From contig SMSO01000032.1 in NCBI GenBank assembly GCA_004764695.1, forward strand, positions 620,001-684,000: a stretch of 64,000 nt of DNA, given 5' to 3'. Below, in pieces: positions 1 to 64,000 of this stretch. A program made the translations under genes and the position numbers. The notes below the pieces were generated by a model. The model made no database searches and was not told the origin of the DNA. It saw only the letters and a program-made list of their open reading frames with translations. Source of the DNA: Schizochytrium sp. TIO01 (taxonomy: Eukaryota; Protista; Bigyra: Labyrinthulomycetes). Within the stretch, counting starts at the first letter, position 1; every line of letters begins with the position of its first letter.

Positions 1-3000
1 CGTACATTTTGAGCTTGACAAGAAATGACATATGTCAATAGAAGATTTAAAATTAAATGCAAATACGAACATATATATATATATATATCAAACTGCAATC
101 TTTCCCCATCAGTGAATAAGTTGCTGTTTTGTTTTTTTGGTGAAGAAGAAAGAACTAGCGTTCGTCTGTTAGCAAAGGACATTGGATCCTTGCAAAATTT
201 GACCAGCCATTTCATAGAACCTAATCACACGTCTCTGTTATGATGTATCGGTAGAGGGGAATTCAATATCTTGTAGATCTTTTTCTTTCATCATTGGATA
301 AGAGTAATACAAAATCTTTGCACAGCATCATATGCACTCAGCGACCGGCGTTTTGACCGAGATTTGCCTTGACAATCTTCAAGGGAGGTTCATTTTCCGT
401 GGCCAGTTGACCTGCTAGCACAGCCATATCTACGCCAAAACCTCTAATACGACCGCGAACCCCATTCTCGGTTGTAGCGTCAGCAGCTCTCGTCTTCGAT
501 CTGGGCCCTTTCGACCTTTCTTTCCGTCACCATTCTGCCATACTACTATTATCTGCTACTCATGCTAGCTCAACCGCTCATGTATTGGTTGTGATGTGTG
601 TGCTGGCGTCACGTGCACGGATCCAACATGATCAAACAAAATAGTGTTGCTGAAACGAACCCTTACCAAGTTCTAGTAGGTACCTACCTACCTACTCTTA
701 CCTACCTACACTCACTAACGGCAGCAATGTCATAACTCTATTCATGATTCCTGTATTTCCAAAGCTGTCATGTAACCGCGATTTCCCCTACAGGTGCTGT
801 TTTGCTCAGCCGACGAAGCGTCCTCACCCTCCATCTATGTTGTCGTTGCTGCTGTTGTTTGATCGCGTTACTAGTCTGCGTCGCCGTCTAGAAACAGTAT
901 CTTTGAAAGGGAAAGATACTGCTACGGTGTGTGCCACCACGAAAGTTGGTAATCTGGAGTCTGCATCAGAGAAATCACTCAAGCTAAACTTAACGCTTCC
1001 TAGGCTGGCTAGCAAGGACAAACTGGAAGAGGATCATGTATGATGGACTTTTGGAGTCATGATACTGACATTGGAGAGCAAAGGAGGAAAAGGCGCAGCA
1101 GCACAGCAATAGTGATGACGACACAAAACAGGTTTCGAAGAAGGTCAGATCAAGTCGTACGTACAATTTGCATAAGAAGAGCTTACACCTGGATTGGGGG
1201 GTAGTCGAGAGATGGAAAAGTGATGGATGCTCTGGGACATGTCAAGCTGTCTTAACTTGACGTGCCCAATGCATGAAGAAGGTATCCTCAGTTCTGAAGC
1301 GTGCTCAGAGGACATTACAAAGCATCGCGAAATTAAGGACCATAGTTGGATACAGTTAGCCTGAGTGCTGGTTAAATAAGAGATAGCCTCGAAAGCCAAG
1401 CTTTGGGGGCATTATTAACCATAAATAGAACATAGTTAAAATGCCAATTCGACAATTAAACCAATAAAATTTTGCTTACCGAGTGTCAAGCAATTGGGCG
1501 ACGTTGTTCGCCGCAAATCCTGAAGCATTCAATTCTCAAAGTTTATAATTTTGTTAGAGTATTTGAAGTATGCAAGGAAGACCCTGTCTATGATGAAAGG
1601 CTTTGTAATTGTAACTAGAACGAGGTCAAGGTGGGTCAAGAAAGCGAGTTCCTTTGAAGGGCTGGAAATTGGACCTGTGCAACATGCTGTCAGACAGTGT
1701 CGTGCGTTGTCAAAAGACCGAGAGTGCAGATTTGAGCACCACAGCAGATGGAAACTGACGAGAACAACATAAGTAGGTACTTAGAATACCCATCGCTGTA
1801 AAAGAATGTATTGTAAAAAAAAAGAAGTCATCGTCCTGTAAACGCAATGCGTTCACAACTTCCTTCAATATTTTATGTAATGTGTAGAATTTCAACATGG
1901 TTCAAAGGGGATAATATCCTCTGCCACATTCGAGCATGTGAAGAAAACAAGGCAAGTTTTTGATTGAAAGAACAGATGCTTAGTTGGGTCGCGTAGAGAC
2001 CCTAGGTATTAGGAATTTTGTTCAAAATTTTCACTAGCTCAAGTTCTTTAAAATCAGGTGCAGCATCTTCCTAGTCTTCCAGATTCGCACAAAAAAGCTT
2101 TCGTTTGTAGCCTGAGAAAAATACTTATACCTTTCCGTTCCGACTATATTCATTTATGCAATGTGACAGCCAAAACGGCAACCGCCATAAGTGCAAACAG
2201 GTTTTTGTCAGAGCGAATGGCCAATTTGGAGCGGTTACCTACCCTAAACAATAATGTCACTGTTCTTTTTCATAAAAGGGCAGACAACCATGAGAAGTAC
2301 GGCACACGGCGTTCTTCTCTCTGCTTCGCATACGGCGTCCCTTTCACCCGCTTCTGAGCAGCACATGTCCCAAAGAAAGAAAAGAAATCTCCAAGAAAGC
2401 TCACAGCTTTATGAAAAAAAAAAAAAAAAAACCAAAAAAAAAAAAAACTTGAAGAAATGAAAACATGTTAGAAGCGAGAATTCCTGCGCGGTGTTCTTTT
2501 TGAGGAGGCTAAGAAACTTTTTGAGGTGTAAGAAATTGCTGCGCTCTACGCATTTGATTTTATTTTTTCAAGTACTTGCACCATACATGGTACTAACTTC
2601 AGGTTCTTTCCAACAAAACAAAAACGCCAAGAACCAGGCCTCCATCTTTTCGTAACCAAAGTAAACAAAACACACCCAGTGCTACTGTACAACCATAAAA
2701 TATAACTTAGGTACATCATTTTTTTTTCCCTTCAACATATTTCAACATACTATCATATATATAAGTATTAAAAAAAAAAAATTAAGTTCTCAAATAAATA
2801 AAATAATAAGCTAGCTATCAGAAAGAAAAAAATACTTAAAACTCTTTGTTCAACGGCGAAAGATGGATCGCCACCGAGTCCAAAAGCCACATCGACGGGT
2901 ATTTTTTTCGAATTCCAATTCCATTTTGAACTCCTATCGGCCCATACTCACTCACTGGAGCGGGGTCCTTTGCTTCACCTTTTCTTCATTCGGAGCGTCT

Positions 3001-3085
3001 CTGGCCAGCCATTCCATTTGCTTATCCATCCGCCTGCCCATCGACGCATTCATTGGCTCGGCTGCCTTGGCTGCTCAGGTAGAGA

Positions 3086-3087
<2 letters not shown>

Positions 3088-3121
<34 letters not shown>
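3088..3121. repeat. (GCTT)n tetranucleotide microsatellite
   Basis: gcttgcttgctt... about 8 units read directly. Confidence 0.95.
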
Positions 3122-3122
<1 letters not shown>

Positions 3123-3968
3123 CTCCAGTGCTGGCTGGACTCGAGATGAATGATTCGAGCCGCAGCGTCGTCGAGACAAATCCTTGGCAAAATCAACTTC
3201 GAAATGAGGTGGAGGGAGGTGCTGGTGCTAGCGCTCGCTGGTCGAGGAGGTTTCCGTTGTCGCTCTCGCCGTTGAAATTGCTTGCGGAGGTCACTCGCTG
3301 AGGCATTCGGGAGACGTGGAATGCCGTGCCGTCGTTTCGTGGCGAGCTCGCCACTGCCGCTTAGGGTCTGAAGGTTCGAAGGTCTCACCGTGCTCGAATG
3401 CTCAAGAGCTCAAATGCCACCGCTGGGCGTTTTTGAAGACGCACGGGAGTGCAGTTCATGTCAGCCTTCGTGCAGGATCGAACTTGAAGAATTCATTCAA
3501 ATTCCACGGAGGCCGACGAGGAGGATAGCTCAAATCAAGCCAGCCAGCTTGAAGACCGCTCTCGTGCTCTCCATCGCGAGGGCCTACGTACCCGCTTGAC
3601 TCTCTCGCTTCTTTCTCGTCTCGCAAGCCCCCGAGCTCTCGCCTGGTCTTGATCTTCAGGAGAGCGAGATTCACCTCCGCTTTGTGCGCCAGGCTTTGCG
3701 GGGGTTGACTGGCCCTGTGGACAATCCATGCAGGCAGCTCTTTGCCGGCAGGCAGGCCAATCTGCTGCGCCCGAGCTCATCAGCTTATGCTGCTGGCATC
3801 CCGAGGATGATCCGCATCGCACGATTTGTGAATTTGCGTGAAAGCGAGTCCAAGCCGCTTGCTGATCCACCATTCTGGTGTGGCCATCCATCCATTCATT
3901 CATTCCTTCATTCATTCATTCGTTCAATCATCCATGAATCAATCATGAGAACCAGAGGCCATCCAGCC

Positions 3969-3995
3969 ATCGATTGATCGATCGATCGATCGATC
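3969..3995. repeat. (GATC)n self-complementary microsatellite
   Basis: atcgattgatcgatcgatcgatcgatcg. Confidence 0.9.
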
Positions 3996-4258
3996 GGGCA
4001 GAGCTGATCCCAGGAATCCCTGTGCAGATTTGCTGCGAGCCTGATCGGCCTGGGCCCTCGGGCGTCTTCTTCTCAAGGCCACCACGAGCCGATCAAAGCT
4101 GCCAGTAACTCTCTCGCTCGCTAGCTAGTTAGCTGGCTTCCTCGCTCGCGTTGGCGATTGAGCTTTCGTCGATCGTAAGACCACAACGGCGTGAATCATT
4201 AATTTCATCGCCGCATTTCGCGAACCTTAGCCGCCGCGATTCATTCCTGGGCACAGGG

Positions 4259-4278
4259 AGCTAGCTAGCTAGCTAGCT
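4259..4278. repeat. (AGCT)n self-complementary microsatellite
   Basis: agctagctagctagctagct. Confidence 0.9.
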
Positions 4279-4713
4279 ATAGCAAGGAGGCTGGTCTTCT
4301 AAGTACAGACTGTTTGTTCACAGGCAAAGCGGAATAGCACGAATACAGCTGCGAAACCGTGGCACAGAAACCAGAGCGGACTAGGGCTTTGGCGAGCGCA
4401 GGAGTCAGTCACCCATCGCCAATCCAGGTCGTTGGACCCCGTTCAATTCTTCAACCAACTTGCCTCCAGAGGTGGACAGATAGATAGATAGACAGACATC
4501 GTGGTATCAATCATATCATGACTTACACCTCTGCCAAAGCACCCCTAGCTTCTCGCGCTTCTTCTGCCTCGCTCAGAATCCCCACAGTGAACTTCCAGCC
4601 AAGAGCAAGCAGCTTTCGCGGGTACGTTCTACCCACCCACAACGCATCATTCATTCCCTCGCGGCCGCAGCTCCGCGCGCAGAAGCTGCTCCAAGCTATT
4701 CCCACTCTCTCTG

Positions 4714-4750
4714 GCTGCTTCGAGCTGCTTCGAGCTGCTTCGAGCTGCTT
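4714..4750. repeat. 10-bp tandem repeat (GCTGCTTCGA) x~3.5
   Basis: gctgcttcgagctgcttcgagctgcttcgagctgctt. Confidence 0.9.
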
Positions 4751-5940
4751 ACAGCTGCTCTCAGCTTCCACACTACCACAGTGGGCCGTCCAAAACTCGA
4801 CAGCTGCGGCCTCGCTCGAGCCCCGGAGCTAACGCCCACCTAGGACCGCGCCTAGCTCGCGGTGCGCCGGCGGAGCCGCGCGGAAAAAGCAGTGCGGGGG
4901 ATTAAGAAAAAGAAGTACGTAAGTAGTTCGTAGCTATCGAGTGCGGGAACAACAAAGCGGCGTATGTATGTATGTATGTATTTACGATTGCCCAGGTTGG
5001 TTTTCCTGGTGCGTTGTCGGTCAAAGTCGTAGACTGCAATGGATGCACCGTCTGCCGCCTGCTTTCGGATTGGACCCCCACCGCGAATTCCAAGCGTGCC
5101 AAAGGGCTTCTCGAGGCTGCTTATTGGTCGCAGTTCAACTTCGTGTGAGCGCTTTCTTTTTCCCTCGTTCTTTGTTTCCCTGTGTTCTGTTTGTGGTGTT
5201 TCGAGATGGCTATAGAGAACAATGAGAACATATGTTATGTCGTTCCATTCTTTTATTATTATTTGAATTTTGAAATATAAAGTTTTTCTTTTTTCTTTCC
5301 AAATGAAATAATAATAATATTTTTTTTTTTAAAAAAAAAATAATAATTATAATTTGAATTTTTTAAATATGTTATTGTTCTTTTATTCGTATTGACGCGC
5401 ATGTGCCATTCAAAATACTTCTAAAACATTTTGAATTTTAAATTATTTTAGTGAGTGGGCTTTTAATCAAAAATACAAAGAACAGAGAGAACATTTGAAA
5501 ATAAAAAGGCGTTCCTTTCAATCGTTCTTTCTCCTTCATTCTGCTCGTTCTGGTCGGACCCCTCTTTTCTTCACAAAGGTGAGGGACTGACTGACTCACC
5601 AAGCTGATGTGATGGGTCTCTTCACCGTCAATCCGCTCATCCCAGTCTATTCCAGCTTGTCATTCTTCCCTGCTTCCACAATTCATTTCTGCCTCAGCGC
5701 ATATGACGATCATGACGGTCCTGTCATCTCGGCTCTTGATTTTTCCCAGAGGATGATCGAGAATCAATTGCCTCTAGAGATAGATAGCCTAGCTAGCTGC
5801 TGCCTAGCTAGACTACCAAGCAAGCACCTCATCATCAGATGGGACCTACCTGCCGGTACTGCATCGAGGGACCTTCGTAATAGAGAGAGAGATGGCGGAA
5901 TGACCAGGCGCCGCCGATTCACAGATGATCACTGTTGACA

Positions 5941-5967
5941 TGAGTGAGTGAGTGAGTGAGTGAGTGA
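5941..5967. repeat. (GAGT)n microsatellite
   Basis: tgagtgagtgagtgagtgagtgagtga. Confidence 0.95.
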
Positions 5968-6570
5968 GGGTCATGGAAATTGAAATTACCGCACAGCAGC
6001 TGCAACAGCAAAGTTCCCAGCTCGTCCCTCTTCGACCAAACCAAGCAGAGGTCCCCTGAGTTGTGCGTGGCCTTCATGGCCTTCTCCTTTCTGGCCTGCG
6101 ACCAGCATCTTTCGCACGTGCTGGGTGGAGCTGCGAGATGATCGAGTGGGCGGGTTCGAGAGAGCATTCGATCTCAGCTCTTCGAGGCCGCCTTCGGTTT
6201 CCAAGCTTTGTTAGTTGGTTTCCGTTTCTCCACATTGGGTTCTGACGAGTCGGCGCTCTTTGCCGGATCTGGATTCCTCCTTCACGAGAGCTGCTGTCTT
6301 CAGGCCTGAATGGACCCGGGCCCAAGTCGCCTTTTCAAACTGGTCCTCGCGCCGATACGCGTGCGAATCCACCACGATGACGGACGCACAGACCGACAGC
6401 GTCGGCTCAGGTTGAATGAATGAAACCTCCTCGCTTCAGCTCCTGTGCATGTCAGACCCAGTCAATGGCCGCCTCAGCCGATTGATTCATCGATCCACCG
6501 CTCCATCGGCAGATAGAGATGGTCCCCGTTTTGCAAGCCGCTTTTCAAGCCGCTCTTGGCCGTCGTGGTC

Positions 6571-6659
6571 TGTCTTTTCAAGGTCATGTCTTCTCAAGAT
6601 TTCAAGACCATGTCTTTTCAAGGTTTCAAGACTATGTCTTTTCAAGACCATGTCTTTTC
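6571..6659. repeat. Minisatellite built from TGTCTTTTCAAG(G/A)(T/C)CA units with 16/24-bp spacing
   Basis: five TGTCTT(T/C)TC cores with intervening TTTCAAGAC(C/T)A segments. Confidence 0.85.
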
Positions 6660-9403
6660 GGGTTCCTGGGAATCAATCTCTGGCCGCCGTTCGATTCGGG
6701 CCTCCACATTGCCGCGGTAAGCTGAGAGCGTCTGCTTAAGAAGAGGTCTGCTCAGCAGGTAGGTAAGAGGGTACCTCGATTTCACTCAGACCGCCCCTGT
6801 TTCCTATCTTTGGGTCCGCTCAAGAGCCGCTGAAGTGGCATACCGAAGAGATGAGACGAACTTCTCTGAGAACCCGAGTTTAAAATTAGAAATAGGAAAA
6901 AATATGATTTTAACTCAGTACCACTCGTAAGAGTGGATAACTAACTGACTAACTAACTAAATAAGTAAATGTACGTACATACATACATACATACATACCT
7001 ACTGCAAAGGTGGGATGACGAGCGACGAGTCGAACCTGAAACGTCTCGGCGGCCTTCCGTCAGTTCTAAAAACCAAAGCTGCGAGATGAAATTGGACCTG
7101 GGAGGGACGCCTCAGTCGGCGCCAGGCGAGCTGCGCTCTCACTCTCTTTGCGAGCTTCAACTCGTAAGCCTTTTTACACTGCAATGCACTGCGCCAATAG
7201 TCCCCTGCAAGTGCTTTCTTTCTACCCTTTGCGGCGTCAAAATTCACTCTAAAGTAGAGCAGAGCACCGTACCTACCTACTACCTAGATACCTCTAGCTA
7301 GCGATAACTAGGTCTTCGGAGATTTCACAATCTCAGCGTCATCAGACCGCCTCTACCATGCGCTAGTGTTCAGCTAGGAGGTGCCTAGGAGTAGGCTTTC
7401 ATCATGTGTCATTAGGGGGTTTGAAGGGGCGGACTCTCGTTTTCGAGGCATAGGTTACGCAAAACGGAACGGAAGAGATAAGAGCTTGAAGTCAGGCTTC
7501 AAGTTTGCTTGGCGTGGCGACACATCCGTTTTCTTTCCGCTCACTTGTTCTCGTCTACGCTTCGATCTTTGACGAATTACACGATTGAACATCCTCAGAG
7601 ACCAAAGGGCTAATAAGTCAGACAGTCGGCCTATCTCGTCGTCTTCGTGGGTTTCGTCGTACCTGGTAAAGGCTTGGGTTCTTTGCTGGAAAGCTTCACA
7701 GCGCCGTTCTCGAGACAGCAAATGCCAACGAAGAGGAATAAGCTTCGAAGAGCAAGCTCATGTGTTGGACCTCACCCATAATTTGAGTGGGCATTTCTAA
7801 AACGGAGAGGCGGAATCTAAATTTGTTCAGTTCGGCTATTCGATGACGCAGAGTGAAATTTGTGATTCTGTATGCAAAAACCATGTTTTATTCTTCAAGC
7901 TGGCGACCTTTGCGATGCTCTTTCAGCCGATAGTGGACATCGCATATGTATGTAGGTAGGCAGGTACAACTTGCTCATAGACGTTCGTGCCAGGCAAGAA
8001 GTCAGAATTAGAATTATCTAGCCAGGTATGCATGCAGTGCAAAGATGAAGATCGCAAGAGTTTCTTTTAAATGTAAACGTGGAGTCGGCACTAGAGGCAG
8101 CAAAACAAAATCCTATCTCATGACGTATGATGACGACATGGGGCAGTCAGGATTTCAAGCAAGTTTGAAAATGCAGATGTGTTTGATTTTTCTTTCATTA
8201 TTTTAATTATAAAAAGCACACATCAGCAGATCACGCCCTACTTTTTTTTTTAAGATCACGCAGGGCGGCGAATGCTGCTTGCTTTAAAACAAAAGTTCTT
8301 CCTTGAATAATTAATTCATCAGCCACGCTCGAGCTTGACAAGGTCGCAATTTGGACACGCACCTTCAGTTCTGCGAATTTTATATCCTATCATTTTTTAT
8401 TTTTATTTTTTATTTTTAAAATAAAGTTTAATTGAATTTAGTTTTTATATTTTTATTTTTAAAGAAGGAAAAAATTGGAAAAAGAAAAAAGGTTTGTGCT
8501 TTTTCCTATTTAATGTGTAAACTTGGAATTCGGGAAATGTTGACGAAGTGTTGGGAGAGCACGAAGAAGTACGAGTTATCTCTCTAGAAAAAAGGAGGCT
8601 TATAATGTCCTCATTCCGGTTTCCATTCGAAAGCACCTCAAGACTTGGCAGCTTGAACGTGCCACGGCAACTTTTAATTTTCCCAACAAGTCCTACCTAC
8701 CTGCCTACTGCAGTCCTCTGCTTTGGTTTCGATCTTGAGCACACGAGGTTCTGTCCTGTAGCGGCATACGCGGGGTTGAGTCGCGCGCATCGTAGCGCAC
8801 ACTACGCACCCACCCCTGGCGTTGCTTTCTTGAACATACGACACGTGAGACCTAAACAGACAGCTCACTTCGGCATTTTAGAGGCACTCACCCAGGTAAG
8901 GTGCACAGCACGTACGTACCTACTGCCATGATGCTGCATAGACAGACAACCGTGCAGCTTTGAATCAATTGAACCTCGCTCGAGCTAGAGACAGACAGAA
9001 GAAATTGAAATTGATACACAGTGCGCATCGCAACCGTGGTACACACCCTCGCTCGCAGGCTACTTCTCTGTTGCGGTGGGCCAGCTTACTTAGACATTTG
9101 AAAGAGTGGAGGGCTTTGCGAGTTCCCTCCGCGCGTGCAAGGCAATGAATAACGAGTGAAATGCCCTGCCTGGCTTGTTTTTAGTTTTCTTTCGAAGAAG
9201 ACTTGGAGTATGCAGAAGGACTTGAAGAGATTAGTTGCCTCCGACTCTCTCTCCAGAGCGTAGGTACGTGGAGCGAGAACGGCTTAAATACTTCTTACCC
9301 ACTGCCGTCTTCTGTGGTTCTCTAATACTGCCAAGGAGTCAATTTGGTTTCTTTTGGCACCGCTGTAACAATGCAATGTGCGACAGTCTTGGCTTGAGTT
9401 TTT

Positions 9404-9489
9404 ACCCAAGTTGCTCAAAGGTCATTTCAACCCAAGTGATTTGCATCCAACTTGCTACAAGGTCATTTCAACCCAAGTTGCTCAAAGGT
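9404..9489. repeat. ~26-bp imperfect tandem repeat CCCAAGTTGCTCAAAGGTCATTTCAA
   Basis: unit seen at 9404, a variant at ~9447 and a partial copy at 9472. Confidence 0.8.
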
Positions 9490-12400
9490 AAATTCACTCT
9501 GATTGATTAATGAGAGAGCCGCTGGAAGTTGCTGCAGAAGCTGGCGGACCCGCGCAAAAAGAAATCGCTCCTGACGACGGCTCCTTCCTCAAGATCGGCA
9601 TCCATAATTAACCACCAACGCATCGGTCCTCCACAGCCCGTGCTTTGGGAGTGCGCCGAAGCTTGGGCAAGCCTGATTTGCTGGCAGAGCATTTCTCATT
9701 CTCGCTCGCTCAGCCTATTTGGCCCAAGATTCTGACCCGACTCAGCCAAACAAACAAGCAAACAAAAGAGCAAAGATGGCGCCAAAGCCAAATCCAAACA
9801 AAGCTCTCTCGCCCTACTACTTAGCTTAGGTCCATAGTCAGAGGTAACGAGTTGAACGAAATCTTTTTGCTAAAATAATATCTGATTACCGAAAGGAAGG
9901 AGGCCATAGCTCTCCTACTACTACGGATGATACCGCCACTACCAAGTCCAAGTCCGCTACGGTGTCCTTGCTGACTTTGGCGGGCACGAACTAGTGATGA
10001 GGGAAAGAACCAAGAATTCGCGGATGCCGCTGCGCGCTCTTTTCTCCTTCTCTTCAAGTTCCTTCTTTCGCCAGCCACCTTCTTCTCTTTTTCAGATCCG
10101 AATTCTACACGTTCTGTTCTTTCATGCCGTTCTCCTTTTCCAACGCACCTCTGCCTGTTCTGTTCCACTTCAAAGTTAGCCCTGCATCGTATGTTTCCGT
10201 TCTGTTCTTTTACGAAACAAACTTTTGAAGTAAAGTACTCCAAGTTGAAATGGCCATCCAACATAGCTAGAGGCTCAAACAGTTTTCTTATTATTTATAG
10301 GCAAGCACTACCAACTTTTTCCAATTAAAAATAATGTATATATACACGAAAGAAAGAACACCTAGGAGTACCAGGCAGGGCCACTAGGCAGACCGACAGC
10401 AGGAACAAACAGAGAGAAAGGAGCGGGCAAAGAAAGGAACGAGCGAGAGAACGGCGGCTGTTCTGTTCTCCTGCGGCTTCTTCCGTCCAATTTTCCCACG
10501 CATACGCACGAAGATGACCTTCTCGCACTTGGCCTGTTTTGCTCGCACGGCACCAACTTCCCATCACCACCGCAGGGCTCGCACTGCTAGGCGGTCCTAG
10601 CTGCCTCCTAGCTGCGAGAAAGCAAGCGAGAAGGATCGAGCTCCAGTTCTTCGCTCTGGAGTTCTCCTCTCTAGAGCTCTTCTACTGCGCCTCTATGTAC
10701 TGCGTATAGGCGGACGGAAAGCGCCGCTGTGGCTGCTGCTTTCAGAACGGGCGTCCTCAGGCGGAGCGGGATCCTTCAGGCGCATCCATCGCGAAGAAGG
10801 CCGCGACCCTCCTCCCCTTTCCGCTTGTGGCCCAGGTTGGACTTGTCCGCGATAACGCAGCGAAGCGTCTGCGACATATTGAGGCGGAGGAGGAGGCCAG
10901 GATCTAAATCTAAGGAAAGAAGTTGGCCGCCGGCTGCTTTTCAAACCACCACCACCCAGCAGCAGCAGCAGCAGTAGAGGTGATGAATAAGACGATCATG
11001 GAGAGGCACGTTCGTGTGCTCCTTACTTCTTCAAACCTCTCTTTTTTAATTCATCTTTCAGGTAGTTCTTTCTTTTTGCATTCCTCCATTTCCATCGTTG
11101 CTGCGAACCTGAAGAAGAAGGTTGCCTTTTTGGCCTTGGAGCCTCGAGTTAGTTAGTTCTCTCAGACCGCGGCCCGTTTCCGTGTAATTTCTTTCTTCCA
11201 GGCCTGGCCACCGTGGTGTGTGCACGCCGTCGTCACCGCCTGAGGTGGCCCTAGAGTTATGGTTGGCGGGGTCCTACCGGGCGGTGCCGCCGAGGTTTTA
11301 AAGTTTCTGGACGGGGAGATCCTAGAGCAAGCCTACGCTCGCTGGTAGTACTTCTTTTTCGAAGTTTTGTTTCAACTATGAATGAATAAAAGGAGATCAT
11401 CGCAACTGATTTTTCTATTTTTAATTTTTTACTTTAATGTGTTCTATTTCAAATTTTATTTAAAATTAAATAAAAGCATTTTTTGTTTTTAATTATTTTT
11501 AATTAAGTGTGATAAATTATTTATTTTAATACATATTTTGAACAGAAGTGGCGTGTTCAAATTATTGACCGCTCACAATGAGCGAGCTTGTTTCTTTGTT
11601 TTTGAGGGAGTTTGAATTTGGAGCAGTGCCGGTCCGAAAGAGGTTTGGGTGAATGAAGACTTCTCGGGCTGTTTTGTTGATTGTGATTTGTATATATGGT
11701 ATTTATTGCTTTGTTTTATTTTGGTGAAAAAAAGACTTAGCTTGTTCTAAAATGGAGCGAGGAAAGTATTGTTCATCCCTTTTTTTTAAAACGCTTCTTT
11801 TAAAAATAAAATTTAAAAGTGATGTTTTTATTATTGCTCAAACCCCAAAGGTAAAAGAAAAAGAAAGAAAGAAGAACACGTCAAATGTGATGAAAAGAAC
11901 GATCGAAATCGTAGGTAGGTAGGTTTATTCAAACACTTTGAAAAAATGCAGATTCGCGCCTACTATACCCCTTCCAAATCGCAATTTGCATTGATTCATA
12001 GGGTATTATGAAAGTTAGAACCAGTATCAATGTCATCTGTCCCGGCTCGTCATCAGCTGAGATCCGCAACTCGGAACGTAAGCCCATGAAAAAATTTCTC
12101 GTTCGTTTTCCCATTCGTCGAAGGTGCATTTCACATCATAGGTAGGTACAGGTATAGATAGGTAGGTAGGTAGGTAGGCACATAGTAATTCCCTTCTACG
12201 TTCCAATAGGTAAGACCACTTCAGTTCTTCTTAGTAATACGGCATATGCGCAGTTTGTTCCTATATCTAGCTATATAGCTAGCTATCTGGAAAGCTCGAG
12301 CTCTCCGCTGCTTCGATGCGGATGCTGTGATGGTGCTCCTGAGGCAGCTTCTTCCCTGAGCTGTGATACGCCACGACTGCTGCCTGTGCCTGTGCCTGTG

Positions 12401-14009
12401 CCAGAGCCCTCTTCCCTTGTGCCTCGCATTGAGCGAAGTCCATCCTCGATTGAGACAGACCTCTCTGAGTTCCACTCTGCGCCCGAAGAACCCGTGAAGA
12501 TGCGACTCCTTCCCTTCTTAAAGTTGGACTTCTTCTGTGCCCGCGAACGGACCGCCATACTCTTTTCCCGGTCTCTCTGTCCTGTTGCTTTGCCATTGCC
12601 TGCCTCCTTACTGCTATTCCTCCTATCATTACTCGCTAGAGCTAGATAAAGATTATTTTTAAGCTACCACTAAAGAAAGTGCCCTCCTTAGCTCTTTCTT
12701 TATAATAAAACCAAACGGGCCTTCTTCCACCTACGGGAAAAGAGGAGGGAAGATTGAACCCGACTGATCTATTTTCCTCTCCCAAGAAGCCGTCACCTCT
12801 GATTTTTTTTTCTCTTTCTTTCTTCTTTCTTGGGCGGACTGCTGCTAGCACCCCGCTACGTGCTCGGCTACTCTTGCTTGCTCTGGCTGTTCTGTTCTCC
12901 GGCGCGTCGCGTGTTCCGTTTCGCCTCGCTTGCTTGCTTGCTTGCTTGACCTCAGATTGCGAAGCGCCGCCCTCACACAGCGCCGAAGCAGCGAATGCTG
13001 GTGCTGGCGTCTTTGCGAAGCTGCAGCACGAGCAGGACTGCGAGCTGGCAGATGGCCTCGCCTCCGCTTCCGCTGCCCGAATGCCGCAGCGAGCGAATCT
13101 TCTTTGGAGTCGAGCTCAACTCGCTCGATCTATCCATCTGCGCCTTTCTTGGCACCCTCGTTTAGCTGGCGACTCAGTCGGAAAGCGTGAGTACGTTTGT
13201 AGTTTCTGCGAGTTTGATTTCTGCGGAGTGAAGAGAAGCGAAGCAAAGCGGAGCAGAGCAGAGCAGAGACGGATCTAAACAGAGTCAAGAAACAAGCGAA
13301 GCAGGCGACCTGAAGAGGCGACTAACCAAGGCATGAGAGCGAACAAGCGTTTTCGTCAACAAGGCCACGCGCGTGGACCTCCGCTCAATCAATAACGGAG
13401 TGCCAAATAGAGGGGCGAAAAAACTTGTGCCTTGGCTGAACGAGCCGACCTCAAGATCATGATGACGATGAAGTTCGACTTCAGAGTCTCCTTCTTCGGT
13501 CCACGATGGTGTTCTTGCCGTTCTCTTTGCAGGTAGGAGGGCTGGCTAGGAAGTACTAGCCGCCGCATTTAGAGAACGAAGCGAGCTAGGAAGAAAATCG
13601 GAAAGTAACTAACTTTTTATTTACTTTTTTCCTTCTTTTCTTTTTTAAATTGAAACTTTGGGGGTGTTCTTCTCAATATTTGATTGATTGAAAAGTAAGA
13701 ACAAGAATAGAATAAAACAAAGCAAAACTAAATAAGAAAAGGCACGCAGATAATAAGCGCAGTATGTATGTATGTATGTATGTAATTCTTTTTTTTTTAA
13801 ACTTTGTATTGAAAATGCGAATAATCTGGCCTCTGGTCGTTTCGAAGTTTCCTCGCGGTGACTGGCGCGCTCTTGTGAAGTATGCCTCTTCGATCAGGTC
13901 TCAACGAATACCGATGCCTGGCGTCTTCGAGGAGACCAGCAACCCGACCTACCTTCGGTCCACAAGTCGCTCAGCAGTGCACGGCACAGTGGCAGACAGA
14001 CAAACAGTC

Positions 14010-14056
14010 AGTGAGTGAGTGAGTGAGTGAGTGAGTGAGTGAGTGAGTGAGTGAGT
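14010..14056. repeat. (GAGT)n microsatellite
   Basis: about 11-12 units of gtga/gagt. Confidence 0.95.
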
Positions 14057-16699
14057 AAGCTCGACGGTCTCATCGCGAGGCACAAAGGCTTTCACCGGTT
14101 CTTTGCCGGAGTGCCCCGAATAGAGCACGTTGTGGTGGGTGGGTGGAAAAACATCAAAAAAGTTTTCACAGGATTTGAACGTTCTTGGGCCGTGCCGTTC
14201 CAAACTGCGACCTGTTCTGGCTGTTCTGAAAACCGGTTGTGTTTTGCTATTTAGAGTAATGATGCTTGTTCGGTCGTTCTTTTCTCCTCCCTCCATGCTC
14301 TACGACAATAAGAACAAGAACAACAAGAACCACGTTCTGGCTACGGTGGCGCTGTTTGAGGACGTGTTCCAAGCAAATCCACTTCCGCGATGCACTATTC
14401 GCCAGGCGGGGAAGAAGAACGGCGCGAAAACCAGACTCGCTCGCTGTTCTTGTTGTCTCCCTCCAATGTATCCGCTGGTCGGTATACATACAATATATAT
14501 ATATATATGTATATATACGTATATGTTCCTTCACAGATCTCGCGGGGAGCTCACTTCTGCTAGACAATCAATCAGTTGAACATTTCGTTCTTAATTTAAT
14601 GAAAGAATGAAGCTTGAAGCGAAATTGATAGCCGAAGTTTTTAAAAGTATCGTTCTCTCAAGCCTCGTTCCAAAGAGTACCTAGCGAGCGGGAAAAGAGA
14701 AGAACAGAACGAGACTGTAGCCTGCCCGCAGAGTGAGAGTGCCAACTTGAACAGACAGAATTTGAACTTGAACGGGCCTGGCGATGTGACCAGGACTGCG
14801 CATTCGCAGCACGTCCCGGCGCAGCTGCGCTTAAGGGCGAGGCCAGAATCTGGCTTCCGCTGCGAGAGAGGCCTTCCGCAGAGAGATTGAGATTGATATA
14901 TTAAGATTGAGATTGAGAGAGAGAGCTCAGACGCGGGTGGAGCTGGAGAAGCCCGGCTCAGCAGCGCTTGTGCTGTGATGACCAAAGTGCCTGAAGAGGT
15001 CTTCCATCTTGCGGCACTTTCAGAGAAAGAACTTGCTTGAAGTTGGAAAATGTGAGGAGAACGGCCAAAAGAAAGAAAGAAAGAAAGGAAGAAAGCCACG
15101 ATACTAAGTCAGTCAGTTGGTTAGTTATGAAACGTATTTGTGGATCTCTTAGCAAGCAAGGAAGACAGGCAGCCAAGGCGACTCCTATCTTGGCAGGAAG
15201 GCACTCTTAGCGTTGGTGGTAATGGAGGGCAATAAGAGCCACAGTAGAAGAGTTGGCAGAATAGGCACCAGCTACCACGTGCTATAAGTTTTGCATGTCA
15301 TGAAGCTTTCTTATCTTTGGCAAGAACCATTTTGGGCTCTCCCTTCTACAAGCCGGCTGGATGGGAGACTGGGGCTACTGCAGCGAGTTGCAGGCTTCTC
15401 CGAGAGCTGATCAGTCTTGCAAAGCAAATTTCTTTATGCTTGAAGTAGCCATGGACAGCTCTGGAGATTTCGATCGTTCCAGTCCGGCTGTTCTGTTCCT
15501 CCGCTTTTTGGAGACCATACTATCGTTCCAGTCACGCTGTTCTGCTCATGTGCCAATCAGGCTATTAAATTCATGGGCCATGGAAACGGAACTCCCGCAA
15601 CTAGCAAAGCAGGACCCCGGAGTCTAAGTGGCTGTTCTCTGGTATTTGCACTGGAAAGTGGCCTTTTCTAAGATCACGGCAGCGGTCCTGTCTGCTCTCA
15701 ATGCAGCGAGTACATACTTCGTTCACCTCGCCGTTCATGTCTTTTCTTTCTTCTCGCCACATCTTTTCTTTGTACAGCGCCAAAAAACCTGAACATTTTG
15801 TAGAGAAAACACATCGGTCGGTTGAGCTTATTTAGTTTAATTTTCAATTTATTTAAACTTTTCAATTTAAAATTAAAAGTATGTATATAGGAAAAAGGGT
15901 TTGGAAAGAATCGGAACGATTCAAAAAGAGACGAACATGGTCTGAAAGAACAGGATTCTTTTTTATTAAAATATTGTGCTGACCAATGAGGAGAGGATGA
16001 GCGATAATGCGCCGACTTATCTTATGAGGGAGCTGGCGGCGGCTTTTCTCCCCGTCACTCTTCGAAGAGTTAGTTTTTCTTTCTTTCTGTCTTTCTTTCT
16101 TTCTCTTTATTTTGTTTCTTTATCCCAGCCTTCTCGCGCCTCGGCTCTTCTTCTCCAGCGGCGTCGTTCCAAACACTCTCACCAAGAAGGCGCCGTCTAA
16201 GCCAGAAACATGAAAGTGAGACGAAAGGACCTTGAAAGACTAGTCCAAAGAAGGCGCGTGAAATGGAGAGGGGGAACTGCGAGCAAGGCAGGAAGGAACA
16301 CCTGCTCGAAAAGAACGCCTTCAGAGACATGCAAGCATACATACATGTGAACAGAATCAAGATAGTACTTTTTGGACTTGCGCTGCGACCTTTTTTTTTT
16401 TTTTTTTTTCAGGTTAAAAAAAACAAACAAAAAACACTCTCTACAGCTCTTAATCATAATAACTTTTTAAATAAATAATAATAAAACAGATAAAAAAGCG
16501 TGGGAAAAAAGACTGGAAAGAAGGAAGCAAGAAAGACACATGAGAACGGAGCGTCATCACCCCCTTACTATGCTTAGTAGATGCGATACCATGAGAAGCG
16601 AGCAGCTTAACGTTTGATTACTTAGTTAGCTCATATCCTACCGTTAGCCTTAGAGGAGCTTCTCAGCATCGGGTTCCTCGACACCTCCCTCATAGAGTT

Positions 16700-16743
16700 C
16701 TAGATAGCTAGATAGCTAGATAGCTAGCTAGCTAGCTAGCTAG
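16700..16743. repeat. Compound (AGATAGCT)n-(AGCT)n microsatellite
   Basis: ctagatagctagatagctagatagctagctagctagctagctag. Confidence 0.9.
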
Positions 16744-19700
16744 AGGTGCCAGTGCGAGAGGCAGAGAAAGGAACGGCAGAAAGGAACGGCAGAACAAGGC
16801 CGCAAAGTTTGGAGTTCTGGCTCACTCGCTTGTTTTCCCCTTCCTTTGCAGGTTTACTTGGCTGCCTGGCTCTCGCCCGCCGTGGCTGGCCAGAGGCCAG
16901 CACCTCAGAGCAGTCTCCTGCGAGGCGGCGTGTAGCCTTGCAGGATGCCATGCTTCGCGAGAGAGCACGAATGCAAGTAGGATCAAGCAGACGCGACGCG
17001 AACTGGAGTGAAGAAAAGAACCGGTAACCATTAGAGTTCTGCATATTTATACTACTAGATGGCTCTAAGAGGCGGCAGAGTGGTCCCGCTCAAAGAAACG
17101 ATGTGAAATCGCTTTCATCGATCGAAGGGGGCCTGCTCGAAGGCGCCTGAGGCCAGACCGGGATGCGCTCCGGAGCAGCCCGGGCACCGTTTCTCACTGA
17201 GGGCTGGCCGCGTGCCTGAGCTAGCTAGCGATCTTTCGCTCCAGCTAGCTCTCGCCGGTCCCAAGTTGAATTGAACTCGACCTCGAGTTCAAATTCAAAG
17301 TCCAACGAGCTCAAATCGCCCTCTGCTCCGCCTATCCTCCAACTAGGTGAAACAATAAGAGCGGCGACGACGACTGATGCGAAGGAATTGAGCCAACGGA
17401 ATCCTCGAAGCGAAGAGAGCCAATGAACGCTGCCGCCGCTGCCTCGCGCGGCGTACTCGAAGGCGCCGGTGTCCTGTCCCGGCGCCGTTAGTTTGGCTGG
17501 CCAGACGCGCCTCCTCGGCGCGAGGGCGGCGCGTCGGCGCGGAGAACGAGTCCCGCCTCGCGAGGGGCTTCAGTTTTGTATTTGTGGAACCGTTTTTGAA
17601 GATAGTTTGGCACCCAATGATTAGTAGAAGGTAGTATCTTTGGAAGCTAGCGGTCCCAGTAGAAGTGTCATCGTACGCCTCTCTAGAGGCTCCGTAGGAC
17701 CGACCGGCTTCTTCCATTCTCTCTTTGTTTCGAAGAGATTTATTCGAAGGAATGATCGATCGATTGGAAAGAGAGAGTGACCACGCTTTGAAAACTTGAC
17801 TGTCTGTCTGTCTGTTTGTCGCTTTCGTCGCTTTGTTTAAACGAACAGAGCAAAGACGGCGCTCAGACAGGCAGATGCACAGGTGGGTGCATAGATGGGC
17901 AGGCAGGCACATGGAGACACCTAGTTCGCTGGAGGCCCAAGGATTCAAAATCCCAAGTTCAAATCTGAGACCTTGGACTTGGAGAGCAGCTTGCTACGCT
18001 CGCTTGCAGAGTTGTTGCGAGGCAGCCATTGGGTTGGCCAGCCAGGCAGTCAGTCAGTCAGTCAGTCAGACAGTCAGACAGGCGCTTGCCGGTCGGTCGG
18101 TAGGCCGGTAGGCCGGTCGGTCGGTCGATGGCGGGCTTGCAGAAGTTTTGCAGAAGGCGAGAGAGCAAGCGACCTCGCTGGCTGGTCTCCCTTCGACCCA
18201 CCCGTCAGTCAGCCTACCTCGAGACAGGCGCCGACGCGGACAGTGCTGGGCCTTCGGGCCTTCGCTGCTGAGCACAGGCGCGACGCGAAGAACCTGCGCG
18301 GCCCACCGCCGCCACGACGAACTCAGGCGAGCAGGCGGGCAGGCAGCAGAACTTTTGAATGATCTCCAGCAGCGTTGGCGCTCTCAGCCAGCCAACGGGC
18401 GGGTCCTTCGGCAGACAAAGGCCATGCATGCCATGATCGTCACATCGTACGATGACAGCGACTAGGTCCTCAGCCCGGCGAGCAGGCGAGAGCATGCTTA
18501 CGCAGAGGGCCTGAGTGGACAAACAATCCGCACGGGCCCGCCGTGGGGATGATCATCGGTGGAGGGACCAAGCAAGTTCAGGTTCGAAGCGAAGAGGTCC
18601 CTCGACCCCCAGCGAGGCGCCCACTACGCTGTATAGACCCACGTGGACGAAGAGCGCCATGAAATCTGCCAGGTCGCTCGTGGATGGAGACGGGAATGAT
18701 GACTCTGTGGCCAAGCTCGAGAGCACCGGAAGAGAGCACCCGTTTCGATTCGTACTTCGGTACGCGCTCGCTCCTCGAAGCCCTGTGTTTTGGACTCGGT
18801 CTGCTCAGCCTCGGCTGATGACATTTGAACAGGCAGACAGCAGAGTTCTTCCTTTCAAGAAACAGATTGACAGGAAATGAATGAGTCGAGCGACGAAGTG
18901 CCTGATGATGGAGAGAAGGCGCTCTATTTGGATGTGGCCTTTTCTCGTCAACTTCTTGCTGCGCCGCTGTGCTGCTGACGAACTCCGCTTCTTCGCAGTC
19001 CATGTGGTTGGTTGGTGCTTTCTTCGATCATCATCGTTCTTCCCTTTTATCCCTTTCGTTTCTTCCGGTCTTTGTTTTCATAGCTCTGAAAATAACCATT
19101 TTTTATTTAATTTATAAATAATAATAAAAGCTAAACTAAACTTCAAAAACTCATTACTTGTGACTTCCTGAGCGTCGTCTCGCCGTTCCAAACGTTTCTG
19201 GAACGAGAGAACATGAGCGGCGCCTGTTCTTTGTTTCTTTGTTATGTTTTCAAAAACATAGTGGACCATTCTATCTCTTTTTGGTTTATTTCAAGTTATA
19301 GTCAACAGTATGGTGAATAGAGCATCCATAAATGAATACCTTCTTTTGATCAATATTTTTAAAATAACAATAATTCGTGGAACAAGGAGAGGCAAGCATC
19401 ATCATCCATCCGGGAAGAACAGCAGAGCTTGAGAACACGAACTTGAAATGAACGAGTGAAGAATGGAGCAATGAACGGGTGAGTAAATGGAGTGAGCGTG
19501 TGATATTGCACACAAGAACCTAAAAAGTCCACTGCTGCAAAGATCAGCGACGCTCTGATTACGTATGCCAAGGCGGCCTCTGCGCGCTTCCCTGCCTCCC
19601 TTGCGCCGCAGCATTGTCCAAATTCCATCAGATTTTCTACGGCGGTATTATTTGCTCCTTCTTTCAAACGATGTTCCTTTTTTTGTCCCTCTCTTTCAGT

Positions 19701-19947
19701 GCATACATAATCAGCGATGATGTCAAAGCAAGCAAAGCAAACCAAAGCAAAGTAAACCAAAGCAAACCAAAGCCTACCAAAACAAGCGATCTCGTGACAC
19801 GTGCTGCGGACGACGATCGCGCTCGCTGCCTGGATCCGCAGTGCCTCCACTGCAGCTACCCCCGCTTCTTCTCCTGTTCGGCGGCTCATCTCCAACTTGG
19901 AGGCCACTGTTCTCCATAGAATCTCAGGCCGTCGATATATATAACAT

Positions 19948-19950
<3 letters not shown>

Positions 19951-19978
<28 letters not shown>
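19951..19978. repeat. (AT)n dinucleotide microsatellite
   Basis: about 14 AT units. Confidence 0.95.
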
Positions 19979-19982
<4 letters not shown>

Positions 19983-20760
19983 ATAGGAAAGGCGGCATTT
20001 CTTGGAACACATAAAGAAGAACGGCGATGACGAGGCATATGACATACTGTTCGCGCTGCTGGGGTAATGGGTAGGTAGTGGCTAGGAGGCCACGAGGGCA
20101 TCGAAGAATGAATGAATCCCTGGTGCTTGCTTCTTTGATGGTTGATCTGATTATCCGTATATTTGTAGCGAGCAGAGCAGAGCAGGTGCCGGCTCGAGAG
20201 CGGTTTCGCAGTACTGAGGGAAGATCTCTTTGGTTGGAGCCGTGGCTCGCTTCGTGGTGGTTTGCAACAGCTCGAGGGAAGGAAGGGAAGGAAGGAAGGA
20301 AGGCTTGCTTGCTTTGCGGGTCTTTTCATTCGTTCGTAGGTTTCTTTCCACTTCTACGAACTATGACATCCATCAGCAATAAAGACAGACAGACAGACAG
20401 ACCGCTTAGTTGCTTTAAAATAATAATAAGATTAAAGTAAGCGAAAGCTATAAATAGATGTGATAGAGACGGCGGTTCTCTGTTTCCTGTTCCCTTTTGT
20501 TGCTGTGTCTGCCATTACAATATTGTAATGAATGAGGGCCCTCTCTCGCCTCTATTGAGGGGCCGCCGTCCCTTGCACTGCTCGCGAGCTCGAGTTGGAC
20601 CGTGGCCGCTTTGGCTGCGGCTTTGGCTGCGCTCGAAGAGGACAAGGGCGCCCAAAATGCGGAAGCAAGCCACAGCGAGCTCAAGCAAGCAAGCAAGCAA
20701 GCAAAGCAAGCAAGCTCGAGCGAAGAACCAAACGAAGCATCGAGCCTCGAATCGCGGGTG

Positions 20761-20786
20761 CTCTCTCTCTCTCTCTCTCTCTCTCT
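20761..20786. repeat. (CT)n microsatellite
   Basis: 13 CT units. Confidence 0.95.
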
Positions 20787-21109
20787 GTGCGTAAGAAAAG
20801 AAGGAGGAGTCTCTCGTTCTCTTGGCTTTCTGCCATTGTTCCTCCTCATGCGAAGAAAGAACGGGCAATTGTAGCAGGTTTGAGAGTGGTAGTAGTGAGT
20901 GTTGGAATCATGATTGATTGTTTTATTTATTTGGGGTCGTTTCTTTTTTTCTTTTCTTTTCATTCCTTTTTATTAAGACATCGTGTTCTTGGTGTTTTAA
21001 TGGAAATGTGATGTGCTTATTTTAATTAAATAGAAAGAGATGAAAGAAGGATCGAAATGCGACCAGAGGGCGCGGAGAATTAGAACGGTCTGGCGGGTCA
21101 TTGAAGCTT

Positions 21110-21140
<31 letters not shown>

Positions 21141-22231
21141 CGATTGTAGTAGGAAATATAAAGGGAAAGGAGGAAAGAACACTTCATCAAAGGAAAGTTA
21201 AAGAATCGCGGTTTGATTGATTGATTAATTGAGTGACCGTCTGACTTGGACCGTTCGCGGGAACACGGCTTTATTGAACGATTTCTTGATAGACCTATCT
21301 GATTGAATGACTGGAAGACTGATAGAGCGACAGAGTGAGTGATCTTGGACGGGTACAACTAGCAAGCGAACTTGAAGAGAAGCGGAATACGATTTGAAGC
21401 CCGTTCTTCAATAATGAAAACTCGATAATGTTTTCTCGCATTTCCCCATTTCGTGTGATGACTAGCTTGACCACGTTTCAACAACAGGCATCTAGATAAA
21501 ACACCTGTCTACTTTTTATTTTATAAATATGAATGCTTAATTATATTCGTATATATAATACTTTTCTTTTTCTTTCTTTATAAAAATAATTAATATAAAC
21601 GTTCTTACCTTTTCCATATCAACTATAAAGAGCAGAGTGTCATTCGCACTCGTTGTTTCATTGTGGACGGCGAAATACATTTCCTGGCATGGCCGCCCTC
21701 TATGATCTATAGCTAGGAAACCCAAGAATCACTCAAGTGTTCTTTTATCTCGAAATATTTTTTTTCAATTCACCTCTCTTTTTTATTATTAAATGAATAG
21801 CATAAAACTAAAAATAAAACTAAAAATAAAGAAAAACACGAAAGAGGAAATGCACTGATAGAAAGTGGAAATGAAAACGAAATCAGTGCAAAGTTGAACT
21901 AGTTCGCTGAAGTAAGTAGCACTTAGCTAGCCAGTAGCATTGAAAGAAAAGGCCTACTACTGTTCTCTTTCTCCAACAGCTGCGGAGGTGGAAGAATGGG
22001 TTTGAAAAGTGGAAGAAGGTATTTCGCGAAAAAAGAACGAGGCGGATGACGGAGCGGCTGAGAAAAGAAAACAGAGCTGAAGCATAAAAAGAGAAAGAAA
22101 AAAGAAAAGAAAAGAAAGAGCAGTGAAAACAGAGAATCAGAGAATCGCTGATGGGCAGACAGCAAACCAGAAACTATTGCCTCGAGCAAGCACTCAAGCA
22201 AGTCAACCGAGCGGACTCTCGCGCGTGAAAG

Positions 22232-22825
22232 ATGAGCCGCGTAGCCACCGCCGTTGCCATGCCCACTGCTGGCAGCCTGCCTGCCAGACCCCGTGCCCAC
22301 AAGAGGGCGCGGTCTATGACTCTGGAGGTCAGATCTCTTCAGGACAAGCGCACTCGACTGGAACAGGGCATTCTTAAGCTCTCTGGAGCCGCGAGACTCG
22401 CAGAGGAGCAATACCAACGTGTCATTGACGGACAGGACTGCTGCTTGTGCAAGCGCAGCGAGCATGCACCGGAGGCTGCTGGCATTGCTGCAGAGAGGCT
22501 CCAGCGCACCCTGGATATGTGCGAGAAGTCGGTGAGCAAGTACATGTCCAAACACAGGTCTTGCATCCTGGAGCTCGCCATGCTTACAGGCAAGTCACAG
22601 CTCGAGTCCACGAGGGACAAGATGCACACCAACGAGTGGTGCTCATTCGAGTTCAAGAAAGGAAAGGTTGCCACGCTCCGTGAACAAAAGGTTCAGAGTC
22701 TCAAAGCTCAGTCCTGCGTTGTCTGCGGTGCCAAGCTCTCCAACCTTGCCACCTTCCTCAGCTCCGTCGATCGCCAAGTTTGTGCTCTCGAATCTGAGCT
22801 CCACGTGCACTCCATCTCATGCTAA
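22232..22825 (+). CDS. Hypothetical 197-aa coiled-coil protein with two CxxC motifs (CCLC, CVVC)
   Basis: ATG-started ORF after an A-rich leader. Strong C/G-ending codon bias (ctc, gcc, aag, tgc, tcc, acc, ttc), unlike the spurious ORFs upstream. Heptad-like helices flank the CxxC motifs. No recognised family. Confidence 0.75.
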   Translation: MSRVATAVAMPTAGSLPARPRAHKRARSMTLEVRSLQDKRTRLEQGILKLSGAARLAEEQYQRVIDGQDCCLCKRSEHAPEAAGIAAERLQRTLDMCEKSVSKYMSKHRSCILELAMLTGKSQLESTRDKMHTNEWCSFEFKKGKVATLREQKVQSLKAQSCVVCGAKLSNLATFLSSVDRQVCALESELHVHSISC

Positions 22826-23802
22826 GCTTTAAAAGCGTAGCACTGCAGGTGGAGGCCTCCAGCAAATCGTGTAACCTTACATCCAAACTTTGCAAAACAA
22901 GAATAATCCCGCTTCGATGAGAGGTCGCTTCGCTCAAACATATAATGTACCATACATACCTAGTAGCATAGTATCATCGAAAAGACCTCTCGTGCCCTTT
23001 GCATCATCAGCTCAGGTCCTCTAACTAGTAGAAGAAAGGAGCGCATGGCAGCCTGCAGGCTGCAATCGATCAGAGAGACTAAAACAAGCCGGGAAACACC
23101 CATCAAACAAACAAATAGTAATTCTTCTTCAATTCATCAGAAATGACCAACGAATACGTTTGTAAACTCTTTTGTCATCAAAATGTAGACCTAAATGTAC
23201 CTTTATCTTCAACTTTTCTCAACACTTCGTTAGTACAATTTCTCATCTATCTTGACGATCAAACGAGCGCGCTTCTCGTGACCCCTTGTTGCTCTTTCTT
23301 TCCTTTCTCCAAGAATGAAAACCAAGGCCTTCATTGCTTGCATTCCAATTCTTTTCGTTTTCTTTTCAAAAAATGTTTTTTAATTTATATCAGTCGAGTT
23401 CAACTCTATAAAGCATAACAGTTGGCTTTATGCCTCTCCTACGATTACTCCTAGGCGACCCCTTACCACTGTATTTCGTAAGCCTGCCTTATTCTTTCTC
23501 CTGTCCTATACCAGGATGTGCTAGTGCCATCTTCCTAACAAATACCCTAAGAGAGACATACGAGAACTCGACCCAACACGCGGTGGTCTTGCACAAGGCA
23601 GATGGTTATGAAATACCTCGTACCTACTCCGCTCGAGCATCAACGGTCAGTCAGTCAGCCAGCCAGCAAGGCGAGTGAAGAAAATGCCACGGCCAAGTAC
23701 GCTGCATGTTTGTTATTATTCAGGTGCAATACTTGCCATCATCATGAAACATTTCGATGGCATCTGGGTCCGCTTCGAGGGCGTTATTTGGTGATCATGC
23801 TT

Positions 23803-23922
23803 TCATTCAATCATTCAATCATTCAATCATTCAATCATTCAATCATTCAATCATTCAATCATTCAATCATTCAATCATTCAATCATTCATTCATTCATAA
23901 TCATTCATTCATTCATAATCAT
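23803..23922. repeat. (TCATTCAA)n 8-bp tandem repeat decaying into (TCAT)n
   Basis: about 10 perfect octamers, then tcattcat/tcataa variants. Confidence 0.95.
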
Positions 23923-24145
23923 TAAATTATTCATTGCAGTCGCACTCCTCTCCGAAACACAGAAGAGAAAGAGTGCTTGGCAGGTAGGTACCTACCTACC
24001 TTCTGCTACAGTCTGTCTATACTCTGTCTATAGCAAGCTACATTGTCCTCGAGTGTGGCGAGTTCAACTTCCTCAGCATCATCACCACGCTGGTTAAAAC
24101 CTAAAAACGGAATGGTTCTCGCCTGAGCCCTGATTGAGTTATGAG

Positions 24146-24375
24146 AACAAACAAACAAACAAACAAACAAACAAACAAACAAACAAACAAACAAACAAAC
24201 AAACAAACAAACAAACAAACAAACAAACAAACAAACAAACAAACAAACAAACAAACAAACAAACAAACAAACAAACAAACAAACAAACAAACAAACAAAC
24301 AAACAAACAAACAAACAAACAAACAAACAAACAAACAGACAGACAGACAAAAAGACAAAAAGACAAAAAGACAAA
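24146..24375. repeat. Long (AAAC)n microsatellite (~48 units) followed by (AGAC)n and (AAAAAGAC)n
   Basis: 24146-24337 perfect AAAC; it explains the QTNK/FVCL ORFs in the track. Confidence 0.98.
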
Positions 24376-24645
24376 TGCCTTTTCTAGGCAGATGTATAGA
24401 TGGGTGGGTACCTACCGCTGACATGAAAAGACAGCGAGCATTTCAAGGGGTCCTGGATTAGCAGTAAGCTTCCTGCTTGCACCTGAGCACGACATTTCCA
24501 TGAACGAATTGAAGCGAACGGAGAGAAGTAAGTACCTAAAAGAAACTTTTACACCTCGCACGGAGTCGAGCAACGAAGACAAAGGACTTTCATGGCACCG
24601 GAGTGTGGCACGATGCAACCTTTTTTGATATTCAACAGCAGAAAA

Positions 24646-24646
<1 letters not shown>

Positions 24647-24689
<43 letters not shown>
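24647..24689. repeat. (GATT)n microsatellite
   Basis: about 10 units ttgattgatt... Confidence 0.95.
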
Positions 24690-24691
<2 letters not shown>

Positions 24692-25879
24692 TGCCATTTG
24701 AGAATCAAGAGTGGCATCCGTTCCTATTCGGAAATCAGCACCTCGCGACTGGATGAAGGCAACTAGCTTCTTACCTCCCAGACTGCCTCGTCGACTGGAA
24801 ATTTGCAATCGGGTAGAAGGAAATCGACAGCACAAGTTCATTCATCCGTGGCATTGCCAACATGAAGATATGCAACACGACATTTGCCTCGTTTGGGGCC
24901 CAATTCCAACAGCAACGTGTAAAACATACAGCGCTAGCTTGAAATCAACTAAACCATCGCCAGGGCACCTGGAACTCGATACTTAAATCGGCGTGGCCAT
25001 CGCCCTCGTCGTGCCAAGATGCCGAGCAATTTGTTCATGACGGGGAACATTTCAAGGAGCAGAGATTAGCTTTCAGCCTCTTGCTCTCCCTCCAGCAAAT
25101 ATATCTTACGAATCACATGCCGAGAAGAACAATCGATGCCTAAGTGCTGATTTGTACCTACCAGCAGGAAGACTGTGTCGACTCTGCAACGCGCTGCTGC
25201 GATGATGCATGCACAAGCAAGCTTACAAAGGAACGCTCCCCGCACTTGGTTATCATAGAACGAACGAAGAAACTTGTTTGTCCAAGCTGGTCTGGTTGAG
25301 CTCTATGAAAAGGCCCTGGCAAAGGTACTGCATAAATGGTTACATCATTTATTTGATTCATTGTCGAATTGGTTTTTTTGCTGTTGATGAAATTGTAATG
25401 ATGAAAGAAAGAGCCTCTTCGGCTGACCGGACTTTAAAGTAGACGCGGTCTAGGAGGTACTTAGTGAAATGTGTAGAAGGGCCATTTCTGCAACACATTA
25501 CATTGTGTCGGCCGACCCAAAGGATACCTTTTCATCTGAGTGAGGCTCGTCAGCCGTCTTGCACGAAGACGTAACTAGCGAAGGTAGCAGTAATGAAGGC
25601 TCGCTGACAACACCAGAATGGGATGGAGTGGCACAGCACTGACTTTGACTTTGATGTTTTTTGTAGCAACTGTTATACAGGAATGAATGGAAGAAATGGT
25701 CCAAAATCCATCGTGAAATTCAAGACCTAACATTCAGGAGAGATGAAATTGCTTGCGAAAGTAGAACAGAATATGCAAAATATCGAGATGGTTATGGACT
25801 TATATATGAACTTAAAGAACGAGGTGCGAAAGTTGAAAGAAGGAGGATTAGCATCTTTGTGAAAAATTGTATTGTTGTG

Positions 25880-25926
25880 TAGTAGGTAGGTAAGGTACCT
25901 ACCTACCTACCTACCTACCTACCTAC
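25880..25926. repeat. Inverted compound microsatellite (TAGG)n-GGTACC-(CCTA)n
   Basis: tagtaggtaggtaaggtacctacctacctacc... Confidence 0.9.
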
Positions 25927-27001
25927 AAGTCTAGGTAGTAGTTCTTTTTTATTTATCTCTATAATCAAATTAACGATATATATTAGTAATAACAAAAAGT
26001 AGAACATATGACTTTGTTCAAGTGCACAATTTTTGCCAAACTTATTAAATGAAGACGAAAACATATCTAAGACAGGGCTCACGGTTGTGCAGTACTACTC
26101 TCTGTGGAAAGGCTTTGGAATTTATTTCAATTATCATTTTTTCCTTCAAGAAAAGATGAGACTCCAAAAGCTGACCGATAAGATACTCATTCAAGAAGCA
26201 TCGCTAATTTAGATGGATCTAAAAACAAGTGCAACAAAGTAAGAAAAGGATTCAAAGTTTAGCAGAAAAGTAGTATTGATTAGGCTGGATATTATTTATT
26301 TATAACAAAACAAAGCTCTACAGGTCATGATTCGATGACCTTAAATGACCTTGAAAATGACGAACCTGTTTAGGCGAATGAAGTACGTGCTACCGTTCTA
26401 CAAAGGATAACATGCCCTACCAAAAACACACAATCCCTCTTCTCAAGATCCTTGATCCAGGCTTAATCCGATTAAATATATGATTTCTTTAGTACGATAG
26501 CTGAAGGCCAACCGTAAGTAAATGCGACAGTAGGTGATTTGTTTAAAGGTGTAGCAATTATTTCTGCTTCACACAAACATTCTATAGTCAGTTCAGGAGG
26601 TTTTATTTGGGCTGACAATAGCAGGGCTTCCCAGTTCAGAGGTACGTAGAGGGTGAACGAAATGCGTTTTTTGATTTTGTGCTACATTGTTTCTGCAGTG
26701 CAATGAAGCTAACTATCTTTGTTGCTTTTCACCCAATAGTTTCGCGGTCTGATTCATTTTCAAGCGATAATACGCAAACGATACATAAATACACCTTGGT
26801 CATCAGCTCTGAGAATCGTACAAGTCTTATGAAAATTAATTGAATATCATCAACATGAACCTCATCGTTGAGCTCATAGTACACATTCCTGCTTGTCTAA
26901 ACCAATCTTAATGTTGATTGAGAGAAACCAACACTATTTTTATTCATAAAGTAATTTTTGAGTACTGAAGTTGAAAGTTCAATGGAAGTACTAGCTCTAC
27001 T

Positions 27002-27706
27002 TTATTCCAATGCCGCAAGCAAACCTCGAGCACCCTCTCCAGGTACTTTTGCCAGTATCTTCACGAGCCTTAAACGCTTAACACACAGCCTAGTTTCGAC
27101 AGCATCCAGGTCTAGACATCTTTGTAACACTGCCAAAGCCACAGAAGCCGTAATCGAAGACCCCGTTCTCGCCGAAGCAAGTGCAGCACCTGTTACTGCC
27201 GCAAGAAAGGCAGTGTCAGTCAGCATAGCATGCCGAAATCTTGAGTCTAAGCAGAGCCACCTGGCAACCTCCAAAGCAGCGAATGACGCGCAAAGGCCTT
27301 GTTCTACAGCGGTCTCGAGCGCCACGAAAATTGCAGCGTGAGCTTTCTTTGAGCCTAGCTTTGAAGCCGCTTCCGATACAGCTGCAGAAACAGCTTCTAC
27401 GCTTCGTAAACGCAACAACGCCGCCAAAAGGCCAGCAGAAGCCTTAACAGCACCCGCACCGGCAAGCCACTCAGCGTCACTCGCTGTCACGAGTTGATAT
27501 TTCTCATTCTGCTCAGGTTGGCAACTTGGGAGCGCTTCGGAACTTCTCTCGTTCTGATTGGAATGACGCAAGTCACCGTGAAGAGGAGAAGGCGCGCTCT
27601 GCGAAGGTACAGAAGGACAACATCGAGCTAGCTCAAGAGCATAGAATGACACAGAGGACATGGCGCGCCAGAGAAAGAGCTCTGCGTAGAGGAACAATTT
27701 CATCAT
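27002..27706 (-). CDS. Hypothetical all-helical (ARM/HEAT-like) protein, up to 234 aa; start may be the ATG at 27661
   Basis: The C-terminal ~165 aa are Ala/Leu-rich amphipathic helices (e.g. ALEVARWLCLDSRFRHAML, ALAVLQRCLD). Lies head-to-head with the 28367 gene. No specific family recognised. Confidence 0.6.
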   Translation of the reverse strand: MMKLFLYAELFLWRAMSSVSFYALELARCCPSVPSQSAPSPLHGDLRHSNQNERSSEALPSCQPEQNEKYQLVTASDAEWLAGAGAVKASAGLLAALLRLRSVEAVSAAVSEAASKLGSKKAHAAIFVALETAVEQGLCASFAALEVARWLCLDSRFRHAMLTDTAFLAAVTGAALASARTGSSITASVALAVLQRCLDLDAVETRLCVKRLRLVKILAKVPGEGARGLLAALE

Positions 27707-28366
27707 ATGGTGTTAAAATTAAAATGCACAACGTACATTTTCAAGAAAGGACAAAATAATAATAAGAAGAAGAATGATAGTGACAAATAGGACTGTTTAT
27801 CACACCCTGATTTTTCCCACGAAAGGTATCAAAATCGATATGAATTGTTCGGACTTTCAGAGGTGGAGATCAAAATCGGAGTGATTTAACACAGATCCAA
27901 AGAGCACAGCTTCACTTGAATTCTTGAAGAACTCGAATTTTACTCCGATACTGCCTGTTTTAGATTTGGAAATAAAGAAGATATGAGAAACGAAACGAGC
28001 TCTGATACGACCTCTGCCGAGTACATCAAGTTTCATGTGGCAAACAATTCATTCAAGATATATAGGTTTCCCACCAAGACCTCCACTCGAGCTTCGAGCA
28101 AGATGCGTGCTTGGTCTATCTACAAATGAGCTTCTTGGTTGCTTTGCAGTTTTATTTTTTAAAGTTATCTGTTGAGCAAAGAGCATAAAATATGAGATAT
28201 GAATATACCCAACACTCGAATAGTCAAAATGCAAAACCACAAAGCTTAGAACCTCCTCTCGCGCACCAAACATTGGCCCTGGACGTCTGTACGTGTGAAA
28301 GAAAAGATCTGCACATAGCTGGGGTCAAAGCGTAACATCCTTTGCAGCCAGTAAGCAGCTAGCTTC
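27707..28366. promoter_or_regulatory. Putative bidirectional promoter region between divergent genes
   Basis: 660-bp AT-richer spacer between two head-to-head ORFs; no specific element identified. Confidence 0.4.
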
Positions 28367-30352
28367 ATGGCAGCTGCTGACGCATCCGCTGTGAGCGGCG
28401 AAGGCACTGGCGCAGATGGCGCGGGTACCACGGCTGCTGATGGCGGTAGGCGGCACTGGCGCACAGGAATGCTGACTAAACGAGGGCTCTTAGAGAAGCG
28501 TGTCCTTGAGCTTGCCGCAAAACAGAAACCTGATGTGCTGGCAACTCATGGCACTGTGCAGTGGGCACCGTTCGAGAAGGACTCGCTGCTGGTACCGTGC
28601 GTTGTTGTACCCGCGACAAGACTGCGATCAAGAGAGCAACTACAACTAGCAAAGGAAGCACTAGCATCCAGAAGACCTACTGTGATTGTGTTTTGGCTGG
28701 GCTATGGTAGTTTTGGCAAAGTTAGGCTGAAAGACCTCGTCCCATACAAACGCAGAGGAGCAGACCCCAATGTGGTTGCGGCTAACCTAAACGCCAATGC
28801 GAGCTTACACGCGAACTCCAACGTGATCAGTGGCTCTGCTGATACAAATATAGGTACGGTGAACTTGAACGGAACGAAGACGGATGCAGGGGATTTGAAT
28901 GTCAGTGTGGCATATACGGCGAGTATGAATGTAAATGCCTCAATTGCAAATTACATTTCTATCGGGAATGCTACTAACGCCATGGGGATTGCTCTTGATC
29001 CAACAGGGTCAAACGCAGCAGGAGCTCAAGCACTGGCACTGGGTTATGGACTACTGGATAAAAATCTGGCTTTTCTTGAGCACGCAAGGCATGAAGCCGA
29101 CGCAGCGTTGGAAGACCCACTCGCATATGTGGAGAGGCATAATGTGCAGGCATCACTCGCGGACGAGTCAGAAGATGCTCGTTCTGTGAGATCAGGTCGC
29201 TCATCAATCGCTACACGTCGACATGGGCAAACTTCAGGGGCGCTTTTCTCATCATCTGGTACAGGAACATCGAGAATACCTTCAGGACCCATTCATGGAA
29301 GCGACCCCTTTGAACCAGAGTGGGTCGATCGATTAAGCTCACAGATCGCTCGCCGTCACCAGCTTCCACAACACACTAGTAAACCCATCCCAGCGTCGCT
29401 GGCAGTCGCTATCAACGGAGCCGACGAAATTGCTGCGGCAGCAACCGAAGGCGCAAGTGCTAGTATTTCTGCAGATGGAACCGGACAGAATGATGACACT
29501 GTTCTCCACGCCTTCGAGGAAGCTCAGGATCTAGCAGTGCAACTCGAAAGTCTTGGAGATGCGCATCGTAATGGAGGTGCAGGGAGTGATGAGGACCTTC
29601 ATAAAGATAATGCGGACATCATGGAGGAGGAGGACGAAGAGGATGACATGAGCGACAGCTTCGACGATGATGAGGATGATGATAATGATGACAGTGACGA
29701 GGATGATGGAGACAACGAGGATGAATACCTTCCTGAGGATGTGGTTCCTTCCGCTGCTAGGAGGCTTAAGTCTGCATCTGCCTCAAAATCTAAAGAAAAG
29801 AAGCACAAGTCCAAAAAAGACAAAAAGGATAAGAAAAAGAAAAAGAAGAAGAAGAAGTCAGATAAAGACAAAGGCAAAGACAAGAAACGCAAACGCAAGG
29901 AACGCTCTGATGAAAAGTCTTCTAAACAGCCATCGAAACGTACAAAGATTGAAGAGTCCACGAGTAAGGCCCCTTCACCATCAAACCCAACGGAATCAAC
30001 AGCAACAACAGCAAAATTATCAAGTGACCAAAAGGGCACTACGGTTGCTGCTCTAAAGCTATCTCCAGAAGAGTCTCTGCATCGTCTCCAAAAAACTAAA
30101 AAGAAACTCATTGCATTTGTTGAGCACCCAGAGCTTGCATCAAACGAAAAGGCAGTCGGAAAGGCCGTTCAGCTTCTCCAGGAACTCGCCGCATTTCCTA
30201 TAACTGAGACTTTGTTGCGTCAAACTGAAATAGGACCCATTGTTGCTTCCCTTCGATCGCATGAGAACGATCAGGTGAAATCGTATGCGCGAGCTTTGCG
30301 CAGCATTTGGAAAGAAGCTCTTGTGTCACAACAAAGTCAAAGTGCAACCTGA
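28367..30352 (+). CDS. PWWP-like domain + acidic/Lys-rich linker + C-terminal TFIIS N-terminal (TND/Med26-type) domain; nuclear chromatin/elongation protein
   Basis: 661-aa ORF. QWAPFEKDSLLVPCVVV...VIVFWLGYGSFGKVRLKDLVPY resembles a PWWP barrel (~28555-28750). D/E run ~29620-29730. Poly-K NLS-like tract ~29790-29900. AVQLLQELAAFPITETLLRQTEIGPIVASLRSHENDQVKSYARALRSIWKEAL matches the TFIIS-N pattern (~30160-30325). Confidence 0.88.
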   Translation: MAAADASAVSGEGTGADGAGTTAADGGRRHWRTGMLTKRGLLEKRVLELAAKQKPDVLATHGTVQWAPFEKDSLLVPCVVVPATRLRSREQLQLAKEALASRRPTVIVFWLGYGSFGKVRLKDLVPYKRRGADPNVVAANLNANASLHANSNVISGSADTNIGTVNLNGTKTDAGDLNVSVAYTASMNVNASIANYISIGNATNAMGIALDPTGSNAAGAQALALGYGLLDKNLAFLEHARHEADAALEDPLAYVERHNVQASLADESEDARSVRSGRSSIATRRHGQTSGALFSSSGTGTSRIPSGPIHGSDPFEPEWVDRLSSQIARRHQLPQHTSKPIPASLAVAINGADEIAAAATEGASASISADGTGQNDDTVLHAFEEAQDLAVQLESLGDAHRNGGAGSDEDLHKDNADIMEEEDEEDDMSDSFDDDEDDDNDDSDEDDGDNEDEYLPEDVVPSAARRLKSASASKSKEKKHKSKKDKKDKKKKKKKKKSDKDKGKDKKRKRKERSDEKSSKQPSKRTKIEESTSKAPSPSNPTESTATTAKLSSDQKGTTVAALKLSPEESLHRLQKTKKKLIAFVEHPELASNEKAVGKAVQLLQELAAFPITETLLRQTEIGPIVASLRSHENDQVKSYARALRSIWKEALVSQQSQSAT

Positions 30353-30555
30353 TAGGTAAAGCAATTGTCATCCAAGCACATCCTTAAATGCAGCCTTATC
30401 TCCAATGGCGCAGCGCTTAAAAGCATATTTTCCGTCTCCACAGGATATATACAACATCTTTCGCATAGACGATAATCGTCTACTTAGCTTCACGCAAGTG
30501 TCAGGAATGAGCATATGCTATTAGGCACACACAACTGAAAACAAACTTGGGAGAG

Positions 30556-30583
30556 TATGCATGCCAAGGGGTTGGCATGCATA
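30556..30583. other. Perfect 12-bp inverted repeat (hairpin) with GGGG loop in the convergent intergenic spacer
   Basis: TATGCATGCCAA-GGGG-TTGGCATGCATA. Confidence 0.85.
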
Positions 30584-31102
30584 GATAAAATCATACTTAC
30601 CCTCAAAATGATAATTCATTATTTTATGTTTTTTTAATCCTGGAAAGGCGACAGCGCATACACAAAGAATAGAAAACAAAAGAAAAAACACGCTGGGCAC
30701 CTTTATTTTGATTCTAAAATTATCGTTTGTAACTTATCTGTCCAAACCTCTTTTCTATCTTTTAGGTTCGTCTTGCAGATAATTTTAGGTCATTCATGTC
30801 AACTAATTTGATTCTAAATGCATCATATATAAACTATGGAGTTGTCTTCTTAAGTTGTGGCTACTAGTTAGAAGTTGAGATATAAAGCCGACATATAGAA
30901 CTTTAAATAGAAATCACATGAAAGAACATACCCAGTAGGATTGAAGAAGCGCATATTATAAAGAAGTAACAACTATATTTTTATTTTTTTATTGTTGTAC
31001 TAGTACTAGTCTTACAGTGACTTGAAAATAAATCTCGAAAATACAGAAGGGTGAGATTGCACTCCTAACCTTTTTCTGTCTGTGCTATCTGTTTTTTTAT
31101 TC

Positions 31103-31158
31103 TGTTTTGTTTTGTTTGTTTGTTTTGTTTTGTTTTGTTTTGTTTTGTTTTGTTTTGT
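31103..31158. repeat. (TTTTG)n pentanucleotide repeat downstream of the giant gene (CAAAA on its strand)
   Basis: tgttttgttttgtttgtttgttttgttttg... Confidence 0.9.
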
Positions 31159-31290
31159 TCGTACCCTCCCGATGTTTCTTTTTTTTCTTTTGTTTCTTCT
31201 AATTGCAGATAAATCGTGCTCTTTGTTTTGTTGTTGTTATTGTTGTAAATTTGTTTTTTATTTCTTTTTGAGAGAAGAGATATCTTTCTT

Positions 31291-34200
31291 TCATTTTGAA
31301 GATGTTGCTGACGACGAAACCCGGCAGAACCGCATTGTAATGGAAGGATACGATTCTTTGATCTTCGTCGATACCTCGCTAAAATTCAAGCCGCGGGTCG
31401 ATTCACCATTGATGCTCATGAGAACATCACCTGCACAGAGACGTCCACAAAGTTCCGCAGGACCCTTGGTGTTATTCTCAAGAGTCTTAAACCCAGTCAC
31501 TACAACGAGATTATTCGGTAACCTGCCCAGACGCAAACCAAGCCCATGACGAGTATCAAAACGAACCTCAAACGAAGAAGACGAGCCGTGCTTGACTTCT
31601 TCCAAAACTCGTTGTGGTGGTTCATCATCAGCATCTGATCCGCGCAAAAGAAAATTCAGTAAATCAGTTTCAAGTTCCACCTCGCCTGCGCTCAACGAGC
31701 TATCATCATCAGGACTCAACCACTGCCGTGGCAAAGGTTCCTCGGCACCATCAGAAAACCGAACAATGTATTGCCCATCACCAACAATTGCAGCTACTAC
31801 ACCCTGAAAAGCAGCACCTTCGCCACCATAAACGACACGCACTGGCGTATTCACAGGCAGAAAACGTTGGATGCGCCAGCGTGGAACATTAGCCTCCACG
31901 CTACCATCATCGAAAGCTACACGAAAGTCCGGCAAATCACCACCATCCATGACCCGAGCTAATTGCCAACGATCAGTTCTTTCATCAAGCACCTCAACAA
32001 TGTCACCACGGCAAATCTCTAGAAAGGAGCTCGAGCTAGTTGTTGCTCCTAAATGAGTAGCACTACTCTGCGCTGCACTGCTGATACTACCAGTGCTTCC
32101 ATTCTGTGAACTCTGTGCATGGGCATCATCAAGAGCAAGACCGCTGCCTGGACTGCGAGATCTGTCGTGGTGTTTTGCAGCGAGTAAATCTTCAATTCCA
32201 GAAAGTAGACGCATAGCAGAGGGCTCAACTGCGTCATCTTCATCACCATCATCGAACAAAACTGCATAAGTACCATCCAGCATGTTACGCCGCAAGACAC
32301 TGCCACAGTAGTAACTAGAGTCAAAGTCGTAGAAAACGACAACTCGGGTTGCAGGGGACAATTTCTCCTCCGAAGGCGTCGGTTGCTGTAGAAAAAGACC
32401 CGCGTAAAGCTCCAGGCGACGTGAGTCGACCTCGCGACCTGACTCGTAGCTTTTCTTCAACAAACCAGTTGTCTCAGAAGTCTCCTGATCGTCGTTATCG
32501 CCCAAGGAACCTGTCTCCCCCATCAACTCTGCTGAAGATTGAACAGTTTCCGATGGCTGAGAACTAAGTCGCGAATATCTGTGGAGGTCACCAGGTTTAC
32601 CTGATGACGCACTCGTAGCAGAATGAGTATCCTGAACCGGCTCAGACCATCCAAAAAAGCCTAACACTGTGCTCATGAAGCGACCTGACCTACGACCTCT
32701 CGACTTTCCTTTGCCACTTGACTTACGATGCCATAGTGAAGGCCGTAGTTGCAAATATACGTAGAGCAGAAGAACTGCACCGAGCAAACCAGCAGTGCTG
32801 CACAAAATAATCAACTTCCAGGAAAGAGCTGCAGCATTGAGACAAGACCGCTCCGGCACCTTACTACGGCGGCAAAACGCCATGGAAATGTCATCAAGCC
32901 CAATCAAACATGTATCGTTCGATGAACTGCTTTCTGGGCAGCAATACTGCACAACACTAGACTTGCAATCTAAGCAATCAGACTTACTAGCCAATTGAAC
33001 TGGTCCACCTGATCGTGCATGGAGTCTTTGGATAAGCGTAGGAGCATGCGTGGGAGCATCTGATTTGGTATCTGATGCAACGCAATAGTACGAGAACTCC
33101 TTTGATGCGTGGCGGCGAATTACCACATCCTCAGCTCGTGTCCACAGTCGTCCAGGTAGACTCTTGCCTACAGCACTTGCTGGATCCACAAGTTGCTTCC
33201 GAACAACTGTTTCCACGTCAAGAATATTCATTGTTGCATTCATGTAGATCACAAGGCTAACAACAAATGATTCACCTTCTCCGCTTTGGTCCTCCGACAA
33301 CTCTGTTAGAGTATCAAGTTCCACCAGACTCTTTTCAATTTCAAGAGCGCTTGCCACGATTGAATCAATGTGACTAGCACGGGCGCGCATATCCATAAGG
33401 ACACGACGATCATCGTGGTGCTTCACGTCTATGTCAAAACGAAAGCTGACCTCCAACATCATCTGCTCAAATGGGTCATTTGATTTCACGTTCGCGCATG
33501 AACCCAGGTTGCAGGGCCGCAGGCTCACCATCTCGTAGGGGCAGCCACCACTACTTCCCCCGTTGGGGAAGTACGCCTCACGGTGTCGCCTCTCAAAGCC
33601 TGGCCCACAAGCACGGTCACAAATAGACCACGGGCCCCAGGATCCAACACGGCATTCATTATCCAAAATATCCAACGCAATTTCATGCGAACTGCTTGCA
33701 TACAAAAGATCTGACGAAGCGCTTTCGATCCGAATAAGGCCTGTTCGTGTTTTTGGATCCACCAGTTCGTTTTCAGGAATTTTGAAATGCAGACGTTGTG
33801 TTGAGTTCCATGTGGACGCATCATAGCGAAGTGTCCATTTCTGGGTGAGGTGGAGACCATCATCTACCCCACTAAATACTGGCATCAGGACAGTCACACT
33901 GAGCACAACCTCGCTCCACGGCTCGGATGCAAGCGCTAAGCCGAGCTCCATGTCAGTTCCTTCCACAGTGTCGAGGCGATGGACACTTCCCAACCGGGAG
34001 AGGGCCGGTTCTTTTCCAATTTGGAAAACAACCCCTGCCCTTTTCGAGTCCACTAGATCAACCGCCATGCTGGTAACTGGTAATGAGGCGTAGCGAATAT
34101 CGCTGCTCATTACTTCATGGGAAATATGCCAGCGGCGCACTGAAGGCTGAGCAGGGTTTGCGCGTTCATCTAAGAAATTATCAAGCTTTGTCACGCTCAC

Positions 34201-37200
34201 GAATTGAGGCAGACTCCAATTATCCTTGGTGAACTTCAAACTAGATGGAGTAATGCTCAAACCAGTACCAATATAACATACGGAACCAGAGTTTGTGCAG
34301 TCTGCTGCCTCCCAACAACCGTCTGTATAGCTCGGACCGCCAAGTCCAGACCGGAGACAGTGTCCAGGCGGGCTCCTAATATCAATAAGAACATCACTTT
34401 CTGGCATGTGGCTTAAGACTGCCATGTAACGCACAAATGCACCTTCACCCTCCATAGCCTTAAGCACTGGCATTGCCGGGTTTTCGGAACGAACTTCAAG
34501 TCGAACTTGTGATGACTCAACAAAATACGCATCCATCACAAGAGGCTCTAATTTCTTATATGCTGGATCATTGGAAGAAACAATTACGTTTCTGAGTTGA
34601 ACGATGTCACCGGACGTACCAGACACATTAACGCCCCCAAACATGCCAGAAGAGCTTGCTCGTACAGTCACAGGAACATTCCACTCATCAGACTTAATCT
34701 TCAATGACTGTGGCTCGAGCCGTACCAAGCCATCCGCATTAACGTTCAAATGAACATCAGCAAAAGGCTGGCTCGTCAACTGAACAGCATAAATTTCGCG
34801 AAGCTCCGGCTCCACATTGACCTTACCATCATGGCCATCCCCAACAGCAAGACCAACATAGTCATTGTCTAAAACTCGAGCATCCAGCCAACGACTTTTT
34901 CCACCACTAAAATGTGAACGATACACAGGATCCAGTGTTGCTTCTAGATCTAAAGATAGACGTACCCAGCCATTATGTGAGCTAGGCTCTGCGAAACTGT
35001 CATCAATAGCCACAACTGTAACTATTTGTGGGAGGTCCCAATCTTCTGAAGTGAAGTCAAGCCATCTCTGGTTCACAGATAATCCCATATCCGTCATACA
35101 AGTACACTGACGTACCTCGCCTTGACGGCTTCGCACAACAACCTCGTTGCCAACGCCTAGACCACAAGGACGAGTAAAGTCTGGTAAAGGGCTCGTAGAG
35201 CCCGAGACGCGGCAGTATCCTTGAGAAGCATCAACTAATACGCGCACAGGTTTCAATGGCTTTGACCCAAGTGCAACTGAGAACTGAACAGCAGATCCAT
35301 CTTCTGATACTTCAAGTTTGCTCGAACCACCACGCATTGATACCTGCACTTCAGGATCGCGATTGTCCATGCGCTCTACCTGAAGTGAGTGGTTAAGTGC
35401 ATTGTATGACGAATCCAATGAGACAGCACGATGAATTAGAGAAAGAATTAAGGGTTTTCCAGAAGCAATCTCATCGTGAACTGCACGCACCCTCACACGG
35501 TGCCAGACAGCCCAGTCAGAGGGAGCAATCTCAATTGCACTTGGTGCAAGCTCGATCAGGTCGACATGTGCAGCATGAAAAGTTGTGATGTCGATCAGCA
35601 CTGGGGACAAAGGCTCAGATGTAAGTCGCACTTGATACGAAACATCAGTATCCTCACCCTCAATAATTTGAATAGTGTCTCGATCAAGTGTAATGCTCGC
35701 CATGTCATCATCGACAATTTCAACCATAACTGTATCCACAAACCCGAGGTCTTGATCGGCACGTGTAATATAGTGTTGTACTTGACCTAGATGAATAGGT
35801 TCTTCCGCGATATTGTCATCAATGGCCATAACCTTGACCTTTTGAGGCTGGCTCCATGTTAGGGATGTGAACACAAGCTTAGAAGGCTCGACGTTAACCT
35901 TGGTACCCATGAAGCACCTTTGCCCTGCTTCACAATCAGCGTTTGTAGAACAGAAGCTGTGTGAAAGAGGAATTTGGGACACCTCCACACCTTCTACACG
36001 TTGGGTACAAAAGCCAGACGATGCTTGAACATGAACCACTGTCGGGGCACTGGCAGGGGGTAATGATGTGAGAACCACCTCGTAATAACCCGAGCTTTGC
36101 TCCCCGTCCTGTTCAAATACACGCAGTAGACCATCTGTACCAGCTGGAAATTTGATACGTGCCAAAGGTTCTTCATCATCGGTGACATTCACGCTTAAGT
36201 CAACAAAAGGAAGGTCCTTGTAACCAGATCCCTCTGTCTCCAAAACATGACGAAGCGCAACAATTCCTGAGTTTGTGTCTACCATACCCTTTGGCCAGTG
36301 CATGCCGTCATTCAGCGGAGTTACGCTCACTGTGATAGGCTTGTCCCAGTTATCTTGAGTGAAGACCATGTTACTTGGTTCCGAAAATACTTGGGCGTCG
36401 TTGCGCAATGGCCATTGAATCACAGTTATATGGACAGGGGCTAGAGGACGTGACGATAGAGAGAGAGCATATTGTGCGCTATTCCCCTCAATCACCTGTA
36501 TAACAGACAAATCTCCATTACTACCATGTGGGTCCTCAGTTTGTGAATAAGAAGTACTTGTCACAAAACTAAGTCCTGTGGAATCTACATCAATGATGCT
36601 CACGTCAACACTTAAGCTTAGACCGTCAAATTCGGCTGACGAGCTTTCACTAGTCAGGCGTAGTAACGAGTTAAGAAAGTTTCCATCCATTACATGATCC
36701 TCCAATGCTTCTACACGAACAGTCTGCTGCACATTCCAGTTCAATGCTGTGAAATCCAACTCCGATGGCACGACTGTTGCATGCGAATTAGCAAAACACC
36801 AAGCATCCTCACCTTCGACAGCACATGAAGCATTCGTAGAGCACGCAATATCGGAGAAGCCTTTTTGAAGTGACACGCATCTTCCATGATGAATAACGGC
36901 ATGGATTTTGACTGATGTACCAGCAGCGGGGCGCGTGGCGAGCTTCACTCGCAAAGACGCAGTTTCACCTTCTCCCAGTACCATATGTGTAAGATCGGTA
37001 CGGAGCGCAGGCACGTCATCGTCCACAACCTTCACAGCTACATTGGCGTTCATCTGAATACCCAAGTCCATGTACATATGGTCTGAGTCTGAACTCAGTA
37101 CATGCAAGACGGTCGCAGAATCGCGATGAGGCTGAAAGTGGGCATCTACATCCCGTGCCTCAAGGCGAACCACTTGAGGAACATCCCAATTGTTTAGATG

Positions 37201-40200
37201 GAACCACAAATCCTCACCATCAGTTAGTCGAAGTATTGATGTTGCAGGCTCGTCACCATCCATAAGAAGCTTCACATGAACTCGACCGAGAGGCCTACTT
37301 GCAAGGCGCACACTATATTCGACAGGTTTTCCGCCTTCCACCACACGTAGAACACTCAACTCACGATTGTCTCCGTGCATGGTATTAGCAGGCGCCACGA
37401 CAACTCCCGGCTGAGAACGATGCGCAGATGAGCTTTCTAGAATCGTGACTCTAACAAAAGTTGGCTCGACAGAGGAAAAGACACCTTGCTTGGAACTCGA
37501 CACCTCTAGCCAGACTTGATCCTGATGTGTGCCCTCTACAAACTCATCCAAGTATGCTTGTAAGGCAACAACCTGTTCGGTATCATAGTTTGAGCTGTCA
37601 AAACGCAAAACTGGGTCTGCGAGCTTTGCTACAGTTGCACCAGTGCGACGAAGGCATTTGAAACCAAAAGGGCATTCGCTGTTTGTTGTACAACTGCGCC
37701 GCTCATTACCCATACCGAGTACTTCAGATAAACAAGTTCCATCACGAGCATTGACACGAACGTAAACAGTGGAACCAGATGATGGCGGCTGAGTTAAACG
37801 AACGCCAATAAACCCAGCACTGCCACCCTCCACTAGTGTCAATGATGATTGATTTACCAAAATACCAGCCGTCTCGTCATCAAGAATCTTCACAGGGACC
37901 GAAACAGAGTTTGCAGAAGCTCCCATTGAAGAAAAGAATGGGTCAATTGTGCCAACATCATGGAAAGATGCAAGACGGAAAGAAAGATCAGCATTGTATT
38001 GTGCCAAAGCTTGGGTAACCCTATCGTTCACTGCCTTGACTCGAAAGCTGGCACCCTTTGACCAAGCTTGAGGTTCGATCTTAAATACTGAGGGGACCAC
38101 CTCCAACTTATCACTATCAAAAACAGCTTCGATGTGCAAGGCTGTTCTAGGTTCGGCGCCCAAGTGCACAATGACTGTTTTCCACTGACTATCAGCCTCC
38201 TTTAGATTCAACATCAAAGGTGTTGCCGACAACTCTGGTACCCGAGTAGTATGTACATTTACTAGTGCAGCGCCGCTTGTATTCATGAAACGCTCGTCAT
38301 TAGCCGCAGTCACAACCCCGCGTGCGTAAATTGATCGGATTGCAGGGCCCGCCAAGGTTGTACTCTTGAGTGCAACTGAGACGGACTGTGGCGTATTCCA
38401 GTTTTCTTTGTTGAATACTAGAGTGCTTGGGCTAAACCGGACCAGGTCAACCGCCGGAGTGAGTGCAACACAGGTTTCGAGAAGAGGGCTTTCGCAGTCA
38501 GAAAGAGCATGCGAACATTTCTTTCCTACAGCCCCGGTCAATGTGTTAACACAAACCTGGGATGTAGAGGAGCTTTCTGCCATGGCAGAGCCGCTAGCCT
38601 GTATGCGCACCTGTACTTGCTCACCATGAGGCATTGAAGACAAGTGCACGAGCAACACGCCTTCCGAATCCTTATCCACCATTATCTCGCCAGCAGCAGC
38701 TCCATTCGCGCCTGAGGTCTCCACAATAACGCCAGCAGCATCCACATGAAACAATCCGACGTAAAAAGTATCATCCTTAGGTACAGAGCACGTGCAGTCA
38801 TGTGCAGAGCCAATGCATGCACCTTGTAGCACGCGGCCGTCAAACCCACGACCCATACACACGAGACCTCCAGCGTAACCACCAAGTGCTGGTAATCCCT
38901 CAATACGAACTCGCGTCTGCTTGCCAGGTGAGCCATTTGGAAAGACTACAACAGGGCTTGCTGTTTCGCAAAGAAACGGGTCGTGCATGAGCAGAGCATG
39001 AGCTCTACTGAAACCTTCCCGAATTGAGCGCTCTCCAACATTAGAAATCTTCACACTAAATTCTCCTGCGGACCGTGCAAAGGTGAAGAGATGCTGCCCA
39101 GGGAGAAGTTTCAGTAAAGGTAACACGGCATCCTGATGAACTTGAATAGCAACATCCGTACCACACGCAGATAGGCGCTCAGGCATGCTATCGTTTCCGT
39201 CGACAAGGCGTCGATTCAGGTTATCAAGGGTAGAGCTAACAAGATCGACCATTGACACCAAAGTCTCGGTATCAGATGCGCCCTCGAGTGCAAATGCCGC
39301 GGCCCCAAGCCGAAGAACAGCATCTTGTGAGGAAGATGGAAGCCTAGCGAGCAGGGCTAAGATTGGGCTTAGACGCACAAAGGTACTATTTCCGCGAAGA
39401 GTCTCAATAAGGCTGGCAAGAAAAGCATTGGCATCGTCAGCAGCCGGAGCAAAATGTTCGCACCTAGAGCCGTAATGGGATGGAGGGCACTGGCATACGA
39501 ACCGAACAGATTTTGACCAACTAGAATCCGCTTCACAAGAACCCAAAGGACCGCAGTCTGAATCAGAAGTACACATGGCCCCATGTTTGGAAGATGAAGC
39601 GGCAGTTTGCAAATGAGGATACAGCTCTGCAGCCCAAATAGAGTAGAGTTGCAGGACTCGCTCCGGCTCGGAGCTATGACTCGCAAGCTCGCTTTGCATG
39701 TACTGCGCCAAGCTACTACTGCCCAAGTCCAAAGATGATGCAAAAACTTTCGTAGACGCCACACATGCTTCCTCTGCTTGTGTAAATATCTCATGTTTGG
39801 GCTTTGAAACATGTGATCGAGCGAGACCCAAAACTACCCATTCGCCCGAAGGGATCACCGTGTCGAGATTGTTCAACTTGGTGTCAAAGCCGTATATAAT
39901 TGGAAGCCTCTCCGAAATACTACACGGTGAGACCCCTTGTACATAAGGGACCAGGGCGAATGAATATTCCACCTCGGTGTCGTGCTCGAGCCCAGACCAC
40001 CCATCCATACGTGCATGTACTGTGGAGACCGCACTTTGCATTGAGGTCTTGGAAAGAGAGATCTGGCCTGGAGCAGGTGCAACGTTCAGAGCAGAAATGA
40101 GGCCATTGATACTCTGATGCATATCAGGAGAAACTGGAAATGCGCCCTTTGCATATCTCTTACTAGACGAAGTAGCGCGGATGCGATGCTTAGCCAGATG

Positions 40201-40818
40201 GAGCCACTGGTGAGGCACCACGAGAGCATCTTTACCCAATGAAATTACCACGGTGGAATTGCTTACCCAGCGACAGATGGAATTTGTGCCTAAAGCAGTT
40301 GCAGTCGTTACAGTTTCTAAGGTGAATCCATTGCAGATGGAGTATTCTTCGGACGTCCCTGAAAATAAGGCTGAGCAATCTGAGCTACGGCTTTCGATAT
40401 CAACAGCTTGATCAAAGGTGACGACGAGGTGACGGCCTGAAGACGTCATATTCACGGAAACAAGGGTAGGAGCGGGACCCCATACCGGCGACGCAACTGC
40501 AGCAACCAGCACCGGAGTACTGAGAAGGGGGCAACATAGGTCAGCAGGAGATTGCGGTGAACAAGTCATCGACGTACCCGGAATATTCATCATTTGACCA
40601 CGGAGCATCTCCCTTTCCAGATCAGGATGCCCCGCACCCCACATTGAGGTCTCACAAGTCTTGCTTCGAAGTAGAGGACCATTGTAATTTTGATCCATGC
40701 TAGTTATCTCAAAGTTTACTTCTTGCAAACCATGCGCAGCGATTTCTTCCGAAACTTCGGGAGCCGCATCGAACAATTCCACAACTTGTGGCGTGGCCCA
40801 GTTTTGGGGTTCAAACAC
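31291..40818 (-). CDS. Giant protein segment 4 (3175 aa): REJ/EGF/GPS-like cassette, 12 Calx-beta-like repeats, TSP1, SEA-like, TM, 3 Tudor-like, PDZ
   Basis: Long ORF that begins mid-repeat (VFEPQNWATPQ) and ends at TGA 31291-31293. Confidence 0.93.
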   Translation of the reverse strand: MFEPQNWATPQVVELFDAAPEVSEEIAAHGLQEVNFEITSMDQNYNGPLLRSKTCETSMWGAGHPDLEREMLRGQMMNIPGTSMTCSPQSPADLCCPLLSTPVLVAAVASPVWGPAPTLVSVNMTSSGRHLVVTFDQAVDIESRSSDCSALFSGTSEEYSICNGFTLETVTTATALGTNSICRWVSNSTVVISLGKDALVVPHQWLHLAKHRIRATSSSKRYAKGAFPVSPDMHQSINGLISALNVAPAPGQISLSKTSMQSAVSTVHARMDGWSGLEHDTEVEYSFALVPYVQGVSPCSISERLPIIYGFDTKLNNLDTVIPSGEWVVLGLARSHVSKPKHEIFTQAEEACVASTKVFASSLDLGSSSLAQYMQSELASHSSEPERVLQLYSIWAAELYPHLQTAASSSKHGAMCTSDSDCGPLGSCEADSSWSKSVRFVCQCPPSHYGSRCEHFAPAADDANAFLASLIETLRGNSTFVRLSPILALLARLPSSSQDAVLRLGAAAFALEGASDTETLVSMVDLVSSTLDNLNRRLVDGNDSMPERLSACGTDVAIQVHQDAVLPLLKLLPGQHLFTFARSAGEFSVKISNVGERSIREGFSRAHALLMHDPFLCETASPVVVFPNGSPGKQTRVRIEGLPALGGYAGGLVCMGRGFDGRVLQGACIGSAHDCTCSVPKDDTFYVGLFHVDAAGVIVETSGANGAAAGEIMVDKDSEGVLLVHLSSMPHGEQVQVRIQASGSAMAESSSTSQVCVNTLTGAVGKKCSHALSDCESPLLETCVALTPAVDLVRFSPSTLVFNKENWNTPQSVSVALKSTTLAGPAIRSIYARGVVTAANDERFMNTSGAALVNVHTTRVPELSATPLMLNLKEADSQWKTVIVHLGAEPRTALHIEAVFDSDKLEVVPSVFKIEPQAWSKGASFRVKAVNDRVTQALAQYNADLSFRLASFHDVGTIDPFFSSMGASANSVSVPVKILDDETAGILVNQSSLTLVEGGSAGFIGVRLTQPPSSGSTVYVRVNARDGTCLSEVLGMGNERRSCTTNSECPFGFKCLRRTGATVAKLADPVLRFDSSNYDTEQVVALQAYLDEFVEGTHQDQVWLEVSSSKQGVFSSVEPTFVRVTILESSSAHRSQPGVVVAPANTMHGDNRELSVLRVVEGGKPVEYSVRLASRPLGRVHVKLLMDGDEPATSILRLTDGEDLWFHLNNWDVPQVVRLEARDVDAHFQPHRDSATVLHVLSSDSDHMYMDLGIQMNANVAVKVVDDDVPALRTDLTHMVLGEGETASLRVKLATRPAAGTSVKIHAVIHHGRCVSLQKGFSDIACSTNASCAVEGEDAWCFANSHATVVPSELDFTALNWNVQQTVRVEALEDHVMDGNFLNSLLRLTSESSSAEFDGLSLSVDVSIIDVDSTGLSFVTSTSYSQTEDPHGSNGDLSVIQVIEGNSAQYALSLSSRPLAPVHITVIQWPLRNDAQVFSEPSNMVFTQDNWDKPITVSVTPLNDGMHWPKGMVDTNSGIVALRHVLETEGSGYKDLPFVDLSVNVTDDEEPLARIKFPAGTDGLLRVFEQDGEQSSGYYEVVLTSLPPASAPTVVHVQASSGFCTQRVEGVEVSQIPLSHSFCSTNADCEAGQRCFMGTKVNVEPSKLVFTSLTWSQPQKVKVMAIDDNIAEEPIHLGQVQHYITRADQDLGFVDTVMVEIVDDDMASITLDRDTIQIIEGEDTDVSYQVRLTSEPLSPVLIDITTFHAAHVDLIELAPSAIEIAPSDWAVWHRVRVRAVHDEIASGKPLILSLIHRAVSLDSSYNALNHSLQVERMDNRDPEVQVSMRGGSSKLEVSEDGSAVQFSVALGSKPLKPVRVLVDASQGYCRVSGSTSPLPDFTRPCGLGVGNEVVVRSRQGEVRQCTCMTDMGLSVNQRWLDFTSEDWDLPQIVTVVAIDDSFAEPSSHNGWVRLSLDLEATLDPVYRSHFSGGKSRWLDARVLDNDYVGLAVGDGHDGKVNVEPELREIYAVQLTSQPFADVHLNVNADGLVRLEPQSLKIKSDEWNVPVTVRASSSGMFGGVNVSGTSGDIVQLRNVIVSSNDPAYKKLEPLVMDAYFVESSQVRLEVRSENPAMPVLKAMEGEGAFVRYMAVLSHMPESDVLIDIRSPPGHCLRSGLGGPSYTDGCWEAADCTNSGSVCYIGTGLSITPSSLKFTKDNWSLPQFVSVTKLDNFLDERANPAQPSVRRWHISHEVMSSDIRYASLPVTSMAVDLVDSKRAGVVFQIGKEPALSRLGSVHRLDTVEGTDMELGLALASEPWSEVVLSVTVLMPVFSGVDDGLHLTQKWTLRYDASTWNSTQRLHFKIPENELVDPKTRTGLIRIESASSDLLYASSSHEIALDILDNECRVGSWGPWSICDRACGPGFERRHREAYFPNGGSSGGCPYEMVSLRPCNLGSCANVKSNDPFEQMMLEVSFRFDIDVKHHDDRRVLMDMRARASHIDSIVASALEIEKSLVELDTLTELSEDQSGEGESFVVSLVIYMNATMNILDVETVVRKQLVDPASAVGKSLPGRLWTRAEDVVIRRHASKEFSYYCVASDTKSDAPTHAPTLIQRLHARSGGPVQLASKSDCLDCKSSVVQYCCPESSSSNDTCLIGLDDISMAFCRRSKVPERSCLNAAALSWKLIILCSTAGLLGAVLLLYVYLQLRPSLWHRKSSGKGKSRGRRSGRFMSTVLGFFGWSEPVQDTHSATSASSGKPGDLHRYSRLSSQPSETVQSSAELMGETGSLGDNDDQETSETTGLLKKSYESGREVDSRRLELYAGLFLQQPTPSEEKLSPATRVVVFYDFDSSYYCGSVLRRNMLDGTYAVLFDDGDEDDAVEPSAMRLLSGIEDLLAAKHHDRSRSPGSGLALDDAHAQSSQNGSTGSISSAAQSSATHLGATTSSSSFLEICRGDIVEVLDERTDRWQLARVMDGGDLPDFRVAFDDGSVEANVPRWRIQRFLPVNTPVRVVYGGEGAAFQGVVAAIVGDGQYIVRFSDGAEEPLPRQWLSPDDDSSLSAGEVELETDLLNFLLRGSDADDEPPQRVLEEVKHGSSSSFEVRFDTRHGLGLRLGRLPNNLVVVTGFKTLENNTKGPAELCGRLCAGDVLMSINGESTRGLNFSEVSTKIKESYPSITMRFCRVSSSATSSK

Positions 40819-43800
40819 AAGTTTGTTGGCGATGCGCGCAGCAGTGCGACTGTGCGATTCTCATGAGTGACACGACCAGAACATGGATCTTCATGGCGGA
40901 TCAAGATTGTGCGCGGTGGAACGTGGACTTGCACCATGACCTCATCGATTGGTGCAGATGTGAGACTCAGGTTGACAAAACTAGGTTTGCCCCCTGATAC
41001 AGTCACGCGATCGATACTCAATGCAAGGCCAGCCCAGTCCTTATCCATGGTGACAACTTCGATACCAGGGCCCGCACGCTCCTCCATATTATACAAGGAA
41101 TCACCGTCACAATGAGTGCTCGGGTAAATGACACCTACTGAAGGTTTGCCTCCAGCAGTTGGAAGTGTTTTGGCTAACACAGCAATAGTCTGAGACACAT
41201 TCCAAGATGCGCGATTAAACACCAAGGTAGTCGGAGCAACTGTAACCTCTGAAGGGCTGTGAAGTTGTACCTCAACAGATTCTGCTGTAGGCATGCTTTG
41301 AAGCGCAACTTCAACATGAGCCGGTGCCCCTGATTCAGACAAGTAAAGCATATTTGTATCAAAGATACCCCAGTGGCCTCTTTGTCACCAATAGAGATTG
41401 GAAGAGATCGACGTACCTCATTGTATGTTGGATCTGAACTCTCAGCAATATGCTCAAGACTAGCTGCTCCACGAGCAAACGCAAGATGGGCGTCAAAGGC
41501 ATCTTGGGCAACTGAAATTGTAATGGTTTGATCCACATTCCAATTGTTAGAGGTAAAGTTCACGACGGCAGGGTCCACAGTCACTCCCAAAGTTTGCAAG
41601 TCATTGTCACTACAACGGCAGTTTGCGTCCAAACGAGGGTTGCATAACTGACCAGCACACACTGTCATTGTAGGTAAAACAAAAACGCGAACTGCATATT
41701 TGCTTTTGTGCAAAGGCTCGGGCAAACTTGCGAGTGAGATTGAGTATTTGTACTTTCTCAAACCTTCTGACGAGTCTCCCAATGCAAGGCTTGACTGTGA
41801 CAATATAAGACCCTTTTCTCGGTCTGACGAAGCCCGCACATCAGCCAAGACCGAAAGATTTTCGTACAAGACATCTTTGTTGATTTGGGGAAATTCTGTT
41901 GACACGAAGGTCTTGCTTTCTAGAAATACTCCAGCAACAAGATTGATCCAAGACTCAACAGAAACCTTTGCTGCTGATGTACCGTGCGATTGGCAAGGCA
42001 TCACAACTTCAATAGACTGCCATGTATTCCATGATGATGGGGAAAAAGTAAGTTCAGAACGACTGAGCGATACCTTGGGGCGTTTGCTAGACCCAGAGCA
42101 GCCCCATTCTGAGAACATGGCCGCTTGAACAGGAGTTGCGAAAAAGTGAATCAATTTACCACTTTGGCCCGATCCAGAAGATGGAAATCGTGTTGATAGA
42201 CAGTCTATGTCTTGACACACAGCATACTCCAACAAACCTGAGCCCAACCAACGGAGAATCTTTAAAGTTTCCCATGAGTCACTTAACACAAAGAAGCCAA
42301 GTGCGTCCTTTGAGCCCCATGCAAGAAGCGACGAAGGGACACTGTCTTCAAGACCCAAAATAGAAGCCTCTCGCTTATCATGATACACAGTCATGGACGT
42401 AAACAAGGCGCAGCTATTGGAAGGGTCTACATGCTCGTTGCGAGCATTGACAACAACATTTGCTACAGGCTTACTTGCGAGTTTCACACGAATCGTGCCT
42501 GCATTGCCTTCTCCGCAGCCCTTCAACTGACTTGTTTCTACAATCAAATGTGCTTTGCGGCCGTGAGCGGGAATACTGACTGCTACACTTGGCAAAGCAA
42601 TAGTTTTATCGTCGGCCTCGTGGCGCAGAGCAATCCACGCTGCCCCCCATATGGCATCAGCAAACTCTAATGCTTCAGGGTTTTCTGAAATGATGAAACG
42701 AGCGGGGTCGTTACCAGGCGACAATAATTCCGAGGTAGGAGAAATCTGAAGACGAGAAACGCCAAGGTCGATACAATCACAGGTGGAGTCACACGATTGG
42801 TCACTGAGCGTACCGTCAGTATTCAGACAAAGCGCAGAAGTTTGTAGAGGCGAAATGCGAATAGACTTATCGAGATGGTCAGCTAGCTTCACAGCATACT
42901 CAGTTTCGCCCTTGCCCTGACCTAGATATAATGTTCGTGGCGCAATGTACACAGCACCATCATCGTCATCGCCAATAGACAGTGGGAGATCCCACGTAGC
43001 TTGAAAACCATCCAGGCTTAGTACATGACTCAAGATGGACGTTTGCAGTCCATCATGACGCATATCTTCCAAAGCTGTGACTGTGATATTAGTCGATGCG
43101 CCAAGTGAGAGTTCAATATCTGTAGGAAAGACATTCACCATCTTTGAGGCAGCAAGAATTGACAGATGAAAGGTAGGTTTTTCGGAATATCCAAGCGAGT
43201 TGCCCTCAGAGCGAACTCGGACTGAGTATACGCGTTGCTCCCCTTCGTCAAGAGACACAGCACTTTCGGAAAAGACTAGGTCAATAGAATTGAGAGCATC
43301 TGCAAACACGTCAACCATGAGCACCTGGCTAGGTAGGCCGTTCTGGCCATAGTTACGGTCCTTTGAATCGGTTCGCGCAACCAACCTAAATGAGTCTAAG
43401 CGATCCGCAACCATATCAAGGGTTTGCGCGACGTTCCAATTTTCGGGCGTGAAAGTCATTTCTGATGCACTCAGCGATGTTTTACCACGAGCACCCTGAA
43501 CTGATAGAAATACCGTAACAGTCGCCCAAGGTTTGGAACGTAGATGAAAGCTTGTTCTTGTGGCCCGGTTCACAGTTGCAGAAAGGCGACCATAGTTAGC
43601 ACCCTCCACCCAAACAATCCCAGGGACATCATTGTCAAGAATGAAGACCTTTACATATGTCGGTTCAGCTGCATTGGTTGCAGCCAAGGTGATAAGTGTG
43701 TGATCTTCAAAAGCCTCCACAATGTCATCATCAAAGGCTTGCAATAGAACAACCTGGGGAGCAGACCACGAAGTCTCTGTGAAGATAAGCTCATCAACGT

Positions 43801-46800
43801 TTGCATATGCCTTAGTACCCTGAATGCACTCATTTCCAAGAGCGCAATCGCTTCCGAGAGAACACATAGACCCAAATGCGGGCTCCTCATTCCGAGCGAT
43901 AGATTCGCAGTGGCCGCCAGGTACAGACAGCTTCACAACAACTGGACCTGAGCCTGGAAGGGGACGCGCATGCAGACGGACGGTAAACGCTGCAACCATA
44001 CCTCCTTCCTCCACAAAGACGTGTGACGTGGAGACCACCACACCACTATGAGGGGATGTATCTATTTCAATAGGTAATTCTGCTGCGGTAAGGTAACCAT
44101 ATGCATGATCTCGTGAGGAAACATGATGGAGAATCCGAGAAGCCATGATAGCCTCGGGAATAGAACAAGTTTCCCCAGTCACAGTAACTACCTGAGGAAC
44201 ATCCCAGTTTGTTAAATCAAAACGCAGAGTATTATCACCACGGTGGCCTTGACGAACTAGTTCTAGGCCTTCTCCGTCGATTGTTACCGACACGCGCACT
44301 GCACCAAAAGGTTTAGAACGCAGTTTCACAGAATACTGTTTCAATGCATTGTCTGCAAATCGCAGTGTTTCAATGCTGATTTCCAACCCCGCCTTGTCAG
44401 CATCAATCACGTTCACCATGAGATTTGACTTGCGTTCTTTATATCCAGGATCTTTCGTTAGCAAGGAATGGCTTACTGTAATATGTTGAACAGATGGTTC
44501 CGCAACATGATCAGGAACTCCTTGCACACGAATATGAACCGGCGTGGACCAATTTTGAGAAGTGAACATTGCTTGCTGCCCATACAATTGAACGGTAGTA
44601 TCCGTCAAGCAAGTTCCAGGAATAGCTCCCCATGAGCCCTTACAATCAGCATCGTGACTACAGAACTGATCAAAATGGGGTTCTTTTGCTTCACCCACGA
44701 GGCAGAATCCACTAGGTGCTTGCACAATAAGAACAGCAATAACTGGGGCAGAATCAGACTCTTTAGATATCTGAAGAGCAGTAGGTGAGTCGTGTAGGCA
44801 GCGGGCATTGAGATCCTGAGCTAAAGTCCGAAGGGATGATCCAAGCGGAACAGCTTGTTTCAGAGGCCGTATACAATCAGCACTAGATTCACAAGGCATG
44901 GTATGGTCCACGTCACGACCAGCGCCGTAACGGGCACAAAATCGATCACGCGGCTTCGATTGCAAGCGTAATTCATAAAACTTATCCTCGCCATCCTCAT
45001 TCACTTCAAGCACTTGTTTTGAAAGATGAATGCCTCCAGTATCATTGTCGATAACCCTGAGAGTTACAGTTTCAGAGAGACCCTTGAATCTTTCATCTCG
45101 AGTAACAACATGATGAACAAAGGAAACATGTCGCTGATTTCCAGTAGTCGGGTCGCCATCTGCGTATTCATCATCGTGAACCAGGAAGCGCACTGGTACA
45201 GGAGTGCTCCAGTTACTTGGTCCAAATGTAAGCTCGCACATCATATGGGCAACACAATCAGTTAATTCGATACCCGGAGACGTACTGATTTGAACAACAA
45301 CATGAGATAGAGGGCGCGATGCAAGCCAGAGTGAATAAGAACCGTAAGTGCCCTCATGAATAGGCTCCTCAGGCAGCCGGGTCTCGAGACGTGCGACATC
45401 TCGATCAAGAATGTCAATAAAAACACCAAGCAAATAGCGGTCATAAGCAGAGTCATATGCACTAGAGGCCTCCAGAAGGACCTTAGTGCGATGCCGTACA
45501 GATTCAGAAAGGCCATCCTGGAATGCGCTCAGACGCACAGCCTTGGGTACTTGCCAGTCCTTTTCCAGAAAGGTCACTGTGCCGGTTGGCAAAAGTGACT
45601 TTACCTTGGTCTCAACCTCACACCGCGAGGCTTCAAGGCAAGCCGATGTGTCACAATACGCACGGCAATCAGAATCAGATGAGCAGAAAAGTTCCTCGTT
45701 AGCAACGCCCTCGCCTGTGACACAATGGCCAGAGTAAGGGCGAACCGTAACATCAACGCGACCAGTCGGACGCTGGGCGAGTGACACATAAAATGTCAGG
45801 ATATCTTTGGAATCGGACGATGCTTCATCAACAACAAGTTGTTTAGCTGTAAACGGAATTGAGCCTGCTTGATCATGTAAAATTACAAGCATTGCTGAAG
45901 ATTCTTGACTCTGGTCATAATGAGCATCTTCAGGATCAAAGATATTGCAAAGGAGATCAGCTGCGCGAATTCCATTATAGAAAGGATCTTCTGAAGTTGC
46001 CCGGTGAACAAGGCGAGCTCGGTGAGGAGAGGGAACTTCACGAATACCATCTTCGATCGCAGTCACCGTTAGAGCATGCTCTTTGAACCATGCATTAGGT
46101 GTGATTGTGATTTCGCGACGTGATGTGACTACTTCAGAACTACTGCTAATAGAAATCGTCACTGGCGACCATGGTTGAGAACTAAGACGCACTGAATAGG
46201 TTTCTCCTGCCATACCCTCGGTTAGTGAGACACTGTAGCGACTGAGGATAATAGCGGGCTCCTTCGCTTCCTCCACAGCTAAAGTAATTGGTGCAGCAGC
46301 AAGGGAAGCGTACACAGGGTCGGGACTCTGAACACGGTGCGACACAAAGGTGCGCTGGCGAACTGGTTCAAGGATATCATCTTCAAGAGCATTCACTGTT
46401 ACCAGTTGTATGTCGTTCCAGTTCTCACTTGTATACACAAGCTGAGCCGGTGAAACCTCAATGGTGGCTAGCTTGAAGCAATATTGAGAAGAGACATCGC
46501 AATGTCCATCATAGCTGCACGGACGGCTGTAGTCAGGCAATGACCCTAAATCGCGACTTCTGCAGAAGCCGTCCATAGCGTGCAATGAGATAGTTGCAGC
46601 CATGTCTTGGTGAACAGAAGAAACCCAAGGTTTGCTCTTAAGGCGTACACCATATACAAATGTTTCACCCTCAGAAAGAACCACATTATCTAGAAGGGAC
46701 TGAGGCGATGTAACGAATTCTAAACCAACCTCATCATTGTCCTGAATTTCTACTTCTACATTAATAGGGTTGGTTTCAGCATAATCACCATCGAGAGAAT

Positions 46801-49800
46801 CAGTAGAAAGAGAAATACTACTGTATCTCTTACCTTCAGACCAAGCGAAGTCATCAGCAACTGCCACAAGGCGCACAAGTTGACTGCGATCCCAGTTGGT
46901 GCGATTAAAGACAAGTAAATCTTGATCAAAGGCCAGAAAGCCAAGCCCGTGCTCCGTAATATGAACAGTAACAGGAGCAAGAGGCTTTGAGTGCAGCTGA
47001 ATTGCAATATCGACGCTCTCGCCTTCATCTAAGGTAATCCAGCGCCTTCCATCCGGCAGATCGACCCTAATCCCAGCAATATCATCATCGACAATATCCA
47101 TACGCAGTTCGTTGCCAACAATTTCGCTATCATCCATGTAAAAGTTCAAATCCTCACTATCATATAGTGAGTCTCCAGAAGACTGGGCTGAAAGATAGAT
47201 AATACCGGTATGAATTTTTCTTCCAGGACAGCGTCACCAAAGGCTCCAACCCAAAGTTCTTGAGGTTCAGCCCACGACTCTTGAGAAAATGTCAGCCGTT
47301 CAGGGAACGCCCAGACTTTCGTATCATGCTCGCATGAGTCTTGACCATGTTGACAGGAGTGTTCAACAGAACAGCTTTCGTCAGTGAGAACATGGTCAGG
47401 AGATACACAAGTGCCAGAAATTGCAGAAGCAATAACTGTAACCTCGCCTCGAGGCTCGGACAGTAGTTGTATAAGGAAGCGTTTACTCTGACCCTCCAGT
47501 AATAAACTGCCCATGGCCGATTCTGAGCCAATACTGAGTTGAACGCCTGCAATATCATCATCACGTACAATAGCCTCAATCTCAACATGATCAAGATCAA
47601 AATAGTCAGCATCAAACGCCGAGGTTGTACGGAAAACCAATTGCGACGAGCGAACACCGAGAGGTTCAGCAATATCATCATTCACAGCAGATACATGTAC
47701 ATCTTGAGGAATCTGCCAGTTGGATACATCGAACTTGAGTGTCGTTGGCCAAGCGCTAAGCTCGTCCTCTGCAAAGTGGGACTCGACTAGAACTTCTCCA
47801 GTTGGACGACTAGATAATGCAACATGAATGACAGAACCATGGATCGAGCCAGCATGATCCTCCTCAAGGTAGAGTTGGAAAGACGAAACATTCAAGCCAG
47901 GCACATCAGCATCTATAAGAAGAAGCTCCACGGGCAAGAGTGGTGAAGCAGCAAAACGTGCGTCAGCACCTGAAGCTTCGATATTCATTTCAAGCCGTAC
48001 ATGCGCATCCGGATGAGCTGCAACATCGTCATTTACGTGCAAAGTTACAGTCCGTACGACATCCCAATTCTCTGGAGTGAAAACTATTGGACCGCGTGCT
48101 GACAGCTCAACACGATCTGCTCCTTCACCTACAAGACTGAGACGGAGAGCAACTCTCTTTTCGGGTCGGTCATGCAACAGGATATTGACAGTACGGTCAG
48201 AGGTACGTTCGTGAAGAACTAGGGACTGAGGCCAGACTGTAAGTCCATTGTGTCGATCCACCACCTTCACTGCGAGCTCTGCAGCTTTACTGCCTGATGT
48301 GACATCTGTGTGCATCACATGAACTACAGTGGGTGGGCACAAAAGAACAGAGGAGCCCTTAGTAAGAACAGTTTCACAAGTTGACTCACCATCATCAAGT
48401 GCACGCAATGATACACGCTGAGGTACATTCCAGTTGTTTTCATCAAAATGCAAGGTATTTAAACGAGGAGCCACAATCTCCACAGGCAAAGCCACTAAGA
48501 CCTCAACTCGAACGCGTTTACGAGGATTACTCATGAGCCGAACGTCATAAAATGAGGTATGCCCATTTTTATTTAAGATTACCTCATCAACAGAAATGCG
48601 AACTCCGTCCTCGTCATCATTGATGACTGAAGCAATAACCTCATCGATAACATTTGAATAAGCTGGGTCTTGTGACTCTGTGATGAATTGAACAGTAATG
48701 TCTTGCTCATCTATTGACTCTGCATAGTCATTATCTACAGGGATGAGTCGTACAGAGTGAGCTACAGACCAAGAATCGGGGAGAATTTCTAGGGTACGTG
48801 GCACCACTGAAAGGCGGTGAGTAGCATTTTCTGGGACCTTAGCTTCAATATAAACTGGAGAGTGCGGGCGGGATGTTAGCTGAATAGTTAACATACTTGC
48901 TACCCAGTCATCAGACTTGAGGTTCTCAGAAAAGCTCAATGCCTTCTTACTGAGTTGAAGACCAGGTTCGTCGTTGTCGAGAATAGCGACCATAATATTT
49001 CCGTGGCTGGCCGTGGATGTGTCATATTCTACACAGTCGCCATGAGGTCCCATAGCTACACAAACAGCTTCATCATCATTGAACATTACATCTTCGCTTG
49101 CTGCTCGCGGAACAATAAGCGTACGAGCCACTGTAATTCCACTTGCAATGTCATCATCGATGGCAGAAATGGTGATTCGTTGCGGAAGTGCCCAGTTTGA
49201 AGCTGAAAAGGACAACCGCGGAGGTGAGACACGAACTCGGTCATTGAGAGCACAAAAAATATCCTCGTTATTGATCGCGCTGCCCACACAATCGGCATCT
49301 GACCTGCACGGAGTCACACGCGGCCGCAACTCGCCAGAAACAGCGGAGATACAGTGGCCGTTTGAGATATTGAAGTCTACCGTCACAGCCCGGTCTGCAT
49401 GCAGTGCTGATACTTGTGGTTTGCGAGCAAGCCGCACCTCTACAGTCTCTACCAGACCATCTTCTGAGACACTGACGGTATGTTTTGAGAGAACGATACG
49501 CGTTGAGGCATCTTGAACCACCTGGACAGTAAGTTCTTCAACAAGCTGATGATAAACGTTGTCAGGGGAAACAGCCTCGTGCAGAATAACAGCAACGTAC
49601 TGATCGGCCTCACCAACATCTGACTGCACAGAAACTCGCGCCTCTTGAGGATGATTCCACGACTTGGGACCAAATACTAACTGTCGAGGCTCCACTGCAA
49701 TACCTGTGGCGCTCATGGCAAGATTTACAGTAACGGGAGCCCACGGGCGGCTAGCCAGTGATACGTTGTATGTCGCGGAATCAGCTTGCGCATCGAGGTG

Positions 49801-52800
49801 CAAAAGAGGTTTAGAAAACTCAACAGCTGCAATATCGGCATCTTCAATCTCAATCAATACGGCGCACTCACTTGCCTCAATCAAACTAACACCATTCGGA
49901 CTAGCCATGGTATCCACTTGAAAGCATGTGGCACGGACGAAGCGGTTATCGCGGTCACTACTCATGCTCAATCCAACCTTGGACATGTGCACAGGCGCTT
50001 CCACACGCTCGTCCACGAATACGCGAAGTGTTACTGTTTGAGGAATATGCCAGTTGTCCATGTCGAAAAACAACGTCTTGTCGTTCATTGCCAAGTATGC
50101 ACCAGTTCCCTTGACACATTCAACACTGCGCCCAAGTGCTTTATCTGTGCTTGCTAACTCACAATCCATATTCGTAGCACAAGGCCCGAGGTGAAATACA
50201 GGTCCGTTTCGGCGATCGAGACAGAATCCGTCATATTCTGTTAAATCTACACGAACAAGAGCACCCTCGCGCGGGGAAGCAGCTAGCCAGACATCAAAGT
50301 AAACTTCCTGCATAGGATTTAACTCACTGAGACCTTGTACGCGCGTGGTACTCATTACGAGACCAGGAACATCAGAGTCAGTGATGCGCATTGGAACTGG
50401 TTCAACAGAAAGCCCATGATACAGAAAGTCCTTTGAGCCAACCACAAAATGGATTTCCTCAAATGTTGCCTTTGAGTCAGACGTGAGCATCAGACCATCA
50501 CAAGGAATATGCATAACAACGCTACGTGGAGTCATCCAATCGTCCGGTGTAAACACCAACTGCGGAGGATTGAAGATTGCTTTTCGCGAAGCATTAAAAC
50601 GCATGTACACATCTTGCGCTGGAGCCAATGACGAATTTGCAAGGCGTACAACAAGCATAGTAGACGCTCCTTCTGAAAGGTCAAGCGAAGTTGGAGTAAC
50701 AACAAATTGTGGTTCCTCGCCATGGGACTGCGTATCGTTGACGAAAACCATGACAACAGGGGCATCTGCCTCTGTAAACGTTGGATCAGAAGATGAAACC
50801 TTGTGGTACAGCTGTACCACTTGCAAAAAGTCTTCTTCGACCCTGTCATCAATTGCTCGAACCGTAACACGTTGCGCATCTCCCCAGTTTGCCGAAGTGA
50901 ACTCCAACACTAAAGGATCCAGTTCAATATCCTCTCCAGGAGGTAATATCACACTAACTGAGACAATGCTTGTTGGCTCCCTGGCAAGTTTAATCGTGTA
51001 AACACCAGCAGACCCCCCCTCGGTAAGCTCAAGTTTTGCAGGGCGGATAACTAAGGCCGCAGACTCATCCGTGCCATGCGTGACATCATGAATCACAACA
51101 TTGATCGTATCAGCATCCTGATCATCCTCGTCCACAACAAATCTCAAATCCTTCGACTCTAACCGGTGGCGGATAACAACAGTATGAGGGTCATCCTCTA
51201 AAACGCCGTCATCCCGTGCATATACCTGAACATACTGAGAAGTATTCCAGTTCCCTGGTATAAAGAAGATCTCTTGAGGAGATGCGTCAAGTTGGTCCCG
51301 AGGTGGGAGGACCACAGTCGCTGTGACAGCTGAATCAGGTTGCCGATCGAGTTTAATGCCATACTCTCGTACAGTACCATCTCCTTCCCAGAGCTCAATG
51401 CCAGTGTCAAAGATCACTAGATGGCCACGCTCCTCTTCGCTCAGTTCCATCAGATTACGACTCTTTGCACGGGATGTGCGGACATTACGAAGAAGCACCG
51501 TTTCTGCGTCTGGGTGATCCGCAGTGATATAGATATCGTAAGAAGTGCTTGCCTCAAGACCTTCAAGCATTCCCTCTTGTTCCTGGCTTCCACCCACGGC
51601 ACGTACCATCGAGTAAAACGCATCGTCAAAGTCGCTGTCAGCACATGCAAGAATGTCCTCCTTGGAGGGCTGAGGGCTGCCTGCCAACAATGCATAGAGC
51701 CATACCTGCATGGTTTGTGAGGCACGGAAACGCACAGCCACAGAATCGTCCGTGCGCTTACCAGCAACAACCCGTTCGAGGACGGCGCCGGCATTGCGAC
51801 CTTCAGCAAGATCATCACCAGCTTCTGCCGAGCTTGAATTTGCTGATTCAATTAAGAGAGAATTATGTTGCTTACAGTCACAACCGCCACGCTCACCGCG
51901 GTTATTGTAGCACCAGCCTCCATCAACATCTCGGTCAATGCAGCGATAGTGTGCAACACCCTTGTGGTAAATAGGGAAAACGCAGGCGTCACCTTGTGCA
52001 GCAGCTCCAGTGCCTGTGGTAACACACTTGGGCATTTGACGTGAAGATGCTGCAGGTAAACTTTCATGAGCGTCACCAGTTTGGGAAGTAGGGTTTACGC
52101 CGCTGCACTTACAGCCTGCAATATTTCCATTCACAACACAAAATCCTTCTCCTCCCCAACCAGATCCAATGCACTCGTGATGTTCCTGGCCGTCATACCA
52201 AAAGGGGAACGAGCAGGGCAATCCGGCTTTGGCTTCCCCCAAGCCATTGGATGCACATTCTACCCGGGGATGAGCAAGATCACCAAGGGAAAGCTGATCA
52301 AAGTCAACATTGATCTCCTGCCGAGCTTTGCTTCCAGAAAATGGGCCACACTTACAGCTTGCCCACTTTCCGTTCCGCATAAAGCAGGAGCAGGAGGACG
52401 CCACGCACGTACATGGCTCATGGCATTCAACTCCAGCCGTGAGAAATGTACCTCGTTCACCATCAGAAACACAAATAGGTGGCATAGTGGAGCTAGAGTG
52501 TGCATTAACCTGAACGGACGCGCAGCTGGGGGCGCGCATCGACATCATGTTTACACCAAGCGCATGTAATCTCTCAACAAGATCCTTTGCGATCTGACTA
52601 TGTAATTTTTCGAAGGTTTCACAGAATGAACGACACTCCAACATAGTTGGGCATTGAAAAGTTAGGGTCATTTGAATACCCCCCTTGAATCCTCCAACTG
52701 AGGCAACCTTTCCGGATCGGCGCGAGACAACCTCAGTCGCCAGGGCTTCGAAAAATCCTGGCATGTGTGCTTTGCGCTGGGTTTGTGAGGCGGGAACCAT

Positions 52801-55800
52801 ACCAAGATAAGCCTCGATAGTATGAACAATGCGCCTCGCACGACTAGGCTCAATGGTGCGGATCCCGCCGAGCCATACATCAAGAACATGAGTCCCCACG
52901 CTCGGGCTGCTAGATGAGTCCATATCATGTTCAGTCATAGATGTGTTCAAAGCCTCGTTTTTGGCAGAAAAGTCGCCCAGAGTCGGCGCTTCTGTTGAAA
53001 ATGAGGCAAAATCTTCAAAGCCTTCAAGGCTGGCAAGGATTCGTCGACTTGCGACCGAATAAGAACTCTGAACGTCAACATACAAAACATCACGCTGAGT
53101 TCCATCGGTAACAGTCTGATCAACAAAGCCGTCTGAGGTAAACGAGTACTCTGATGGCCCAGTGGCCTCAAATATGGTTCCTGATGCAAGATCGAGCCCA
53201 CTCCTGCGAGACAAGAGTGGAGCAAACCGAATGGTTTCACTATAAAAGCGGTCCATCACTACAGTTATAGAGCCACTCACGTCTGCCTCTCCCTGGACAT
53301 CAATAACACCATAAAGAGGCATTGTACTTTCATCCACAGATGTTGCGGCAACCTCAAGCGTACCTGTTAAACGAGAAGTGTAAGTTCCTGTCACAGTAAG
53401 AGTACCCGAAGGTTCTGCGTCAGAACCTGGATGAACAATGCCTTCGTTCAGTAAATCACCTTCGATAGTCGCATATCCAAGCAAAGTACCACCTTCCATA
53501 ACCGAAAGACCACCAACATCATCATCAGAAATTTCATTCAGGTCAGCCAAAAGGAAATCAGGTACAATATCACGTATGACCTGTGCAGACTCCTGAAGAG
53601 CAATCAAAGCTCCATCAAGCTCAAGTGAGCCATGAACTTCAATTTCACCTGTACTGATGATATCCACCGCGGCAATCAGAGATGCGTCCTGATCAATCAT
53701 AATGGTTCCAACTGAAATAATTTGGGGATCGGCATCACTGGTCGATGACAACTTCGAGACACTGTCGGATGTGAAGATTAACTCAGCACTAGGCATCACA
53801 AAGATGTCCCGGGTCGCTGTCAAGCCACCGTCAATCTGACAACGCGCACCAGTCTGTAGAGAAAGTTCACCAGTTTTTAGTAAAATGTCATGAAACACAG
53901 CACCCTTGTCACTAGAGCCTGTTCCAGCAGCATCATTAGCAATAATCACAGATCCATCCACTTCCATAAATCCTTGGAAGTCTGCGCTTGCACTGAGTAA
54001 GAGTTCGCCTACTACAGTCAAAATAGCACTGGAGGCCGATGCACAAGAGCCACGCATGTCAACAAAGGCTTGCGAATCAATGGTCATTGATCCAGCAATT
54101 TGCACAAAACTTGAGACTGAGGAAACAAGAGTAGCATTGTCAAAGATGGTAAGCTCACCCTCTGCATCAATAATAAGCTCACCTTCATTTACAAGCCATT
54201 CGCCTTCCCGGACTTCGGCAAGTCCCACAATAGTTGCCTCACCTGTTGGCTGAACAATGAGACTACCTGTGGACTCGACACTACCTCCCAATTGCGCAAC
54301 AGAGGCCAGTGTGACGTTTCCGTAGTTGCGGAAGGTGCCCGAGTTTACGAACTGAGCACTTGTAGACTGACCCACGCCAGACCCTGATCCTGATGAAGAA
54401 AACACAAGATTTGCGCCAGCACTGATCATCATATCTCCTGCGTTCTCGGTAGAACCTTGGAGGGTGAATGAAGAAGACCAGAATGCTGCTGAGCCCGTTT
54501 CATGAATTTCCATGCCACCACGGAGCAGACCATCACCAAGGAAGTCAACTTTGCACCCTGCACCGATAAGGATTGTTCCGGCACCACCTACCTCGCCGTC
54601 GAACTCAGCATTAGCACCTAAAAGCTCCATTACACCATCGACTTGCGTTGCACCAGATGAAATTACAGTATTCGTAAACCTTGTATCCGCATCAGTGGTG
54701 ACAAAAAGGGAGCCATCATTTCGCATAGTCGCACCGATGTAGGCTTGTCCACCAAGATAAAGCTGTGCTGAGTCTACAACCGTCCATTCTGCTGATGTCT
54801 GAGACACTGTGACCTCACCTAGTAGCTCCCACTCACTAGATTCAGCTAGGACTACGGCACCAAATCCTTGCACCCGAGACTCTGTTGTGGAAGTGCATTC
54901 TGCCGATGCACAAATAAAAACGCTCGATGCGTCGGTACCTGTATCAAGAATACCATCGTGAGCAAAAGAACCCGCCATAGTGACATTGGCGTTATCTAAA
55001 TAGACAGCACCCCCTATGTCAATAGTCACATCACCGGTGAAGCGTGCCGTACCACGAAGGATCACAGCGCCCGAGAAGGAAGCCGATCCTTGACTTATAA
55101 GAGTGGAGCTGAAAATTGATGGTGCAGTGTTTTCTGAAGCAATCAAAAGCCGGCCACGGTTAAGAGTGTGGCCTCTACTCCGCAACCGGCCTTTAGCGAC
55201 AAGAGATGCATCGTTATCAATCGATAAAACACCATCGGAAACCCACAACGCACCTTGGTCAAGGGTCACACGAGTGGCTTGCACCACAACCACAGCATCA
55301 TGTGCAACGATTACGGAGCCACCAATTGCGCTCGATCCAGAGAAGGTCAGAACACAGGTGTTGTTTACAGCCAGAAGGCCATCCAAAACTGAACTGTGAA
55401 GATTGAGCTTAGAGTCTGAGGATGTACACGCCATTGTAGAGCCTTCCTTTGCTTCAAGACTTCCAGTGCTTTGTAGTTCTGTACCCTCCATTGTAAGGGT
55501 GGCAGTACGAGCCACAATGACTGTACCTTTGCTGGAAAGCGCAACGTATTGGTCTGTAAGAGAACGATATGCAGTTCCTGTTACGAGATCCTGCGCAAAG
55601 ATGGAATTACCCATAAAACGAAGTTTACCACGAGAGGCAACAGAGATTTGAGCGTTTTCATCTGAAGAAAATTCATTCTCAAAGACAAGTATGCCACCAT
55701 CTTCCACGCTAACAAATGCGCCCTTTGTTTGATAGTATATTCCATCAAAATATACGGCTGGTGAGTACACATCAATTTGCGCTCCATCGACAGTAGTAGA

Positions 55801-58800
55801 TCCAGTCTCTGTTACTGCAAAGTCACCGTAGAGGACAAGTGAGCTCCCGTAACCCAACTCTAGTTCACCATCACAAATGAAGAATGAGTCTTCGTCAAAA
55901 GTCGAAGCACCAAAGATTGCGACGCCACCTCCTTCCTCAACTGTGATGGAGCCAGACACTTCGAGCAAAGCTTCAAAGGTGACGTTGCCAGTGGAGGCAA
56001 CATGAAGGGAGCCACGTACGTATACATCTTGTGAGTAGATTGTCTCATCAAGCAACGTAAGGTTACCATCAATGGTGATATTACCAGCGCTGTCGAGCGC
56101 GCGTACGAATTCGACTTGGGCAGTAGGGCCAATGTACATGCGACCAAAATTCTGCATGGGCCGGTCAATCGAGGCAACACCATGAATAGCGATATCAGCC
56201 TCATCAGCAACGAAAAGTCCACCAGTATCTAGAATACGGCCATTAAAGTCCACAGAAGAGGACCTTGAAACATCAACTTCAACGCCATCAGCCTGGGCAA
56301 AGGCAACTGCGAGCGCACCCGCAGCAGATCCAGATGCCGTAGATAGCAAGCTCGCCTCAGGGGTTTGGTCGCGTCGTTGCCAACCATGAACCTGTTGCAA
56401 AGAGCGTCGCAATGTGCGTGCGGAAGTACGAGTCTCCAAGCGAACGCTAAGACCATCTGTAGAAGTTAATTTCAGTTGTCGAGTCAGAGACTCCAGTAGT
56501 GTAGCTTCGCTTGGGAAAGCCTCGCATGTGTGCACGGGAAGTGTCCACTCTACACCAACTCCTGCAGAGGCACCCATGTCAAAACGAACATTGGTTGTGT
56601 ACACACGATCGGGGCAAGAGAGCAGGCGACGTCCGGAGGCACTAGCCACGTCATACTTAAACAAGTTACGCTCAAACTCAGCGAGGATTGTTTGGGAATC
56701 AAGGCCAATGTGCACTCGACCAGTGTTCACCACATCACCTCCAACATTTGCAGAACCACCAAAGTATATCTGCCCATTGACTTTAAGAAATCCAGCACCT
56801 GTATACATGCCTGCGATAAGAACATTGCTTGACGACCCAACAATAAAACGCCCCTCGTTGACTACACGGTGAGAAAGCAATGTGTGACCCTCAAAGCTCA
56901 CAGTGCCATAAACAGTGAGGGCACCAGTGTGAACAACCGAGTTCATAAACACCATTGACTGACCTTGAGGAATGACCAGGTCGCCATCAGCAAACACTGG
57001 ACTGGTAAACACGGTCGTGCCAGACGAAGCAGCTCCGCCGGGACTCGAACTGAGTGAGCGTCGTGCCATAACAAGGTTCTCTGGATATTCAACGGCAATA
57101 ACTCCGCCACTTGAAAGGCGAACTTGACCATCCACCCGAAGACGCGAGGCAGTGTCAAGGAAGGCTCTTACTGCAGCTCGGGTGCCGACAACATGTATGG
57201 CACCTGATAGCTGGGGTGTATCCCGGTCACAACCCTCCTTTTTGTTGCTAGGTGCAATGACAACCTGAGAGTCTTCAATAGAAAGTACCGAGCCTTCTGC
57301 GAACTCAAGTGAGCATGTACCAACTGCTGTGAGCGTTGTGTCACCAACTAAATTTATGCGAGCACCACTTTTAGCTCGCATAATACCACGCACAATTACC
57401 TGTGCGGAAAGTTGTGTCTTGCTCTGAAGAAGTTGATACTGTAAGAGAGCTGCTTTGTCAACAAGTTCATTGACCAGTGAGGTCTGGACTGAGAGTGTTT
57501 TAAGGCCAAACTCGTTTTCAACACGAGGTTGTCCTTCAAGTTTAACAAAGGCCTCTGAGCTAGGGACCTCCCAAACTGCATCAGAACCAACACGCAGGAA
57601 ACCCCTATTAATAAGACCAAAGGCAGAGCGGAAGGTGCCAGCAGTAATTTCCAGGAACCCATCGTTAAGGATCCGCGCATCAATGGTGGCTGAGCCCTTC
57701 ACTTCGAGGTAACCAAGGTTACGCAAGCCGCACTCTCGTCCAGAAGAAGCGCAGCGAAAAGCCAAATCTCCCTCGAGAACCATACTTGCACCAGGAAGGA
57801 TGGTCAGCTTGGTGCGAGGTGACAGCAGGGCACCAGCGCCGCGCTCCACCAGTCCATGGCCAAAGAGGTCAACTCGCGCAAGATCGAGAAGTGGCATAAT
57901 TGCAGAGGAGTGTTCAAGGTCCTGCTCCTCATGGTGATCATCATCGTGAAGATCGCTTGAAGATATTTCCAAATCGCCTAGCACAACGAGAAAACCACGG
58001 TCAGAGCCCGTTAGTGTAACCGAGCCACCTAGACGGAGCAGACCACCGGGAAGAACAACTATTCCCTGCTCTAGATGTACCGAGTCAGCGTCCGTGAGGT
58101 CAAGTATGCCACCACGACCAATAACACTAAGGCGCCCGATCCGAATGCTACCGGTCAAGAAAAGGGTCTTCGTACTATCTCGATCCTTCTTGGCAGCACC
58201 AAGAAAGAATCCATCAAGAAGCACGCGGTTCATTGGATCGCGGCTACCTTCCACATGAAATTGGCTTTCCACCATAGCGCTAAAGTCGTAAAAGCTCATA
58301 ATTACATGAGCAAAAGCATCAATACTGGGGCCCAGATATGTGGATAGCCGGCAGCCCAACTGGGCTTGGCATAACACCTCTGGCTTTGAAAGTCCAGTGT
58401 AGTCAACAAAACGGAAAAAGTCCCCATATTGATATTTGTATTCAAGGTCATCGTACTGAGCAAAATCAACCTCTGACAGCTTATGGAGGCTGTCTAGATG
58501 CTTCATGAGATAACGAGGACCACTGAAGGTATCCGCTGCACCATTGTATAGCTTTGCATACATTTCCGCCCATGTCTGAGCTGCGGCAGAGCCTGGTACG
58601 AGCGCGCTATCCACACCTGGCAGAGTGTACGCCAGTATAGATCCTCCAACCTGTTCTGCGTTGCTTCTGCACGCACCGCAAGCACCACGGTCACAGTCAT
58701 GAGCGGGGCAATTGAGAATAATAGGGACACCAACATCAGAGATAAAACTGCCGTCGTCGCAAATATCATCATTAAGATGTTGCTCACACGAGGTATACCC

Positions 58801-61800
58801 AAGTCGGGCAGACGCGCACTCGCCGTTTGTGAGGCGCTTGCCGTTACAGTCCAAAATCCAGTCCCCCTCTGCAGCTGGGTCCGAACACACGGCCAACACG
58901 CGATCACAAAACCCAGTCCGACAATCTTCATTGTCCACGCAATGCAGACCGTTCAAACATGGGCCACAAAACGGACCACCGCAATCGACATCAGTCTCCT
59001 CGCCATCCTTTACTCCGTTTGCACAAGTTTGTGCAATACATTCGCCGTCAGGGCTACAAAGACCTGATGCACAGTCACGATTGAGAAGGCAGGTAGCCTC
59101 CCCAATCTCTTGACATGGAGAGCACTCTGGGCCACCGCAGTCCGGGAAAGTCTCGAAGCCGTTCTGAACTCCATCAAGACAAGATGGTGGTCTACAAGTA
59201 GAGTCAGACGGGGCACACAAGAGTGGGTGAGTACAATCTGTATTGGCGCTACAAGAAGCTCCAGTAAGGCATCCATCGCAATTGGCGCCACCGCAATCAA
59301 CATCAGATTCATCAACATCTTGCACCCCATTTGCACAGTGGCGAGGCAAGCAAGTATATGAAACAGGAGAACAGATATTAGAATCGCAGTCCGTGTTTGC
59401 CTTGCACTCGCGACCTACTGCACACGGAAGACACGAGTCACCACCACAAACTCCGCCTGCACACTGTGGTTGAACGCAACGTGCGGCGTCTTCATCACAA
59501 ATAAGATCACCATCACAATCATCGTTGCCGTTGCAAGTACTGAATTCTGCACATGCCTTTTCGCAGTTAGGACCACCACAGTCCACATCTGCCTCGCCGT
59601 TATTCATCACGCCATCATTGCAGGTTCCAGGGATACAGAGGTTGTCCTTGCAGACCTTGCTTGAACAGTCTGAGCCAACTTGGCAGAGAGACCCGTCAGC
59701 GCACGGGGCGCAATCAGGCCCACCACAGTCAACATCCGTTTCGGAGCCATCTTGGCGCTCGTTGAGGCAAGAGTTTTTCACACAAACACCAGCCCCTCCA
59801 CAAAGAAGATCATCCGCACAATCCTCGTTTACTGAGCAGGCCATGCCCGTCTGATTGCATGGTGAGCATTGAGGGCCACCACAATCAATATCGGTTTCCT
59901 CCTGGCCTTGCTTGCCATCACGGCAACTTGAAGGCATCAATAAGAGTTTACGCGCCTGCAGGTCAGAAGGTAGGCACTGCTGCATTAAAGGATCACACTG
60001 GAGTGGGATGGCACAGTCGCGATCTTTCACACACGTCGCAAGAGGAGTTCTGCACGGCGCACAATCTTGGCCACCACAGTCAACGTCTGTCTCATTTCCA
60101 GACATGACCCGATCAAAGCAGGATGCCAACGAGCATATCTCACGTTGAGGGTCGCATAAAAGACCAGATTCGCAGCCGTGGTCTTGAAGGCAGTGAACAC
60201 CTACCGGGCACGGTGCACACCCACCAGCGCAGTCAATGCCAGTTTCGTTGCCGTTTTGGATTCCATCATTGCACTGACGAGGAAAGCATCGACCTAGTCG
60301 AGGATCACAGAAGCCACTCTTGCAATCATTATCTTCAGCACAAAGGTGAAGATTGGTACATTCAGGACAAAATGGACCACCACAGTCTGTATCTGTCTCA
60401 AGACCATTGCGAAGACCATCTGTGCAGGTAAATGGCATACAGATGCCACGCTCCTCACTACAAAGTTCTTTGCAATCACGAACACTAAAGCACTCTTGGC
60501 CATTGTCACACGGGCTACATTCATGACCACAGTCAAGTCCTGTTTCGTTACCGTTCAAAATACCGTCAAAGCAAGTGGCCGGTGCACAAACTTGGCGAAA
60601 GGGTTCACACAGAAGACCTGAGGCGCAATCACGGTCTCCAATGCACCCCACACCTTTGGCGCATGGAGCGCAACTTCCGCCACAATCAACGCCCGTCTCG
60701 TTGCCATTAAGCACACCGTCTGTACAAGCGGGTGGGACACAAATGCCCATGTCCAAGTCACAGGCACCACTAAGACAGTCTGCGCCGGACTCACAGAGCT
60801 GTCCATCCTCACAAGGTGGGCAGTCCCCAGAACAATCCACATCAGTTTCTGAACCATCCTGGCGACCATTCTGGCAGCTCAAGGGGTAACACATGCCTTG
60901 GGTCATGTCACAGAAAGACTCGTCAGCATTGCAATCGCGTGGGAGCTCACATGGGTCACCAATTGTACAAGGAGGGCATTCAGGACCACCACAATCAGTA
61001 CCTGTCTCGTTTCTGTCGCGCCGTCCATTTCGGCAGGTAGCAGCAATACAAATGCCGTCGTGACAAGCATGACTAAAACAGTCTGAGTTACGTTCGCAGA
61101 GGAGTCCTACATCGCAAGGTGTACATGATCCACCGCAATCAACGTCGGTTTCAAAGCCATCAAGAACCTTGTTTGAACAATGCGATTCAAGGCAAATACT
61201 ATTCACTTCACAACAATGCTGGTGCTGGCAGTCTGTATGAGAGAGACAGGTTGCGCCGTCTGCACAGCGGCCACAAACTGGGCCGCCACAGTCTACAGCG
61301 GTTTCCAAACCGTTCTTGATTCCGTCAACACATGATGCGTCCAAGCAAATGCCCTGTTCGTGATCACATAGCCCACTGGCACAATCGGACGCAGCTTCAC
61401 AGTCCCGCCCGGCAGCACATGGGCCACAGATGTTGCCGCAATCAATGTCAGTCTCGTTACCATTCAGGACACCGTCAAAACAGGATGAAGGCATGCAAAG
61501 ACCTGAATGGGAGTTACAGTGACCACTCTTGCAATCTCTGTCGAGATGACACTCTGCTCCATCATCACAAGGAAGACAATCAGGGCCACCACAGTCCGTC
61601 GCAGTTTCATTACCGTTAAGAAGATGGTCTGCACAAAGCTGATTGAGGCAAGTACTAGTACCCGGGTCACAAACGCCACTAATACAATCTGCAGCAGCTA
61701 AGCAGTGACGTCCATTTTCACATGGCAAGCAATCTGGTCCTGCACAGTCAATGTCCGTCTCATTTCCATTCAAGATGCGATCACGACAGTGAGCCGCAAG

Positions 61801-64000
61801 GCAGACACCCATGTCTGCATCACATGTACGGCTCAGGCAGTCGGAGTCTACTGTACAGGATGAGCCAGCAGCGCAGGGTGCACATTCTCCGGCGCAATCT
61901 ACATCGGTCTCATCGGCATCCTGCACGCCATTGCGGCAGGTATCTGGAACACAAACGCCCAGCTCATCATCACAAGCATTTGACTGACAGTCCTCATCAA
62001 CTTTACAGAAACTACCGACGGAGCATTTTTGGCATCCGCCTGAGCAATCAACATCGGTCTCATTTCCATCGAGGATGCCGTTGCTACATGAAACAGCAAG
62101 GCAGTGACCCTCCTCGGAGTCACAGATGCCGGAGGCACAGTCAGAATCATTGTCACACTGCTTCGCATCTGCACAAGGTGAGCAATCAGGACCGCCGCAG
62201 TCGACATCAGTCTCAAAACCGTCGAGGATGCGGTTTGTGCAGTGTGCAGGCAAACACACGCGTCGGTGTTCGCAACAATTCTGTGAATCACAATCGTCGT
62301 TTGACTCGCAGGTGGAGCCATCAGGGCAGCGACTACAAGCCGGTCCACCGCAATCCTGATCGGTCTCAAGACCATTTTTGCGACCGTCTACGCAAGAGGC
62401 ATCCAGGCAAGTGCCAAGGTTCTGGTCACAAAGACCGCTGAGGCAGTCCGAAGCAAGCGAGCACTCCTTGCCTGCGGCACAGGGCCCGCAAATATTTCCA
62501 CAATCAACATCTGTCTCGTTTCCATTGAGAATGCCATCGCGGCAGGTTTGCGGCATACAGAGACCTGACTCTGTGCTACAAAGGCCGCTGAGGCAATCTT
62601 GATCAGAGACGCACTCCAGGCCATCGTGGCAGGGTGGGCAAAAGGCACCACCGCAATCAACACCTGTTTCGTTGCCATTGAGAATACCATCGAAGCACGA
62701 AGTGAAAGTACAAATGGAGGCCTCCGGGTGGCAACTCACCGGGGCAAACGGTGCATCGAAATCATCAAGCTGAGGCATACTCTCAACACAATCTTCAGGC
62801 TGAAGACAATGCGCGCCTAGTGCGCACGGCATGCACTGGGGTCCACCACAATCCACTGCAGTCTCATTCCCGTTTAGAATCCCATCCATGCAAGAACGAG
62901 GAACACAAATACCTGTGTCGGCATCGCAGGCACCGCTGAGACAGTCCCTGTTAGAAAGGCAAGACTGGCCATCCTCACAGGGCGGGCAGTCAATACCACC
63001 GCAATCAACGCCAGTTTCGGCGCCATCGCGCACACCGTTGCCACAGGAGGCGTCAACGCAAATTGCGGTTTCAGGATCACAGAGCCCTGACTGACAATCA
63101 TCGTCAGTGTCGCACTCGTAACCTTCCGAGCACGGTGCGCACAAGGGACCTCCGCAATCGACGTCTGTTTCATTTCCAGACTTGCGCCCATCTGTGCATG
63201 ACGCTGGCAAGCAATGGTGGCGGAAGTCTGTCTCGCACCTTTGCGAAAGACAATCCTCGTCCACTTCACATCCACCTCCCTGTGGACACGGCGTACACGT
63301 GTCACCACCACAGTCGACGCCTGTTTCATTAAAATTCATGCGTCCGTCGCGGCATGATCTCGGCAGACAAACCCGGAAGTGCTCACAGCATATCTCTGAC
63401 CTACAATCGTAGTCCGCACGACACATCTCGCCCACACGGTGCCTCGTGTCACGAACTCTCCACATCGCCTCCTCATTTTCTTCCTCATAAGACTCATCGA
63501 AAGCTCCCCTGTTTTCTCCTATTAAGTCTCCATTCGGTGCACCGTCTGTTGCGGTTGAGTTCTGAATGGGATGAGCATTGGTTTCACTTTCTGGGTCGGT
63601 GTGGACACCTGCATTCTCCGAACCCTCATTGTGGTTCTGGTTCGCATCCTGTGCCGGTTCTAGTGCGGTGACAGCCGGGTTTTCTGGATCAGGACGATCC
63701 GATTTTGCGTTTGTGGCTGAAGACTTAATCTCATTTGCAGCCTCATTTGGGTTTGGTCGTGACTCAAGTCCGGCGTCGAGATTTGGATTTGAGTTTGCTA
63801 TGTTTAAATTTGAATTTGGATGCTCTTTGCCGGCGAGCTCGATTTCCTCCTCCCCGCGGTCACTCTGGGCATCTCGCCAGTACTCGGGGGTCTGATCCGT
63901 CTCTACACCACGGCCTACTGTTTCCTCTGCCGCCAGGACCGCCGCGCACAGCAACAGGACCGCCGCCAGCGCCGCCAAGAGCGCCGCACGGGCGCCTATG
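31291..64000 (-). CDS. Giant (>=~10,900 aa) single-pass type I membrane adhesin/receptor-like protein; composite of four ORFs joined by three -1 frameshifts; 5' end beyond the window
   Basis: ORFs 63978-47146, 47149-41174, 41351-40716 and 40818-31291 abut or overlap. Adding one base at each junction restores the repeat consensus with no gap. Signal peptide only at the far N-end and a single TM helix only near the far C-end. The frame stays open to the window edge (IGARAALLAALAAVLLLCAAVLA). Confidence 0.88.
31318..31575 (-). other. C-terminal PDZ domain
   Basis: FEVRFDTRHGLGLRL...VVVTGF...GPAELCGRLCAGDVLMSINGESTRGLNFSEVSTKIKESYPSITMRF: GLGL carboxylate-binding loop and G-D-x-L-x-x-I-N-G signature. 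Confidence 0.92.
31715..32365 (-). other. Three cytoplasmic Tudor/Agenet-like (SH3-like barrel) domains
   Basis: TRVVVFY..SSYYCGSV...DGTYAVLFDDGDEDDAV; GDIVEVL..DRWQLARV...DFRVAFDDGSVEANV; TPVRVVY...AFQGVV...DGQYIVRFSDGAEEPL. Confidence 0.75.
32752..32814 (-). other. Single transmembrane helix followed by a basic stop-transfer patch
   Basis: LIILCSTAGLLGAVLLLYVYL followed by RPSLWHRKSSGKGKSRGRRSGR (positive-inside). Confidence 0.9.
33140..33465 (-). other. SEA-like (ferredoxin-fold) juxtamembrane module
   Basis: strand-helix-strand-strand-helix pattern LEVSFRF...HIDSIVASALEI..SLVEL...GESFVVSLVIY...; fold call by eye only. Confidence 0.4.
33496..33654 (-). other. Thrombospondin type-1 (TSP1/spondin-type) domain
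   Basis: CRVGSWGPWSICDRACGPGFERRHRE...GGCP.....RPCNLGSC: WxxWxxC, CG-G, RxR. Confidence 0.93.
33660..38735 (-). repeat. Block B: 12 Calx-beta/cadherin-like beta-sandwich repeats
   Basis: recurring Y.V.L.S.P...V.V ... P..L.F...(N/D)W..PQ.V.V.A.DD ... H...S.D..Y ... V.I.D(D/N)D..G pattern. Confidence 0.85.
38750..40476 (-). other. Internal polycystin-1-like cassette: pre-REJ module, REJ C-terminal module, EGF-like domain, helical region, degenerate GAIN/GPS motif
   Basis: PTLVSVNMTSSGRHLVVTFD..C..LF...LG..SICRW; NVAPAPGQISL....STVHARMDGWSG...VEYSF...LDTVIPSG; CTSDSDCGPLGSC...CQCPPSHYGSRC (39460-39573); VCMGRGFDGRVLQGACIGSAHDCTCSVPKDDTFYV (38755-38860). Confidence 0.6.
40716..41351 (-). CDS. 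Giant protein segment 3 (about 2 Calx-beta-like repeats)
   Basis: MLYLSESG...PTTLVFNRASWNVSQTIAV...DKDWAGLAL; the last ~35 aa are out-of-frame tail. Confidence 0.85.
   Translation of the reverse strand: MLYLSESGAPAHVEVALQSMPTAESVEVQLHSPSEVTVAPTTLVFNRASWNVSQTIAVLAKTLPTAGGKPSVGVIYPSTHCDGDSLYNMEERAGPGIEVVTMDKDWAGLALSIDRVTVSGGKPSFVNLSLTSAPIDEVMVQVHVPPRTILIRHEDPCSGRVTHENRTVALLRASPTNLCLNPKTGPRHKLWNCSMRLPKFRKKSLRMVCKK
41174..47149 (-). CDS. Giant protein segment 2 (1991 aa of Calx-beta-like repeats)
   Basis: Long ORF with no signal peptide; starts mid-repeat at a TTG; the last ~60 aa are out-of-frame tail. Confidence 0.92.
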   Translation of the reverse strand: MNFYMDDSEIVGNELRMDIVDDDIAGIRVDLPDGRRWITLDEGESVDIAIQLHSKPLAPVTVHITEHGLGFLAFDQDLLVFNRTNWDRSQLVRLVAVADDFAWSEGKRYSSISLSTDSLDGDYAETNPINVEVEIQDNDEVGLEFVTSPQSLLDNVVLSEGETFVYGVRLKSKPWVSSVHQDMAATISLHAMDGFCRSRDLGSLPDYSRPCSYDGHCDVSSQYCFKLATIEVSPAQLVYTSENWNDIQLVTVNALEDDILEPVRQRTFVSHRVQSPDPVYASLAAAPITLAVEEAKEPAIILSRYSVSLTEGMAGETYSVRLSSQPWSPVTISISSSSEVVTSRREITITPNAWFKEHALTVTAIEDGIREVPSPHRARLVHRATSEDPFYNGIRAADLLCNIFDPEDAHYDQSQESSAMLVILHDQAGSIPFTAKQLVVDEASSDSKDILTFYVSLAQRPTGRVDVTVRPYSGHCVTGEGVANEELFCSSDSDCRAYCDTSACLEASRCEVETKVKSLLPTGTVTFLEKDWQVPKAVRLSAFQDGLSESVRHRTKVLLEASSAYDSAYDRYLLGVFIDILDRDVARLETRLPEEPIHEGTYGSYSLWLASRPLSHVVVQISTSPGIELTDCVAHMMCELTFGPSNWSTPVPVRFLVHDDEYADGDPTTGNQRHVSFVHHVVTRDERFKGLSETVTLRVIDNDTGGIHLSKQVLEVNEDGEDKFYELRLQSKPRDRFCARYGAGRDVDHTMPCESSADCIRPLKQAVPLGSSLRTLAQDLNARCLHDSPTALQISKESDSAPVIAVLIVQAPSGFCLVGEAKEPHFDQFCSHDADCKGSWGAIPGTCLTDTTVQLYGQQAMFTSQNWSTPVHIRVQGVPDHVAEPSVQHITVSHSLLTKDPGYKERKSNLMVNVIDADKAGLEISIETLRFADNALKQYSVKLRSKPFGAVRVSVTIDGEGLELVRQGHRGDNTLRFDLTNWDVPQVVTVTGETCSIPEAIMASRILHHVSSRDHAYGYLTAAELPIEIDTSPHSGVVVSTSHVFVEEGGMVAAFTVRLHARPLPGSGPVVVKLSVPGGHCESIARNEEPAFGSMCSLGSDCALGNECIQGTKAYANVDELIFTETSWSAPQVVLLQAFDDDIVEAFEDHTLITLAATNAAEPTYVKVFILDNDVPGIVWVEGANYGRLSATVNRATRTSFHLRSKPWATVTVFLSVQGARGKTSLSASEMTFTPENWNVAQTLDMVADRLDSFRLVARTDSKDRNYGQNGLPSQVLMVDVFADALNSIDLVFSESAVSLDEGEQRVYSVRVRSEGNSLGYSEKPTFHLSILAASKMVNVFPTDIELSLGASTNITVTALEDMRHDGLQTSILSHVLSLDGFQATWDLPLSIGDDDDGAVYIAPRTLYLGQGKGETEYAVKLADHLDKSIRISPLQTSALCLNTDGTLSDQSCDSTCDCIDLGVSRLQISPTSELLSPGNDPARFIISENPEALEFADAIWGAAWIALRHEADDKTIALPSVAVSIPAHGRKAHLIVETSQLKGCGEGNAGTIRVKLASKPVANVVVNARNEHVDPSNSCALFTSMTVYHDKREASILGLEDSVPSSLLAWGSKDALGFFVLSDSWETLKILRWLGSGLLEYAVCQDIDCLSTRFPSSGSGQSGKLIHFFATPVQAAMFSEWGCSGSSKRPKVSLSRSELTFSPSSWNTWQSIEVVMPCQSHGTSAAKVSVESWINLVAGVFLESKTFVSTEFPQINKDVLYENLSVLADVRASSDREKGLILSQSSLALGDSSEGLRKYKYSISLASLPEPLHKSKYAVRVFVLPTMTVCAGQLCNPRLDANCRCSDNDLQTLGVTVDPAVVNFTSNNWNVDQTITISVAQDAFDAHLAFARGAASLEHIAESSDPTYNEVRRSLPISIGDKEATGVSLIQICFTCLNQGHRLMLKLRFKACLQQNLLRYNFTALQRLQLLRLPWCLIAHLGMCLRLLLC
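47146..63999 (-). CDS. Giant protein segment 1 (>5,600 aa): signal peptide, Cys repeats, LNR-like, beta-helix, FN2-like x2, FN3-like, Calx-beta-like repeats
   Basis: 16.8-kb open frame, open to the window edge; the track start at 63978 is a TTG inside the signal peptide. Confidence 0.95.
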   Translation of the reverse strand: MGARAALLAALAAVLLLCAAVLAAEETVGRGVETDQTPEYWRDAQSDRGEEEIELAGKEHPNSNLNIANSNPNLDAGLESRPNPNEAANEIKSSATNAKSDRPDPENPAVTALEPAQDANQNHNEGSENAGVHTDPESETNAHPIQNSTATDGAPNGDLIGENRGAFDESYEEENEEAMWRVRDTRHRVGEMCRADYDCRSEICCEHFRVCLPRSCRDGRMNFNETGVDCGGDTCTPCPQGGGCEVDEDCLSQRCETDFRHHCLPASCTDGRKSGNETDVDCGGPLCAPCSEGYECDTDDDCQSGLCDPETAICVDASCGNGVRDGAETGVDCGGIDCPPCEDGQSCLSNRDCLSGACDADTGICVPRSCMDGILNGNETAVDCGGPQCMPCALGAHCLQPEDCVESMPQLDDFDAPFAPVSCHPEASICTFTSCFDGILNGNETGVDCGGAFCPPCHDGLECVSDQDCLSGLCSTESGLCMPQTCRDGILNGNETDVDCGNICGPCAAGKECSLASDCLSGLCDQNLGTCLDASCVDGRKNGLETDQDCGGPACSRCPDGSTCESNDDCDSQNCCEHRRVCLPAHCTNRILDGFETDVDCGGPDCSPCADAKQCDNDSDCASGICDSEEGHCLAVSCSNGILDGNETDVDCSGGCQKCSVGSFCKVDEDCQSNACDDELGVCVPDTCRNGVQDADETDVDCAGECAPCAAGSSCTVDSDCLSRTCDADMGVCLAAHCRDRILNGNETDIDCAGPDCLPCENGRHCLAAADCISGVCDPGTSTCLNQLCADHLLNGNETATDCGGPDCLPCDDGAECHLDRDCKSGHCNSHSGLCMPSSCFDGVLNGNETDIDCGNICGPCAAGRDCEAASDCASGLCDHEQGICLDASCVDGIKNGLETAVDCGGPVCGRCADGATCLSHTDCQHQHCCEVNSICLESHCSNKVLDGFETDVDCGGSCTPCDVGLLCERNSDCFSHACHDGICIAATCRNGRRDRNETGTDCGGPECPPCTIGDPCELPRDCNADESFCDMTQGMCYPLSCQNGRQDGSETDVDCSGDCPPCEDGQLCESGADCLSGACDLDMGICVPPACTDGVLNGNETGVDCGGSCAPCAKGVGCIGDRDCASGLLCEPFRQVCAPATCFDGILNGNETGLDCGHECSPCDNGQECFSVRDCKELCSEERGICMPFTCTDGLRNGLETDTDCGGPFCPECTNLHLCAEDNDCKSGFCDPRLGRCFPRQCNDGIQNGNETGIDCAGGCAPCPVGVHCLQDHGCESGLLCDPQREICSLASCFDRVMSGNETDVDCGGQDCAPCRTPLATCVKDRDCAIPLQCDPLMQQCLPSDLQARKLLLMPSSCRDGKQGQEETDIDCGGPQCSPCNQTGMACSVNEDCADDLLCGGAGVCVKNSCLNERQDGSETDVDCGGPDCAPCADGSLCQVGSDCSSKVCKDNLCIPGTCNDGVMNNGEADVDCGGPNCEKACAEFSTCNGNDDCDGDLICDEDAARCVQPQCAGGVCGGDSCLPCAVGRECKANTDCDSNICSPVSYTCLPRHCANGVQDVDESDVDCGGANCDGCLTGASCSANTDCTHPLLCAPSDSTCRPPSCLDGVQNGFETFPDCGGPECSPCQEIGEATCLLNRDCASGLCSPDGECIAQTCANGVKDGEETDVDCGGPFCGPCLNGLHCVDNEDCRTGFCDRVLAVCSDPAAEGDWILDCNGKRLTNGECASARLGYTSCEQHLNDDICDDGSFISDVGVPIILNCPAHDCDRGACGACRSNAEQVGGSILAYTLPGVDSALVPGSAAAQTWAEMYAKLYNGAADTFSGPRYLMKHLDSLHKLSEVDFAQYDDLEYKYQYGDFFRFVDYTGLSKPEVLCQAQLGCRLSTYLGPSIDAFAHVIMSFYDFSAMVESQFHVEGSRDPMNRVLLDGFFLGAAKKDRDSTKTLFLTGSIRIGRLSVIGRGGILDLTDADSVHLEQGIVVLPGGLLRLGGSVTLTGSDRGFLVVLGDLEISSSDLHDDDHHEEQDLEHSSAIMPLLDLARVDLFGHGLVERGAGALLSPRTKLTILPGASMVLEGDLAFRCASSGRECGLRNLGYLEVKGSATIDARILNDGFLEITAGTFRSAFGLINRGFLRVGSDAVWEVPSSEAFVKLEGQPRVENEFGLKTLSVQTSLVNELVDKAALLQYQLLQSKTQLSAQVIVRGIMRAKSGARINLVGDTTLTAVGTCSLEFAEGSVLSIEDSQVVIAPSNKKEGCDRDTPQLSGAIHVVGTRAAVRAFLDTASRLRVDGQVRLSSGGVIAVEYPENLVMARRSLSSSPGGAASSGTTVFTSPVFADGDLVIPQGQSMVFMNSVVHTGALTVYGTVSFEGHTLLSHRVVNEGRFIVGSSSNVLIAGMYTGAGFLKVNGQIYFGGSANVGGDVVNTGRVHIGLDSQTILAEFERNLFKYDVASASGRRLLSCPDRVYTTNVRFDMGASAGVGVEWTLPVHTCEAFPSEATLLESLTRQLKLTSTDGLSVRLETRTSARTLRRSLQQVHGWQRRDQTPEASLLSTASGSAAGALAVAFAQADGVEVDVSRSSSVDFNGRILDTGGLFVADEADIAIHGVASIDRPMQNFGRMYIGPTAQVEFVRALDSAGNITIDGNLTLLDETIYSQDVYVRGSLHVASTGNVTFEALLEVSGSITVEEGGGVAIFGASTFDEDSFFICDGELELGYGSSLVLYGDFAVTETGSTTVDGAQIDVYSPAVYFDGIYYQTKGAFVSVEDGGILVFENEFSSDENAQISVASRGKLRFMGNSIFAQDLVTGTAYRSLTDQYVALSSKGTVIVARTATLTMEGTELQSTGSLEAKEGSTMACTSSDSKLNLHSSVLDGLLAVNNTCVLTFSGSSAIGGSVIVAHDAVVVVQATRVTLDQGALWVSDGVLSIDNDASLVAKGRLRSRGHTLNRGRLLIASENTAPSIFSSTLISQGSASFSGAVILRGTARFTGDVTIDIGGAVYLDNANVTMAGSFAHDGILDTGTDASSVFICASAECTSTTESRVQGFGAVVLAESSEWELLGEVTVSQTSAEWTVVDSAQLYLGGQAYIGATMRNDGSLFVTTDADTRFTNTVISSGATQVDGVMELLGANAEFDGEVGGAGTILIGAGCKVDFLGDGLLRGGMEIHETGSAAFWSSSFTLQGSTENAGDMMISAGANLVFSSSGSGSGVGQSTSAQFVNSGTFRNYGNVTLASVAQLGGSVESTGSLIVQPTGEATIVGLAEVREGEWLVNEGELIIDAEGELTIFDNATLVSSVSSFVQIAGSMTIDSQAFVDMRGSCASASSAILTVVGELLLSASADFQGFMEVDGSVIIANDAAGTGSSDKGAVFHDILLKTGELSLQTGARCQIDGGLTATRDIFVMPSAELIFTSDSVSKLSSTSDADPQIISVGTIMIDQDASLIAAVDIISTGEIEVHGSLELDGALIALQESAQVIRDIVPDFLLADLNEISDDDVGGLSVMEGGTLLGYATIEGDLLNEGIVHPGSDAEPSGTLTVTGTYTSRLTGTLEVAATSVDESTMPLYGVIDVQGEADVSGSITVVMDRFYSETIRFAPLLSRRSGLDLASGTIFEATGPSEYSFTSDGFVDQTVTDGTQRDVLYVDVQSSYSVASRRILASLEGFEDFASFSTEAPTLGDFSAKNEALNTSMTEHDMDSSSSPSVGTHVLDVWLGGIRTIEPSRARRIVHTIEAYLGMVPASQTQRKAHMPGFFEALATEVVSRRSGKVASVGGFKGGIQMTLTFQCPTMLECRSFCETFEKLHSQIAKDLVERLHALGVNMMSMRAPSCASVQVNAHSSSTMPPICVSDGERGTFLTAGVECHEPCTCVASSCSCFMRNGKWASCKCGPFSGSKARQEINVDFDQLSLGDLAHPRVECASNGLGEAKAGLPCSFPFWYDGQEHHECIGSGWGGEGFCVVNGNIAGCKCSGVNPTSQTGDAHESLPAASSRQMPKCVTTGTGAAAQGDACVFPIYHKGVAHYRCIDRDVDGGWCYNNRGERGGCDCKQHNSLLIESANSSSAEAGDDLAEGRNAGAVLERVVAGKRTDDSVAVRFRASQTMQVWLYALLAGSPQPSKEDILACADSDFDDAFYSMVRAVGGSQEQEGMLEGLEASTSYDIYITADHPDAETVLLRNVRTSRAKSRNLMELSEEERGHLVIFDTGIELWEGDGTVREYGIKLDRQPDSAVTATVVLPPRDQLDASPQEIFFIPGNWNTSQYVQVYARDDGVLEDDPHTVVIRHRLESKDLRFVVDEDDQDADTINVVIHDVTHGTDESAALVIRPAKLELTEGGSAGVYTIKLAREPTSIVSVSVILPPGEDIELDPLVLEFTSANWGDAQRVTVRAIDDRVEEDFLQVVQLYHKVSSSDPTFTEADAPVVMVFVNDTQSHGEEPQFVVTPTSLDLSEGASTMLVVRLANSSLAPAQDVYMRFNASRKAIFNPPQLVFTPDDWMTPRSVVMHIPCDGLMLTSDSKATFEEIHFVVGSKDFLYHGLSVEPVPMRITDSDVPGLVMSTTRVQGLSELNPMQEVYFDVWLAASPREGALVRVDLTEYDGFCLDRRNGPVFHLGPCATNMDCELASTDKALGRSVECVKGTGAYLAMNDKTLFFDMDNWHIPQTVTLRVFVDERVEAPVHMSKVGLSMSSDRDNRFVRATCFQVDTMASPNGVSLIEASECAVLIEIEDADIAAVEFSKPLLHLDAQADSATYNVSLASRPWAPVTVNLAMSATGIAVEPRQLVFGPKSWNHPQEARVSVQSDVGEADQYVAVILHEAVSPDNVYHQLVEELTVQVVQDASTRIVLSKHTVSVSEDGLVETVEVRLARKPQVSALHADRAVTVDFNISNGHCISAVSGELRPRVTPCRSDADCVGSAINNEDIFCALNDRVRVSPPRLSFSASNWALPQRITISAIDDDIASGITVARTLIVPRAASEDVMFNDDEAVCVAMGPHGDCVEYDTSTASHGNIMVAILDNDEPGLQLSKKALSFSENLKSDDWVASMLTIQLTSRPHSPVYIEAKVPENATHRLSVVPRTLEILPDSWSVAHSVRLIPVDNDYAESIDEQDITVQFITESQDPAYSNVIDEVIASVINDDEDGVRISVDEVILNKNGHTSFYDVRLMSNPRKRVRVEVLVALPVEIVAPRLNTLHFDENNWNVPQRVSLRALDDGESTCETVLTKGSSVLLCPPTVVHVMHTDVTSGSKAAELAVKVVDRHNGLTVWPQSLVLHERTSDRTVNILLHDRPEKRVALRLSLVGEGADRVELSARGPIVFTPENWDVVRTVTLHVNDDVAAHPDAHVRLEMNIEASGADARFAASPLLPVELLLIDADVPGLNVSSFQLYLEEDHAGSIHGSVIHVALSSRPTGEVLVESHFAEDELSAWPTTLKFDVSNWQIPQDVHVSAVNDDIAEPLGVRSSQLVFRTTSAFDADYFDLDHVEIEAIVRDDDIAGVQLSIGSESAMGSLLLEGQSKRFLIQLLSEPRGEVTVIASAISGTCVSPDHVLTDESCSVEHSCQHGQDSCEHDTKVWAFPERLTFSQESWAEPQELWVGAFGDAVLEEKFIPVLSIFQPSLLETHYMIVRI
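51470..51760 (-). other. Fibronectin type III-like domain
   Basis: SVAVRFRAS...VWLYALLAGSPQPSKEDIL...LEGLEASTSYDIYITA (L.GL...T.Y.IY signature). Confidence 0.65.
51870..52260 (-). other. Two fibronectin type II-like domains
   Basis: GLPCSFPFWYDGQEHHECIGSGWGGEGFC and GDACVFPIYHKGVAHYRCIDRDVDGGWC (C-x-F-P-F-x-Y-x-G...C...WC). Confidence 0.8.
53068..58165 (-). other. ~1,700-aa predicted parallel beta-helix region ending in an autotransporter-passenger-like cap
   Basis: continuous G-x-L/I-x-V/I-x-G, N-x-G-x-L-x-I short-strand periodicity, helix-poor; terminal GGTLLGYATIEGDLLNEGIVHPG...GTLTVTGTYT...GTLEV...VIDVQGEADVSGSITV. Confidence 0.7.
58670..58860 (-). other. LNR (Lin12/Notch repeat)-like module
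   Basis: SCEQHLNDDICDDG...LNCPAHDCDRGAC resembles C...xD.xCD...NC....DxGxC. Confidence 0.5.
58880..63423 (-). repeat. 29 tandem ~50-aa cysteine-rich repeats (C.DG..NG.ETDVDCGG..C.PC..G..C....DC.SG.C......C)
   Basis: 28 copies of the E(T/A/S)xxDC(G/S/A)x motif plus one degenerate unit (CAGGVCGG), counted in the translation. Confidence 0.93.
63930..63999 (-). other. Signal peptide (partial; initiator Met outside the window)
   Basis: IGARAALLAALAAVLLLCAAVLA-AEE: basic residue, hydrophobic core, small residues at -3/-1. Confidence 0.85.

Follow-up and report, generated by a model that had tools for sequence, protein, structure and literature searches.

An intact giant gene of Schizochytrium sp. 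TIO01 encodes a predicted membrane-anchored surface protein with a stalk of divergent Calx-beta domains

In the labyrinthulomycete Schizochytrium sp. TIO01, four long open frames on the minus strand together constitute one intact giant gene, which encodes a predicted membrane-anchored surface protein. The gene is found in a stretch of 64,000 nucleotides (positions 620,001 to 684,000 of contig SMSO01000032.1, referred to as the window), and the predicted product of the joined coding sequence (CDS) is about 10,937 amino-acid residues (aa) long with a mass of 1.17 MDa. We consider it reasonably probable that this single, intron-less gene yields a type I membrane protein in which a Ca2+-stiffened stalk would hold a binding tip and a tail with Tudor and PDZ domains would provide the link to a scaffold. 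Labyrinthulomycetes attach themselves to marine detritus, which they digest, and to our knowledge none of their attachment molecules has been established; the giant gene is a concrete candidate for such a molecule and is open to tagging and knockout.

The four frames span positions 47149-63999, 41177-47233, 40719-41384 and 31294-40860, where the first (5617 codons) runs open into the end of the window; the ATG is located ~100 nt outside the window and a stop codon is found in front of it, at window-equivalent position 64146. Each of the three breaks is repaired by addition of one nucleotide, and each interrupts a stalk repeat that resumes in the next frame. Introns at the frame junctions were considered and rejected because the frames overlap and a single added base restores a seamless repeat; across the entire CDS there was no sign of introns. 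Contigs assembled from four public runs, which belong to four studies, span positions 41300-47299 without joints and contain the additional nucleotide both at break 1 and at break 2; these two breaks are homopolymer errors of the assembly. A metagenomic ortholog (L005, see below) is continuous and of normal length over breaks 2 and 3. The gene is cut into four frames by homopolymer errors of a long-read assembly, and automatic annotation is therefore likely to miss it. The first-pass annotation had joined the frames into one apparently intron-less, mosaic type I membrane protein of ~10,900 aa; its length and coordinates were right, with the start codon beyond the window end, as was the topology, i.e., an N-terminal hydrophobic signal or anchor, a single transmembrane (TM) helix (residues 10394-10416) and a 486-aa tail.

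Because three frameshifts are present in the assembly itself, the locus could also be read as a decaying pseudogene or as several adjacent genes, in which case the joined frame would be illusory. This explanation is very improbable, as two of the frameshifts are missing from the four independent runs, all three breaks reside inside domains that continue across them, there are no stop codons across 32.8 kb of joined CDS and the ortholog is intact. Furthermore, synonymous changes are in excess among the strain variants in the gene (10 of 17, compared to about 27% expected; p = 0.006), and none of the 17 creates a stop codon. Bacterial contamination was also rejected, because the locus has eukaryotic neighbors, the genome is 64 Mb in size and the gene encodes eukaryote-type modules.

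Table 1. Features of the giant gene and its product, listed from the N-terminus to the C-terminus, followed by the frame breaks. Positions refer to the window.
Feature	Position	Strand	Remarks
Giant-gene CDS within the window	31294..63999	(-)	Stop codon 31291-31293; ATG outside, at window-equivalent 64104 or 64083
Hydrophobic signal peptide or signal anchor	63925..63999	(-)	About 35 residues before it encoded outside the window
Acidic, Asn-rich low-complexity linker	63445..63924	(-)	
29-30 tandem Cys-rich repeats	58882..63444	(-)	About 51 aa each
Cys cluster, 9 Cys, earlier termed LNR-like	58666..58857	(-)	No Pfam match at E<=1
Candidate right-handed beta-solenoid	53200..58182	(-)	About 1,660 aa; low-confidence model and periodicity
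Two fibronectin type II (FN2) modules	51874..52215	(-)	52105-52215 and 51874-51984; Pfam fn2 29-30 bits vs cutoff 22.2
Stalk block 1, about 20 divergent Calx-beta domains	43196..51432	(-)	Some with a Cys-knuckle insertion of about 35-45 aa
Degenerate stalk-like stretch	42128..43195	(-)	356 aa; kept in ortholog, 25% identity
Stalk block 2, 4 domains	40654..42127	(-)	Holds breaks 2 and 3
Mid-stalk insert	38683..40653	(-)	657 aa; REJ-like part, EGF-like Cys module, GPS-like four-Cys motif without HL/T
Stalk block 3, 12 domains	33655..38682	(-)	Plain and Cys-knuckle types in strict alternation
Thrombospondin type 1 (TSP1) repeat	33496..33654	(-)	Pfam TSP_1 21.9 bits vs 21.6; TSP1_spondin E 7.5e-9
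Juxtamembrane region	32821..33495	(-)	Segment earlier termed SEA-like and conserved Cys-rich stretch
Single transmembrane helix	32752..32820	(-)	
Cytoplasmic tail	31294..32751	(-)	486 aa
Tudor 1	32203-32337	(-)	Pfam Tudor_3 33.2 bits vs cutoff 25.8
Two more Tudor/SH3-like barrels	about 31939-32037, 31729-31785	(-)	Weak SH3 and DUF7141 matches only
C-terminal PDZ	31321-31554	(-)	Pfam PDZ_6 29.6 vs 27; PDZ 24.6 vs 23.2
Break 1	47214..47219	(-)	One base missing from coding-strand A run, A5 -> A6
Break 2	41360..41363	(-)	One base missing from coding-strand T run, T3 -> T4
Break 3	40845..40860	(-)	+1 nt required somewhere in the interval; ortholog continuous there

The stalk is composed of 36 divergent Calx-beta domains in three blocks (Table 1). 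All searches were run on separate pieces of the protein (a joined copy with an X at each break served for bookkeeping), and the Pfam Calx-beta model (PF03160) gave no match at E<=1 in any of these segments; in the ortholog it reached E 0.027 (14.9 bits, i.e., below the cutoff of 27). A profile of the stalk domains was compared, using hhalign, to a set of canonical Calx-beta domains, which was seeded from Pfam-verified stretches and from which every domain that the stalk model also reached had been removed. The two profiles aligned over 111 columns with a probability of 94.6% (E 6.9e-8). When the stalk profile was searched against PDB sequences, the Calx-beta domains of NCX1 were the sole matches, with the Ca2+-site motifs DD..E and DDD.AG aligned, and the acidic positions at these motifs are kept in 70-88% of the stalk domains. 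An AF2 model of a domain pair from block 3 (residues 9277-9547; pLDDT 85.5) gave NCX1 CBD12 as the best Foldseek match (E 6.6e-11). For the same model VIA places PapD/ASH sandwiches above Calx-beta, and the Ig-like beta-sandwich fold of the stalk is therefore not in itself family-specific. Collectively, these comparisons confirm that the repeats, which had been described as Calx-beta-like from their NW..PQ motif, are divergent Calx-beta domains with an Ig-like beta-sandwich fold.

In the N-terminal half of the protein, the Cys-rich repeats follow the consensus C.DG..NG.ETDVDCGG..C.PC..G..C....DC.SG.CD...G.C and are arranged in a super-repeat of roughly 353 aa (7 units). These repeats correspond to no family in Pfam, NCBIfam or the PDB, and a profile search of the PDB returned chance-level matches only. 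The profile does match 74 of 80 GTDB loci that were sampled by means of a degenerate DNA pattern, mostly from Myxococcota, which bears out the earlier assignment of the ETDVDCGG repeats to a bacterial type; the repeat type is also found in some archaea. Myxobacterial proteins (from Polyangiaceae, Nannocystis, Sorangium, Minicystis and others) contain the same ~48-aa Cys repeat at nearly full length, with E values of 1e-11 to 1e-15 per repeat and with as many as 24 tandem copies within 8 kb, where the repeat is the sole module that these Cys-rich proteins have in common with the giant protein. The Cys cluster that follows had been read as an LNR module, of which the Cys motif is all that could be recognized.

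Residues 1940-3600, which are rich in G, S, A, V and L and almost devoid of Cys and Pro, may belong to the right-handed beta-helix fold class. This tentative assignment draws on an AF2 model calculated without an alignment (pLDDT 38.5, read for fold class only), for which the structural matches were all right-handed beta-helices, and on hydrophobicity periods of 2 and about 7 residues. The first-pass annotation had described this region as an autotransporter-like beta-helix. The fold class is weakly supported, but no specific link to autotransporters emerged: neither Pfam nor NCBIfam models match these residues, and in place of a C-terminal beta-barrel translocator the protein has a TM helix followed by a cytoplasmic tail. 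A protein homology search with the solenoid alone revealed no relatives and the Atlas search no usable match; a search with residues 1735-4180 was also blank, where the length window of these homology searches excludes full-length models of ~10,900 aa. The two FN2 modules predicted earlier are both above the Pfam PF00040 cutoff.

The insert between stalk blocks 2 and 3 is less clear-cut. In an Atlas feature search, the ten best matches that have a family are all REJ (top score 0.91), and the Pfam REJ model (PF02010) scores in the ortholog (E 1e-4, 21.5 bits, under the cutoff of 25) but has no match in the giant protein itself; these data point weakly to a REJ module, as had been proposed. The EGF module that had also been suggested has no Pfam match at E<=1 and only weak matches in the PDB (E 0.5-2). 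A homology search with the REJ/GPS region alone was blank, again with a length window that excludes full-length models of ~10,900 aa. Following the REJ-like part, a GPS-like motif of four Cys is kept in the ortholog, and beyond it a single hydrophobic segment is found (residues 10394-10416), i.e., not the 7-TM or 11-TM arrangement of adhesion GPCRs or polycystin-1.

Adhesion GPCRs, polycystin-1 and mucins are cut after synthesis to yield an N-terminal fragment and a membrane part. By analogy, the giant protein might be cut at GPS-like, SEA-like, dibasic or R-x-x-L sites to give a membrane stub and an N-terminal fragment that is either shed or kept in place by non-covalent contacts, which would agree with the conserved four-Cys motif after the REJ-like module and with the juxtamembrane segment earlier taken for a SEA domain. 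We regard such processing as distinctly unlikely. The HL/T triad of the cleavage site is missing from both the giant protein and the ortholog, so that the GPS assignment of the first-pass annotation is reduced to a motif; there is no sequence match to solved GAIN domains and no match to GAIN, GPS or SEA family models, and the SEA-like segment, for which neither Pfam (E<=1) nor the PDB returned a match, could not be upheld as a SEA domain.

The C-terminal cassette is better defined, as the TSP1, Tudor and PDZ domains named in the first-pass annotation all score above their Pfam cutoffs (Table 1). In addition, the TSP1 family profile matches thrombospondin-1 in the PDB (E 1.9e-12), and PDB matches of the tail to PDZ domains reach E 1e-8.

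The ortholog L005:2-12424 reads through 4,141 aa without a stop codon and aligns collinearly with residues 6713-10893 of the giant protein (E 7.6e-281). It corresponds domain for domain to the last 4,190 aa at 29% identity, with >90% of the positions aligned; the comparison covers the part that follows the N-terminal 6,700 aa. The best-kept modules are PDZ, Tudor and TSP1 at 40-46% identity (41-46% for Tudor and PDZ). The same cassette of stalk, TSP1, juxtamembrane Cys, TM helix, Tudor and PDZ is found at 25-39% identity in a set of metagenomic sequences (P0151/P0006, P0046, P0071 and L005), which are uncharacterized fragments whose likeness covers their C-terminal parts. Unlike the giant protein, P0151 and L005 contain an additional PDZ that is flanked by Tudor domains, and P0046 has fewer Tudor domains. 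The product of a paralogous giant gene combines 11 stalk domains with a mucin-like PT region and a coiled-coil tail.

The stalk-type domain itself is found in 115 of 152 retrieved proteins (1,844 copies), often next to canonical Calx-beta domains. These include giant repeat proteins with Calx-beta (P0001, P0007 and P0008), the sources of which were partly judged to be bacterial and which, unlike the giant protein, have no TSP1-TM-Tudor-PDZ cassette, FN2 or REJ-like insert. P0001 also harbors a LapA domain. From these relationships, the giant protein emerges as a megadalton surface fiber of a protist with modules from three sources, i.e., a Cys repeat that is abundant in Myxococcota, a stalk of divergent Calx-beta domains common to giant bacterial proteins, and animal-style modules (FN2, TSP1, REJ-like, Tudor and PDZ).

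The closest known systems also include animal proteins. The very large vertebrate adhesion GPCR ADGRV1 (also named VLGR1) has an ectodomain that consists mostly of a long Calx-beta array, carries a GPS-type motif and is linked to PDZ scaffolds on its cytoplasmic side. The giant protein resembles ADGRV1 in being a giant surface protein composed mostly of a Calx-beta array, with a GPS-like motif and a putative PDZ link in the cytoplasm. However, it has one TM helix rather than seven, the PDZ and Tudor domains are built in, the GPS-like motif (without HL/T) is located mid-stalk at a distance of about 2,000 aa from the membrane, and the tip is composed of Cys repeats and a candidate beta-solenoid; no sequence orthology to ADGRV1 was found. 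The order of a REJ-like module and a GPS-like Cys motif is shared with polycystin-1, PKDREJ and the sea-urchin REJ proteins, from which the giant protein differs in that it has neither the 11-TM channel-type region nor PLAT and in that its REJ part, below the Pfam cutoff, resides mid-stalk rather than beside the membrane. The first-pass annotation knew of no described protein with this architecture. We found no published description of the giant protein, of an ortholog or of this combination of modules, and the searched supplements of a proteomics paper on a related species make no mention of its domains; the claim holds for described proteins, but uncharacterized metagenomic orthologs do exist.

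As regards location, ligand and role, we infer that the giant protein is probably a tether or adhesin of fixed length at the surface, which has a cytoplasmic scaffold of its own and links the cell to something outside. The conserved acidic motifs at the junctions of the stalk domains may bind Ca2+ as in Calx-beta, and Ca2+ would turn the stalk into a stiff rod with a fixed length, a few hundred nanometers by a rough estimate from domain counts. The first-pass annotation had likewise proposed a Ca2+-stiffened stalk, with a possible role in ectoplasmic-net attachment, both of which are conjectural. Such a rod would hold the tip of Cys repeats and putative beta-solenoid off the membrane, where the tip could bind an external partner such as the substrate, wall or scale material, or another cell, while the Tudor/PDZ tail would join the protein to a cortical scaffold. 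The stalk domains correspond one to one to those of the ortholog even though identity is just 29%. This argues for a stalk of constrained length and not for an adhesin array that varies, and it suggests that stalk length may be under selection. The correspondence would also fit a different role, in which the protein is neither adhesin nor sensor for external targets but a spacer or structural tether for what covers the cell itself (such as wall scales or extracellular matrix) and the fixed-length stalk keeps membrane and wall a set distance apart. The paralogous gene, with its 11 stalk domains, mucin-like PT region and coiled-coil tail, would fit this role as well. We consider a spacer fairly unlikely; Cys-rich tips, like FN2 and TSP1, typically serve to bind ligands, and nothing in the analysis ties the protein to wall material. 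More specifically, and in our view unlikely, the tether or adhesin might be a force-bearing surface link in which a tip derived from bacteria, e.g., myxobacteria, is carried by a rigid rod of conserved length, the REJ/GPS-like insert acts as a mechanical fuse or switch and the Tudor/PDZ tail signals to the cortex, so that the protein would work like an adhesion GPCR or polycystin minus the multi-pass membrane part.

The giant gene is probably transcribed. Three public runs have assemblies of just 25-48 Mb, compared to the 64-Mb genome, and yet contain giant-gene contigs of 10-25 kb; their status as RNA is a guess of the software. One contig of 24.6 kb stops about 165 nt beyond the stop codon of the giant gene. 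A neighboring gene, convergent with the giant gene, encodes a TFIIS-N domain.

The giant gene is read from four successive long open frames, the first of which leaves the window and continues for 48 further codons in the host genome contig (G000:C31, of which the window covers 620001-684000). Each of the three frame junctions requires one added base and interrupts a stalk repeat that resumes in the next frame. Contigs from four public sequencing runs (four studies) were aligned to 41300-47299, and these 6 kb were spanned without joints in all four. Because every run carries the extra base both at 47214 (break 1; A5 to A6, coding strand) and at 41360 (break 2; T3 to T4, coding strand), these breaks are homopolymer errors of the assembly. 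At break 3 (40845-40860) a metagenomic ortholog is unbroken, residue for residue. Together, these observations bear out the single giant CDS of ~10,900 aa proposed in the first-pass annotation; the joined product comprises ~10,937 aa (~1.17 MDa). Homology searches were run on separate pieces of the protein, with a joined bookkeeping copy carrying X at the breaks.

The window and the runs differ at 17 sites, of which 10 are synonymous (27% expected, p = 0.006) and none introduces a stop codon; that the locus instead represents a pseudogene or several genes is, in our view, highly improbable. Besides the two missing bases, the window differs from all four runs at 43055, 43594, 44051, 44373 and 46353; these five differences, three of which alter the amino acid, could reflect strain variation or additional errors of the assembly. 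Three of the runs were guessed to be RNA (assembled size 25-48 Mb vs 64 Mb for the genome) and contain contigs of the giant gene of 10.1, 14.1 and 24.6 kb, the last of which, from its coordinates, ends ~165 nt beyond the stop codon. Because these smaller assemblies retain such contigs, the longest ending like an mRNA 3' end, the data are suggestive of transcription, though short of proving it. The convergent neighbor, probably a nuclear transcription-elongation factor, carries a TFIIS-N domain and thereby places the giant gene in an ordinary eukaryotic nucleus.

Features of the giant gene, its product and related loci (nucleotide positions are those of the window unless a contig of the genome assembly G000 is named; residues are numbered from the first codon inside the window)
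Feature	Position	Strand	Remarks
Open frames, giant gene	47149-63999, 41177-47233, 40719-41384, 31294-40860	-	successive long ORFs
Candidate ATGs	window-equivalent 64104 and 64083	-	outside the window
Upstream stop codon in frame	window-equivalent 64146	-	contig G000:C31
Convergent neighbor gene	28367-30352	+	661 aa; C-terminal TFIIS N-terminal-type (Med26) helical bundle, acidic YL1-like stretch
Hydrophobic signal or anchor	residues 1-25		
Acidic linker	residues 26-185		
Cys-rich repeats	residues 186-1706		29-30 copies, ~51 aa each
Candidate beta-solenoid	residues 1940-3600		nearly free of Cys and Pro, no internal repeats
Two FN2 modules	residues 3929-4042		
Stalk	residues 4190-10115		36 copies of a ~115-aa domain, three blocks
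Degenerate stretch in stalk	residues 6936-7291		
Mid-stalk insert	residues 7783-8439		
TSP1	residues 10116-10168		
Juxtamembrane region	residues 10169-10393		conserved Cys residues
Sole TM helix	residues 10394-10416		
Tail	residues 10417-10902		486 aa; one clear Tudor, two weaker Tudor/SH3-like barrels, terminal PDZ
Other Cys-repeat loci in G000, including	C13:1564454-1565458, C13:4398000-4399019, C6:1759599-1760750, C34:4115884-4117032, C33:2754018, C30, C24		

The stalk domain was not recognised in a Pfam search of the giant protein. Searching the PDB with a profile of 33 stalk copies matched only the Calx-beta domains of NCX1, weakly (E 0.24 and 1.4) and in register, i.e., the DD..E and DDD.AG motifs of the stalk align to Ca2+-site motifs. 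An AF2 model of a natural stalk domain pair (pLDDT 85.5, pTM 0.75) gave the NCX1 tandem Calx-beta structure as its best Foldseek match (E 6.6e-11), and hhalign aligned the stalk over 111 columns to a canonical Calx-beta profile (probability 94.6%, E 6.9e-8), which was seeded from Pfam-verified stretches of retrieved relatives, excluding domains touched by the stalk model. Since the three approaches agree, the stalk is, as judged from profiles and a predicted structure, a divergent Calx-beta array, in line with the Calx-beta-like repeats noted at first reading. Acidic junction positions are retained in 70-88% of the copies, from which we infer that the stalk binds Ca2+. A Cys-knuckle insertion of 35-45 aa is found in 12 or 13 copies, and in the last block this type strictly alternates with the type that lacks it. 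Another giant open frame, 5,322 aa long (G000:C34:894727-910692 (+), loci L003 and L004), comprises a signal/anchor, a mucin-like region rich in Pro and Thr, 11 stalk-type domains and a long C-terminal part that resembles a coiled coil; its paralogy with the giant protein is confined to the stalk.

An exhaustive protein search, for which the last 1,200 aa served as query, retrieved 1,561 proteins, all at 40% identity or less. Most have only the stalk domain in common with this query, some together with canonical Calx-beta, and the entire C-terminal cassette is common to three metagenomic fragments. A scan of metagenome contigs yielded the ortholog (locus L005), a 4,141-aa frame without stops that is collinear with residues 6713-10893 (29% identity, >90% of positions aligned) and most conserved in PDZ, Tudor and TSP1; upstream of its stop codon the contig extends a further 33.6 kb, which could accommodate an equally large gene. 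That the stalk domains pair one to one at 29% identity argues for selection on stalk length. We favor, with some reserve, a surface tether or adhesin of fixed length that is probably Ca2+-stiffened and has its own cytoplasmic scaffold; a spacer between wall and membrane seems unlikely. The closest functional analogue is vertebrate ADGRV1, although membership tests placed the giant protein in none of the receptor families considered, and a literature search found no paper describing it. A Tudor-like unit resembling the first Tudor of the tail occurs in at least 14 tandem copies in a 2,742-aa open frame elsewhere in the genome (G000:C33:1786624-1790271 (+)).

In an Atlas feature search the ten best family-assigned matches of the mid-stalk insert were all REJ (best score 0.91), and the corresponding region of the ortholog matched Pfam REJ at E 1e-4, under the cutoff. 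The EGF-like Cys module of the insert gave weak PDB matches, and a four-Cys GPS-like motif is kept in the ortholog, without HL/T. A processed or shed product, which would be compatible with a tether or adhesin, is a decidedly doubtful reading. Nothing beyond appearance supports the LNR and SEA modules that the first-pass annotation also named.

The region described earlier as an autotransporter-like beta-helix is likely a beta-helix/solenoid as a fold class, but the family label was rejected. Pfam, NCBIfam, Atlas and protein searches gave no relative of this region, and none was found in its own genome either.

The Cys repeats lack a family match in Pfam, NCBIfam and PDB. A degenerate DNA pattern for their NG-x-ETDVDCGG core was found in at least 120 bacterial and archaeal genome loci, the majority from Myxococcota (including Polyangiaceae, Nannocystis, Sorangium, Minicystis, Labilithrix and Sandaracinus), and of 80 such loci, 74 matched the repeat profile along almost its entire length, with 384 repeats in total, up to 24 per 8 kb (E 1e-11 to 1e-15), so that the suspected bacterial link is real. 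Within 58882-63444 (-), exact DVDCGG-type cores return at intervals of 353-354 aa and blocks of seven repeats are alike in order, which fits the proposed seven-unit super-repeat. Elsewhere in the host genome, the myxobacterial-type repeat occurs at nine or more further loci, several within open frames of ~3,000 aa.
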